Shown here: positions 1 through 64,000 of the stretch, piece after piece
Position numbering within the stretch: the first letter of the stretch is position 1
Layout: each line of letters opens with the position of its first letter
DNA from: Carcharhinus amblyrhynchos
Lineage: Eukaryota
Direction: 5' to 3'
Assembly: GCA_965287045.1 (NCBI GenBank)
Contig: OZ336876.1
Coordinates: 50,282,001 to 50,346,000, forward strand
Length of the DNA stretch: 64,000 bases
Program-made: the position numbers and the translations under genes
Notes under the pieces: model-generated
Database searches by the model: none
Told to the model about the DNA's origin: nothing
Seen by the model: the letters and a program-made list of their open reading frames with translations, nothing else

Positions 1-130
1 CCTGGCGAAGAGGCAGTCCCCTCGAAAGCTTGTGAGTTTACTATCAAATAAATCGGTTGGACTAAAACCTGGTGTTGTCAGACTTTTTACTGTGTTTACC
101 CCAGTCCAACGCCGGCACATCCACATCGTG
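1..130 (+). mobile_element. Penelope-like element 3' end/pLTR, family A, cut off by the window start; degenerate hammerhead core
   Basis: Nearly the same sequence as 27394-27517 and 11178-11265. The core reads CTGGCGA-A-GAGG...CCTC-GAAA-GCTT-GTGA, an A6-to-G change relative to CUGANGA. Confidence 0.8.
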
Positions 131-859
131 CCTCTTTGGGGTCAGGGTCTAAACCTAAACAGGTGACACAACCTGACTACTGTTCTCTCAGCCCTCAGCT
201 GATTCTGTGTAGTCAGTGTGCTGTTGATCTGTGTATTTGAAACAATTTAGTTTCTTTGTTAAAATAGCAAAGGAAGCATTTCTTTTAAATATGTTTGTGC
301 GCAACAATTCCATTGTGCAATTTAAAGGCTTTAAAATGCTGCAACATTAACACCTGCTCCCTAAATAAAATGCATGGAATTTTGGTGGTTTAAATAGGAA
401 TCTCAGGATGTAAATTAACAGTACAAAATTATTACATTTCAGGACAATAATGGATAACTGGTACTATTCAGAAACATGTTACAGTTCATGTTGCATCAAG
501 GAATTCCAAAAGTGAGGTCCCGCAAGGAATTTAGGGTTAAAGTGATCTCCTGCATTGGCTTTGATCACCTAGATGGATCAGAAATGAATTTACCAGATAA
601 TTTTCCCCCAAACTGGCCTTTTTATCCGAGCTTTTTTTGTCTCTCCCCAGAGATTGCATGTTTTCCAGTGAGGTGGAGCGTGTATATATTGTGATACGCA
701 GCTTAGATGAGCCAGAAGGTCCTTCCTGTGTGTCACTGTTCATAGGTTTGTACCTAAGTTATACAATTTATTTCAGCTTGGGCAGACGAGGAATTATATT
801 AATTGTCTGACAATCTTGCTCAGTTTAGGGATTAAGATTAATTGAACAGAAACACAAGA

Positions 860-1330
860 GGCTACAAGAAGACAGAGAGATCAGTGAATGGGCAAGTTTA
901 GAGAGATCAGTGAATGGGTAGGTTTAGGGATCAATGAATAGGTGGGTTTAGGGATCAATGAATAGGTGGGTTTAGGGATCAATGAATGGGAAGGATTAGA
1001 GATGGCAAGTTGGATACAAGGAATGTGAAGTAGTTTCGTTAGGGAGAAAAAAGTGAAAGCATGCCCTAAAAGGTGAAGGATGGAAAAAGATCTTTCAGGG
1101 AGGAGGTGGGAGTGCAGTGCAGGTAGAAAAGCCCACTAAATAACAAGTGAGACTGGATTTTATACCCGGTACATTAAAAACAAATAATACTGGATTTCTG
1201 AGAGAGATTGGTGAGGCCACTGCTGGAGTAATGCATCTAGTTTTGGACACCAAAATTACAGGAAATACATTAAACCAAAGGTTCAGAAGAACTCATCAGA
1301 AGGATAACATAAGTGATAGAGTATAGATAT
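860..1330 (+). mobile_element. Decayed CR1-type LINE RT fragment
   Basis: Remnants resembling 'RLQED...SEW' and 'LVRPLLE.C..FW.P' (ttggtgaggccactgctggagtaatgcatctagttttggacacc), homologous to the cleaner CR1 copies at 52653-53710. Confidence 0.55.
874..990 (+). repeat. Minisatellite, 24-26 bp unit, about 5 copies, expanded inside the CR1 fragment
   Basis: agagagatcagtgaatggg(c/t)a(a/g)gttt twice, then agggatcaatgaataggtgggttt twice plus a partial copy. Confidence 0.85.
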
Positions 1331-4300
1331 CAATAAAAAGTTCAAACATTTGGCACTTTCTTCAGCACAAGAAAACTGAATATTGACTGTTTGGGACAGG
1401 GTCATTAGAGCAGTCTTTTCCTGTCCAAAGTTTACTATGAATGTAAGTACGTTTATTTCATGAATATGTTTATACAGTACTGATCTAAAACATTCATCAA
1501 AGGAGGCAACTATAGATTGCCAGCCTAAATTGGAGTCATTTATAATTCTCTGAATTCCCAACCTGCTGTTTCTCTTCTGTTTTCTCCCCAGTTCAACCTT
1601 TTATTAGTTGACCTCAACTTTACCACACTCTTAGAAAATATGGACATTTAAAAATGTCCTTATTATTTTTCCGTAATAATGAATATATTTTCATAATTAT
1701 GAGATATTTATAGGATTTGATGCATTAATCCTAATCACATTTTTGTATTTAAATCCTGCAAACTGATAAAGCAAGTTACTGAAGCAACAGACATTGCCTA
1801 CTTAGCCAAATGCTATTGATTTACTGAGTATATTCCAGTTGAGTGTCATCTTCGCTAATGTTGCTGCTAGGCAATGCTGATCAACTTAATATTTGGTTCC
1901 TAACAAAAAAGGGTACTATTTTCCAATACCAAAACTGTTTTACAGTTTGATTTAATAAATCAAAAGGTTGAGCCAACTCATAACACAAAATAGTATGGCT
2001 ATCATAAATCTGTATTTGACTATAAGATGCAGTTGGTTGAATCATTCCATAAGAGTCTGGAAGATAATCCTAGATAAATTATGCATGTTAGCTTTTACAG
2101 AAGGATGGCTACAGTTTCTACCTCACCAGATAAATAACCTGAATAAACATACACAAAACTATTCCAAGTTACTAACAACCTGGCCAACATGAGAAGAGGA
2201 AGAATCTGAAACACCTTAAAGCAGTGATCGAAACTCTTAGCAAGTCACGCAGTAGCTTCTGCATAAAGCTCAAAGCTGTTTTGAGTTTGAAATGAGTTTG
2301 ATGTTTTAGCCCTCTTGTTTTTGATCTTTTGCTCAAGTATTCTCTTTTTCTTCTCTAGATATCTTATATAGGAGATCCAAGAATCTCAAACTTAGTACAC
2401 ATGTGACTGCTGGCACAATGTAAAGCAAAGCACAATGCAAAGCAAGCTGCCCTTCCCATCATTGCGAAAACAATGATGTATTTACTGACATAATTCTGGG
2501 AAGCTATTTAGAAAGTAAATTAAATTTATATCGCATTAAGTATATATGTACAGACACTCTTTAAAGCCAACTCCAATGCACTATTAAGTGCGATTGGCAA
2601 AGTCTAACAGACAGCAAGTTTCAGATATGCAGCCTTCTGCTTTTAACTATAATATTTAGGTAATAATGTTGAGATGTCAGCCAAGTCATCTATTTGGATG
2701 CAAAGACTAATACATAAGAAGGGTCCTGCTATCTCTGGGCATATCAGTAATTTGAACTTGGCAAGAATAAATGCATTAAGTTAACTTTCAGAATAATTCA
2801 ACATTTTCATAAATGTGCAGAACAGTCCAGAAGAAGGTTGACTCAACACACATTTGGACAATAATGACAAGAGGCGAGTACTGTCAACTGCTTTTGTGAC
2901 TCTAACTATATACTGAAGATTAGCCATATGACTATGATGATTTCAAAAGGTAGCATTTTCAATCCTAAATAATAATGATACTATTAAATGTCTCTCCTAA
3001 TACATGAAATAGTGATATGTTTATGTCTGTAAAATATTATTATAACAAAATTATGCAAATAAATAATGAGATGAAAATCTTTGGAATTGTGTTTAACTCA
3101 ATTGAAACACCTTCCCAATGTGCAGTAACCTCAAATGAAAAATATTTGGATAGTATCAACTAGGTGCCTAACGGAATAATTTCACAAATTCTAATTCTGC
3201 AGTAATTATTGTTAAATTAGAGCCATATTCATAAGTAAATTGACTTGCTGGTGTCTGGAATGGATAACTTGGAAAGGACAGATAGGTTTCCTGTGTGTGC
3301 TATGTGTAACAAAGCTGTACATGTATTTTTAAAAAATTGGGTTTTGCTGCATGAAGTACAAAGAGTTGATGTTGATGTTGAGATCAACAACTCTGATGTT
3401 GATGCTTCTTTTGGGTTTAGATTAAATAAAACATTGGACATTACACTGGCCTTTCAGCACCAGCATGCTGAAAGTAGATTGGACCTAATGAGAAAAACTG
3501 GAAGGAATGAGAGAAACAAAGCTAACATCTTAATAAAAAAACTTGAATCTGGGAAAGAAAAGCTTCCTGGGGCCATATGGGACGATCTCTCAAATTCTGT
3601 GCATTGGTGCCTAGCTGAGACAGTCAGGCAACCAATAATTGGTTTGCATGGTGAAAGAAGAGCTAAATGTAAAACAGTCGCTAGGAAGGATTGTTAAAAA
3701 AAACTTGGGAGCAGTTATAGAAAATAAAGGCAGCCAATCAATTCATACTCTTATAAGAATGTTGACATTCCATTAGTACATCCCTACCAGCAACCAGAGG
3801 ACTCACTGCATTTGAAAATCATGGGACATTTAACAACAGGATCTGTGCTTACCATTGTTTGCTTGCGTTTTCTCCCTGGCCTGCCTCGTCTTTTCTCCTT
3901 GTTTCTATTTTTCTCTGGCTGCTCATCATTCTGTATCATAAAAACAAGGTACAGACAACCATATGATTTTTTTTAATAAACAAGGATGTAGCAGGTTATT
4001 AGAATGATCAGCAGGGCAAAAATCTTTTATTTGCCATTTTTATTACTTACTGTAATGGACAGTTTAGTTTATCTTTGATTAAACTCTTTTGGCAATTTGT
4101 TGATTCTAACAAAATTTCTTCCACAATATGAACATTTTTCCATCAAGGTTGATTTGTGAGCATTCATCACTGAAGTGATATTGTAAACTGTTGGTATATC
4201 TCTCCTACACAAAGTGTATTATATTGTATCCAATAAATAAAAGACAATTTGAGAGAGAATTTAAAGGGCAAGTGGACACCTAGAAGGAATAAAGAATTGG

Positions 4301-4369
4301 AAACCGGGGTGGGTGAAGGATACTATGACGTCTATGTCTTTACAATTTTTTGAAGATAGGGAGAGGGGT

Positions 4370-5150
4370 AGCAATGAAAAATGGTTTCGAAAGAGAGTTC
4401 CAAAGGGTAGTGGTAGTGGAAAATTAAGCAATAAGCAGCAGACAAGAATTTGAAGAATAAACGAGGCTGGTTGGCAAATATGACTGGAAAATATTACACA
4501 GCTAGAAAAGGAGCTTAAAGTTAATCAGCCAGGAAACACCGATTCAGTACAGTTAATCTGAGGGTACCTGCATCTTTGTATTGAGAACATCCGTCCAAAG
4601 AATGAAGCTAAAAGTCAGTGTGTAGTGCACCTAAGAACTAAGTCTTCAAGACGATGATGATGTGGAGTAAGCGTTCATCAGTGGGGGTACTGTGTTATAG
4701 ACATATGTGAAACAAAGACATCATGGTGATGGTGATGGTCAAACATGGAATTAAAAAGTTCCACTCATCATTAAAGAGAAACCCAATGTTGCGTACCACT
4801 GGATTTCGTTTTTAGGGAATAAGCAGAGTTGATAAGTTACCAAAGAAATTTAAACAGGTTTCAGTTTTTTCAACACTGAGCTGCTGGAAGATAATCCTGA
4901 TCCAGGACTTGATATCAGACAGATAGTTTAACAATGCACTCAGTGTACGAAATCAATGGTTCTGCTGGATATTTGGATGGTGTCAGCTGTAGCTACGTCC
5001 ATGTTTTGCCAACCAAAAATGAGAGAGACAAAAGATGGAAGCTTAAGGCACACAAAAAATGATTGCACATATAAGGCAAGAGAAACCCTTTGAAGAGATG
5101 TACTGATTGGGTTGGTACGGATATGGGGACAGCATGGTGACTAGGAGGTG
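4370..5150 (-). mobile_element. Highly decayed L2-like LINE
   Basis: Motifs such as agagagttccaaagggtag and atccaggacttgatatcagacagatagtttaaca parallel the better preserved minus-strand L2 at 25100-25990. Confidence 0.4.
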
Positions 5151-5203
5151 GACTATGACTGTGCCACCATGCTGCCCTTAAATCCCAGGAAAATGGGATT
5201 TAA

Positions 5204-5530
5204 GGGCAGCATGGTGGCACAGTGGTTGGCACTATTGCCTCATATGCCAGTGACCCAGGTTCAATTCTGGCCTCGGGTCACTGTTTGTGTGGAGTTCGCA
5301 CATTCTCCCATGTCTGCGTGGGTTTCCTCCAGGTGTTCCGGCTTACTTCCACAGTCCAAAACAAATGTGTGGGTTAGGTTGATGGCCATGCTAAATTAGT
5401 GTCAAGGGAAACTAGCAGGGTAAATAAGTGGGATTATGGGAATAGGGTGGATTGTTATCGGTGCAGACTTGATGAGCCAAATGGCCTCCTTCAGCACTGT
5501 AGGGATTCTGGTGATTTTTCTGTGATTCTG
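5204..5530 (+). mobile_element. HE1-type V-SINE (tRNA head, V domain, CR1/HER1-like tail)
   Basis: A box tggcacagtgg, B box ggttcaattc, V-domain tgtgtggagttcgcacattctccc...gggtttcctcc, and tail aaatggcctccttcagcactgtagggattct. Confidence 0.85.
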
Positions 5531-5962
5531 TGGAATCTGTCAACGTGTTGGTTGGGTGGAGAGGCCAACAGGAATACAGTGAAGTGGAGATAGTCCTACT
5601 GACTTTTGAGTGGAACTGTCTTGACACCATGTGTTTGTTGGAAACCAAATTAGAAAGACTCAAACAGGGGTTGGTGGAAGAGGTGTCATACTTTGGTGGC
5701 ACCTGTTTAAGAGATGATAGTTTTAAGAACCTGCAATTTTAAACATCATTCCAATATTAAATATTCCAAACTGGTTCAAGAATTCAGCTTTCAAAATCTT
5801 GAAGTAAAAAGTTGATTTCATTCAGGTGAAACATATTGTAGCTTAATAAGTAGATTTTTCTCAGTTACAAAGTGTATTGGGCTTCCCTGTTGCTCTTTGT
5901 AGATAGCATTACATTTATATATACTAAATCTTCTATGCTTTTAAAGAATAGGAATAAGTGTA

Positions 5963-6022
5963 AAATTTATTTATTGATATCACAAGTAGGCTTACATTAA
6001 CACTGCAATGAAGTTACTGTGA
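5963..6022 (-). mobile_element. Isolated 3' tail of the alternative-tail V-SINE
   Basis: tttatttattgatatcacaagtaggcttacattaacactgcaatgaagttactgtgaa matches 42601-42662 and the reverse complement of 22652-22722. Confidence 0.7.
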
Positions 6023-6399
6023 ATTATTTCTCATACTGCTTTCCCCCTGTTAGAAACACAGTTCAGGCTAGCACCAAACTTTGGGCAGAGTTCTAACTCT
6101 TCTCTCCTGGCAGACTCTCAGTGGAAGGGCAGTTAAAAAGAAATATGAAGTACACCAGCTGGCTTCTCACTCTGATCTGGTGAATGGAAATTTTAAACTG
6201 CAAACACCAAGGCTATCTGCCTGAAGCCAGCTTCCTTTTTCAAATATGCTGATTAAGCTTGAAGATATCACTCTAAGATATCTCCTTGAATCAATTGCAA
6301 GCTACATGATGGCTACCCACAAGGCAAACTTTGTAGGTAACAGATTCTGGACCAGAAGAGGCCGACTGCGACAATACCAAGCCTTCAAGAAATGTATTT

Positions 6400-7490
6400 T
6401 ACTCATGTTTCTGTGCTGAATACATTTACTAGTCCCTTCCATTTTATCTGAGCCATTTTGTCTGGATCCAGAAGCATGGTATTGTTACTGCAGCAACATA
6501 ATTGATCTTAATTACTCCAATGTTTGTTTAATCTGCACTAATGCAGTGTTCTGTTGATTTGTTTTTTTCCTAGGATATTGCAGAGTAGTGCTCCATTAAG
6601 TTGACAAGTAAGATCATATGACTGGTACAGGTAGGCCTACACAAAGAACTCAAGGTCAGTCTGCTTTATGGGAGAAGAAGAAGTGGCCTCTCTTTTTCCC
6701 TCACTGAGGTCTGGAGACTGGAATCTTCCAAAAAATAAACCTTTTTGGGGGTGAAACTTTCTCTGGAGGTTGCTGCATGAGAATTAGAAGACAAATGTCC
6801 AACTAGATCACTGTCCAGATTGTCAAAAGGCTGGAAATGCACTACCTATGTAAACATCTTCTGTTTCTGTGCTAAGTGGTCCTAAAGCAGGGTTTTATGT
6901 CTATAGGGGCTACTGCTAAATTGAAACAGTAGAGATAGCTAGCTGTTAAAAATTATACTTTGTCATGTTTAAGTATTTAAATTGGAAAAAGTTACAGTAA
7001 TTCTTTTCATTATATTCTAATTCTGTACTTCAATAAAGTTTGTTTTAATAAAAGCCTCCTAATGGGTCACTTGAACCAGGGTGGAAGAGTCAATTATTAG
7101 GGGGCATAGGTTTAAGGAGCGAGGGGCAAGGTTTAAAGGAGATGTACGAGGCAAGTTTTTTTTTACACAGAAGGTGATGGGTGCCTGGAACTTGCTGCCA
7201 AGGGAAGTAGTGGAAGCAGATACGATAGTGAGTTTTAAGGGGCGTCCAGACAAATACATGAATAGGATGGGAAGAGAGGGATATAGGCCCTGGAAGGGTA
7301 GGGGGTTTTAGTTCAGTCAGGCAGCATAGTCTTGGAGGGCTGTAGGGCCTGCTCCTGCGCTGTAATTTTCTTTGTTCTATTCTTGGAGTGAAATGCCTTA
7401 TGCTCACCCTAAAGCCAAAATCAAAACGTAAAATTTAGGGACTGGACTAACTTCATAAAATACATTGGACCTTCTGATTTGGTCCTTACA
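6400..7490 (+). mobile_element. Probable solo LTR, interrupted by a CR1 3' end; 5' boundary uncertain
   Basis: LTR-like composition, AATAAA signals at ~7032 and ~7047, and a terminus tttggtccttaCA at 7490. The sequence resumes after the CR1 insertion. Confidence 0.4.
7078..7380 (+). mobile_element. 5'-truncated CR1/HER1 LINE 3' end
   Basis: The ORF reads 'RGHRFKERGARFKGDVRGKFFFTQKVMGAWNLLPREVVEA', the typical CR1 ORF2 C-terminus. The 3' UTR ends ttttctttgttct. Very similar to 30700-31004. Confidence 0.9.
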
Positions 7491-10400
7491 CCAGGATGGT
7501 GAAGTTGTTTTTAAATTTTTGTTGTTTCCTTGCACCCCAGGTGAAGCAGGATTGCTCCTCTGGGCCCTACAAGGAAAATGTGGGCCTCCCCTGCAATGCT
7601 CCCATTTCTTAATTTTGATCCCCTCCTGACCACTTACCTTCATACCAGGAACCATTTCCTCTGGTTCCCAACAGCAGTTTCCTACTGCCTGATATTAACG
7701 GCCGAGTAGCCGCTTCTCATCTGCTTTGTTTTGGGAAGTTGGCTCACAGCAGGTCAATGAGACCTGGCCATTAAAACTGCCTGAGCCTCCCCACTGATCC
7801 TCCCAGACACGCCAATCACTGGCTAGGCTGCAGGAGTTAAAAAGCGGCCCCATTATCTTTCACAATTGGACAGAATATAAATCCATGCCTTCTACTGAAC
7901 TTTGAACTGCTGATAGGGAAATGGTCATTTTCAGTTGGATGGATAAACTGTGGCTGCTTTGATGGCTTGTAAACAACCAATGCTTGTGGCAGCTTTATCA
8001 AAGTGAACATTTTTCGATTATTCTCCATTACCATTTACCACTTTGTACAATGTAATTAAATTTTGTTTGTGGTGTTGATTAAACTTTGTGCATATCTTTA
8101 AAAGTATAACTCTTCAAAAGGTGATTAATGGAAAGTAGCAATGAAAGAAACCCAGCATTTCTAGTCAATCGTTGTACGTGCACACGAACAAATTACAACC
8201 TGAAAAAGATTTGTAATTATATGGCACCCAATCACTCAGAAGCATTTCACAATAATTATTTTCCAAGACAATCATAGTTGCTATGTGGGCAAACTGGTTC
8301 TAGATTAGATGAAATTACTTTAATATAGTCCTTGAAAGGACCAACTGTTATCTATCACTTCCATTCCACAATATCTTAATAAAACTACATCTATTTTACA
8401 TTTCACACATGTTTCTGATGGCTTATCATTCATTAAATACTGTTTTTTTAATAAACATGCTGTTAGGCTTCGTTTCATATTTGTTTGCTAAGGAGTTTCT
8501 TCAAATCTTAAAAAAAATTAACAATTTCCTATAAATGACAGCAAGACAACAGTAATTAGCTATGTAAAGTCACACAAGTAGAATATAATTGCATGACAGC
8601 CTGAAAGTTCACAAATCTAGCAATAATAAATAAATGCATTGTGCATGGACATACTTCTGCCTACATTTTGGAAGGGGGCCATTGCGGTAACGAGATACAC
8701 TGTCCCGCAGATTCCTCAGGCAGAGATCAGTGGAGGCCCCACTAGAGGCCTCAGGAAGACTGGAGACCCATTGTATTTGATTTTTGCCATATTTGTTTGG
8801 ACTGCCTTATAAAAGGGACAAAATCTTTGTCTGCCCCTTACATAGCAATGGTCACGAAAAGGCATGGCATGGTCTCCCTAAGCTAGTTGTTCACATTCCT
8901 TTGTCTCAGACAGGATCTTGACTTATAATGTTCACAATATGCTGAGAGAGTGGATATCCATGAGTGGGATCTGATTTTTTTTAAAACAATCATCAATAAG
9001 CCCAATTGTGCAAAGAATCAGTATGACCGTGACTGGAATTGGAGAATCATGGCATAGGGTTCAAGCAGGTATGGGCAGATAGGTATTATTGAGGTATCCA
9101 AAGTGTTTGACTGATCTCCCACTAACCCTGCAAGGTCTGGTGGGGCTGGAGGATACCACAGGGCACAATCCAGTTGTAACTACAGGCATAATGATGAATG
9201 ATCATAATGAATGACAGAGCAGGCTTTAGGGGCCAAATGGCCTACTCTTCTCCTATTTTCTTTGTTTCAACAATGGTCTGAAAAATTTCACGGTCAATAA
9301 AAATTTTCTACAATTAAAGAAATACAAGGTTACAACACCATCAGACATTGACATTACTCTCTGACAGTTCCACAAAGGTACATAATGGTTACATTTTGCA
9401 TGCTTATCAAAAACCCTTTACTGCACACAATGAGAAAAGGCCACATTTAATAACATATGGAAATTAATATTTGACCAAATATTACAACCAAAGAAAACAT
9501 GAACAAAAAAATTATATCAGAGAGCATTTTTGCAAAACTTTTGCAATGATTACATGCTTATTAGTTTGATAAATTCCAATTAACTACATTGAATACATTG
9601 CTACTTCAAGGTGTTAAACAAATCCTTTAGCAATGGGTTCACTGTAATGTCCTTTAAAGAAACCCTAGCAACAAGGCTGAAAATTTACATGTCTTCCCAC
9701 AATTCCAAAGAAAGGAACCTCTGTGTTGAGAGAGATTTTCAAAGCATGAGTGAAATACAATTCGTTTTGAAGTGTTAAATGACATCAATACATTTTGCAC
9801 GTGTTCAACTCTCACAGCCAAATAGATCAATGGTGAATTTATTCCGTGTTGAAGTTTTTTTTGTCAATAGGGAGTGGGAAAAATTCTGCATTTATCACAT
9901 CAGGCCTCAGATGCTGATTCAGATGGTGCCTAACTTTGACCTGAAACATCATCTCCTTTACCACAGTGTAGTTGCACATAACCTGCAGTATTGAACAACA
10001 GAATGCTGCAAATTCAATGTGCAATAATTTGCATTTTTTTGCTGCTACATTTCACTGAGGTCAATAACGTTTGGATTCAATCCTTGCATGCATTATTAGT
10101 GTGTGTGCAAATAGCTTGGGCAGACGAAAGATCATCTTTACTCCAAATTTCACAGTGTTGAAGTATGACATTTGCACAGCTTTTGTGTAGTTTGACACTT
10201 AGTTCAGACCTTCCTCAGAATGGAATGCAAACACCCAGCTATTTGGCTGAAAGTATTCATTTTCTGGCATTGTGCGTTCAGGGAGAAGTCTTACTAGCAA
10301 TTAGAAATTTTGTCTCATGGTACTCGATTTTCCAACCTTTTGGAGGAATAACTGAAAAATCAAGAGCGGTGTGCACTGGCATTTTGTATTGTCATATTGG

Positions 10401-11052
10401 TATTCAAAGCTCCTTATCGTTACTGAAAAGTCTGAAAATTAATTCTAAAATACAATGGCCGTAAGTCAAATGAAGTCATTCTTTTCATTTAACCATTATA
10501 CACTAGGTATTCAGTTCCACAGTTCCCTGAATGTGGCAACACAAGTAGACATGGTGGTCAAGAAGAGATATGGATTGCTTGCCTTCATCATTCAGGGCAC
10601 AGATGTAAAAATTAGCAAATCATGTGCAACTGTATAGAACTTTAGTTAGGCCAAATTTGGAATACTGCATACAGTTCTGATCACCACACTATCATAAGGG
10701 TGTTTAGACTTTGGAGGGAGTACAGAAAAGGTTTGGAAGGTGTTAGCTATGAGGAGAAGTTGGACAAACTTTGCTTGTATTCACTTGAAGATCAGAGGCT
10801 GAGGGCGGCCTGATAAAATTTACAAAATCATCAGAGGCATGGATAGAATGAATATTCGGAGTCTTTCTCCCAGGGTAGAAGTATCAATTACAAGGGAACA
10901 TAGGTTTAAGGAGGAAGTTTAAAGGAGATGTGTGAGGCAAGTTTTTTTTAAACTGAGTGTGCGGTAAGTGCCTGGAATGCGCTGTCAAAGGAGGTGGTAG
11001 AAGCAAATACAATGGCAATGTTTAACAGGCATCTTGACAGATAAATGAATAG

Positions 11053-11265
11053 CAGTCATGATGTGGATATACCGGCGTTGGACTGGGGTAAACACAGTAA
11101 AAAGTCTGACAACACCAGGTTTAAGTCCAACCGATTTATTTGATAGTACACTCACTAGATTTCGGGTTAGTTATTCACCTGACGAAGGGACTAACCCGAA
11201 AGCTAGTGAGTGTACTATCAAATAAATCGGTTGGACTTAAACCTGGTGTTGTCAGACTTTTTACT
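11053..11265. mobile_element. Short fold-back Penelope-like insertion (family A) with 14-bp TSD
   Basis: TSD AGATAAATGAATAG at 11039-11052 and 11266-11279. Inverted arms 11096-11171 and 11190-11265 (76 bp, 1 mismatch at 11159) with an 18-nt spacer. Confidence 0.9.
11173..11211 (+). ncRNA. Minimal type I hammerhead ribozyme motif (PLE type)
   Basis: Stem I ATTCAC/GTGAGT, core CTGACGA at 11179-11185 plus an extra A, stem II GGG-ACTAA-CCC, GAAA, palindromic stem III AGCT. Predicted cleavage after CUA (11205). Confidence 0.75.
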
Positions 11266-12351
11266 AGATAAATGAATAGGCAGGGATAGGGGGATGTGGA
11301 CTGTGTGGAAGCAAAAGGTCTTTAGTTTTTCAAGACATCATGTGTTGGTGCAGGCTTGGTAGACAGAAGGACCTGTTCCTGTGCATTCTGTTCTTTGTTC
11401 AACCAAAATGAGTATAATTCACCTGTGGCATTCAGCTGCTAAAAATACACACACTTTCTCTGCAGCTCAATGTGCACTGTCTGAATACACAAGGTATACA
11501 AGGTAAACTCTCTTAAACAAGTGGGTTTTGACTTTAGTAATCACTACATGACAATCAAGTTGCCCAGTATTCATAAGATTGTTGCTTTGTTAGTTGACAT
11601 AAAATTGAAGCCAGCATTGGAGGTAACCCAAATAGATCTGGATATGAGTGTGAATGAAGTCAAATCAACTCTTCAAAATAAATCCTCAATCTTATAACCA
11701 AAACAATCATTCTCAAAGTTCTTCTGTTCTGACAGATTTTGGTGGCTTTAAATTGGTTTACAGGTTCAGAAAAAGATGATGCAACAAGAATCATTTTGTA
11801 CAAATATGTTGTGTTTTTTCAGTAACATCAGCTACGTTAGAACCACACAATTGTCTTTAGAGAAAATACTTCAAGATGGATCTGAAAGAATCCATTGTTA
11901 TATAGGTTTATTTTCACACTGTTCATTTATTTGCACTTATTTATTTATTCTGAGACCAGAAGACACTTTTTAAACAATAAACTTGTTGTTGCTACAGTGG
12001 ACCACTATGATAACAAAGAAAAAAAAATGGATTTTCTGGGTTGCGGAAGCCCAAAGCACGAGAGCTTGTGAAAAAAAATGAACAGCTTGCTGAGTCTGGA
12101 GCATTCTGAAATGTCACTATTAGGTGCTGCAATATACTGCACATGTGTTTAAATGCAGTGATTCATCCTCAGGAACTGTCCTTTAATGGTAAATTGATCC
12201 TTACACTAACTAGGAAGTTGTGTTTGGTCAGATGCTTTCCCAATGGAGAAAGTTCCATAACACAATGAAAATTATTACAAAAGGTCCTGTCAACATGTGC
12301 TGCTATCTTTTGTGTTGTGATTTTTAAAAAAAAATCAGATTTGAAAAACAA

Positions 12352-12480
12352 TTATGGGGAGAGGGCGGGAATGTGGAACTGAGCTACGACAGATCAGCCA
12401 TGATCTTATTGAATGGCGGGGCAGGCTCAAAGGGCTAGATGGCCTACTCCTGCTCCTATTTCTTATGTTCTTATGTTCTT
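12352..12480 (+). mobile_element. CR1 LINE 3' UTR tail
   Basis: gatcagccatgatcttattgaatggcggggcaggctcaaagggctagatggcctactcctgctcctatttcttatgttcttatgttctt, ending in the 8-bp terminal microsatellite. Confidence 0.85.
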
Positions 12481-13089
12481 AAAACTCTACACTTGAAAAA
12501 TCTAACCACCTGGTCTGTTACATTCATAGACAGTCTCTCTTTTTCATTAATATGGTGCACATTGCGGGGTGGCTATGGAGGTTATATAGGCAGCAGAAAG
12601 GTGTCATAGGATGATATCATTGATCTGAGGGAGCATGGAGAATGTATGGGAGGCATGAGTGATCTAAGGGAGCATGAGCTGGCATCAGGGATGGGTGGAA
12701 GCACGTGTGAAAGTTAAGCAGCCTTTAAAAATTTTTGGGAACTGGGATCCCGTGATGGCAGAGGCAGGACTTCTAACCAACCTGCCTCCACACCCACACT
12801 CCCCATGCGCTCCAGCAAACCGCAGACTAAACCTAACTTCAGTGTGAAAAGACAAAACTGGCGCAATCAAACACGGGTCAGATGTGTAGCTTGTATGCTG
12901 CAAAAGTGAGCAGGTCAAGTTTTCAAGCCCAGAAGGAGATTCAGCCCTAGGCATTCCCAATGCACAGAAAGACCAGAGGAGAATGCTGCAGAGTTGGGAA
13001 CGTGGAGGCAATCCTGAAAAATTGTGGCTAGTCAAGAATTGAAATGCATTTCCAATCCCAAATAAACAACCTTGGCCCCTAAAATTAGT

Positions 13090-13967
13090 TGTGGGAAATA
13101 CATTGTGGGATTACCTGAGCAACACTGCTTCCAATGCACGCGACACACAAACTGCATTTGTTTGCAGCCAAAGTTATGCGTGCTAATTCGAACCTGGGTC
13201 CTGTGGCCAAACGGGCCGCTTAAGATGGTGGTTTGCAAGAGCATGCTGGGATAATTGGAAAACACTGAAACAGACAGGCTGCAGCCTCAAAAGAAATTGG
13301 ATCGAGATAAAAAGGCTGCATCTGCAGACGTTGGAATACACTGGATATAGGCCATCTCAAGGACAAAGGACACTTTCTGGTCAAGCTGGGTTGTTTACCA
13401 GAAACAGGAGCGCTTTAACCCTGGTTTTGGGAGGGAGGTATGTGACCTATGTGCCTCCAGCACCTACAGACATGACCGTTGGGTACACACCCAGAGATCG
13501 GTGTGGCAGCACCTAGTTGGACTTTATCGATCAGGGTGCTCAAGCCCTGATCGAATGATTGGCAATGGCCAAAAAGGGCACAAAATCAAAGAGATATAGA
13601 GGATGCTGCACACAGAAGAATCTCTCTCCCAATGAATGAACCACAACAACAACCGTCGCCAGCAATGACTAGCATGAGGAGAGCCACCTCACCAAAAATG
13701 GAAGGAAGACCAGAGCCAGAGTATCAGACTAAGCTAGGCAGAGGATAACGAAGACTAATACGTGGATAAAGACCAATATCTGCCTGGGTACTTGCCAGTT
13801 ATGTGAAAGTTAAGTCAAGGTCTAGTTTTGGACTTGAACTTTAGTATTCTGCAAGATAACTTAGCATTGATTGGGTGGGTGATTAATAATTGTGTGTGAG
13901 GATAAATATTATTGTACTAACAAGAAGTCTGCTCACAATTCTTTGTAAACATATAAGGGTTAAAACA
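13090..13967 (+). mobile_element. Probable solo LTR (retroviral or Gypsy type)
   Basis: TG...CA ends, retained CpGs, a 10-bp hairpin at 13527-13554, ATTGG (CCAAT) at ~13558 and a TATA-like gatataga at ~13594 followed by a CT-rich tract. No TSD found. Confidence 0.45.
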
Positions 13968-13984
13968 GACTGTATGAATGGTGC

Positions 13985-14062
13985 AGCAACAGTCCCCAGA
14001 ACATTATCTGAGTTTCTGGATTAATAGCCTAGCAATAATACCACTAGGCCATCACCTCCCCT
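13985..14062 (-). mobile_element. tRNA-derived SINE head fragment
   Basis: The reverse complement ggggaggtgatggcctagtggtattattgctaggctattaatccaga is homologous to the SINE head at ~49020-49100. Confidence 0.6.
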
Positions 14063-14229
14063 TTAAAGCTAGCCAGCACTTCTTAAAGCCAGCTTGAACG
14101 TTTTGAAGGAGCAGTGCAGTTCAGGTTGAAACAGGAGCCAGAAGTCTTTCTAAAACTGATTTTGACATGGTGAACACTGAATAATAACACAACACAGTAG
14201 ATAGTAAGTTCCACTGAAGGCCTTGTTGT

Positions 14230-14720
14230 GATAAGTGTCACATGTCAAGCTAGAGGGTCTGGATACAATGCCACAAGAAGTTCAACAACTTCACACCAAC
14301 AGTCAAAGTCAGTGAATCTATTTTCAAATGCCACAGCCTAAATGTACCACTAGCCTCGCACACTGTTCAATTCACCACCCACTCAACACACATCTACCAA
14401 TAATCACTGTCCGTCACAATTCATCCCTCATATTCATAGCTTCACCTCACATCCAGACAACTGAAAACATCACATACCACCAGCTATTTAACCAAGACAC
14501 CCATTCAAACACACTGCACTTCATTCATTAACACTTCCCTCTCTTTTGCAGGATTAAAGTGGTACATAACCAGAGGCAGCAGCAACAGCTAACCAGCAGA
14601 TGATAGGCACAGCTGTGGGTCCTTACCCCAAGAGGAGGTCATCAATTGGGCAGCCCATGGCTGAGATGGTGGCCATAATGGGGCTGAAAAACCATTCAGT
14701 ACCCACACAAGACCCTCTTC
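14230..14720 (+). pseudogene. Degenerate, intron-containing Myb/SANT-like (Harbinger ORF2-type) gene relic
   Basis: 14260-14307 reads WIQCHKKFNNFTPTVK. Donor gtcagt at 14308, acceptor ctcttttgcag ending at 14551, then (with a frameshift) KVVHNQRQQQQLT. Resembles the 'W.QCRKKFNDL...KVAHN' trihelix pattern. Confidence 0.5.
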
Positions 14721-15499
14721 CCCCATCCACTTCAACTTCATCAATTTTTTCTTATTTACAAGCTACACTTGGTGTAAACATGCACTTTTTGCTTATCCAC
14801 TCTCCTCCCAAATACCCTATCTTGTGCTGTTCTTCTTTCAGACATCTTAGAACCATGACTCCATTTGAGAAGATAGTTATCATTCAGTGCCTTGCTGAAA
14901 AGTCCAGATACATGTCAGAGCTATCTTTATCCAAGCTGCTGCTTAGCTCCTTAAGTGATTCAAACCAGTTTTTGAGCCATGATTTTATTTTCCAGAAGCT
15001 TTGCTGTAGGTCTTTGATAATCCTGTACTCTGCCCTGGTCTCTAATCATTGATTCTCACAACTTTCCAAAAAAATGGAGTTAGGCTAACAGATCTAAAAT
15101 CACCTACTTCCGACCTGATGCCACTTTCAAAACTTGGTATAACATCCCACCCTCTCTGATATAGGAAGTCTAATCAAACATATATGACTAATTAAATTGG
15201 TATATTGAAAGGGCTCATTGCTGGACCATATCTGGAATGGCAATTATCTTATAGCTACATATGCTGCTTCACAGTCATGGCCACTGCCCTATAGTCATGT
15301 ATAACTGCCTGTTGTTACACACACTGCCCCTAAGTGACATGCACTACTTGGTTATGCATACCATTTCATTGCCAAGCACATTATCAATTGTGCACTCATT
15401 CACTCTGCACAATATTTATGAGGTTTTATACTAATATATTGAACATTAAAAAAAACCTTGGTCTAGATTATGACCGCAATGATGAAGAGATGATGCTCA

Positions 15500-15672
15500 C
15501 CGCTGACCTTGAAGAAAGCTTTCCAGAAAGATGTAATAAGCTCTGTGACATGGATTTCTTCTTTCCTGTTGTTAATGTTATTCTGGTGCCAGATTCCGGG
15601 GATCTCTGGCTTCCAGTAACAGTCATGTCATCAACCAGACTAACTAGCTTAGTTGAAGACACTCACAGACAC
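15500..15672 (-). other. Candidate exon of an unidentified minus-strand gene (5' UTR or first coding exon)
   Basis: Acceptor ttgttaccttctggtttag| and donor gcg|gtgagc. Open frame MTVTGSQRSPESGTRITLTTGKKKSMSQSLLHLSGKLSSRSA up to the donor. The protein is not recognised. Confidence 0.3.
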
Positions 15673-15749
15673 TAAACCAGAAGGTAACAAGCAGATTTGA
15701 TTCTCACTATTTTTCATCTAATTTTACATAAAGTTAAATGAAGATTGGG

Positions 15750-16200
15750 ATGTAGAAATGGGATTAAAGTATCTTAAACTTTTAATTTTTTTAGCATTTA
15801 AAAAATCTACTTTTTTTTATTTACTATGGAATGGAGAAATTTGACTTCCACAAATATAAAGTTAGGTTTCACAGCCAGAGGGGTATTTCAGCAGTAACTA
15901 TGACTTAGTACGGTGTTAAAAACCCAATTACATCTCCATCAACAAGGCATTTTCAAGGGTTTTCACAGCATGAAAAAAAGTCGTATAAGTGGAAGATCAT
16001 GTCAATTAATGCTCAAGCCCTCACTGGTTACCATCTGTGAATACTTCAACAGCACACCATGTGGCAGAGTGGGCCATCACTGGCAACAACCGTATTTACC
16101 TGTACAGGTGCAGGTGCCAGAATTAACTGTCAGCTTCACACAATAATTGTGGAAAGAACTCACATTCCTGTCATCATTATAACTGCAAAGTTCAGGCCAT
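15750..16200. repeat. Old dispersed repeat, inverted homolog of 21420-22080
   Basis: ttccacaaatataaagttaggtttc...cagcagtaactatgacttagtacggtgttaaaaaccca aligns by eye to the reverse complement of 21663-21754. Confidence 0.6.
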
Positions 16201-17854
16201 GAGTACATTTGCAGCACTGTGTATATTGCACAATTGGTAAATTAATTCCAGTAGAGGTGAATGTAGAATGTTAAATTTTAGAAGGAATATTACATTTTAA
16301 AAGGAAGAATAAGGAATGCTTTGAAACTAAAAGTCTAAATGTGGCAAAGGAGCAATAGAATCAAAGTGTACAAATCCAGATATTATTAAAAATACTGACA
16401 CATGCAGCCAGGTTCAGTTTCTGTGCTGTCACTTTTATGAATCAATAATGCATCATCAGTAAGTAGAACTCTGCAAGGATTTTGGTGCACTGATTATTAT
16501 AAAGGTTACAAGTAAAATCAAACATAATTAACCCAGAAATAAACCACTCATCTATCAGCCTTAATTATGGTATATACTGCACACAGAATGCCTCTGTAGC
16601 CAATTGAAAATTATCTTTCAAGAAATTTACAACAATAATATGAGAAAAGAATCTTAGATGTACCTGTGAAACCCCGGCAGAAACGCACAGAGACTCTGGA
16701 ATGTTCAACTGAGCAGCAAAATACATTTGAACATTCACTAAAATGGTAACAATTATAACTTCACCCACTCTCTAAGCCTAAATATAGGTTTCGTGCAAAA
16801 CAGATGGCACTCCAGATGGCATGAACCTGGATTTCTGCTTGTTTATATTAAAAAACTAAAGATAGCAATACAATGAAATGTCACACCCACATAGCATTTT
16901 ATGAATGGAATATTTGTCAAATAATTTTTGTAAAGCTGTAAATTAATTACAGTGATGCCTACAAAATACACTGTATGCTGGTTAACTTTGTTAATGTTGG
17001 AATGGTGCTGCAGTAGGGTTCATGTTCACAGCTGATAATTAAAAGCAGCTGTCCCCAAGTGGGGAAGTGTTCGGGCTTCATTACAGGAGTATAAAAGCGG
17101 GGGAATTGTCTGTTTATTCTGCAGCATAGGATATAAATCAGCCTTAAGATAGGAACTGGCTTCAGACAAGAAACTGTGCTCTTTATACAACAATAGATAA
17201 TTAATTTAGCAAACTTTTGTGAGTTACATTTTGTTTAATGAACGTCATCACGCGTCAAGGTGCACACTGCCAACTACATGCCACCCTAACAACTGAAAAA
17301 AGATACTTTATACATTTAAGAGAGACTAGGCTGTGCTACAATATAATCTGTTCACTAATCGGGTTTTGATCTCATGATTTACAACATGCTCCACACCCCT
17401 TGATTAGATTACAACCTTGGCTCATTTTCAGGTGTTTGCAATTCACAGGTAAGTTTTAAACAGTACTCCAAATTGAATTTAAAGAGACAAGTTCCAATTA
17501 ATAAAACAGGCCAGTGGAAAGGTTTAAAACATTAACAGTGGACAGTATACTACTGGTGGGCTAGTCAATTCAGTTGGCAGCACCGCAGTGTGTGGATCAG
17601 ATTAGTGTCAACAACACAGAGTTTGATTCTCCTATTACCACAGAGGTGCATTTGGACTTGTCTCCTCACCCCAACTGTATTAAAAATACAGCACTTTGCC
17701 TTGCTTTGGGGAATAATCGCCAAGAATCTGCTTTCAGTCAGAGAACTGAAGCAGCCTACAACTGCATGATGTTAGCCAACAGAGAAATGCAACCAGATGG
17801 AAATTATAAAACAGCAGGGTTGAACAAGGATTTTTGTTTTGGTCCTGGAACAGG

Positions 17855-18590
17855 AGTGTTGCTGGAAAGATCAACATTTGTTGCCCATAACTAATTGCTT
17901 GAGAAGGTAGTGGTGAGCTGCTGCATCTTGAACTGTTACAGGCATGTGCTGTAGGAACACCCACGGTGTTGGTAGGAAGGGAGTTCCAGGATTTTGATCT
18001 GACAATGAAAGAACAGTGATATATTTCCAATTCAGCATGGTGTGTGGCTTGGAGGAGGACATGCAGGTGGTGGTGTTCCCATGCATCTGCTGCCTTTGTC
18101 CTTCTAAGTGATAAAGGTCGCAGATTTAGAAAGTAATCTCAAAGGAGACTTGATGGTTTACTGCAGTGAATCTTGTAAATGGTACACACTACTGCCACTG
18201 TACATCAGTGATGGAGGAAATCATTTTTTATGGTGGTGGGATAGGATTCCGACCAAGCAGCTGCTTGGACCTGGAGAGAGTAAAGCTTCTTCAGGGTTGT
18301 TTAGGAGTGGAGAATATTCCATTACACTCCTTACTTTTTAAAAATTCTTTCACAGGATGTGGGTGATTCCAGCTAGGACAGCATTTTGTTGCCCATCTCT
18401 AATTGGAAAACGATGGTGAGTCACCTTCCAGCATTGCAGCAGTCCACGAGCTGTAGGCGTGTCTCTTAGATGGTGGACAGATTTCTGTGGAGTCAGGAGC
18501 TGAGTTATCTGCCACAGGATTCTCAGCTGCTCTTGAACCACAGTATTATATGGCTGGTCCAATCACATTTCTGGTCAATTCTAACTCTCA
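17855..18590 (-). mobile_element. Two adjacent L2/CR1-clade LINE 3' ends
   Basis: Each starts with catt(t)gttgcccat...ctaattg...gaaggtggtgagc. Reverse homologs of 43760-44440. Confidence 0.7.
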
Positions 18591-18796
18591 AGATAGGAAG
18601 GCATTAGAAAGTGTGCAGAAAAGATTATGAGATTGGTTCCATGGTTGAGTGGAGGTGATTTGATAGAGCTTTTTAAAATATCATGAGTGGTCTGCCCAGT
18701 TTTGGGTTGCTAGATTTGTTCTGAATCTATCCAAAGTTGACCTAGTGCTAGAGGGTTCAGATTCAGTTTGGTCCAGCACTCAGAATTATTGGAATA

Positions 18797-19015
18797 AAAG
18801 CAAAATAGTGCAGATGCTGGAAATATGAAATAAAAACAGGGAATGTTGAGGGTGGAAAGGAAACACAGCAGGTATGGCAGCATCTGTTGAGAGAAAAAGT
18901 TCACACTTCAGATCAGTATGACTCTGAAGAAGAGTCATACAAACTCAAAACATTAACTTTCTTTCTGTTGCCACAGACTCTGCCAGACTCACTGAGTTTT
19001 ATGACATTTCCTATC
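18797..19015. mobile_element. Old fold-back Penelope-derived element (family B) with decayed hammerhead
   Basis: Central perfect hairpin gtatgactct/agagtcatac (18916-18940). Core CTGAAGA-A-GAGT..ACTC-AAAA-CATT (GAAA and CG lost, consistent with CpG decay). The outer arms are degenerate inverted copies. Confidence 0.65.
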
Positions 19016-19153
19016 TTAGTATCTCAGATTTACTGGGAACTCAAATAACAACCTCATTTGTTTCAAATGTATTCTTGTGTTAAAAACAGCTGAAATAATT
19101 ATCTGTCTCTCTTGCTACTGGTTGCATTCAATCTGTTAGGTTTTCACTTGGAT

Positions 19154-19255
19154 GCAAAATATTGCTGCTGCTGGAAATCTGATATGATAACAGCAAATCT
19201 GAAATATTCAATAGGTCTGGCAGCATTGGTGGAGAAACAGAGTTAGCATTTCAGT
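19154..19255 (-). mobile_element. Family B PLE 3' end, single arm
   Basis: gcaaaatattgctgctgctggaaatctga...ggtctggcagcattggtggagaaacagagttagcatttcag matches the left arms at 18797 and 63847. Confidence 0.6.
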
Positions 19256-21419
19256 TCTGCGATGCTAAGGATCAGTAGTGCACAGATATTTATCAGTAAA
19301 GTAACTTATATGAAGGGATAGGTTTAATGGTAGATGATGGATATTTGTACTCCTAAAGCTTGGGATCATTGGGACACTGGGGTGTTGGAGTAGTGTTGAC
19401 TGTAAACTAAAGTCAATAAACTCTCTCCAGCAAAGAAGCTTCTGTGTTTTAATTCTGACTTAACTAATGGCCGTGGATCAGTTAACAACTTCAGAGGATG
19501 ATGTCAGTATTAGGGAAAAAAAGAAAAATTGGAAATAAGTCAATAATTTGGAGGATGCCAGAGCTTTCAGGAAGAAGTCAGGAGTGAGAAGAAAATACAA
19601 ATATTATGTTGCAGGTATTGAACTTTATGCAGGTGGAATCACTATTACTTACAAAGAGATTTACATTTAGTACCCTCCATTACTACATTAGCAACTATAA
19701 AGATTTCAAAGAATCTGGGAAGGATACTGGGTCAGTGGAGAACCAATCCACTTCAACTGCTGTACTGTGCTAGACTCACTAGCTCCTTGCTGTTTATTTA
19801 AATTGGCAACCGCTCTCTAATGCAGCACCTAAGCTGCACTCCAACCACAAAGCACCCATCTGGGCTATCGACTGAAAAGCAATTTGCATTTATGAAAAAT
19901 ACCCAATGATGACTATCTGTTGCCCCCACCTCCATCATTCAAGTGTCAGGCTCCCATGATCTATGTTTGGTGCCCTTCTACAACCTTGTAGTCTAATACT
20001 ATGCTCTTGGTAACTTGGCACTAGGAGTGAAGCACAATGAGCAAATATGTTGACCTGGAGTTGTGAGGCCCTTTTAACACCCACCTATGTAGATATAGCA
20101 CGTTGGATAGGAGTTAATACAAAAGGAATGGAAGTCACATGTTTGAAAGGTATCTATTTATGTAATACTATATCATGTTGTCGCCGAATCTCCAACCTGC
20201 TCAACACAATTAATTATTTTTAGCAACTGTCTGGCAACTTTTACTCACTTTAAAAAGTTCAGTATTCCTAAATGTAGGTCAGAATCAATGCAGCTTTGGC
20301 CCTTGATATTTTCAACCTGCAAGAGCAAAGTATGACTAAACTTACCTTGCATTCCACTGACCATCAATGAGCAAAATTCAAGGTTGACTTCCAGTTTTGT
20401 CTAGATTTTCTTATCCCAAATATTTTTCTGCTGGAAAACTAAGCATCTTTGCTTTGTAAATGGATTGTTTTTTCTGCTTATAATTGTTCATGATGTGATA
20501 ATTCTTTTGCTTTGAAAACGTTTGTACTTATTGTTGAAGTGTCCAAGCATCCTTACGATGGAGGATTTCTGCCAACAGTAACAAACACTAGGAAGTCAGT
20601 TAAAGTATTCAATCTAATCCTGCGGTACAATGTTTACAAAACTGCACTTTTGCAATTTATGACATGATATGACTTATCTGGTTGGGCTCTTGGCCTTGCT
20701 GCTCACAGCAACATATCTATTATTCAATATCTTTGCTTATATTGCAGCAGAGAATTATTTTTGAAGCTATATAAATAATTAATGAAAACAGCACTTTGTG
20801 GAGTGCTGTTTTATTATTGAAAGATTTAATAATAAAAATGGAAGATAATTATCTCAAGATAAACCACGGGCAATTAAATAAGTAGGCCATAGAAGATCAA
20901 ATCATATCATATAAATGTAACACCAAGACATATTAAGATTAGGGAACACCTTATGCAGGTCAAGGTTCTTATTCGGAAGGTACTTTTATATTAATGTTTG
21001 TATTTAGATTACAAGAAAGCAGTGTCGAAATACTGGCAATGCATGTTAATACTGCTAAAAGCATCTCCCATTTCCTGACAGCACGTTAGACCCATCGGGA
21101 TAACAAAACCCATTTTACAGTGTGAACACAGGCATATGTAGATAACTGACTTTTATAGAACATGCCCTACTTTTGTTCCATTGAAAATTGCTGAATGAAA
21201 AATCAGGCAGGTGCTATAAAGGAGAAACAACCATATCAATTGAACCACCATTCAGGTTTCAAAAGCCAACTTGTGAATTTTTACCACAAATGGACTGTAC
21301 CATGGTGCAATGACCTGTACAGCATTAGAAACACTCAATTTGATAAATCAACACATTAACAGTACAAAAAAGGTCATGGTTAACGGTTATTTGGCCTATC
21401 GAACCCACACTTAATTGTA

Positions 21420-22080
21420 GCCTTAACGTGCGCAATTTAGCATTAGGCTGCAGTCATGGCATTTCCAATGTCTTGGATTTTGCAAAATTATTCATCACCA
21501 TTACCCCTCTGAAGCTGACAACTCTTTTCCAAATTTGCACTTGTGCAGAGTAACCAGAAGTTACATCCTCAAGTAGGAATCACCGAAGTAACCCAGGGCT
21601 TACCCTTTTATGCTATTGATCTTGCTGTAAAAACTCCTTGAAAAAGTTACACCTTATTGAATGAGGTATTACTGGGTTTGGAAATGACATACTAATTTCA
21701 TAACTACTGCTAATCACTTTCACGGATTTGGAAAACTAAATTTATATTTGTGGACTATAAAATTTCACCACTAAGATTATAATATTAACATTGTTGAAAT
21801 GATGTTTCTTTATTAAAATATCTGACCTTTCTGCTTTAGTCTTAATTGCAGCTTATGTCCCAATTATTCAATTAGGTATTGTGCTCTAAGTGAAATTCAG
21901 TGAATTTATTTCCTGGTATGTGAGAATGCTTCAATGTGACTGGCTGCTTATCCTGTTTGATGACAATTATTGCTGAACACTAGGATACACTCTTAACTTG
22001 GTGTTAGATTAAAAATGGCAATGGGAAAGGGGAAATGCATGCCATAGAGATCACTCAAATTTTGTGGGTAGTTCTTTTGA
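21420..22080. repeat. Old dispersed repeat, inverted homolog of 15750-16200
   Basis: ctgggtttggaaatgacatactaatttcataactactgctaat...aaactaaatttatatttgtgga is the reverse complement counterpart of 15847-15936. Confidence 0.55.
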
Positions 22081-22409
22081 AGTCAGTGCAAGTCCTCAAT
22101 GCAAATTACTCTGCTGCTGCACATGAAATCCATACCATATTTTTGTTCTATATACAAAATGTTCACAATCTTTATTCCTACATCAGATTTGTATTTATTT
22201 TCCACTAATTTGATTTTGGTTTTCTAACCCTATTTTCTGACTTAATTTGAAGCAATATCATAGATTTATTTTATTGAATTCACTTCATGTTTTATAAACA
22301 GCAATGAAGATTCTCCTAAAGTACCTTATTTCCACATGCATGTGAGTAGATCTACCTTTGAATTGTAGCATATCTGTGGCTGAAGTTATTATTTAGACAG
22401 AATGAAATA

Positions 22410-22722
22410 GGGCAGCATGGTGGCACAGTGGTTAGCACTGCTGCCTCACTGCACCAGGGTCTGAGGTTCAATTCCTGGCTTGGGTCATTGTCTGTGTGGA
22501 GTCTGCACATTCTCCCTGTGTTTATGTGGGTTTGCTCCGGATGCTCCAATTACCTCCTACAGTCTGAAAGATGTGCTGGTTGGGTGCATCTGCAATGCTA
22601 AATTCTCCCTCAGTGTACCCGAACAGGCGCTGCAGTGCAGCGACTAGGGGTTTTCACAGTAGCTTCATTGCAATGTTAATGTAAGCCTACCTGCAAACTA
22701 ATTGACACTAATAAATAAACTT
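22410..22722 (+). mobile_element. V-SINE with alternative (non-CR1) 3' tail
   Basis: Same tRNA head and V domain as 5204. The tail is ttttcacagtagcttcattgcaatgttaatgtaagcctac...gacactaataaataaactt. Confidence 0.85.
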
Positions 22723-23909
22723 AAAAATTTAAACTTAATCATTAAATATGTCTACTTGGTTCACAGTGGCTTTATTCAGCCAGCAGGCAAAAGAGTTGGC
22801 CAATGGCCAAAGATAAATTTAGGAGGAATCACGAGGAAGGCAACAAAATAATTTTGCACGGAGGAGAAATTAAGGGGCACATTGTGATAAACTAGATGTC
22901 CTAATGTTTCCCACTGTGTGTTGTGAAGACTTGGTTCAATATAAAATAATTAATCCAAGATTAATTCTTACTTAGCCTTGTACGGGTGATGACACTGTTC
23001 TAATGTTTTGCTTGATGGTTCGTGTTTCTTATTTCTTCCCAGTGTCCAATTAACAAGAGTGAAATATTAAAGTTTTGGTAATTTTGGTCTAAAATATCAT
23101 TTTTCTGTGCAAGGAATTCTGGCAAATATTACCATATTAAACGGTGGAAAACTGTGTTGCTCCGACTTGCTAGAGTTTTTGGCAATTCAGATGGAGAGTG
23201 TACAGAATAAGAGAATTTAACATCAAGTTATGTTAAGTCCCAACACAACTATTCAAGTCAGAACAGCCTTGCCAGGAAATCAATTTAAGAATTGGATTCC
23301 GCCAACATGGGGTCTAGAAGCAGTTCCCTCTGGCAAACTATTGACTGATCAATCAATAACTGACTAACGCCAAAAGAATAGCTCATTGATGAATAAGTGA
23401 ATGCATTTTGGGTAGAAAAGTCACATTTATGACTTCGGCTTATTGGGCTCAAGTATCACATTCCTGTGTTTATCCGTGAGCTGCACTATGAAATAGTGCA
23501 CTATGTATTCTTATATCGGACTGAGGCTGCTCAAAATTATTTCATAATTTCACACTTTGCATACCGAACAGGTCAGTCCAATTTCTTCAGACTGCATTTA
23601 AAGCTAAAGTGTCAAGACATGTTCTAATTCAATGCATCAGCAAGTCCAAATCAATTTCTGAAATGATTGAACTGATCATGAACTTGGGTTGTTGAACAAG
23701 AATCCATCTTCTACACTGCCCCTAATGTGCATTCATTTTTCAGGCCACATCATGAGAGATCAAGACCATGCGAAGGGGGTCTATATTTTTATGTAACTTG
23801 AAAACAAATATAAACATTTAGGTTAACATTAAGGGAAAAAAAAATCAGACTGTAATTTTGGAAGTGCAAAGAAAATCTCCAGTTATGCAATTCTCCAAAG
23901 ATTTATTGG

Positions 23910-24215
23910 AGAGAATTTAGATTTATCTAGTGCTAAATCATTTCTTCAGCACATCCCAAGCTTTTCACCACAAACCAATTACTTTTGAGGTGGGCTAATT
24001 GTCTTAGGTAAGCAAATGCTCCACAAACAGAAAGAAGATAACCAACCTGTTAAATTGGTTTTAGTGATCAGCACAGAGTGTTGGCTAAAACAATACACTG
24101 TTCAAGTTGTGCCATGAGATGTTTTTACTTCAAATTAGGACCTAGCATCTCCAATACTGCTGCAATCCCTCATTATTGCACAGTGGTGTCAGTTGAGAGT
24201 ATATGGTTGGATCAT
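23910..24215 (-). mobile_element. Decayed Deu-SINE (SacSINE1/AmnSINE1-like)
   Basis: acatcccaag...ccaattacttttgaggtg, ctccacaaacag and gcatctccaatactgctgcaatccctca match the reverse of 42995-43330. Confidence 0.55.
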
Positions 24216-25099
24216 GTCGTGGAAGTTAAAAATGCACACTATCTTGAGTCAGCAGCACCAATGCCATCAATTGAATCAAACCAATATTGTAATCATGTGA
24301 ACAAAACTGACCAAATATGGCACACGTGCATTGACGAAGTTGCCCAATGCAAAGAACTAGATTGTAAAATGATTCTGGAACATCTCATGCATGAAAATTA
24401 GAACCTGCCACTTATTTGGCAAACTCGACCTGCTACAGCAAAAAGCATTTGCTCAAGAAAATACAGATTTTCAAATAACCTGAAACTCTTAATTAGTAGA
24501 AAAGTGAAAATTGGAACCAAAATATGCACACAGTACATTCCAAGAGCCATAAAGAGTACGCAAGTGAAAACACAACTCAATCCAGTAACTGCTCATAGAT
24601 AATTTTTATTAAACATTTATCTGGATTGTTTACACTCTCTATTGTTTACATTCTCTCTGTATGCACATCCTCTGCTTTAAAGTATGCCTAACAGTACACT
24701 CCACGCTTGTTCATTAGAAGCCAGAAAATAAATTGTAATTTTTTTTCAGATCCACTATATCTAGCTGCTTTCATCATTCCCTGACATTTAATCCATTTTT
24801 AAAAATTTTCTAGCCAAAATTAACATCAGCAATATCTTTTCAGTGTTATTTCTATTATTTTAGTTTAAAAATCTTCTAATTCATCATTTTTCTCATTCAA
24901 CTAAATTTCATTATATATGTAGCACCCTTTCAAAAGAAAACCCAATCACCTCTCCAGTGGCCTTCTTGGATTCAGTGTCTATTTTCCACATATTGCTAAG
25001 CAAGAAAAAAAACTTTAGCGGCATTGACACTACAAGCATCATGATTGTTACAGTTCTACCTCACTACAGAGTCCAAAGATAACTTGATTCTTGAGGGAA

Positions 25100-25990
25100 T
25101 AACAACATTTGTGTAGTGCATTTAACACAGAGAAACAAGACGAGTCAAATTTGGCACTGACCCACATAAGGAGATACTAGAATGGATGACCAAAAACTTA
25201 GTCAAAGTGACAGGCTTTCAGGGGCGTCTTAACAAAGCAGAGAGAGGTTAGAGGGAGGGAATTCCAGAGCTTGGGGCCTAGGCAAGTAAAGGCCTGGCCA
25301 CCAATGACAGAGTGATTAGAATTAGTCATACACAAGAGGCCAAAACTGGAGGAGTACAGATATTTGGGAGAGTGCAGGCTGAAGGAGACTACAGAAACAG
25401 AGGGATGAAAATAGAGGGACTTGAAAGCAAGGATGATAATTTTATTGCTGAATTACAAATGAATGTAGTTCAGCAAGCATGGGGCCGACATGTGAACATA
25501 ACTCGGTACTAGTTAGGATGCAAATGGCACAATTTGGGATCATTCCAATTTTATATGGGGTGGAAGATGTCAAGAATGCATTGGAATAGTCACAACTAAC
25601 AAGGGTATATCTGAGGGTTCAAATAGATGAGCTGAGGCAGTTTATGGAATGGAGCCGGAAATTACTGACAGAGTATTAGGAAACTAATCACGGAATCAAA
25701 TATGACACCAAAGTGCCAAACATTCTAATTCGGCCTCAGACAGTGGCCATGGCGAAAGATGGCATTGTGGCTAGGAATTTAACTTTGTGGCAGGGATCAA
25801 AGACAGTAACTTCAGTTTTCTCCAATATTTAGTTGGAAGGAATTTCTGTTTGTCCAATTTGGGGTGTCAATATAGCAGTGTGAGAAATCAGATCCAGTGG
25901 AGGGGGTTGAGAGCTGGTGGTGAGGGAGAGATGTTTACATCAGTGAGCCTGTAAAACCTGATATATTTTAGTTTGATGTCACTGAAGTGG
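25100..25990 (-). mobile_element. L2-clade LINE 3' portion
   Basis: gggagggaattccagagcttggggcctagg (antisense of the 'P.LWNSLP' motif) and cagtaacttcagttttctccaatatttagttggaagg (antisense of 'LQLNIGKTEV'). Confidence 0.75.
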
Positions 25991-26640
25991 AAGAGGGGAG
26001 TCTCAATTCTCTTTGGTTCAGAGCAACATTCCCTCCAAGTGTGCAAATTCCCCCACTTAAGTTAACTCGCATGCATGGCTGCACATTGAAATGAACAGGC
26101 CGCAAACAAAAAAAAATTAAAGGGCGCTTTGGTCCATAATTAGGTCAGATCTAACAAGCAATTCTGTACTGCACTAATTCATTGTTGTGGCGAAACTCAA
26201 AACACTTAACACTCCTGCCAATCTTGGAATGTAAATGTGCCCCAAGCATTCCACCTTTCACTACCAGCCTGACTTTATGATTGCACCCATGCAACTTCAA
26301 CTTGTTTGAAACTTATTTTAACCTTCGTTTAAACTTTTTTCATCATTTCTCTTGTATGCTGCTCAAATAAACTTATTTTACCTCACTATTTTGTGCATTA
26401 TTCACACCAAAACAATTTTTTAAGAAGCTCCTTTACGATTTACTTCATTTTCCAAAATTTTGTCAACCTGTAAGACAATTTTGCCTTTTTCAATATCTCC
26501 TGTAATTTATCTTATGTGGGATCTATTCCTTGTGTAATTTAGACTTGCGACTATTTTCCACTCATCCTGAACCCATCTTTCATACCATCTGAATTACAAT
26601 TATAATAAATTAATCACAAACCATGGCTGATGGAAACAAG

Positions 26641-26745
26641 AGTAAAATACATCAGATGCTGGAAATTTGAAAAAAGAGAACATTTTGGAAACACTCAGCA
26701 GGTCTCAATAACTGTGGGGACAGAAAAAGTTAAAATTTCCAGTGA
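26641..26745 (-). mobile_element. Family B PLE 3' end, single arm
   Basis: agtaaaatacatcagatgctggaaatttga...ggaaacactcagcaggtc is homologous to the other family B arms. Confidence 0.55.
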
Positions 26746-26840
26746 TCTTTATCAGATGGCATTTGGATATTGGCTCGTTCACACAATAAAAAGTCTGACA
26801 ACACCAGGTTTTAGTCCAACCTATTTATTTGATAATATTC

Positions 26841-26878
26841 TCACAAGCTTTCGAGGGGACAGCCTCTTCGTCAGGTGA
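26841..26878 (-). ncRNA. Hammerhead ribozyme motif, mirror copy in the left arm
   Basis: Exact reverse complement of 27391-27428. Confidence 0.7.
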
Positions 26879-27390
26879 ATGGAGAGTTCTGGCCTCAGAC
26901 AGAGCATATAAAGCACAGACAGTTTAGAGATTACTGATTAAAATGCGAATCCTTACACCTAACCTGCTGTTCAAGACCTGAAGTGGCTGACAATGTGAGT
27001 GGAAGGAGCACTGATCACAGTTTAAAGAGATGTGTATTGTCTCCAGACAGTACAGTAAGTGAGGTTTTGCAAACCCAGGCAAGTCACGGGGGTTACAGAT
27101 AGTGCGACATGAACCCAAGATCCCTGTTGAGGACGGTCTCAACAGGGATCTTGGGTTCATGTCGCACTATCTGTAACCCCCGTGACTTGCCTGGGTTTGC
27201 AAAACCTCACTTACTGTACTGTCTGGAGACAATACACATCTCTTTAAACTGTGATCAGTGCTCCTTCCACTCACATTGTCAGCCACTTCAGGTCTTGAAC
27301 AGCAGGTTAGGTGTAAGGATTCACATTTTAATCAGTAATCTCTAAACTGTCTGTGCTTTATATGCTCTGTCTGAGGCCAGAACTCTCCAT

Positions 27391-27428
27391 TCACCTGACG
27401 AAGAGGCTGTCCCCTCGAAAGCTTGTGA
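27391..27428 (+). ncRNA. Minimal type I hammerhead ribozyme motif (PLE type)
   Basis: Stem I TCAC/GTGA, CTGACGA at 27395-27401 plus an extra A, stem II GAGG-CTGTCC-CCTC, GAAA at 27417-27420, palindromic AGCT stem III. Predicted cleavage after CUU (27424). Confidence 0.75.
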
Positions 27429-27780
27429 GAATATTATCAAATAAATAGGTTGGACTAAAACCTGGTGTTGTCAGACTTTTTACTGTGTTTACGCCAGTCC
27501 AACGCCGGCATACCCACATATTGGCTCGTTGCCAGAGATGCCACAATATCCCTTTCTGAAGCAGATCAAAAGTCTAAATACACAACAGAAGTCACAAGTA
27601 TTAAAGAAAAGACTTTCGTTCATCTGCATTAGGTTGCATAAATATTTGGGACAGGTGATAAAAAAGAGCTAAGATTCAATATGGAATATGTTTCCACATG
27701 CTTGATGTTTTGTTTCTCAATAGTCCACAGATGATCAACAGGCTTGCATTGACAAACCCTGAAGAAAATGTGGAGAATTT

Positions 27781-27818
27781 GGGATGGGGTGGGGTGGGGT
27801 GGGGTGGGGGGGGGGGGG
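27781..27818 (+). repeat. (GGGGT)n / poly-G tract, canonical G-quadruplex motif
   Basis: gggatggggtggggtggggtggggtggggggggggggg. Confidence 0.8.
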
Positions 27819-29374
27819 CATCAATCTCATCAACATTTGATAGGAATATCCAAACATACAGTAAACACCAGTATTAAGGATATAACAAAAAGTTACTGAA
27901 GTAAACTTTCCAACAAGTCTCATATATGGGGTTGCACTTTACATCTCCACACCACTCATGTTGTTGGCAGGGTGGAGGGCACATCAGCTGGCTAGCCCAT
28001 TGCCTTCCAACCCAGCACCCTTAACACATAAGATGGATAAGGTGCCTATTAACTTGCCCACCCTTAGGTCTATTGGGCCCCTTCTTCTTCCATTGCCATA
28101 AAATGTTGGTTTGCAAGACAGATGAGCGTGAGAAGTCTATTTCTTCATCCATAAGGGGTGAATCATAAGAGGTTTGTATCTCTACTGAGTTGTATGGAAA
28201 ATAAACTAACTGAAGATAAGATACATATTGCAGTATTATTTCCTTCATTACATACTAAGATAAAGATACAAATCGCAGCAATATTTCCTCAATCGTGTAC
28301 AATTGTTGGATTTGACAGTACCCACCTTTTGTGCCTCCCCGCAAAGCCACCAAAACAGGCCCCAGCCCCACTCCCTAGATCCAAAATCCCTCCCTGCCCA
28401 GAAAGCCTGAACTTGCCAGTTTCCAACATCAATGGCACTAATAACACTGCTTGCAGTCCTAATAGCAGCCGCTGCTGAGTTCTGGCACTGCGGAGGCTGC
28501 AAGAACAGCTGGTCATCAGTTTGGGGCAGGACTGGAAATCCAACCCTCATCTGTTAACGGCACCCACAGTCTATTATCGTTATGGGACGGCTTTTATTTT
28601 TTAAAAAGGCAGTCGATTTTTGATCAACTCTTCCTTGGAGGTAGGGAGAGTGAGCAGAAGGCCACAGCATCCTCCCTCCCCCACCCTTGTAAAACCTAGC
28701 CCATCCCATATTTGTAAGCAGAATAAGCTAACTTGGGCTTCCATAGTGACCTTTAATAATGGTACCCCAGACCTCTGGAAAACTAAATAGCTGGCGGAAT
28801 TGGTTCAATCAGAGCCAGTCCCGCTAGTGTGACGTTGTGAGAACTGCCCCTTGAGGTTTCTGTGCCCAAGTCCTGAACGGCACAGTTACCATTGATGCCA
28901 TTGACTTTAACGCTGCTTTTCCTACCAGCTATTGGCCTTTGCCGAATTTAGGGAAAAGTCCGACCTTTGTCCCAGTTCTCAGCATTTTTACTGCTCAATG
29001 AGTTCAGTGCAGAATGTTTAGCCTATTTCCCTTACGTGGTGTAACTCTGCCGATTTTTTTTTCTATACTATCATGTGCAAATTGATGGTCAACAAAAGAC
29101 AATGGCAGTAATTCCAAATTAAGGCATTATGCAGTAAAATGTCCACAATATTCACTGAGGCAGTGGGAAGAATGTAGTGCATATTTCATGCCTGCCCAAT
29201 TTACTTAAGCTGCATTGACCCCCAATGTCTGTAATCCTATGGCAATCAAATGTAATAGTTACATTTGAAAGGGAAGGCGGAATGAATTGCAAACTCCTGA
29301 AAAGGCATAGGCTTGGCAGTGGAACCATAGCCGATACCATCTCTGCACAACTCCTTGACATCACGTTTACATAT

Positions 29375-29945
29375 GCCCAAAATAGTCCAAACTGGTGTAT
29401 GGCTCCACTCTACTTTTAACTCAACTAGCATATCTCTCTATTCCTTTCTTCCCCAATTATCCTGCCTCAAATGCAGTTATGCTAATGACCTCAACTAGTC
29501 TATTTGGTAGCAAGTTCCAAATTATAACCATTCTTTGAAAAAAGAACGTGCTCCTTAATGCCTTATTAGATTTATTAGTTATTGGTTATAATTATTTACA
29601 GATTTGTCCTCTCTTCCACCAAGCACACCTCCCCACCCCCCACAAATTCAAATATCTTCTCAATGTCTGCTCTCTCAATCCCTTTGATAATTTGAAAAAC
29701 CTCTCTTAGATCAGCTTCAGCTTTTGTTTCATTGGAGAAAAGAATCCCATCTTGCTCTGATTTTGCTGATTGTCCACAGCCACTCAGTTCTAATCATCAT
29801 CCATATAAAAATCAGCACCTTCTGCATGTCCATTTTGAAATATAATAAACCAGAACTCTCTGCAATAACTCCAGATGTGTTCTAACCAGAGGTCCATAAG
29901 AGTTTAGCCTAACGTATCTGCTTTCTGAGAAATTAAATGCTTTAT
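29375..29945 (-). mobile_element. Decayed CR1 LINE 3' fragment
   Basis: tggtagcaagttccaaattataacca, ctctctcaatccctttgataatttgaaaaacctctcttagatca and ccagaactctctgcaataactccagatgtgttctaacca are antisense CR1 motifs. Confidence 0.65.
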
Positions 29946-30451
29946 TAACTTGGGCGGGACTTTCTGGCCACACTTGCGCCAAGAACAGAAAATCCCATCC
30001 TAGGTCAACGGACTTTTGCATAATTTGCTCCTCCCGCTCACAACAATTCCCATGCCTTATTTTTCAGAAAAAACCCAATTTTCCAAGAAAACCAGAACCA
30101 ATTGCGCATGCTCAGCGTGTCTGTTTAGAATTGAATGTTCATAATAAATAATTGTACTCAGAAGAGTTAATAAATAGCTACAAATGAATGCTCATTCCAG
30201 AAATTCAGAATCCATGCATCTTTTGTAAGTTTCAAAGCTATTATTTGGCCATTCTGGATGTGACTGCTTTCCCCTGAACAAGCCAGCTCCATCCATTACT
30301 ACAATCATTTAACTTGAAAGTTCAAATTAAAATGAAGTTTCTAACAAAATAAATTGGTACCTCAATTTCAGAAGGGATGTATATTCAAAATATGATCACA
30401 AAATCATGTTGTTGTCTTAAATATGAACGTGAAAGAAAACAACATAATCTC

Positions 30452-31004
30452 TAGACCGCACTTTGAATATAGTGTTCAATTCTGGTCGCCACACTACCAG
30501 AAAGATGTGGAGGCTTTGGAGTGGATACAGAAAAGATTTACCAAGATGCCTGGTATGGGAGGGCATTAGCTATGAGAAGAGGTTGGAGAAACTTGGATTG
30601 TTCTCACTGGAGAGACGGAGGGTGAGGGGTGACCTGATAGAAGTCTACAAGATTATGAGGGGCATAGGCAGAGTGGGTATTCAGAAGCTTTTTCCCAGTG
30701 TGGAAGAGTCAATTACTAGGAGGCACAGATTTAAGGTGCGAGGGACGAAGTTTAAAGGAGATATGTGAGACAAGTTTTCTTTACACAGACGGTGACGGGT
30801 GTCTGGAACTCGCTGCCGGGGGAGGTAGTGGAAACAGATACGATAGTGAGTTTTAAGGGGTGTCTGGACAAATACATGAATAGGATGGGGAAAGAATGAT
30901 ATGGTCTCCGGAAGGGTAGGGGGTCTAGTTCAGTCGGGCAGCATGGTCAGTGCAGGCTTGGAGGGCCAAACTGCCTATCCCTGTGCTGTAATTTTCTTTG
31001 TTCT
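30452..31004 (+). mobile_element. 5'-truncated CR1/HER1 LINE
   Basis: 'SYEKRLEKLGLFSLERRRVRGDLIEVYKIMRG...RRHRFKVRG' followed by the CR1 3' UTR. Confidence 0.92.
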
Positions 31005-31844
31005 CCAGTATTTCTAAAAAGTGTTATTTGTTTGCACATCATAAATTCATTTTGTTAAAGTTGACCAGACAGTCTTACTAGCATCACTTCCTGTCTCAAG
31101 TGACACAGCAAGAATTCTTTGATGAAAGCATGGATTTCTATCCAAATATAAAACAATACTTAAAGACAGCAATATATTTTCAACTGAAAAAGGTTTCATA
31201 TATCAGTTATTAAAGATCAACATCTCAAGCAAATGTTAAACATAACACACATGCTTTTTGTGCAAACTGAACATTTTTGCATGGGAAGACTTACATATTA
31301 AGGTTTATTAATGATTCAGTGAAACTATTCTAAAGCTGCATACACTCCATCCCACTGGATGTCAAAACTCAGAGCTTAACTGTAAAATAAACCATTTCAG
31401 ATGGATTTCTGTCAATATAAACAACAGGAGAACCTTAAATAGATACATACACAGATCAAACAATTATTTTCATAATTTTAATCAATTTTACCACATATTA
31501 TCAATTCTTTTGTTCCATCAGTCCAGCTGAATTCAAACCCAGATTGCAGAGAGCAAAGGACATTTGCTAATCCTGCTGCAGTACTTAATTCTCTTGAATT
31601 GTCAAGATAGGCACACATGCAACTTTATAACAAAGAAAGCAAATGAATCTAGGAAAGAGATAGCAGAAGCATATACTTGATTATTTATGAGAAAAAGATG
31701 TAACCTGAGGTGAGACTAATAACTAAAATTTAAGAAGGGAATGAGAATAAGTATCATTCATAGAAAAAATGATGAGATCCCTGTGAAAGAAGAAAACCAT
31801 CTATAAAATAAAAACATAAGAGTGAATCCTCAACTTAGACTCAA

Positions 31845-34290
31845 AAGGGGAAGTCTTGCATGCCCAACCTTACTGACTTTTTAAAGAAGAGAGTATAGAC
31901 AAGGGTAATAGATGTATTAAATGTAAATTTCCAAAGACCTATGCTTGGCTGAAAGGCAGAAAGCAGAAAGGAGGGGTAAAGTGCAGCTATTCAGTGTGGC
32001 AGAAGGTGGGAAGTAAGGTGATAATGGTCAGTGCTGAGAACTCAGCTGCTCACAATTTATATTAATGATTTAGATTTTGAAATCAAAAGCACAATTTTTC
32101 AAATTACAGATGACACCAAATTGAAAGGAATGAGACAACATTGATTAGGACTGCACCGATTTAGAATCACAGAATTGTTACAACACCATAGGAGGCCATT
32201 TGGGCCATTATGTCTGTACTGACTCTCCAAATGAGCATTCGGACTTAGTGCCATTCTCCTGCCTTTTCCCCATTACCCTCTTGAATGCCTCGATTTAAGC
32301 GGCCCCACCACACTTCCAGATAGTGCATTCCAGACCCAAACCATCACTGTTTGAAAACAATTTTTCTCACATCAGATTTACTTCTTTTGCAAATCACTTT
32401 AAATCTGTGCACTCTCATTCGTGATCCTTTTATGAGCAGGAAAAGTTACATCCCATCTATTCTGTCCAACCCCTTCATGATTTTGAGCATCTCTATCAAA
32501 TTGCCTTGTCTCTCCATCCCTGGAACCATTCTTGTAAATCTCTTCTGCACTGTCACAAATGTGTTCATATCTTCCCTATAGTGTGGTGCCCAGAACAGTG
32601 CACAATATTCCATCTGAGGTCTGACCAGTGTATTGTATAAGTTCAGCATAACCTCCTTGCTCTTGTACTCTATGCTCCTATTAATAAAGCCCAGAATGTT
32701 ACATGCTTTATTAACTACCCTCTCCATCTGTCCTGCCGCCTTCAATGACCTACACATATATATACACCCAGGTCCCTCTGCTCCTGCACCCCTTTCAGAA
32801 TTTTATCTCTTATTCTATGTCGTCTCTCCATCATCTTCTGACCAAAATGCATCAGCTTATACTTCTCCATGTGGAACTTTGTCTGCCATCTATCTGCCCA
32901 TCCCACCAACTTGTCTGCATCCATTTGAAGTTCTACACTATCCCTTCACAATTTTCCTAAGTTTTGTGTCATCCACAAATTTTGAAATTGTCCCCTGCAT
33001 ACCATCATCTAAATCATTAATATAAATCAGGAAAAGCAAAAGTCCTTATACTGACCGCTGGAGAACACCACTACAAACATTCCTCCAGCCCAAAAATTAT
33101 CCATTGACCATTACTCTCTGCTTCCTATTATTCAGCCAATTTTGTATCCATGTTCCTGCTATTCCTTTTATTCCAAGCTATAAACTATAACTTTTCTCAT
33201 AAATCTGTTATGTGTCACTGCATCAATTGCCTTTTGAAAGTCCATGCACACCATATCAATAGCATTGCTCTCATCCAAAAAGTCCAGCTAGTTAAACAGG
33301 AGTTTACTTTAGAAATCCATATTAACTCTTCCAAAATCAACCCACATTTTTTCCATTTGACTATTATCTAGTCAATTGTTTTGAGAAGTTTGCTGATGTT
33401 AATTGACTGTCTTTAATTGCTGGGGCTATCCTTACATCATTTTTTTGAACAACAGCATAGCATTTGTAATTCTCCACTCCTCTGGCATTTCCCCTGAGTA
33501 TAGAGAAGATTGAAAGATTATGGCCAGTGACCCCTGCAATTTCCACAAAAAGGCATTTCTAAAAATTTACAAAATGGGCAAAAAGCTGGAAAAGGAGTGT
33601 CAATATAGATAAGGGTAAGATATAAGTTTAATTGTAAATAGGGAGGTCACATATTACTTAGAAAGTGATAACCTGAATGAGTTACAGGAGCAAAAGGAAT
33701 CTGAAAATACAAATACATAAAAGATATAGAAGTTGCAACCCAAGTCAATAAGGCCATAACAAAACAAAGCCAAGTACTAAGATTTTTTCTAGCGGGATAG
33801 AATGAAAAAGTAGGGAAATTAAACTTGTATCAAACCACACTGCTGTGTACAATTCTGGTTGCCATATTCTACAAATAGTGTAGAGGTACGAAGCCCTGAT
33901 CATATTGAATGGCACAGCAGGTTCGACAAGTGGTCTACTGCTCACATTTCTCATGTCCTTAGGCACTGGACAAGATGCCAACAAAAAGATTTTCAAGGAT
34001 GATACGAGAACTGCAAAGTTATACTGACCAGCAAAGGATGGATCTCCTTTATCTTGAAAAGAGAAGACCGAGGAGCGAACTTAGAGGTTTCTTTAAAGTA
34101 TGAAAGGTTGTGATAGATTGGATTAAAGAGAAAATGTTTCTATTTGTGGGAGGAGGTCATCAATGCAACAAAGTGACCAAGGAAACAAATAGGGGATTTA
34201 GGAGAAATTCTTTTCTCAGAGTGGCAAGAACGTAGAGTAGTTAAGATGAACACTATAGATGCAATTAAGGGGAGGCTAGGTTAGCACAAA
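31845..34290 (+). mobile_element. Old CR1 LINE (RT region), split by the antisense CR1 at 32161-33545
   Basis: GKSC/TNL-like motif at ~31848 and aaattacagatgacaccaaattg (ADDTKL-like) at ~32101. It resumes at 33546 with 'WAK.W' like sequence and continues to a CR1 C-terminus. Confidence 0.65.
32161..33545 (-). mobile_element. CR1 LINE 3' ~1.4 kb, nested in antisense orientation
   Basis: Minus-strand ORFs 'NKACNILGFINRSIEYKSKEVMLNLYNTLVRPQMEYCALFWAPHY' and 'DKLVGWADRWQTKF'. Confidence 0.9.
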
Positions 34291-34787
34291 TCAGGATGGA
34301 ATCATGTCTCCAGGGAATTAACTCAGGCCATTTTATAACTGTGCAACCATCCCCTTGATGATAGGGAGAGAATTGTTTCTAAAGGTTATGCAGCAAATGA
34401 AATACAAGATCCCAGCCCAGAATATTTGTCAGTCTAAATCTGTTTACCTAATTTTATACGCAAGATATTATGTAAACCATGCTTACCTGCCTGGGAAACC
34501 AGGAGGCTGGCAGCTGCATCTTTTGAGCCAACGACCAGCTACACATGCCTGAAAACCTCCCCTTAAATGCATCTATACTTTCATCTTAATTACTCTGAAT
34601 TCTCACCACTTTGATAAAGAATTTCTTCTGAATTGCCTATTTGCTTTCTTTGTTAACCATCTTGTGTTGATGACCTCTTCCTCACAAGTGGAAACATTCT
34701 TTCTTTAATCCAATGTTTCAAAACTTATCATACTTTTGAAAAACCTCTAAGCTTACTCCTCAGTCTTCTCTTTACAAGATAAAGGGT

Positions 34788-35647
34788 TGTAATGCACCAT
34801 TGCCAGCAAATATTCCAAGTAAGGTACAGGGAAAGGTCCTAAAGGTAGAAGAGACATGTAGAGATCCCAAAAGAAGAGTGCCAGAGAGAGAACAAGGACA
34901 GGAAAGGTCCCAGTTCAGTTAAAAAGAATGGAGCAAAGAAATAGGCCCCAAACAGGAAAAGTGCTGCAGGGAACCAACTTTATGTGAAGAAGGCATCCTA
35001 AGACCAATGACTCCACACTGCAGGCAGTTAAGACAAATGTACAGTTTGGGAATTGTAGTGTTCTACATGGCACAGCGTGGACAAAGATCTGAAGTTGTGT
35101 TTGTGATTTGGTGCTTGCGTATAGGTCAGGAATCCAGGGCAGCAGAATCTCAGGGAAAGAGATTGAAACCCTGTGAGGTGTGCCATTGTTGATGCCACCA
35201 GAGTTGGAGAGAGCTTTGGAGAGAACTCCAAGGTTAGATTTTCAAAGGTGAAGACTGAAATCTTCAAAGAGAGAGAGACAGAGTTTCAGTGAGATTGGCT
35301 GACTCACAATGTAACTAAGCCTGGGGAGGTTGTTGAGAAATTCATGGACTGTGTCTTGGTTGCATCTGCCATTTGTATTGTGTGGTATGTTCAAACAACA
35401 GATAGATTAATTCAAATGTATCTCACACATAAATATCTATCTTACACTCTAACAATGAGGGTAAATTGTTTTATCTTTCTGCCTGAGTATAGTAAAGTTT
35501 ATTTTTGTTTGCTCAAAGTCAATGGAATCTTGTAGCTTTATTCACTGAACAAGTGCCTTGAATCTCAAATTTTCTGCACTTCTAAACATTATTGTTCCAT
35601 AACCAGCTTTTAACAAGAACTTAGAGATCTGGCCAGGGATCACTGCA
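34788..35647 (+). mobile_element. Probable solo LTR
   Basis: Starts TGTAATG and ends ccagggatcactgCA, with purine-rich U3-like sequence, an agtaaa polyA-like signal at ~35491, and an imperfect flanking duplication agggt/aaggt. Confidence 0.5.
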
Positions 35648-37854
35648 AAGGTTAGGATTATTAACAATTCTGTGGTCCATTCTTGACTGATGCTAAATTT
35701 GATTATTTTTCTATTGAATGTTCTTTGCTGTTAAGATCTTATAATGAAATGATAAATATTGAACATAATAATAAACAACTCTCACTTATCATACAAGTAC
35801 TAAAGCACAGAGTGTGAAATCACTCCAAAATGTATAATTGAAGCTTTTTTCATCAAGTACAAACATTACAATATCTCCACTTCCAGTCCCCCTTTCCTTT
35901 GAAACTGACCTACATTGGCTATATTTTCACAGCCACCTCTATTTAGTTTAATTGGTCATTCTTCATGTGTAAATCTGGACAGTAAAGTATGCCAAGCTAT
36001 TCAGGTGTGAAAAGCTATCATAGGTGAGCTCAAGCCTCACCTCACACATGCACGCACTTTCCAGCACAGACCACAGGATAGCAATCAGGACCAGGAAATC
36101 AAATGGATTTTCAAAGGGGTTGAAGGTAATCACAACACCATCAGCACCACCCCAGGTGAGACCAACTAAATGACTGGAGACCAAGGGACTTTCACTACCT
36201 GTATCACTCAACACCATACCACCAACAGGTGATACATTTACCTATTGAGCTACTTGAAACAAAGTACTGATGAAAAAATACAAGGATGAATAAAAATAAA
36301 GCATATCACTGAGTGTTCTGAATTCTGTAGTCAAGCAATTTACTGCGATTCAGCTGCTTAATCAATTGGAGGAAATGATGAAAGATCCACTGATCATCAG
36401 TCGTCTATTTGTGATGTAATCCTGTAATGCATACTGCTCATATGACCACAATAACCACTGAAAAATTGCTGATTGGAATGCCTTCCCCAGCTCTTGGCAA
36501 CAAGATCCTGAAGAGCTGCCAAGTGATGACATAGTTCACAAAAATTGTTGGAGCCCAAAATACAAAATTACTTCCACGATTTCTCATATAGCTGATTAAG
36601 GTAATCAAAAGCTGAAGGATTAGTTTCAAAAGCTAGGAAAAATAGGAATTGCCATTACATTGGCCACACACCCATATGAAAGTCATTGATAAAACTCTGG
36701 GGAAAACTAGAGCATTCTCCACTAAACTATAACCAAAGTACCTTAAAAATATTCTTTGTGTCTTTTATAATCACATTACAAATAGGATGCACAATGGAGA
36801 ATAGTGGATGATTTCACTTAAAACAAAGACTTGCATAACTCACTCCAGATATCACTATTTTGATCTTTTTAAATATGAAATCTTCTTTGCTCCTGGAACA
36901 TTCAGAGCAATTTATGCTTTCTTTAGGGTCTCATTCCACCACCACTGATATTCAATCATCTGTGGGCAGAGGACTCACCACAGCAAACCCTGGTGATACC
37001 CCCCATCCACCTCTGAATTAACAGCTAGTGACTTCCTCCCCAACAACCTCCATCCTATCCTCACCTATCCACCTATGGCCTGGGTCCCTAGGCAATCTGG
37101 TGGGTGCATTGTGCCATCATTCCCAGTGATGATGACAGGCAATGGAGAGCTGCTGGCTGGCAGGTGGGGGGAACCCAGATCATGGGGAAAGCTGGTCATT
37201 AATGTGTCTGCTGGGCACTTAATATGGCAGATCGTCTCCAACCAAAGCAAAACAGGGCTCTCAGAAATCACCACATACTAGATTAAATTCCACCCTATTT
37301 TTCTCCTCTGAATCAAGTCTTGCTAAGTGGTTGAATGAAGTTTCATAGTTTTCAGATTTTGAGGAATACTGAGTTAAAGTGTGATAAGGGTTCATTTCAA
37401 CACTGCTCAAATGCAAAAAGGAGGAAGTGGATGGTACATTTACAGCTGAGGTTGAACAAGACTGCAAAGTTCAAACAAATACTGAATAGAAGCAGCCGAG
37501 AAAGTCTGCAATGAAAACAGTGAGGTTAAAGGTTAAAGTTGACAAAGGGAACACTTAATAGTTTTTCCTATATAAAATCATATCTTTCTTCATAGAATCA
37601 TAGAAATGTAGAAGCACTGATCTTCTGCATTTACAATAATTAATATGCTGCTAAGTTAGAGTTTATAACTGGCATGTAAATTGCAGAGAAGCACAGAAAG
37701 AGGCCATTGATCCAATATATTTGTACTGCCTCTTTGAGGGTGGAATCTCATTCCCTTAGAAAGATAAATGAGGGACAGGACCATTCCTGCGTCCCAACCC
37801 TGCCCTTGAAGGCAACATGCCCAGCAGCATGCTTGTCTGGCAGACGGCCTACTT

Positions 37855-38975
37855 CTGTGAAAGGAAAATCATGTTTAACTAATATATTCAATTTCTTTGA
37901 GGAGCTGACAAGAAGCTGGATAAAAGTGGAACATGTAGATGTGGTGTCCTTGTATTTCCAAAAGGCATTTGATAAGATGCAGTAACCTTTGGTGTGACAC
38001 AGGTAGGAGCGCATGATGTAGGGGTTGCACACCAGCATGGAGGTTAACTAAGATGTAGGAATAAATGGATTGTTTTTGGTTTGGCAAGCAGCAATTAGTG
38101 AAGCGCCACAGGGATAGATGTTGGCACCTTTAAGTATTTACAATTTTATATGACTTGAATGAAGAGTAATTAAATTTCCCGATGAAACCAAGATAGGTAA
38201 AAAAATAAGTTGTCAAGAGGAAGAGGTATAGGTAGTTAAGTAAGTGAACAAAAACTTGGCAGTTGGAGAATAATGTAGGAAAATGTGAACTTGCCCACTA
38301 TGGCAGGAAGAATAGAAAAGCAGTATGTTATTTAAATGGAGAGAGGTTGCAGAACCTAATGGGGTAGGGGAATCTGGGTGTTCTGATACATGATCTCAGA
38401 AAGTTAATATGCAGGTTCAGCAAGTGATTTGGAAGGCAAATGGAATGTTGGTGTTTATTGACACGGCAATGGAATATAGCAGGAAAGTTTTACTGCAGCT
38501 GTACAGGGCCTTGGTGAGACCTCCTCTGGAGTAGTCGAGTTCTGGTTTCTTCATTTGAAAAAGGATGTAATAGCATTAGAAGCAGCACAGAGAAGATTCA
38601 CTTGGACTCATTTGTGGAAGGAAGCGTTTATGTTATGAAGAAAGATTGATCAGATTGGACTTTTACTATTGGAGTTTAGAAGAATGAGAGCTGAATTTAC
38701 AGAAATACAAAAGATCCTGAGAGGTCTTGATACGGTGGACATCAAGAAAATGTTTCCTCATTTGAGGCAAGGCTAAAACTAGGGAACACAGCCATTTTTT
38801 TAAAAAATCGTGCTTTTAAGATTGCAATGTGCAGAATTTTTTTTTCTGAGATTGGTATATGGAATTCTGTTCCCAAGAAAGCAACGGAGGTTGGCTCTTT
38901 GAATTTATTCAAGGTGGAGTTAAATAGACTTTTGATCGATATGAGAGCTGAAGGTAACGGGGAATAGACAGGGAG
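37855..38975 (+). mobile_element. CR1 LINE RT fragment, frameshifted
   Basis: 'VKGKSCLTNIFNFFEELT...VDVVSLYFQKAFDK', aaatttcccgatgaaaccaagataggt (KFADDTKIG-like), and LYRALVRP motifs. Confidence 0.85.
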
Positions 38976-41900
38976 TGACACACCTCCGTCCAGCCCCCCA
39001 CCCCCGCAAATCCCCACCCTCCCTGCCATCCTAACAATAACCCGCTGGCCAGCCAGCTCCAAGCCACTGCCAAGCTTTGGGCTCAGTCCTTCACCAAGGA
39101 GATCCTATCTGTGCCCCTAATCAATTAGACAGTTAAATATTCTAATTGATTGACCACATTGGCTGGGCAGATTGCCGTTGCCAGTGATGACCCACTTCTG
39201 AATGCCAGGAGGCAAGACCACATCAAGTTGATGACCTGGCACCTGGATATCAGCATTTCCTCCCCATTCAACCTTCAAATTCATCTTCACATGACCAGGA
39301 CAAGTCAGCCCAGAAAGAGCATCTGGCTTGGTCCCCTACCCTGCTTATTGGCTGTAAGCATGCGCAGAAGCATAAAATAAAGAGTCTTCCCATTTACAAT
39401 TATTCAAATCTTAGATAGACTTGAGTATTTAGCAAGTTAGGGGAGGAAGAATGTTCGGTGTGAAAAAATATATACCTTTAGCAATGAACAAGAAATGGGA
39501 ATATCATGTTAAGTTGGTGAGGAGTAATATTGGTCTTGCATATTAACCAACCATCACAGAAACTGCTCAACTGTAAATTTAAAATTCACTTCCGACTCAT
39601 CAGTAATGTTTGAAAGCTAAAATAATTGTGATTTTTTTCATTATAACCTGGTTTTGAATGCAACATGCACTATGGAGATGTACCACATCCAAAGATAATT
39701 AACAAGAGATGCTGGAGATTGTTTGAAGATTGTCAAATGCACAGTCTGGGAAACAATCAAGCCTTTATCTTTATGCAGCAGCAGAAGAAATCAGGCCAAA
39801 ATAAAGGCGTAGACAATCAGCTGGCATGATTCCAAAGCTGAGAAATCGCCTCTTTAAACTTCAGTCAACTGAACTAAATAAACAATCAAACTGTATTGAA
39901 TCAGGTACACCTCTCCCATGCACGGATTCACAAACTAAGCTCTGCCTGTTTTCTAATGGTTAAAGCGATGTACTGATGGATTGCTCCGGCAGATTCATAA
40001 ACCCATATCAGTTGCTTTCTTTACTAATTACACTTCTTTGGGGAAAAAAATATTAGACTGACCTTATAAAATTGTGAAAATATAAATTATGTTTCAATTG
40101 TTTCTAAAGGTACTGTATACTTGGAAGAATGGAAGCTGGCAAAACAGCAATTGAGTTGAGCTGTGTTGGTTCTGGTTCGTGAATCTGAGCACAAAGATTC
40201 AGACTATACTATTGTTTTCAGTTCACTGAAATGCCATTTCTGATCCTTCACAAACTGTACTGACACAATAGGCATTCCAGTATTCCTTACCATTGTACAT
40301 CAGAATATGTGCACACCAGAGAGGGAACAAAATAGGTGAAAAAATAATATTGTTGCTAAAACTGATATATGTTAAAGTATGATATTTTTCCAGTGCTAGA
40401 TTTTGTATGAACAAATCAGTCTGGTTTTCATGATTAACAACTATTGCTGTAAGCCTATTGGACTAATGGGCTTGCCAAGCTACAGTTGTTGTTCATGGTC
40501 ATACATAGATTGAGGTACTGAGTATTTGGACAATAGTACTAACTGCAAGAGCAAACCCACAGTTTGTTCAATTGAAACACAAGCTAAGATTACTGCCACT
40601 AATCCACAGAGTATCATTTTAGCTTGATAGTGAAAATATCTCCATCATTTCCATTTTTCTGAAGAAAAGACAATCTCCTCAGCTAATCGCTCCTCATGAT
40701 GACTACAGAGATAAAGAAACAATAACAGGCGGAACTACAGCAAAAGATCTGCAGATCAGGTTAGATCCTGAGTGCACTTGGTTCCAATCTTGTTTTCCTT
40801 CAGATTAAATGGCAGGCAGACAAGGGGAAAGAAGCTGCAAGGTGAAAGAAAACGTCAATCTGCACTTCAGATTATTATGTAAAAGGGACACGTTAAAGGC
40901 TATAAATGTTCATTTTAGTATCAGTGGCTCTTTTGTATGGCTTTTCAACTTCGCTTTTTCAGTTCTTTCACAAGGACAAGTGCTTCATAAGCACCCACAC
41001 CGAAGTAAGTAACCCCCTCCTCCTACCCCAAAAAACATAAAATTGAGATTCTCCTCCATACACTAACAGGGTCAGAGGCAGAGGCCCTCACATTGTGCTG
41101 TTAGAGAGGGACTAGTGGCTTTACTTGGATTGGTCCTTTGCTTCTATTTTTATTTTGGAAGTTGAACTCATTTTTTCTAAAACAAAGGGGAAGGCTACAA
41201 AGCAGTTTCGCCCATTGAAATTTTGCATCTTTATGATTCATCTGTTGGCAGCATTTGGAAATGGGAAAAACAGCAGCAATCCAAAAAGCTAGGCTGTTAA
41301 GACAGAACCTCAGATGATCAAAATTCTCCTTTATATAGCTGGCCAATAAGATGCACAGCATAAGTATAAATCTTTGAGTCAGAGGTTTCTGTATTTTTAA
41401 AGTGAGATTTGCACAGAACTTCCTGAAATCACCACTCTAGCATTGTAGAACAGATCATCCAATGAAGGATGGCATTGGTCTTTGCCGCCACCCCTGCAAT
41501 CGGCTGTAGATTCTTAAAGTGTTTTTGTCATATTTTCATATGGCTCTTACGCTCTGCAAGTCTTTGTCTTTTCCTGGCTGCACACCATTGCCTTAATCCT
41601 CCAGTCCAGGTCCAATAACCAATTCACACAGTTCTTATTGAACAAGTGAAACTGCATTGAGTCAAGCTCAGATGACACAAAATTCCTGTTCTGTCAAAGT
41701 CAGCAACCAATCTCACCTGCAGAATAGCAAATCCCATAGAATGATGCCCATGATATGCCAAAATTCTGAACTGTTAACTCAGGATTAGCCAAATTTGTGT
41801 AATCTTATCATATGACAGCCCCAACTTAAGTGGAATTTGATCACAGCGTAAAGTCATGGAGTGTTGAGCAAGCCATCATTTGACACTGAGATCTCATTAT

Positions 41901-42289
41901 GAAAGACTGTACAAAGCCTGCGAATCTGACTGAATTTGTGCAAAAGTTAAAAGTCCATCAAAGAGCAAGTGGAAAATTATGTCACAAAGTGAATATCATT
42001 AAGGGTTGGTGGATTTCACAATCAAATTTGTCCATCATCATATCTGGCCTTTTGCAATGACGTGCCATTGTAAGGTGTAAGGTGTGAACAAACTGAATAA
42101 TGATTTCTGCTACACATTTAGCATCCAAGTCTATTGATTTTGACATGGACCACCTTTGCAGCATATTGGGTTATATTCAGATACATTCATGGGGGAATAG
42201 GGCCTCCTTGGCTATAACGAAGCCCCGCTTAATGTAAATTTATGGGCAAAACCCTTGGGGTTCAACTCATCAGGATTTCACTACAAATA

Positions 42290-42600
42290 TGGAGAAACCA
42301 TTTCTATTAGCACAAACATCAATAACCTAACATCAATAATCTGCTATGGCAGATAAAAGAACCAGAGGCAATAGAGAAGAGCATTTTTGTTTTTAAACAC
42401 AGCACATTGTGATCTGGAATGCACACCTGAAAGGGTGGCTAAGAGGACAATCAATGGTCATGTTCAAAAAAGAAATAATTTAATACTGGACAAGGACAAA
42501 GTTACAAAGCTATGGGGAAAAGATTAGTATGGCTATCAAATTAATGAAATGGCACAGATATGATGGGCTGAATGACTTCCTCACATGCTGTATGATTCTA
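42290..42600 (+). mobile_element. Decayed CR1 3' end
   Basis: gatctggaatgcacacctgaaagggtgg and tail gatgggctgaatgacttcctcacatgctgtatgattcta. Confidence 0.6.
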
Positions 42601-42894
42601 AAGTTTGTTTATTCATGTCACAAGTGGGCTTACATTCACACAGCTATGAACTTACTGTGAAAATCCCCTAGTCACCACACTCCGGCGCTTGTTCAGGTAC
42701 CAAAGGAGAATTTAGCAGGCCAATTCACCTAACTTGCACATCTTAGGACCGTGGGAGGAAACTGGAGCACCTGGAGGAAACCCACACAGACACGGGGAGA
42801 ATGCGCACACTTCATACAGACAGTGACCCAAGCTGGGAATTGAACACAGGCCCCTAGTGTTGTGAGGCAGCAGTGCTAACCACTGTGCTGCATG
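42601..42894 (-). mobile_element. V-SINE with alternative 3' tail
   Basis: Reverse-complement homolog of 22410-22722 over its full length. Confidence 0.85.
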
Positions 42895-42994
42895 ATTTCA
42901 CATCCCAGTAATCTTGTTGCATGTTCATGACCACCATAAATATCTTCAAAAGTAGGGTTCATCAAATAAAGGCATAAATAAATAAAAGTCATGC

Positions 42995-43335
42995 GAAGCG
43001 GCTCAGTTGGTAGCACATTCACCGATGTCAGGCCTAGATCAAAAATACTGGCATATCAATGCACTAGAAGTAGCATTGCATTGTCGGAGGTGCAGGTCAG
43101 TTGGATATAAAACATCCCACTCGACTATCTCAAGGAGGAACAGGGGAATTATCCCTGGTTCCTGGAAAATGTGTGTTTCTCAATTAATATCACAAACAGA
43201 TTATTTGGCTATTATCATATCGATGTTTATGGGAGCTTGCGGTGCACAAACTGGCAGGCTTGTATTCATAATGTACATTATGAACCCACTGACTGCAAAG
43301 TGCTTTGAGAGGCCCATGGTTATGAAAGGTACAAC
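42995..43335 (+). mobile_element. Deu-SINE (SacSINE1/AmnSINE1-like)
   Basis: A box ggctcagttggtagcac, Deu-like core gaacaggggaattatccctggttcctgg...acaaacagattatttggctattatc...gtttatgggagcttgcggtgcacaaactggc, and tail aaagtgctttgaga...tgaaagg. Confidence 0.7.
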
Positions 43336-43404
43336 TCCTCCCCCACCCTCCCCACTTCCTTTGAACGTTGACCTTCCCTATGCCATGTAGAAATAAACTA
43401 ACCT

Positions 43405-43625
43405 AGGATCCCATCAGAGAAGAATGTGGAAGTTTTTCTGGCACCCTGGTCAAAATTTATCCCCAACCAATATCATAAAAATACATCATCTAATGTGATG
43501 CAGAAACTTACAAACAAATTTTCCCACATTACACCAGTGAATATACTTCAAAAATACTGGTTCTGAAACACTTTAGAATATACTGAAATCATGAAAGCTG
43601 TTATATAAATGAAAATTATTTATTT
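43405..43625 (+). mobile_element. Second, more decayed Deu-SINE 3' half
   Basis: ctggcaccctggtcaaaatttatccccaaccaatatc...cacattacaccagtgaatatacttcaaaa...tgaaagctgttatataaatg. Confidence 0.6.
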
Positions 43626-43759
43626 ATATTAAAAAATAACTGGATGGTCAGATTCACAAAGCCTGAATCAGTCCCAGTCTCGAATAACAAAATTAGTTTT
43701 CAACTCCTAATACACAAAACATAAGACAAAACAGAGAACAAAACATTTGAGGCACCCAA

Positions 43760-44440
43760 GTGCCAGACAAGACAGACGCTAACCATCGCCCCTAACATTC
43801 AATGACATTATCATCACTGAATTCCACTACCAACATCCTAGAGGTTATTAGACTAGCCATATAAAAATTGGGACAAAAGCAGGTCAGAGGCTCAATCCTT
43901 TAGTGAGGAACTCGCCCCTTACTCCGCTCCACCATCTACAAGGCACATCAGCAGCATGGTGGAATAAGTTCCACTTGCCTGGATGAGTGCAGGTCCAACA
44001 ATTCTCAACAAGCTCAACACCATCCAGGACAAGGCAGCTCACTTGATGAGCACTCGATCCACAAACATTCACTCCCTTCCCCACCAACACACAGTAGTAG
44101 CAATGTGTGCCATCAAAAAAATGTACTGCAAGCCTCCTAAGATAACACCTTCCAAACATACAATCATTAATGTCTAAGAGGACAAACGCAGAAGATGTAT
44201 GGAAACAGTAGCACACGGAAGTTCCCTCCATGCCACACACTATCCCAACTTGGAAATATATTGCTGTCCCTTCACAGTTGCTGGGCCCTGGAACTCCCTC
44301 CCGAATAGAAATGTAGACATACCGACAACATGGACTGCAGCAATTCAAGAAGTCAGCTCACAACCATCTCCTCAAGGGCAATTAGGGATGGACAATAAAT
44401 ACCTAGCCAGGAATGCCCGCTTCCCATGAATAAATTAAAA
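43760..44440 (+). mobile_element. L2/CR1-clade LINE 3' end
   Basis: 'MSAGPTILNKLNTIQDKAAHL...IHSLPHQHTVVAMCAIKKMYC' and 'GPWNSLP'. Tail agggcaattagggatggacaataaat. Confidence 0.8.
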
Positions 44441-45659
44441 CAATAAGAAAGGCTTGGAAGTGACAGAACAATGAAAAAGTCTTCAAACTGGCAAAAATTT
44501 GGAACAAGGTTTGGTAGGAATCTGAAACAAATTGCTGATCTAGGAGGGTAACAATAATTCTAAGGACTTGCTGAGACAGAGAAAAGTGTCATGGCTTTTC
44601 AGGATGTGACACAGCTGATATAGGAGCCTGCAATGGTTTTGTCTGGAGAATATATTATACAGGGATGAGTGTACTGGAAGGTGCAACTTGCAATGTACCC
44701 CCAGGAAAGTTTCCGGTGGCAAGTTGGTAAAACACCACTATGAATGTGTGAATGAGAACAATTTTTTAATCAGTATCTGACAGCCAGAGAATGAGTCAAG
44801 GTTGCTGGAGATGCGCGTGAGAGCTAAGTGAGATACAGTATGCAGTTCTGATGTGGGTGTCAGAGTTTTAGCTGGGGCTGAGTCACTCATGCAAAGAGGT
44901 GGTGATGATACAAGAGTGGAAGAAAGCAGTCTTCGTGACTAACAAGATATCAAATTTCAACTCAATTCAGGAACAAACACGACATTGAAAATTCTTCAAC
45001 CTTAAATGGACAACTGCAGATGAAAACTGAATGAGTCTAAAGTGCAGTTTCTTGTAAGATTCAAACAGGATGGCTTTAGCTTTGCCTGTATTGAGTCAGA
45101 GTTTTCCAGCACTCATCTGGCTTGAAGAGCTTACATCTCAATTAGTCAATGCCAATCTGAAATGGAAAGCTATCAGTCAAAGGCTGAGGTATCTTCAAGG
45201 AGAGGGTAATCAGAGATCAGCAAAGTAACAACATTCAAGCAGCAGCAGAAAATTCACAGTGGTCAAGTGAGCTGGATGATGGTTCTGTGCCTGAAATACA
45301 TAACTCTCTTTCTGACATAGACATTGGACTGGTGATTGGCTCAATTCAATCCATCATGAAAGAACTGACATGCAATGTCATCAGCGATTCATTAACTGAG
45401 AACTGATTAAGCGGACCCCATTGCAAGTTCCTCATATCCAAGAGCCTGCAATGTATCAGTCAAAACCATTCGCGCTAAATGGATAAAGTATTTATTTGTC
45501 AAACCAACAGCAAGTGGCAACCTTGAAGGATGTTCTTTGATGGCCATCATCATCATCCTTTCTGCTGAATGAGGAATAGGACCAATTAGACATTTGAGAC
45601 AATGTTCTTGGTGCCACTTTCAACAAACAGATTCCCACACCTCAACAACTCAAATGATG

Positions 45660-45960
45660 TTCCCCTTAGTTGAAAGATAGGTCATGAGGGGACACAGGTT
45701 CAAGATGAGGGGCAGGAGATTTAGGGAGGATATGAAAAAATAATGTTTTTACTGAGATGGCTGTGAGGTCTGGAATTTGCTTCCTGGGAGGGTGTTACAG
45801 GTGGCTTGCCTCACATCTTTTAAAAGCTATCTGGATGAGCCCTTGGTACATCTTAACATTCAGGGATATGGGCCAAGTGCTGGCAGATGGGATTAGATGG
45901 GAGTTCAGGTGTTTCTAATGTATCAGTGCAAAGGGCCTTTTCTGCACTGTATGATTCTAT
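45660..45960 (+). mobile_element. CR1 LINE 3' end
   Basis: gaggggacacaggttcaagatgaggggcaggagatttagggga (RGHRFK motif) and tail ctgcactgtatgattctatg. Confidence 0.8.
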
Positions 45961-46261
45961 GTACACTGGTTCAGCTAATGCGAAACTAAACAAACTTGTG
46001 CACCAAAATAACCAAGCATCCAAAAAAGGTATTAGACAAGATTGCAGCTTACAATTACAAGAGACAAAAAAAATAACTGCTATAGCTAAGCCTGTCATGC
46101 CAGCGAACATTCCAAATGTGTAAACTTCCAACTGTTCTCTGCTCAATTACAAATGCAGGTAATAGAGAGGACACAAGATACTGATCTAAAAAACGAAGTA
46201 CTTTATTTGTGTCAGAGCATTTCATGTCCACTGTATGTATTTTATAATTTTACAAACATTG

Positions 46262-46500
46262 AAATTAACAGCAGAAGTAAGCCATATGGCCTGTCATTCA
46301 CTAAGATCATGGCTGCTCGGAGTGTGGCCTCAACTCCACATTCCCACCTACCCCGATAATCTTTGACTCCCTTGGTTAGTCAAGAAGCTATCTACCTCTC
46401 CTTTAAAAACATTCAAAGCCCTTCCTTCCACCACTCCCCGGGGAAGAGATTTCCAAAGACTCAGGACTCAAGAGAAAAAAAGTCTTCTCATTCCATATCT
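46262..46500 (-). mobile_element. CR1 3' UTR, antisense
   Basis: gcagaagtaagccatatggcc...ctaagatcatggctg...ggggaagagatttccaaagactca. Confidence 0.7.
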
Positions 46501-46754
46501 AGTTGTTTTACAGTGATAATACAAAGAGTCTGACAGAGCTCCTCCACTGATTTTAGCAAAATGAAACAGAAATAGGGAGTAACACATCAGGAGGGAGTGC
46601 CAAAGGATGGTTCTTCATATCAGAGAATGTTTATAATTGGTCTGAACATTAGTAATTTCCAAAAAGACAGTTAAGAGGCAAGACTATTAAGAATCATTGA
46701 AAGATGAATTTGTGCTGCAATCCGCAGATTCAATTTGAAAAATGAATAATTTAC

Positions 46755-47720
46755 CCCAGGTGAGAAATAGAGCAGCTTCAACAAAGGTGGAAGTGTCAAC
46801 CCTTCAGCAGAAGCTAGTGGTACAAAGGAGTTTTCTGTTTCAGAGACTGGCGCTGGGAATTATTGATGAGTACTTTGCAGTTCATCAGACCGAGGCGGGT
46901 GGAGGAAGAGGGTAGCCAGGAAAGCACACAAGGGACACTCAACAGATCCTTTCCCAGGAGCTGTTGCACTGCAGCAATGGCAACCACTTGAGCATGACAA
47001 GAGTGCAGTCGCTGAGCCGACTCAGGCTCATCAGAATCAAAGACCGGATTATCTTTCATTTATTTTTTTCTTTGGGAAGTGGGACCATTTTCGAGGGGCT
47101 GCGAATCCGAGAGCCACGACAATAGCCTAAACTTCCGGGAGGAAGCTGGGGATAGCGAGTGGGTTGAACAGGCAGGAGGGCGATTGAGCTCGGGGTGAGT
47201 GAATTGCCAGCAGCCTCAGTGTATGTGTTTGCAGTGAGTGCTCCTGATGCACAAAATGGAGGCACACAACAGCTAAGCACAGCAACAGCCACTTGCTTCA
47301 TTGCCAATCCTGCTTGTTACCGCAATCTCCGGGAGGTGCTAAACCTCTGGCTTGCTCATTTTCACTTGCAGTAGGTAGATTGCATTTTATTTCCATTGCG
47401 CTCCGATCTAATCCCCCCACCTCACACACAAGCTGCTGACTCAGCAGGGCTCCCATGCGGCTGCAGCAAAATGCCTTTGGGAACCTTACTGTTAATTGCC
47501 TCCTACACGAGCGAAATTGGCTTCCCCGCCGCTGGGGCACGGCTCCCCCAATTCACAATGCAGCCGAGCTCCCCGGACAGCAGGCAGAGAGCAACGGCAG
47601 CACACATCAGCTAACCAGTCTGGCACACGTTTGACTTCTGTCAGCACAACATCTATCTATTTGTGCTGGTTTTCCCTTGATGGCATGAACTCTCTTCCTG
47701 ACCTCATGCTGCACACGTCT
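46755..47720. promoter_or_regulatory. CpG-enriched, repeat-free patch: candidate alternative promoter or non-coding exon
   Basis: Local rise in GC and CpG, ETS-like acttccggga at 47131, AP-1/MARE-like tgctgactcagca at 47434, and a possible minus-strand donor ggg|gtaaat at 46755. Confidence 0.4.
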
Positions 47721-47845
47721 TTGGGCCAACTGATGGTCTCCTTGGTTTGCTTTCAGGAAAATGGATTGATGGAGGGAGTAGGGAGTGATGCCCCTACTAC
47801 GGGGGAGAACATTAACACAGTCAAACATTTACACCCTTATAATAA

Positions 47846-47945
47846 TAAAAGCAAAATACTGTGGATGCTGAAATCCGAAATAAAAGCAGAAAATGTTGGA
47901 AAATCTCAGCAAGTCTGACAGCATCTGTGGAGAGAGAATGTCTCA
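47846..47945 (-). mobile_element. Family B PLE 3' end, single arm
   Basis: aaagcagaaaatgttggaaaatctcagcaagtctgacagcatctgtggagagagaa is nearly identical to 63848-63902. Confidence 0.75.
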
Positions 47946-48748
47946 AGTGACCAAATCCACCTCGTGTGCTATCCACCACCACCACCCCCCAACAAACTGG
48001 GTCGTTTCTGTTGAGGGCCAAAGCCTTGATTGCTGCGAGTTAGTAAGGAACTCTGATAAATGCCAACAGTGCTAAAATCACTTCAGTGCACAGCAAGAAC
48101 ACGCCGTGTGCAAACTGCTTCGTTTGTATCTGTGTAAGGAATATATTTGACAATACACAAGGTAGAGTTTCATTTTCACTGTCACAGCTACATACTTTTC
48201 CCTCATCAATGAAAAGGAACACGTGGCAGGTTATATAACAGACTGTGAGAAATAAACTGTTGCAACCAACTTCCCACCACTTGGTGAAAGTTCATCTCTT
48301 CAATACATCAAAGTCATTTTTTGGTTTTAAAATTTAAAACTGCATATTGTACACCAAAATGTGTTAACATTTTGGAATTCAGATACTTTTAATTAAACAA
48401 ATATGAATTAAGTAGGTTTTGGGTCAGTTGGAGGCTCAAATTTGTGGCATACAGAATTTTACCTCCGTGGGGCAATCAATTTGAAGCTTGGCTTTATTTG
48501 ACACAAGGTTCGAGCTACATCGATGATGAATACAGATGCACAATTGGTGAGTATTCAACCAGACAGATGCTCATCTAGAACTACAACATTACAAAAATAA
48601 AAGCTTGAGACACCAGATCTTGTTTTTTTAAAATCAAATCAACACCCATTTAAGGCACATTCTAATAAGTTGAACCATGACAATGTTTGATACATTTTGT
48701 ACTCTGAGGGGACATTAATGACTGCTACTCAGCTCTCCCAAGATTATA

Positions 48749-48883
48749 GGCCGGGTTCACCGACGTTGCCCGCAGCTGGGATTCTCCAGTTCTGCTACAG
48801 CGAGCGGAGATTTGGCTAAGTGCCAAATTCTCTGTTCTCAATGGCAGCAGTGGTGGGGCTTGAATGGCCGGAGAATTCTGGCC
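48749..48883. mobile_element. MITE-like non-autonomous DNA transposon (135 bp)
   Basis: Inverted termini (ttata)ggccggg...ctggcc(tataa) around a short GC-rich block in AT-rich flanks. Confidence 0.55.
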
Positions 48884-48916
48884 TATAACTCTATGGAGAA
48901 TAGCACTTCTTCCTCT

Positions 48917-48950
48917 TGTCTCCAAGTGTGTCTCCAAGTGTGTCTCCGAG
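48917..48950 (+). repeat. 12-bp tandem repeat, about 2.8 copies
   Basis: tgtctccaagtg tgtctccaagtg tgtctccgag. Confidence 0.85.
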
Positions 48951-49014
48951 AAGAGAACAAACACCCAAGCAACCGATGATGAGAAGTACTTGAGTCTAGC
49001 AGAGTACAACATCA

Positions 49015-49375
49015 AGCACACACAAGATGGTAATATCATTGGACTAGTAATCCAAAGGCTCAGGCTAATGTTCTGAGGCCATGAGTTCAAATCCCACCAT
49101 AGCGGTTAGTGGACTTTAAATTCAATCTGTAAACTTCTGGAATTGAAACTTATACTCGGTAATGGTGATTATGAAATAATAATTGATTGTTGTAAAAATC
49201 TATCTGATTCACTAATGCCCTTTAGGCAAGGAAATCTGCCATCTTTACCTGGACTGGCCTATATGTGACTCAACGTGCTTGATTTTTAATAACACTTATA
49301 GCAAGTCAGTCAGTTCAGCTCAGGGGCATTTAGGGTTTGGCAACAAATACTGGCTTTGCTAGTAATCCCACAAAA
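49015..49375 (+). mobile_element. tRNA-derived SINE sharing its tail with the L2/CR1-clade LINE at 43760-44440
   Basis: B box gagttcaaatccc at ~49083. Tail aggggcatttagggtttggcaacaaatactggc is similar to 44376-44410. Confidence 0.7.
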
Positions 49376-51118
49376 GAAAAAAACACATAAAAACACTTTA
49401 GGATTCATAGAATGTTTGCCAATGGGATTTCATTAAACATGAGACCCGCTTAGATAACAAAGAAATAACTTGCAGTTATGTAGTGCTTTTCATGGCCTCA
49501 GGACATCTCAGAGTGAATGAAGTATTTTTTCAAGAGTAATTGCTGTTTAATGTAAGAAATATACATCAGATGTAAATATGTACAAAGGCCAGTGATAAAG
49601 CAGTGAATAACTCAGAATTCACTAAATAGACAGGACCTGTTGACTGGAATTGCACTGGAAAGAATAATTTTCCTATCTGAAATGAGAACAAAGTAGGAAT
49701 TACATTTGCAACTATTGGGACAATGGGCTGTTGGAAGTGCTTTGTCATCTATTGCCTGAGCTTGGGAATATAAATTGTTATCTGGGTGAATGGACTCTGA
49801 ATAGTGAACTTACAGAGAGAACCACAAAGAATTTGAACATTTTGCTTAATCATACCGCAAAGCACTCAAAATCAAAACTGCAGTCGGAGTATGCTATACA
49901 GTGAATCTAAAATTGATTAAGTTGCTTTTCATGCTATTCCATTACCACTTGTGTAACAAAACTAACATTTTGAGATCTCAGCTGTACTTTAGATACTTTT
50001 TTGACAGGTAGAGGATGAAGTAGTTAAATATGGAGTCTGGGAATTGCATGATCCCCTTTTGGTCAACTTCAGTCCATCTTTTTGTGGATAAATAAAAACA
50101 TGAGAAATACACCCCGCTAGGCACTCCTTAAATCCAATTCCACAGAGTAGGCCACATCCAACACCTGGAGTAGCTCACAATTGTATAAAACTATTGCTGA
50201 CTGTCGAGCAGATCCTCACCATGCTAGCAGAAATAGGCAAATCAGCCATCCGCTTTTTGTTTAACAGATATTGTTCATATCAATTAGTTTTTTTTGGCTT
50301 TTTTTTAATTCTAAGATAAACATAAATGCAAGAAATGCAGCTGGTAGGGATTTAGAATGCACTACAGAATACAAAGACTAAGTTCTTCTGCCTAATCCTA
50401 TCCATTTGTTGGTTTTGTCCTCAGTAGTTTGACTCCCTGCTGTACTTGTGAATCATAGTTGCAGATCAGCTAGTGTACAGTACATACTGTTTCTAAAAGT
50501 TACCTCAGAAGAAAGTTGTGAAGTCGATTTTATATTTTGTTTTGAAGTTTTCAGTCAAAAAGTACAACTTCTAGTTATAAAAATACAATTTCCTTTGGAA
50601 CTTTAATCTGCATTAATTTTTGATACACTGGACTGGAATAGTGCTTAAAGCTTATTAACAATATGATGTGCCATGCTCAGCAAATGGCAAGCCTCGCCAT
50701 CAACCATAAAAAATCTGCAGGCTCAAAGCATGCTAGGAGCTGTAAGCTGCTACATCATTGAGTCTATTCAGCTTTGAATAATGGGCCTGAGAGCATCTAT
50801 GAACAAAAGACTCAGGCTTCAGCCAGGAACAGGCCTCCAATGGAAAATATTGGAGGCATTGCATTGTAAACACACGGAATTCTATTACTTTATTCGACTG
50901 ATCATTTTCTTGTAAATTAATTCACTGTTTCATAACAATTTTTTTTCCGATAATAAGTCCTACTTTTGGAGGAGAAACAAATATGATAGTGAAAAATGCT
51001 TTGTGAAGAGTATTTTAAAGAACTTTATTGGTTCCCTTTATATATTGTATAGATATATATTTTTTGCTGCAGAATTAGTTGCATTCATATATCTTTTGTA
51101 AGTGTAACTACTATAGCT

Positions 51119-51397
51119 ACACGGTGGCACAGTGATTAGCACTGCTGCCTCTCGGTGTCAGGGACCTGGGTTCAATTCTGGCCTTGGGTGACTGTGTGGC
51201 ATTCACATGTTCTCTCTAAGTCTGCATGGGTTTCCTCCCACAGTCCAAAGGTGAGCTGGTTAGGTTGATTGGCCATGCTAAATTGCCCTTTAGTGTCAGG
51301 GGAATTAGCAGAGTAAACACGTGGAGTTATTGGGTGGGATTGTTAGTGTAGGCTCAATGGGCCATATGGCCCTCTTCTGCACTGTAGGGATTCTACG
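51119..51397 (+). mobile_element. HE1-type V-SINE
   Basis: acggtggcacagtgattagcactgctgcctc...gggttcaattctggcc, and tail ctgcactgtagggattcta as at 5204-5530. Confidence 0.85.
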
Positions 51398-52652
51398 ATA
51401 TGATCAGATATTACCTATTTAATTAGTTACTTTTTGAATATGAAATTTGAGCCTATTAGGTGAGTAATGTGTACATAAAAATATGATGCCCAAGTTGTGA
51501 TGAACAGCATGCATGTAACTACAAGACTTTAATTTCAAAACTCAAGATTTGGAAGAATAAAAGAAAAATGCTCCATTTGATGCTGGCTTCTCCAGTAAAC
51601 CTATCAGTGTAGGAACAAGATGGGGTTAAAGTGACAGTTGAAAATCAATCATTTTCTTTGTTCAGTTTTTTTGTAATTTGAGGAAAAAAAATTCAAGGAT
51701 TCAAATTAAATCAGAAATATTGTGACAAGCTCTTGAAGGGATTATTTTTTTCCATTGAGATTGCTGAGATGAAAACCACGCATGGCCTAAGGTAATTCTA
51801 CCGTTAGTCACTCAGGACCAGTAGATACAGAATTTCAAGGTAAGATTTTGTCTTTTCACAATTTATAGATTTCTACATTATACAACGATAGCTGCAAGCC
51901 TGCAACAGGGGTATAATAATACATCAGTGAGTTTGAATGAAGTTAAAAAATGCAGCAGTGAAACTTGAACAATGGTATGTATTTCTTCCTCTGCTCAATA
52001 TGTGAAAAGTTTCTACAATAGGAAGTTTAACTGAGGAATATAGTAATGAACAGAAACCGAAAGAGACTAATAAAGTCAATGGCAGCCTTCAACGGTAGCA
52101 TGGAAGATAACTGTTTTACATGAATTGTGATATTCTAACTGAAGTGGATGAACAAAGAAAAACAAGTGGGTTAGATCAAAAGTAGAAGTTCAGGAATCAA
52201 AAGGGTTGCCAACTACAGCTAAAGAGAATGATAGCCAAGTATGGATACTGGAAAGAAAAACTCAACAGCCCTATCCTGACAATTATTGAAGGAGAAATGG
52301 AGGGTAAAACAGAAATGGAAGAAGATGGGTGGATGAGTATTGGACTGAAGGAGGTTTGAAGAAAGCCAGTGAAGAAACAAGATGATGCCAATGGGCCAAA
52401 TAAAGCAAAGGTAAAAACAAACAACAATATTGCAGTGATACCGTTTTACCTTATTAATTGTAGGATCATTGGTCACCACTGAATGCTAACTCGGTACAAT
52501 GTCTTATATCTGCAATTATACCGGATTGTCAAACAAGTTTCTATTTACCTGTTGGAGAAACTTAAGGAGGCGCAATAGTAATGAAGTAGTTACAAGCACC
52601 CAAACAAGTAACACATAAGAAAAATTGTAAGTCCTATAAATTGCCAGCTGTA

Positions 52653-53710
52653 TCATAGAAGACAGAGGGTGGTGGTGGAGGGAAAATTTTCAGACTGGAG
52701 GCCAGTTACCTGCGGTGTATCACAGGGGTCAATGCTGGGTCCTCTGCTTTTTGTGATTTTTATCAATGACTTGGAAGAAGGGGCTGAAGGGTGGGTTAGT
52801 AAATTTGCTGACGACACCAAGATTGGTGGAGTAGTGGATGAGGTGGAGGGCTCTTGCAGGCTGCAAAGAGACATTGATAGGATGCAGAGCTGGGCAGAAA
52901 AGTGGCAGATGGAGTTTAACCCTCATAAGTACGAGGCAATTCATTTTGTTAGGGCAAACTTGAATGCAGATTACAGGGTCAGCGGCAGGGTTCTAAGGAA
53001 TGTGGAGGAACAGAGAGATCTTGGGGTTCACATCCGAAGATCTCTGAAAGTTGCCACTCAGGTGGATAGAGCCGCTAAGAAGGCTTATAGTGTGTTAGCG
53101 TTTATTAACGCTAACACACTATAAGCATTTAAGTTTAAGTTTTGAGTTTAAGAGTCGTGGGGTTATGCTGCAACTGTACTGGATGTTAATGAGGCCACAT
53201 TTGGAATATTGTGTTCAGTTCTAGTCACCTCATTATAAAAAGGATGTGGAAGCATTGGAGAGAGTGCAGAGGAGATTTACCAGGATGCTGCCTGGTTTAG
53301 AGGGTAGGTCTTATGTGGAAAGGTTGAAGGAGTGGGGCTTTTCTCTTTGGAGCGGAGAAGGATGAGAGGTGACTTAACAGTGGTTTATAAGATGATGAGA
53401 GGGATGGATAGAGTGGACGTGCAGAGACTATTTCCTCGGGTGGATGTAGCTGTTACGATGGGGGCATAACTTTAAGGTTCATGGTGGGAGATATAGGAGC
53501 GATGTTCGGTGTAGATTCTTTACTCAGAGAGTGGTTGTGGTGTGGAATAGACTGCCTGTTGTGATAGTGGAGTCAGATGCTTTAGGAACTTTCAAGCGGT
53601 TATTGGATAGGCACATGGAGGGGATAGCTTGATCTTGGGATTGGACATAGCTCGGCACAACATTGAAGGCCGAAGGGCCTGTACTGTGCTTTACTGTTCT
53701 ATGTTCTATG
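52653..53710 (+). mobile_element. Relatively young 5'-truncated CR1 LINE (RT domain to 3' UTR)
   Basis: 'GVSQGSMLGPLLFVIFINDL...SKFADDTKIGG...WAEKWQMEFNP', ending gttctatgttctatg. Confidence 0.95.
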
Positions 53711-54169
53711 CAAAAGATCACTGGCTAACTAATTTGCTGCTAAATATCTAACAATTGTCAAAATTTAATTTGATGCAAAGATAAACTATTAAAGAGAGCA
53801 CATAAAATCTGTAAAGCCTTCAAGAATCACATTGCTTGGTCCTCTTTATGGTGCCCTGTTCTCTTTTTCCCACTTCCCAACATCCAAACAGCTTGGGAAG
53901 GTGGGAAAGGGGTGGGGGGAGAAGAGGTGGAATTTGCTTGTAGAGAGAACAGGGTCCATGAAGAGTATCAACTGAGACCAAGTGATATATTATCTGATCT
54001 TTGAGGGGAATTCAGATGCCTAACAAGATGAATATTACTTCAACTAAAATCAACCTTTTCAGAGACAATGGTAAAACAATAGCCTCTGCTGCAAACATTG
54101 ATTTTACAAAGATATATTTTACACAAGGCAAATAATGGTTAAAAAGAACATTTCAGCCACAATTTGATA

Positions 54170-55135
54170 AACAAAACAATTTGCATTTACAAAACACCTC
54201 CTGGCACCCCAAAGTATTTTCCAGCCAACAAAGAACTTGTGAATTGTAGCCACTCTTAGAAATGTTGGAAAATACAACAACCATGAAACAGATAACAAGG
54301 TCCCCCAAAAGCAATTATGTCATGATCAGACTGTGGGTTGAACTTTCCCAGTTGGATCACAATCCTGATGTAGCCCTCAAATTTGAATAGGAACCCAGAA
54401 GTGGCTGGTGTGGCTTCGGTCATGATCTTCCAGGGGATGGCCATTTAAGAAGCCACTTTCAGGAGGTCTGTTCATATAAAGATGGTGGGTGGATCACAAA
54501 AATCAGAGTCCAAGTAGGAGGGCATGCAGTGATTATCCAGCTGGCAGCACCACTGGGAGAGATAGGTACCCCTGAGGCAGGCATGAGACTGATGGTGCCT
54601 CAAAATGGATATGCCCTCAATAGCACTGAGAGAGAAAAAAATCAAACACATGGAAAGTTATAGTTGTCAGGCCATCATTGTGGAGGGGAAATATCTACAG
54701 GATGGTTTGTGACTCTTGCCCATCACAGTAAGTGGGTCTGTGTTGTAGTAAGAAAGATGAGGGATTAATGACCTCTTTACATATTTCAGAAAATTGCTCT
54801 CCATTAAAAGCTGGAGAGCAACAGGAATCTATTCACCATTGGGTAGATCATGGCAACATCATCACTTTTCCCCTGAGTTAGCTCATTAGTGGGCCTAATT
54901 GGCTACCTGTTGCTGCTGGATGGGTAGCATCTAATTTGTTCACTCCCGTCTCCAGAAAGATTGTTCAGAGGCAGGAATACATTGGTCAACTATACAGTGT
55001 GTGCCATTTTACAACTTTGCTTCCAGTCCCACCTCTAGGTCCCACTTCTGCATTTCTGTTTATTTTTTCTGTTTGATTGTGAAACTCGGGCAATAAATAT
55101 TGGGCAAGACACCAGAACTCCCTGCTCTCCCATTT
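54170..55135 (-). mobile_element. Deu-SINE split by a ~750-bp insertion
   Basis: The 3' part at 54170-54330 (aacaatttgcattta...cccaaagtattttccagccaa) resumes at 55088-55130 (ggcaataaatattgggcaagacaccagaactccctgctctc). Confidence 0.45.
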
Positions 55136-58100
55136 TATGCACCAATATTAATACTGAATGCTGTTGACTTATCAGAGGTATCTTTCATGCTATTTTCATC
55201 CAATAATGTTCTTTAATCATGGAATAGGAACTTATTAGTTAAAGAACAAATGACTAACCACTTATGACAATGAGAAACTTTGCACGCTTGTCCTTCAAGG
55301 ATGTTTGGATTCTTGATTATATTTTAATACTGGGTAATTTATATTACGTTTTAGATAAATACCACTCTGGTTAGTAAAATATACTTCCTTCAAGTTACAG
55401 ATTCTGCCTTAAAAATAAAATTAAAGCAATACAAGCCACAGTGATCCGGGTACGTCCGAGGTCAAGCCTAATACTAAATTTAGTAGTCAGCCAGCTGCAT
55501 TTGACGCTAACGTGCTGGTTGTTATGGAGATATGGTCAACCTGCTGGGTGAGATAAACTGCTAATTGGCACCACTGGAGTACTGAACTCCATGAAATATA
55601 TATTTCTCCAAAGCTGACATACCTGCCAAAGGAATGTGATAGTTATGTAATTTGTAATACTGTCTGGGAAATTAAAAAGTCCAAGTAAAATATAATACTG
55701 AAACTTATTTACTCTTTACGTGATACAATTGGTTCAGCTTTAAAGAAATTACATTTATCAAGATTTCCGTTATTTCATAGCTCCTGCTACAACTTTAATT
55801 ATTTGTATTGGGCTTCACTCTGTACAAGTATGGTTTCAATACAATGTTACAAATCACAATTGAGAATATTTGAAGTTAGGGTTGTTGTACAAATTACTAT
55901 GCCTTAAGTGAACAAGTTGATAATTTTGCATGAAGCCTCATAGAAACTGCCATTCTGAAACTTCACCCAAACATGAACCCAAAGTGTGTGAACCAAGCAA
56001 TGTGGTTTTTTTTTACAAATTCCATCTGAAACTCTGTTTATTGCTCCAGATAAAGGTATTTTACTCTAAAAATGCCTTTGTACCACATGTACATCACAAT
56101 TATGATATTTTGGTGAGAAAATCTCAAGCAAAGGCATATGTTTTCTCTTTTAACCAAATAAAATTTCTACACTGACATCCAAATGTACCAAAAGTATATT
56201 AAATTTGGTAAAATGTAATATGATGACCTAGAGGAATCAATTGCTGGGGATTACACAATATGAGAGACCAAACAAGCATATAATTGCTGTGACTTTTGCT
56301 AAGCATCCATGTTACTGGCTAGCAACAATTGCTACATTAGTGTACTAAGTGCAATATAAATCCCTTGGGAATATATGTAAATTTTTTGATGAATCTATTT
56401 GACTTTATATCCACTTTATAGCTGGCAAGAATTCAAATACATTTTCTAATATAAAACAAAAATGGATCTATGATGTTTAGTTTTGATAAACTGATTGACT
56501 CCAAACTATCTATATAACTCAAACTCAATTGATGTGCAAGTAGTGTACTGCATTAACAAAAGCTAAAATACCAATATGTGTGACAAGAATTGTTGACAAT
56601 GACTACAGAATTTGACTTTTGATTTATGCAGATTCATGGTCAAATTCATGGTCAAATGGCCATGGTGAGTAATGCAATGGCCATTTCATCAAGTGTGGTG
56701 ATTTGTGCTGTTTTCAGTATTTTTTTGATGTAGTGTAATATTTGATAGACAATTCTAAAAGAATGTGAAATTAGAACCAATATATTTACTTTGTTTCTTG
56801 ATAATACAAGGAATCACTAGTTAGCTACCGTGGTCATTGTGTCACTGTGGCTGTCTGGTCTTTGTATCACTATGCCTGCATGAATGTTGAATAACTTGCA
56901 TATTAAATCATTTCCCTGAAGAGCTGATCCAGTGTAGGTGGCACAAAATAAAACTGCTTATTTTGACAGTTATCAGTCATTTCTAACACATTTGAAATAA
57001 AGCGAAACATTTTAATTCTGTACAACATGGAACTGTGATAAAGGTGGGAACAGCAACAGCTGTGATTGTAGTGTCACAATAGCTGCAGCAATTGAGCTAA
57101 TACACACGCATTTGTGTTGATAAGCATTGTGTATAAGATAAATGATTTCTTTATGGTAACCAGGATGACAGTTACGAAGGGGCATGATTGAAGGCATATA
57201 TTTACAAAAAGAATTATCGTCCCACAAAATGCAGACAGCGGGATTTCAAGGAGTCAGAGAGACAGAGAAAGATAAAGAGAAAGGAGAACCTGTGAGATGA
57301 AGTATTCAGAATGGAAATTGTAAATGGACAGACAGAAAGAAAACAGAGAGTCTGAATGGAAGATTTGAAAAGAGAAACATGCAGGGAATATAGACAGCTT
57401 GTAAATACAGCTAGTGGAGCAATGCCTCAATATGGATTGGGATTCTTCCACTTGTTCAGTTTTAAACCTAGCCATTAGGCAAATTTCATAGAGGCAGCAA
57501 AAATAACCAATTTGCACAGCATCCAAGTAAACTGTGTTCACATTTTCCTAGAGTTTACCTATAAATAATGTAAAACATTCAGTAATATTTTGTACAGTTT
57601 CTATAAATTGATCTCTTGAAAAGAGTCAGATATTAGTCATCTTATTTTTCAATCTTATTAGTCATGATTATGTTTTTCAACTAATTCATTTGTACTTATA
57701 ATTGATTTATAAAAGAAAGTCAAATAACCACAGAACAAAAATGTTGCTTATTTGAAAAGGGTCTATTTCTCAGATCTGCTTTTTGATTGATAGCATGAAG
57801 TGATATAATTGCATGCAGAAATACAGGATATTATGGAACTTGTAAATGTAATATTCCACAAAAGGCTTATTTTAAGACTGAATGTGATTAAAACTCTGAT
57901 GGAACAAGCTGTGGTTGCACGTAGATGATATGACAAAGTGGAAATACTTAGTCTGGCACCCGGTCAAACAGCGAGCATCCAATTGTGTACAGACCAACAA
58001 AAGATACCGAGGGCTGTGTAAAGGCTCTTAAGTACAAGGGAAACAAAACCAAATGGTGAGGTGAGCCAAGGTAATCTTAATACCTTTCAGTAGCTGGTCT

Positions 58101-59705
58101 GAGAGTGACACCTTCTGAAGGAATGACTACTGGTGCCAAGATGTTTGAGAGAGATGGAAAATGGCAAAGTTGTATTTTTTCATTACTAGTTAAAAGTTAT
58201 TGTTTAATGATTTGAAAGGTCTACAGGAAGTGTAGGCCTGATATTGTCAGTTAGTTATTCAGATATTTGTAACACTACCTTCAGTTCTCAGTGTTAAACA
58301 CTTCACGAAAGTTAGATGTGCTCACCTTGCCACATGCAAAGCTTTGTTACTGACTAACTGTAATGCAAGAATATTCAACATGTAGGTGAACCTAGGTTTG
58401 TGTTGAAGGAAGTGGTTCAATTTAAGATTTTTGGTGGTGGTGGCGGGGGGGGGGGGGGGGCAGAGAGATTAAAGGCTTTAAAAATGGTTTTCTTCCAATG
58501 TTCAAGTCTGAATGTTTGCATTTTTTAAGAAAATACGATTTTACTTTACTTTGGGACTTTAATACTGACAAACCATTTTTTCTTTTTGAGTGCAGAATTC
58601 CAGATTAGTTTATTTTGAATAGTGATCTGGATTAATATTGTTAACACGTCGGTAACCAGAACACTGCCACTTCAATTGTAAACAACTCTCAAAGGACCCA
58701 CTGAATTACAAAATCTTGGGTTTAATACTTCCCAGGCACATTTTCTTGAAAAGTGTTTTAAAACCTCCAAAGAGTAATTACTTTCAGGATTGGTCGTTAG
58801 CTCTCTGCCAAACGTCTGTTGAGATGAACAGCAAGATGCAGCAAATGTATCTTGCACCATTTGTAGTCCACTCTTTAACCTGCTTTTAAATGGGCTGAGG
58901 CGACAGAGGTTTCTGACAATTGAACTCCGGTTTATTTCTGTTCCCCAACAAGCGGCCAGCTGACGGAGGCGGCATTCTCTTAAAGTGACCTCCCATTGAG
59001 TGGAAGCCAAATGTACTTCACATTGCAAATTGACTCTCTTCAAACGGGTGAGGTGAAAGTTTGTGAACTGGGTGCAACCTGGCCATATTTACTCGGACCA
59101 TAAACCACTTGACCTTGATGCAGCGCGGGCGATGTTTGTCAGCACAGAGGGAGATGAGGTTGCGAAATGGCGAAAAATCTCATTTTGGAAAAGAAAGAAG
59201 AGGCCGCGGGCGGGAAATGAGCGGCAGCGCGGGCGGGATTTTGACGGCGAGGATGCGGGGATTGTGCGGGCAGCAATTGCGTGGATGGGAATGTTGGCAC
59301 TTTGCGGGGCCGGGGGGGGGGGTGCGAGGCTGGACGGGGATTGTACGGACTACGTTTGCAGACTGTACGGGACTGGGATTGCGGTTGGTTGTTTGCGGAC
59401 TGGCCGGGGCGGAGCCATTCGGGGATTTGCGGACTGGGGCTTGGGCGGTTATTGCGGAGGCGGGGTTTGCGGGAGCTGGGCAGAGCTGGCGGATTACTGG
59501 CGGGGCGGGGATTGCGGGCGCTGTGCAGTATGTGGGGCGGGGTTTGCGGGAGGATTTGCGGGGCTGTCCCCTGTGTGTGCACAGGGGTGAAAGTTTGCTG
59601 ACTTTGCTTGCGCTATGCGACAATCCCACAATGCACCGCAAAGCGGCTCAGCTGCAAAAGCAAAGGGTCCGCGAGCAGCAAGATCCCAGAAACATAAGCT
59701 GACAA

Positions 59706-59852
59706 CCCGGGCCCGGATGGAGCCCGGACAGAACCCGGACCGGGACAGAACCCGAGCAGAGCCCGAGCCCGGATAGAACTCAGGCAGAGCCCGAGCCCGG
59801 ATAGAACTCAGGCAGAGCCCGAGCCCGAGCCCGGATAGAACCCGAGCCCGGG
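59706..59852 (+). repeat. GC-rich tandem repeat (CCCGAG-based, 28-bp higher-order unit)
   Basis: gcagagcccgagcccggatagaactcag starts at 59756 and 59784, with a variant at 59812. Confidence 0.85.
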
Positions 59853-60297
59853 CAGCAGCTGCAGCAGCACAAGAAGGGGGAATCACTGACACACAGAGAA
59901 TGTGGCCGGGAACTGGCGAGATCGAGTCCCGCTCCTGCCCACCCGAAACAAACCTTGTTACGGAGCAAAACAAAGAAATGCAATGAATTAAAAGTGCGAA
60001 AATCTGAAGGGGTCATTCCTTACCATCTGTGTCTCAACTCCTTCTTCCAGGGCAGAGTTTGTGTTGGTATTGGACGGCATCATGGGATCAGATTGAATAG
60101 ATTTAAGATTTTATATAAAATAAAGCAGAGTAGTGCCTTCTGTCCTTCAGCTTTTCCTTGTCTGCAAATGAAAAAAAACAAAAAAAAAGATGATTTTCAA
60201 ACAGTCAAATTGAAGTGGATTTCTCAATATCTTCAATGATTTAGAAGCCCGTGGCTCTTGCCACCTTAGCGAAAATGATAAGCGTTGCAGGCAGTGG

Positions 60298-60397
60298 NNN
60301 NNNNNNNNNNNNNNNNNNNNNNNNNNNNNNNNNNNNNNNNNNNNNNNNNNNNNNNNNNNNNNNNNNNNNNNNNNNNNNNNNNNNNNNNNNNNNNNNN
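60298..60397. other. Assembly gap (100 N)
   Basis: Run of N. The 16-mer gcgttgcaggcagtgg abuts both sides. Confidence 0.98.
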
Positions 60398-63300
60398 GCG
60401 TTGCAGGCAGTGGTGCTGGACAGTTGTTGACAACCATTTTCACATTGAGCATCGTTTAGATCTGGGCTGCTGATCATCACTGATCGCCAGCTCCCCCTCA
60501 CTTGGACAACTGCTCGAACATTATTGTCATACCTGCCTCCCCTTCACACAAAAAACCGTAACAGACCACAATTTACACTGAGTGTTCCCCCTCTCTCTTT
60601 CTCTGTTATAACATGGCGGTTTTGACATGGTGCCAAAATGCGCATTTTGTTGCTTTACTCGCTTTGGCCAGAGGAGAAAGCGACCCTTCCCGCACCCCCC
60701 ACCCCCTCCTCTTTCAAATTAAAATGCATCTTTTTTTGTATTTTGCTGGCAACGTTTCATTCTCACGTTCTGCTCGGTCAGCATTTTCCATTTTCGCCTC
60801 ATCTTCGTCAAGCATGTCAGCAACACCTCTGAAGGAGCCCCGAATCCCTGCTTTCTGTGTATCTCAACAGGCAAGAAAGAATCTCCCGACCAATTTTTTT
60901 TTGTTTGAATTCCCTTTCGCTCTATCTTTGATGGAAACTAATCTTCACACATGTGGAAACAATTGGATATATAACAAAGTCGAGCGATATTTCCAGATCC
61001 CCTTGAAATATCCGATGTCCCTATCATATTGTGTGTTACGTATTACATTACTGGATTAAAATGTTTTCTCAAACCATTTGCCTTTTTGTGTGTTGATCTG
61101 TGCGATTCAAACGAAGAGCAGATTTTTTTTTTATAAAAGTGTTTGACATATCGCAGGTTGACATATCGAATGTAAAATAATACACTGAAAAAAAAACACA
61201 TCTCAGCCTATGAAAGTCCCATACGCCATTCAGATTTTTTTTTCAATAAAAGATGGCCCTCCCCCCCCCGATACACCAGGTTGTGATCAGATTGATAATT
61301 AGAGCTTTGCTCTGTGTTTTGACTCAGAAAGGGTGACCTCAGCTAGTCTGACTGCAATGCTCCCAGTGATGACTGTGTATCAGTCCTGCAATGGCAGTGG
61401 CGATGGAGGGCGAAAAAAAAAATAACGCCCCGTCAAAATAAGGGACCGAGCACCTGTTGCTATGGAAAATCCTACATGCATTTGCCATGTGTGATGTTGT
61501 ACTTGGCAGTGAGAGAGATTTTCTGGAGCCTTCCATTGCCTCAACACCCCCCCCCCTTTCCCTTCATCTGGAATCACTGGGAATAGCTGGCTAACATGGC
61601 GTCTGCTGCCTTTAAACTTAAGGTTAACCTTCATAGACCCCTTCGCAACAAATAACCACAAAAAAATGCGCTCACAACGTGACATCCCCAAAACTAGCCC
61701 CATGCCACAATTCTGAACGTTCATTATTGTTGGCTGCTTCGAATAGATCTATCTGCACGTTATTGCTGCAGCAGACACACGATTGCAAGAAATGTATCCG
61801 CTCCCACCGGCTAACTTTAAAAGTAAATAACAGCGAAAGAACCCCCGAGATCCTGATTCCTACAATAACGGGCATACACTGAAGACATTAGTACTTGATT
61901 ATGGAACATACGTAAAATCCTAACCACTATATTCTGCTGCTGGTCACACTGACACTGGGACGCAAAAGATAAAACAGTGACATGTCTAACACAGACAGCA
62001 GTATAGATATTTTTACAAATGTATCACTGAAGAAAGCATGCAGTTTACATTTATAACACCCCCCCCCCCCCCAGATTTGCGTGCAGGTGGAGCAAGGTAC
62101 GATCCATCGAGATCCCCACAGGGACATCAAGTAATCCTCGGGGGAATCATTTACTATTGCACAGTTACAGAACAAAATTCTCCAAATGGGCTGCACTGAT
62201 GCAGAATTTGATGCCATTTTGGTTTGCCGGCGCTATCAGAAAACGAGCAATTAAGTTCCAGAGACGGGCTGTAGAAGTGGAGTTTGGAAGACAGCCAAGC
62301 TTCAGATGATAAACTAGCTTTAGCTGCAGCGAATACTAAGACGTACCAAGGCTTAGCTACATTTTTGTTCGATGTAAGACTTTTAGAAAAAAGATCACAC
62401 ACACACACGGCCAGATTACACCGAAGGAATATTTCAGCTTTTAACAGCTCCTTCGCTTAATCAGAAAACGCCAATAACACCTCCCAAGTTCACGGTGAAA
62501 GTGAACAACGGTTAAAATGTACAGGAGGACACATCTGCAGAGAGCTCTGATGGAACCTCCCCCCCCCCCCCCCCCATTAAAAGAAAAACATCACCATCTT
62601 TGACTGCTTTTAGATTCGCGACCGCCGTTCGAAAAGTTGACAATCGGAAAAGATATTGATTAGCTGATGACTTTAATAGTGATCCGAGTGTAAATTACCC
62701 GTTGCCAATCCAGGCCTGGACCTTTTCCCTCGGCTGATTCTTCCAGCGTCCTCCCCAGCCGGCGCGGCCTCCTTGAGGTCCCCTGCACTTACTGCAGAGC
62801 CCTACCGGGTACAGCCTGGCTTCCGCGCAGTCCTAAAGCCCGTCACCTCACTTCAACCTCTGTGAATCCTCCCAGAGGATACAGTACACACTGAAATGCC
62901 ACCAAACCCCTCAATAGTCAGCCTGTTGCAGCATATTCCTCGTCCTACTTTGAATTAAATTGTAGATATCTGCAAAGCGTAAGCTATCCCCTTGCTTAAC
63001 GTGTTTGATTATATTCGCGGATAATATTTAACTTTCCAGTTTCCCACCACTTTTCCAGTTTCACGACCAAAACAACTTGAAGTCAACAATTTTTTTTAAG
63101 TGCATTCAAACCTCTTTATTACAAACCTGTGAGGATCAACAAAGTAGTTCTTCTTATCAGGATCTGATGTGGAGTTTTGAGCACCTTTACAGAGCTTCCA
63201 CTTCGAAGCAGGGGCAGAATATAATTACCTCTGTCATCGTGGCTCGGCTGGATTTCGCTTCACTCATTCCCTTCAACACGACGGCAATTATGCACTGTGA

Positions 63301-63454
63301 TTATTTCCACTAATTTAACTGCTGACAGAATATTTACTGCCAGCACTTTTTAGGAAGGCTGAATGTCAAGATTAGTGAGATAAACAACAGATCACACGAT
63401 AATTTCAGATTTTACAACTTCTAAGAGATGCATTACTATAGTTAAAAACAAATT

Positions 63455-63612
63455 ACTGCGGATGATGGAACTTAGAACAGAAACAGAAAATACTGGAAAA
63501 TCTCAACAGGTCTGACGAAAGGGGGGGGGGGTCATTGAAACGTTGGCTCAATTATCTCACCATAGATGCAGTCAGGCCTGCTGAGATTTTCTAGCATTTT
63601 CTGGTTTTGTAT
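63455..63612. mobile_element. Family B fold-back PLE derivative with damaged hammerhead
   Basis: Arms agaaaatactggaaaatctcaacaggtctgac / gtcaggcctgctgagattttctagcattttct. Core CTGACGA at 63512, poly-G in place of stem II, then GAAACGTT. Confidence 0.7.
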
Positions 63613-63844
63613 TATAAAATGTCTTCTCTAGCACAATAACCAATTCTAATTTTAGAAATGTTACATAAATCAAAGTTACCATAGAGATTCTTGAATCTAA
63701 ATCACAAATCCGTTTTATGGTAATCAGTGTGTTCCTGTTAAAGGATATTAAATGCCAGAGCAATATAGACTATATGTTGACACCATCAGCCATTCACTCA
63801 AAATCGATTAAATATATTTAAACCGCTTGACCAAAGTATAACAA

Positions 63845-64000
63845 TGAAAACAGAAAATGCTGGAAAATCTCAGCAAATCTGACAGCATCTGTGGAGAGAG
63901 AACAGAACCAACGTTTCGAGTTTGGATGACTCTTCCTGCTCTGAGGAAGGGTCATCTAGACTCGAAACGTTGGCTCAATTCTCACTCTATAGATGTCAGA
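63845..64000. mobile_element. Family B fold-back PLE derivative, cut off by the window end
   Basis: Inner arms 63908-63937 and 63944-63973 (imperfect) around the spacer gctctg. The outer arms continue. Confidence 0.8.
63938..63976 (+). ncRNA. Minimal hammerhead ribozyme motif (family B)
   Basis: CTGAGGA at 63941-63947 plus an extra A, stem II GGGTC-ATCTA-GACTC, GAAA at 63964-63967, palindromic ACGT stem III, short stem I GCT/GGC. Confidence 0.6.

What the first reader, a model, noticed from the sequence alone, without database searches (positions are those of the whole stretch)
11173..63976. Two families of covarying minimal hammerhead ribozymes, seven motif copies in 64 kb
Seen: CTGANGA-A-[stem II]-GAAA-[palindrome] recurs at 2 (mutated), 11179, 26841-26878 (minus), 27395, 18924 (decayed), 63512 (damaged) and 63941. 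Stem II differs in sequence but keeps pairing (GGG/CCC, GAGG/CCTC, GAGT/ACTC, GGGTC/GACTC). Stem III is a 4-nt palindrome (AGCT in family A, ACGT in family B). Established: PLE hammerheads have vestigial palindromic stem III and are proposed to cleave as dimers. Inference: the differing palindromes could give family-specific dimer pairing. At this density the genome would hold a very large number of such motifs.
Basis: partly seen in the sequence, partly recalled or inferred. Interest (0 to 1): 0.7.

Follow-up and report, generated by a model that had tools for sequence, protein, structure and literature searches.

The report
Penelope retroelement stubs with minimal hammerheads
The motifs are real but of a known kind: they are the small hammerhead RNA motifs carried at the ends of Penelope-type jumping genes, here left in short, mirror-image insertion scars that are likely inactive, and the two 'families' are likely simply a young and an old element lineage.

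Summary
Observation confirmed: 4 of 7 motifs are intact minimal type I hammerheads (0.017 expected by chance); 3 are damaged. Family A (AGCT) is the pseudo-LTR end of a young Penelope-like element with a 3.0-kb unit and an 893-aa reverse-transcriptase ORF; the genome holds 49,029 AGCT cores and 823 ACGT cores. Family B is an old, decayed PLE lineage. This class was described in 2014 (PMC4209133). Every window copy sits in a truncated fold-back insertion; in the three tested, the hairpin outcompetes the hammerhead fold by 31-77 kcal/mol. Stem II covaries among A subfamilies, not within B. An A/B hybrid cannot pair, but stem I alone already forbids it, and 17 recurrent A stem II types share AGCT, so the palindrome is no family code. 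Full elements carry two same-strand hammerheads (14 of 18), the likely cis-dimer substrate. The one lead: copies start at the motif's 5' edge, about 30 nt behind a TATA-like box, and not at the cut site. The scan already noted both the motif and this lead on other DNA.

The parts
1..134 (+). Family A pLTR stub with tail; hammerhead core at 2-31 carries A6>G (predicted dead); its inverted partner arm lies just upstream of the window
   Evidence: L062 4891-5027 self-inverted
11053..11265 (.). Family A fold-back insertion in a CR1-type LINE remnant; 14-bp target duplication 11039-11052 / 11266-11279; the minus arm has the tail plus the first codons of the element ORF (ATGACT) and only the 3' half of the hammerhead
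11174..11210 (+). Intact minimal hammerhead: stem I TTCAC/GTGAG, stem II GGG/CCC, AGCT, H17=A, predicted cut after 11205; the arm begins 6 nt before C3
26781..27519 (.). Family A fold-back insertion, 354-bp arms, centre 27135, tail on the plus arm only, 13-bp target duplication 26767-26779 / 27518-27530; holds the last 15 codons of the PLE ORF (27129-27173)
26840..26879 (-). Intact minimal hammerhead, mirror copy of 27390-27429; predicted cut at 26845
27359..27364 (+). TATA-like hexamer TATATG, 36 nt before C3 and 30 nt before the A of CCATTC (27389); predicted promoter, untested
27390..27429 (+). Intact minimal hammerhead: stem I TTCAC/GTGAG, stem II GAGG/CCTC, AGCT, H17=U, predicted cut after 27424
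27440..27445 (+). AATAAA 16 nt after the predicted cut, conserved across A subfamilies; use as a poly(A) signal untested here
18809..19023 (.). Decayed family B-type fold-back; core at 18924 has lost G12 and the ACGT palindrome
63455..63614 (.). Family B fold-back; the motif at 63512 lacks the 3' strand of stem II, and its CTGAC is shared with the inverted arm at the junction
63845..64000 (.). Family B fold-back (runs about 60 nt beyond the window); the minus arm 63845-63937 has a hammerhead cut off in the 5' core
63938..63974 (+). Core-intact family B hammerhead: stem I only 3 bp (GCT/GGC; family form AGCT/GGCT), stem II GGGTC/GACTC, ACGT, H17=U, predicted cut after 63971

Best explanation
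The motifs are minimal type I hammerheads in the terminal repeats of two Penelope-like retroelement lineages, left in truncated fold-back insertions that are likely inactive, while in full-length elements the two same-strand copies 3.0 kb apart would pair through the 4-nt palindrome and swapped stem I strands and are predicted to cut slowly. Shown: motif, parent ORF, unit length, tail, target duplications, fold-back layout, counts. Inferred: the element's endonuclease nicks both target strands and its reverse transcriptase starts at two internal sites near the tail/ORF-start junction (as shown for the anole element in PMC11167929), giving two cDNAs joined head to head, one with and one without the tail. 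Inferred: most templates were uncut, because copies run through the hammerhead and show no excess of ends at the cut; many stop at its 5' edge, likely because a pLTR-promoted RNA begins there. AGCT versus ACGT is likely lineage drift under a need to stay palindromic, not a selected partner code.
For: Parent of A: 909-codon open frame (893 aa from ATG) with RVT_1 E=2.4e-9; Atlas look-alike clusters at 0.96-0.97 carry RVT_1 and GIY-YIG (GIY-YIG in 23-42% of members). The tail directly precedes the ATG. 14 of 18 elements with a 5' hammerhead have a second on the same strand one unit downstream; 12 of 14 share the stem II type allowing point changes. Parent of B: degenerate PLE ORF remnants upstream of the motif in L253 (27% over 320 aa, E=2e-17) and L247. 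Stem II of A: 48 of 51 cells paired against 41.6 shuffled, 0 of 5000 shuffles reach it; pair 2 is A-U in 10 and G-C in 7 types. Fold-back beats the forced hammerhead by 76.7, 31.5 and 44.4 kcal/mol; the antisense arm lies 5' of the sense motif on either strand. 57 of 70 fold-back pairs have identical stem II in both arms, and most others differ by one base. 5' ends: A, 22 of 89 arms end at -20..+1 of C3 against 10 at -21..-100 and 2 within 5 nt of the cut; B, 20 of 52 end at -9..0, 1 is clearly long and 3 end within 5 nt of the cut.
Against: No cleavage, RNA end or transcription start was measured. 12 of the 22 A arms in the pile-up reach -10 to -20, beyond the start predicted at -6, so the start-site reading fits B better than A. 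B boundaries are uncertain by a few bases, and 9 calls at -11 to -52 are ambiguous. In 30 B copies chosen for an intact core about 6 keep the native upstream sequence. The B boundary is also a polypyrimidine-AG that looks like a 3' splice site. 15 of 129 A motifs have GCGAG, which breaks stem I pair 2, and this is fixed in a successful subfamily, which weakens the case for strict catalytic selection. Model energies do not favour the dimer over two monomer folds (-14.9 against 2 x -7.9). GIY-YIG was not hit in Pfam; it rests on motif reading and the Atlas. Arms of one insertion are not independent (13 insertions, rough P=0.0025), and these copies come from the first 7 Mb of one contig with some segmental duplicates.
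Confidence: 0.88

Rival explanations
1. The AGCT and ACGT palindromes are a selected partner code that keeps hammerhead dimers family-specific.
For: AGCU/ACGU pairs only 2 of 4 (+0.4 kcal/mol against -2.5 and -1.7 for homoduplexes); both families keep a palindrome; hybrid dimer model +5.1 against -14 to -16.
Against: Swapped stem I already fails after 1 bp in A/B. All 17 recurrent A types share AGCT, and the two A types modelled cross-pair fully. Only two palindromes form families. A is young and B old. Full elements supply a cis partner.
Confidence: 0.07
2. The short copies are non-autonomous mini-elements or retrozymes that spread on their own as circular or hairpin RNAs.
For: Very high copy number; many B fold-backs centre near the same GAGCTC; retrozymes are reported in one chondrichthyan genome (bioRxiv 10.64898/2026.07.22.740005, parts 1-2 read).
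Against: No tandem array at any motif in the window. Junctions and arm lengths vary from copy to copy. Stubs carry the same stem II types as full elements. Circles made by cleavage would not give a boundary at the 5' edge of the motif.
Confidence: 0.06
3. The pile-up of 5' ends at the motif's edge comes from reverse transcriptase stalling or switching at the folded or protein-bound hammerhead, at short palindromes, or at a 3' splice site, not from a transcription start.
For: A ends spread from -20 to +1 and often meet at GGCC or AGCT micro-palindromes; B has CTGAT-polypyrimidine-AG at the boundary; in D. virilis the intron ends at helix I (PMC4209133); self-priming at junction palindromes is proposed in PMC3846280.
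Against: Stalling should show at the 3' side of the fold, which is met first. B copies ending at -4/-5 share no upstream exon sequence by eye. A TATA-like box sits 30 nt before the boundary A in both lineages. No contig joint ends at the A candidate acceptor (contigs of runs only guessed to be RNA).
Confidence: 0.35
4. The motifs are host-recruited ribozymes acting in host transcripts at this locus.
For: 4 copies have intact cores.
Against: Intact A copies are simply young; B copies decay at CpGs (0 of 49 sampled arms pass the strict descriptor); the three fold-backs tested are locked; no host Pfam domain passed its cutoff in 100 window ORFs.
Confidence: 0.02

Closest known systems
[quoted passage not shown]
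   Same: Type I core, extra base between 9 and 10.1, G10.1-C11.1, palindromic 15.2-16.2, short stem I, many consensus families with covariation, mostly single truncated copies, and pairs on opposite strands 100-700 bp apart.
   Different: Stem II is 3-5 bp here against 7-8 bp in the Schistosoma families; counts are higher (about 50,000 cores against about 4,000-9,000 in coelacanth and Xenopus); cartilaginous fish are not named in the parts read.
Lunse, Weinberg and Breaker, RNA Biol (PMC5785218): small hammerhead variants of PLEs cleave as dimers
   Same: By its title and its citation in PMC6765202: shortened stem III, PLE association, dimer cleavage.
   Different: Not held; I saw only the reference line and one citing sentence, so I cannot say whether it lists these families or tests heterodimers.
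Poseidon of Anolis carolinensis (PAc), Frangieh et al. 2024 (PMC11167929; parts 1-2 of 4 read)
   Same: Hammerhead near the pLTR-ORF junction, tail defined by two internal RT starts, both strands extended; uncut RNA is the main template and no RNA ends were found at the cut.
   Different: There the ORF starts inside the hammerhead; here the ATG is 127 nt after C3. PAc is Poseidon clade; family A has a Neptune-type Cys linker.
Inverted pLTR + tail + TSD insertions of EN+ PLEs (PMC3846280, PMC8557442; passages read)
   Same: Inverted 5'-truncated arm, one-sided 30-40 bp tail, TSD, palindromes at the junction, putative TATA box and Inr in the pLTR.
   Different: The passages read do not tie the start site to hammerhead stem I or describe a pile-up of copy ends there.
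Non-LTR retrozymes (bioRxiv 10.64898/2026.07.22.740005; parts 1-2 of 5 read)
   Same: Type I hammerhead derived from PLE pLTRs.
   Different: Defined by at least two head-to-tail units; none at these loci.

Membership tests
PLE minimal hammerhead (min-HHR) | Core CUGANGA...GAAA with U16.1-H17 and stems I and II | tested here: met
   4 of 7 window copies; the other 3 are mutated
PLE minimal hammerhead (min-HHR) | Unpaired base between 9 and 10.1, and G10.1-C11.1 | tested here: met
   A in 128 of 129 A motifs; G-C in 15 of 17 recurrent A types and 55 of 57 B motifs (part of the B set was selected on this sequence)
PLE minimal hammerhead (min-HHR) | Palindromic 15.2-16.2, no stable stem III | tested here: met
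   AGCT 49,029 (control 6), ACGT 823 (control 9), A-W-W-T 221 (control 56)
PLE minimal hammerhead (min-HHR) | Located in both pLTRs of an RT-EN element | tested here: met
   Family A: 14 of 18. Family B: only ORF remnants upstream in L253 and L247; no full element seen
PLE minimal hammerhead (min-HHR) | Self-cleavage as a dimer | not testable with these tools
   Pairing model only
Neptune-clade EN+ PLE (family A parent) | Single ORF, RT followed by C-terminal GIY-YIG with a CX2-5CxxC linker | tested here: met
   RVT_1; C-x4-C-x2-C then VYLIRC...YIGET read; GIY-YIG not hit by Pfam, Atlas lead; linker criterion from PMC8557442 passages
Neptune-clade EN+ PLE (family A parent) | RT phylogeny groups with Neptune rather than Nematis or Poseidon | not tested
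   No reference set was fetched
Neptune-clade EN+ PLE (family A parent) | Partial-tandem pLTR, inverted arm, one-sided tail, TSD | tested here: met
   (40 of 89 arms end at the tail end, 45 end 28-42 nt short)
Non-LTR retrozyme | Two or more head-to-tail units each with a hammerhead | tested here: not met
   No tandem array overlaps a motif; all neighbours are inverted
Rfam hammerhead families | Match to a covariance model | tested here: not met
   None at E<=5; these models expect a real stem III or longer stems (recalled)

The most novel reading that the evidence does not exclude
In these PLEs the pseudo-LTR works like a retroviral U3-R-U5: a TATA box starts the RNA inside the 5' strand of hammerhead stem I, so the ribozyme is the first 35 nt of the message and its cut would decap it. 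Reverse transcription starts about 90-130 nt downstream, at the tail/ORF junction, and runs off the uncut 5' end as a strong-stop-like cDNA, which either integrates as the ubiquitous stub or jumps to the 3' repeat to copy the whole element. The stub record would then be a genome-wide fossil map of the start site and show that cleavage is rare or comes after copying.
Probability: 0.45. Interest if true: 0.45.

Novelty: new member of a known kind. Interest (0 to 1): 0.15.

Why it matters
As a ribozyme discovery it matters little: the class, the palindrome and the dimer model are published. It adds a young vertebrate PLE with many near-identical copies and long open frames, suited to biochemistry. 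The role of PLE hammerheads is still open (PMC8557442 and PMC11167929 both say or show they may be dispensable), and the copy-end statistics bear on it: no excess of ends at the cut and an excess at the 5' edge. If the start-site reading holds, it explains why these stubs are so common and gives a direct test of how PLEs replicate.

Tried and rejected
Rfam scan: only hairpin artefacts (miRNA models on fold-backs), no hammerhead. PDB sequence search with the ORF: 0 hits. Pfam on 100 window ORFs: only a LINE RT passed its cutoff; no host gene identified. Sequencing runs: no holder is on record as RNA; contigs of 4 runs guessed to be RNA cover the stretch but cannot show ends, strand or level. 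A second laying meant to look for poly(A) ends did not complete, so use of the AATAAA is untested. Third palindrome family (AATT/ATAT): rejected. 5' ends at the cut site: no excess (0 of 30 ORF-start copies; 2 of 89 A arms; 3 of 52 B arms). Two-RNA packaging through the palindrome, tested by stem II type in paired arms: only about 3 of 70 pairs clearly carry two different recurrent types (L026, L283, L343), and 2 of 14 full elements have different types at their two ends, which can explain them; no support. My first B search used a two-arm query and is biased to fold-backs, so it was not used for boundary counts. No R-scape or covariance model was run; covariation was counted by script with a shuffle that ignores relatedness. 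Literature searches found no paper holding Penelope + hammerhead + TATA + transcription start (0) and none of the 10 listed (of 16) holding both Penelope and strong-stop; most subscription journals and Lunse et al. are not in the library. Supplements of PMC4209133 and PMC8557442 were not read and may show these families.
Full report
Observation. A strict descriptor finds four intact ones (11179+, 27395+, 26874-, 63941+) against 0.017 per shuffled window. The copies at 2, 18924 and 63512 have core or stem lesions. The seven motifs belong to six insertions, since 26874 and 27395 are arms of one fold-back. Rfam does not see them. The genome is 2.92 Gb and rich in CR1-type LINE remnants; a cartilaginous fish is my inference from recall and from the scan's earlier notes, not a test.

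Family A. The 27395 copy has many 97-100% identical relatives. Upstream of them lies a reverse-transcriptase ORF ending 220 nt before the motif. One natural copy gives 909 open codons, 893 from the ATG, with RVT_1 at E=2.4e-9, a C-x4-C-x2-C linker and a GIY-YIG-like VYLIRC...YIGET motif. Pfam did not hit GIY-YIG; Atlas look-alikes carry it in 23-42% of members. The 3' tail of the repeat is directly followed by the ATG, and two ORF starts 3,026 bp apart give the unit length. Of 18 elements whose 5' repeat holds a hammerhead, 14 have a second one on the same strand one unit downstream; 12 of these share the stem II type (only 401-bp windows were fetched, the interior was not read). This is the pLTR-ORF-pLTR layout of endonuclease-bearing Penelope-like elements, Neptune-type by the linker (criterion from PMC8557442 passages; no tree was built).

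Family B. It is older (81-88% identity) and mostly decayed: 49 arms in an 800-kb evenly spaced sample, none passing the strict descriptor, against 52 A-type arms and 11 strict hits. PLE ORF remnants lie upstream of the motif in two loci. No full B element was seen.

Counts. CTGANGAAG-N8-18-CGAAAGCT: 49,029 (reversed control 6). With ACGT: 823 (control 9). With A-W-W-T: 221 (control 56), the listed ones being mutated A or B copies. The sample extrapolates to roughly 180,000-190,000 arms of each type, mostly dead. The window is at most mildly enriched for intact A cores (P=0.09).

Covariation. Among 129 A motifs, 17 stem II types recur; 48 of 51 cells at pairs 2-4 pair, against 41.6 after shuffling (0 of 5000), and pair 2 switches A-U/G-C. 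The shuffle ignores relatedness and the stems are G/C runs, so this is supportive and not a formal test. B shows one dominant stem with sporadic changes; part of that set was selected on the stem. Against strict selection, 15 of 129 A motifs carry a stem I mismatch fixed in a subfamily.

Dimer specificity. By hammerhead topology, a loop-less AGCU can only pair with another copy, and then stem I is also exchanged between the partners. Modelled that way, A/A, A/A-variant and B/B form all four stem III pairs and 3-5 bp of stem I; A/B forms 2 of 4 and 1 bp. Hybrids are thus excluded twice over, and the two A subfamilies modelled are not told apart at all. With A young, B old and a cis partner in each full element, I see no case for a selected palindrome code. 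The energies do not show that dimers are favoured over monomers.

The window copies. Each is a truncated insertion with an inverted arm. Two have clear target duplications of 13 and 14 bp. One arm carries the tail and the other stops 28-42 nt short, as in 40 and 45 of 89 genomic arms. In a transcript of either strand the antisense arm comes first, and the long hairpin beats the hammerhead fold by 31-77 kcal/mol in the three tested. They are likely inert. Both arms usually carry the same stem II type (57 of 70 identical).

Where copies begin. I selected arms on sequence downstream of the cut and mapped their 5' ends. In A, 22 of 89 rows (3 are duplicates of long arms) end at -20..+1 of C3, 10 at -21..-100 and 2 within 5 nt of the cut; counted as 13 insertions the excess has a rough P of 0.0025. 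In B, 20 of 52 end at -9..0 with a mode at -4/-5, 22 end inside, 10 are called further up of which one is clearly long, and 3 are near the cut. A TATA-like hexamer starts at -36 in 98 AGCT motifs and at -34 in 8 ACGT motifs (near-identical copies, not independent; one search found 133 and 63 motifs with a similar pattern), 30 nt before an A in the 5' strand of stem I in both. Four window motifs begin at this edge. The 11053 arm and three 3' ends run into ATGACT, so copying began at a repeat-ORF junction. I read this as run-off from an uncut RNA that starts at the hammerhead. It fits B well and A only in part, and stalling, micro-palindrome joining or a splice acceptor remain rivals. No RNA evidence was obtained.

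Comparison. Cervera and De la Pena 2014 (PMC4209133, parts 1-2 of 4) describe the motif, the palindrome, covarying families, inverted pairs and low dimer activity. PMC11167929 (parts 1-2 of 4) shows internal RT initiation, protein-assisted cleavage and uncut RNA as template. PMC3846280, PMC8557442, PMC2377424, PMC6765202 and PMC6155905 were read as passages; PMC3846280 already notes a putative TATA box and Inr in a pLTR, while PMC2377424 finds a TATA-less internal promoter in Drosophila Penelope. The 2026 retrozyme preprint (parts 1-2 of 5) defines tandem retrozymes, which these are not. Lunse et al. was not available. The scan's own notes report the same motif many times, in this genome too, and the same start-site lead on other DNA; they are unchecked AI notes and not support.

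Verdict. A correct catch of a known kind; interest 0.15. The start-site and run-off reading is the only part worth follow-up.

Noticed in passing
   Followed up: no
family A loci, e.g. L171-L190, L281-L380: Loop II varies strongly (17 recurrent stem II types) among elements whose flanks and ORFs are about 98-99% identical: a hypervariable 11-14 nt spot in young lineages.
   Followed up: partly
L192/L416 and L193/L417; L026, L283, L343: Elements whose two repeats, or two inverted arms, carry different recurrent stem II types; suggests occasional template switching or mixed source elements.
   Followed up: partly
L172, L198, L207, L348 and others: A successful subfamily has GCGAG for GTGAG, giving an A-C mismatch next to the cleavage-site pair of stem I (15 of 129 motifs).
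   Followed up: partly
L183 2187-7757, L189 2562-7152: Near-perfect genomic palindromes of 4.6-5.6 kb (over 99% arm identity) made by this element.
   Followed up: no
window 5149-5229, 34046-34785, 53080-53129: Other inverted repeats without a hammerhead core; the 5.2-kb one is the end of a repeat also found at 22409, 42600-42888 and 51120.
   Followed up: no
window 58001-60012: GC-rich stretch (49%) with a 28-bp tandem repeat at 59706-59827, possibly a CpG-island promoter; a 100-base run of N lies near 60.2-60.4 kb.
   Followed up: no
window 52612-53478, 30448-31004, 10625-11052: CR1-type LINE remnants; RVT_1 hit at 52612-53121. Several PLE insertions sit inside such LINE pieces.
   Followed up: no
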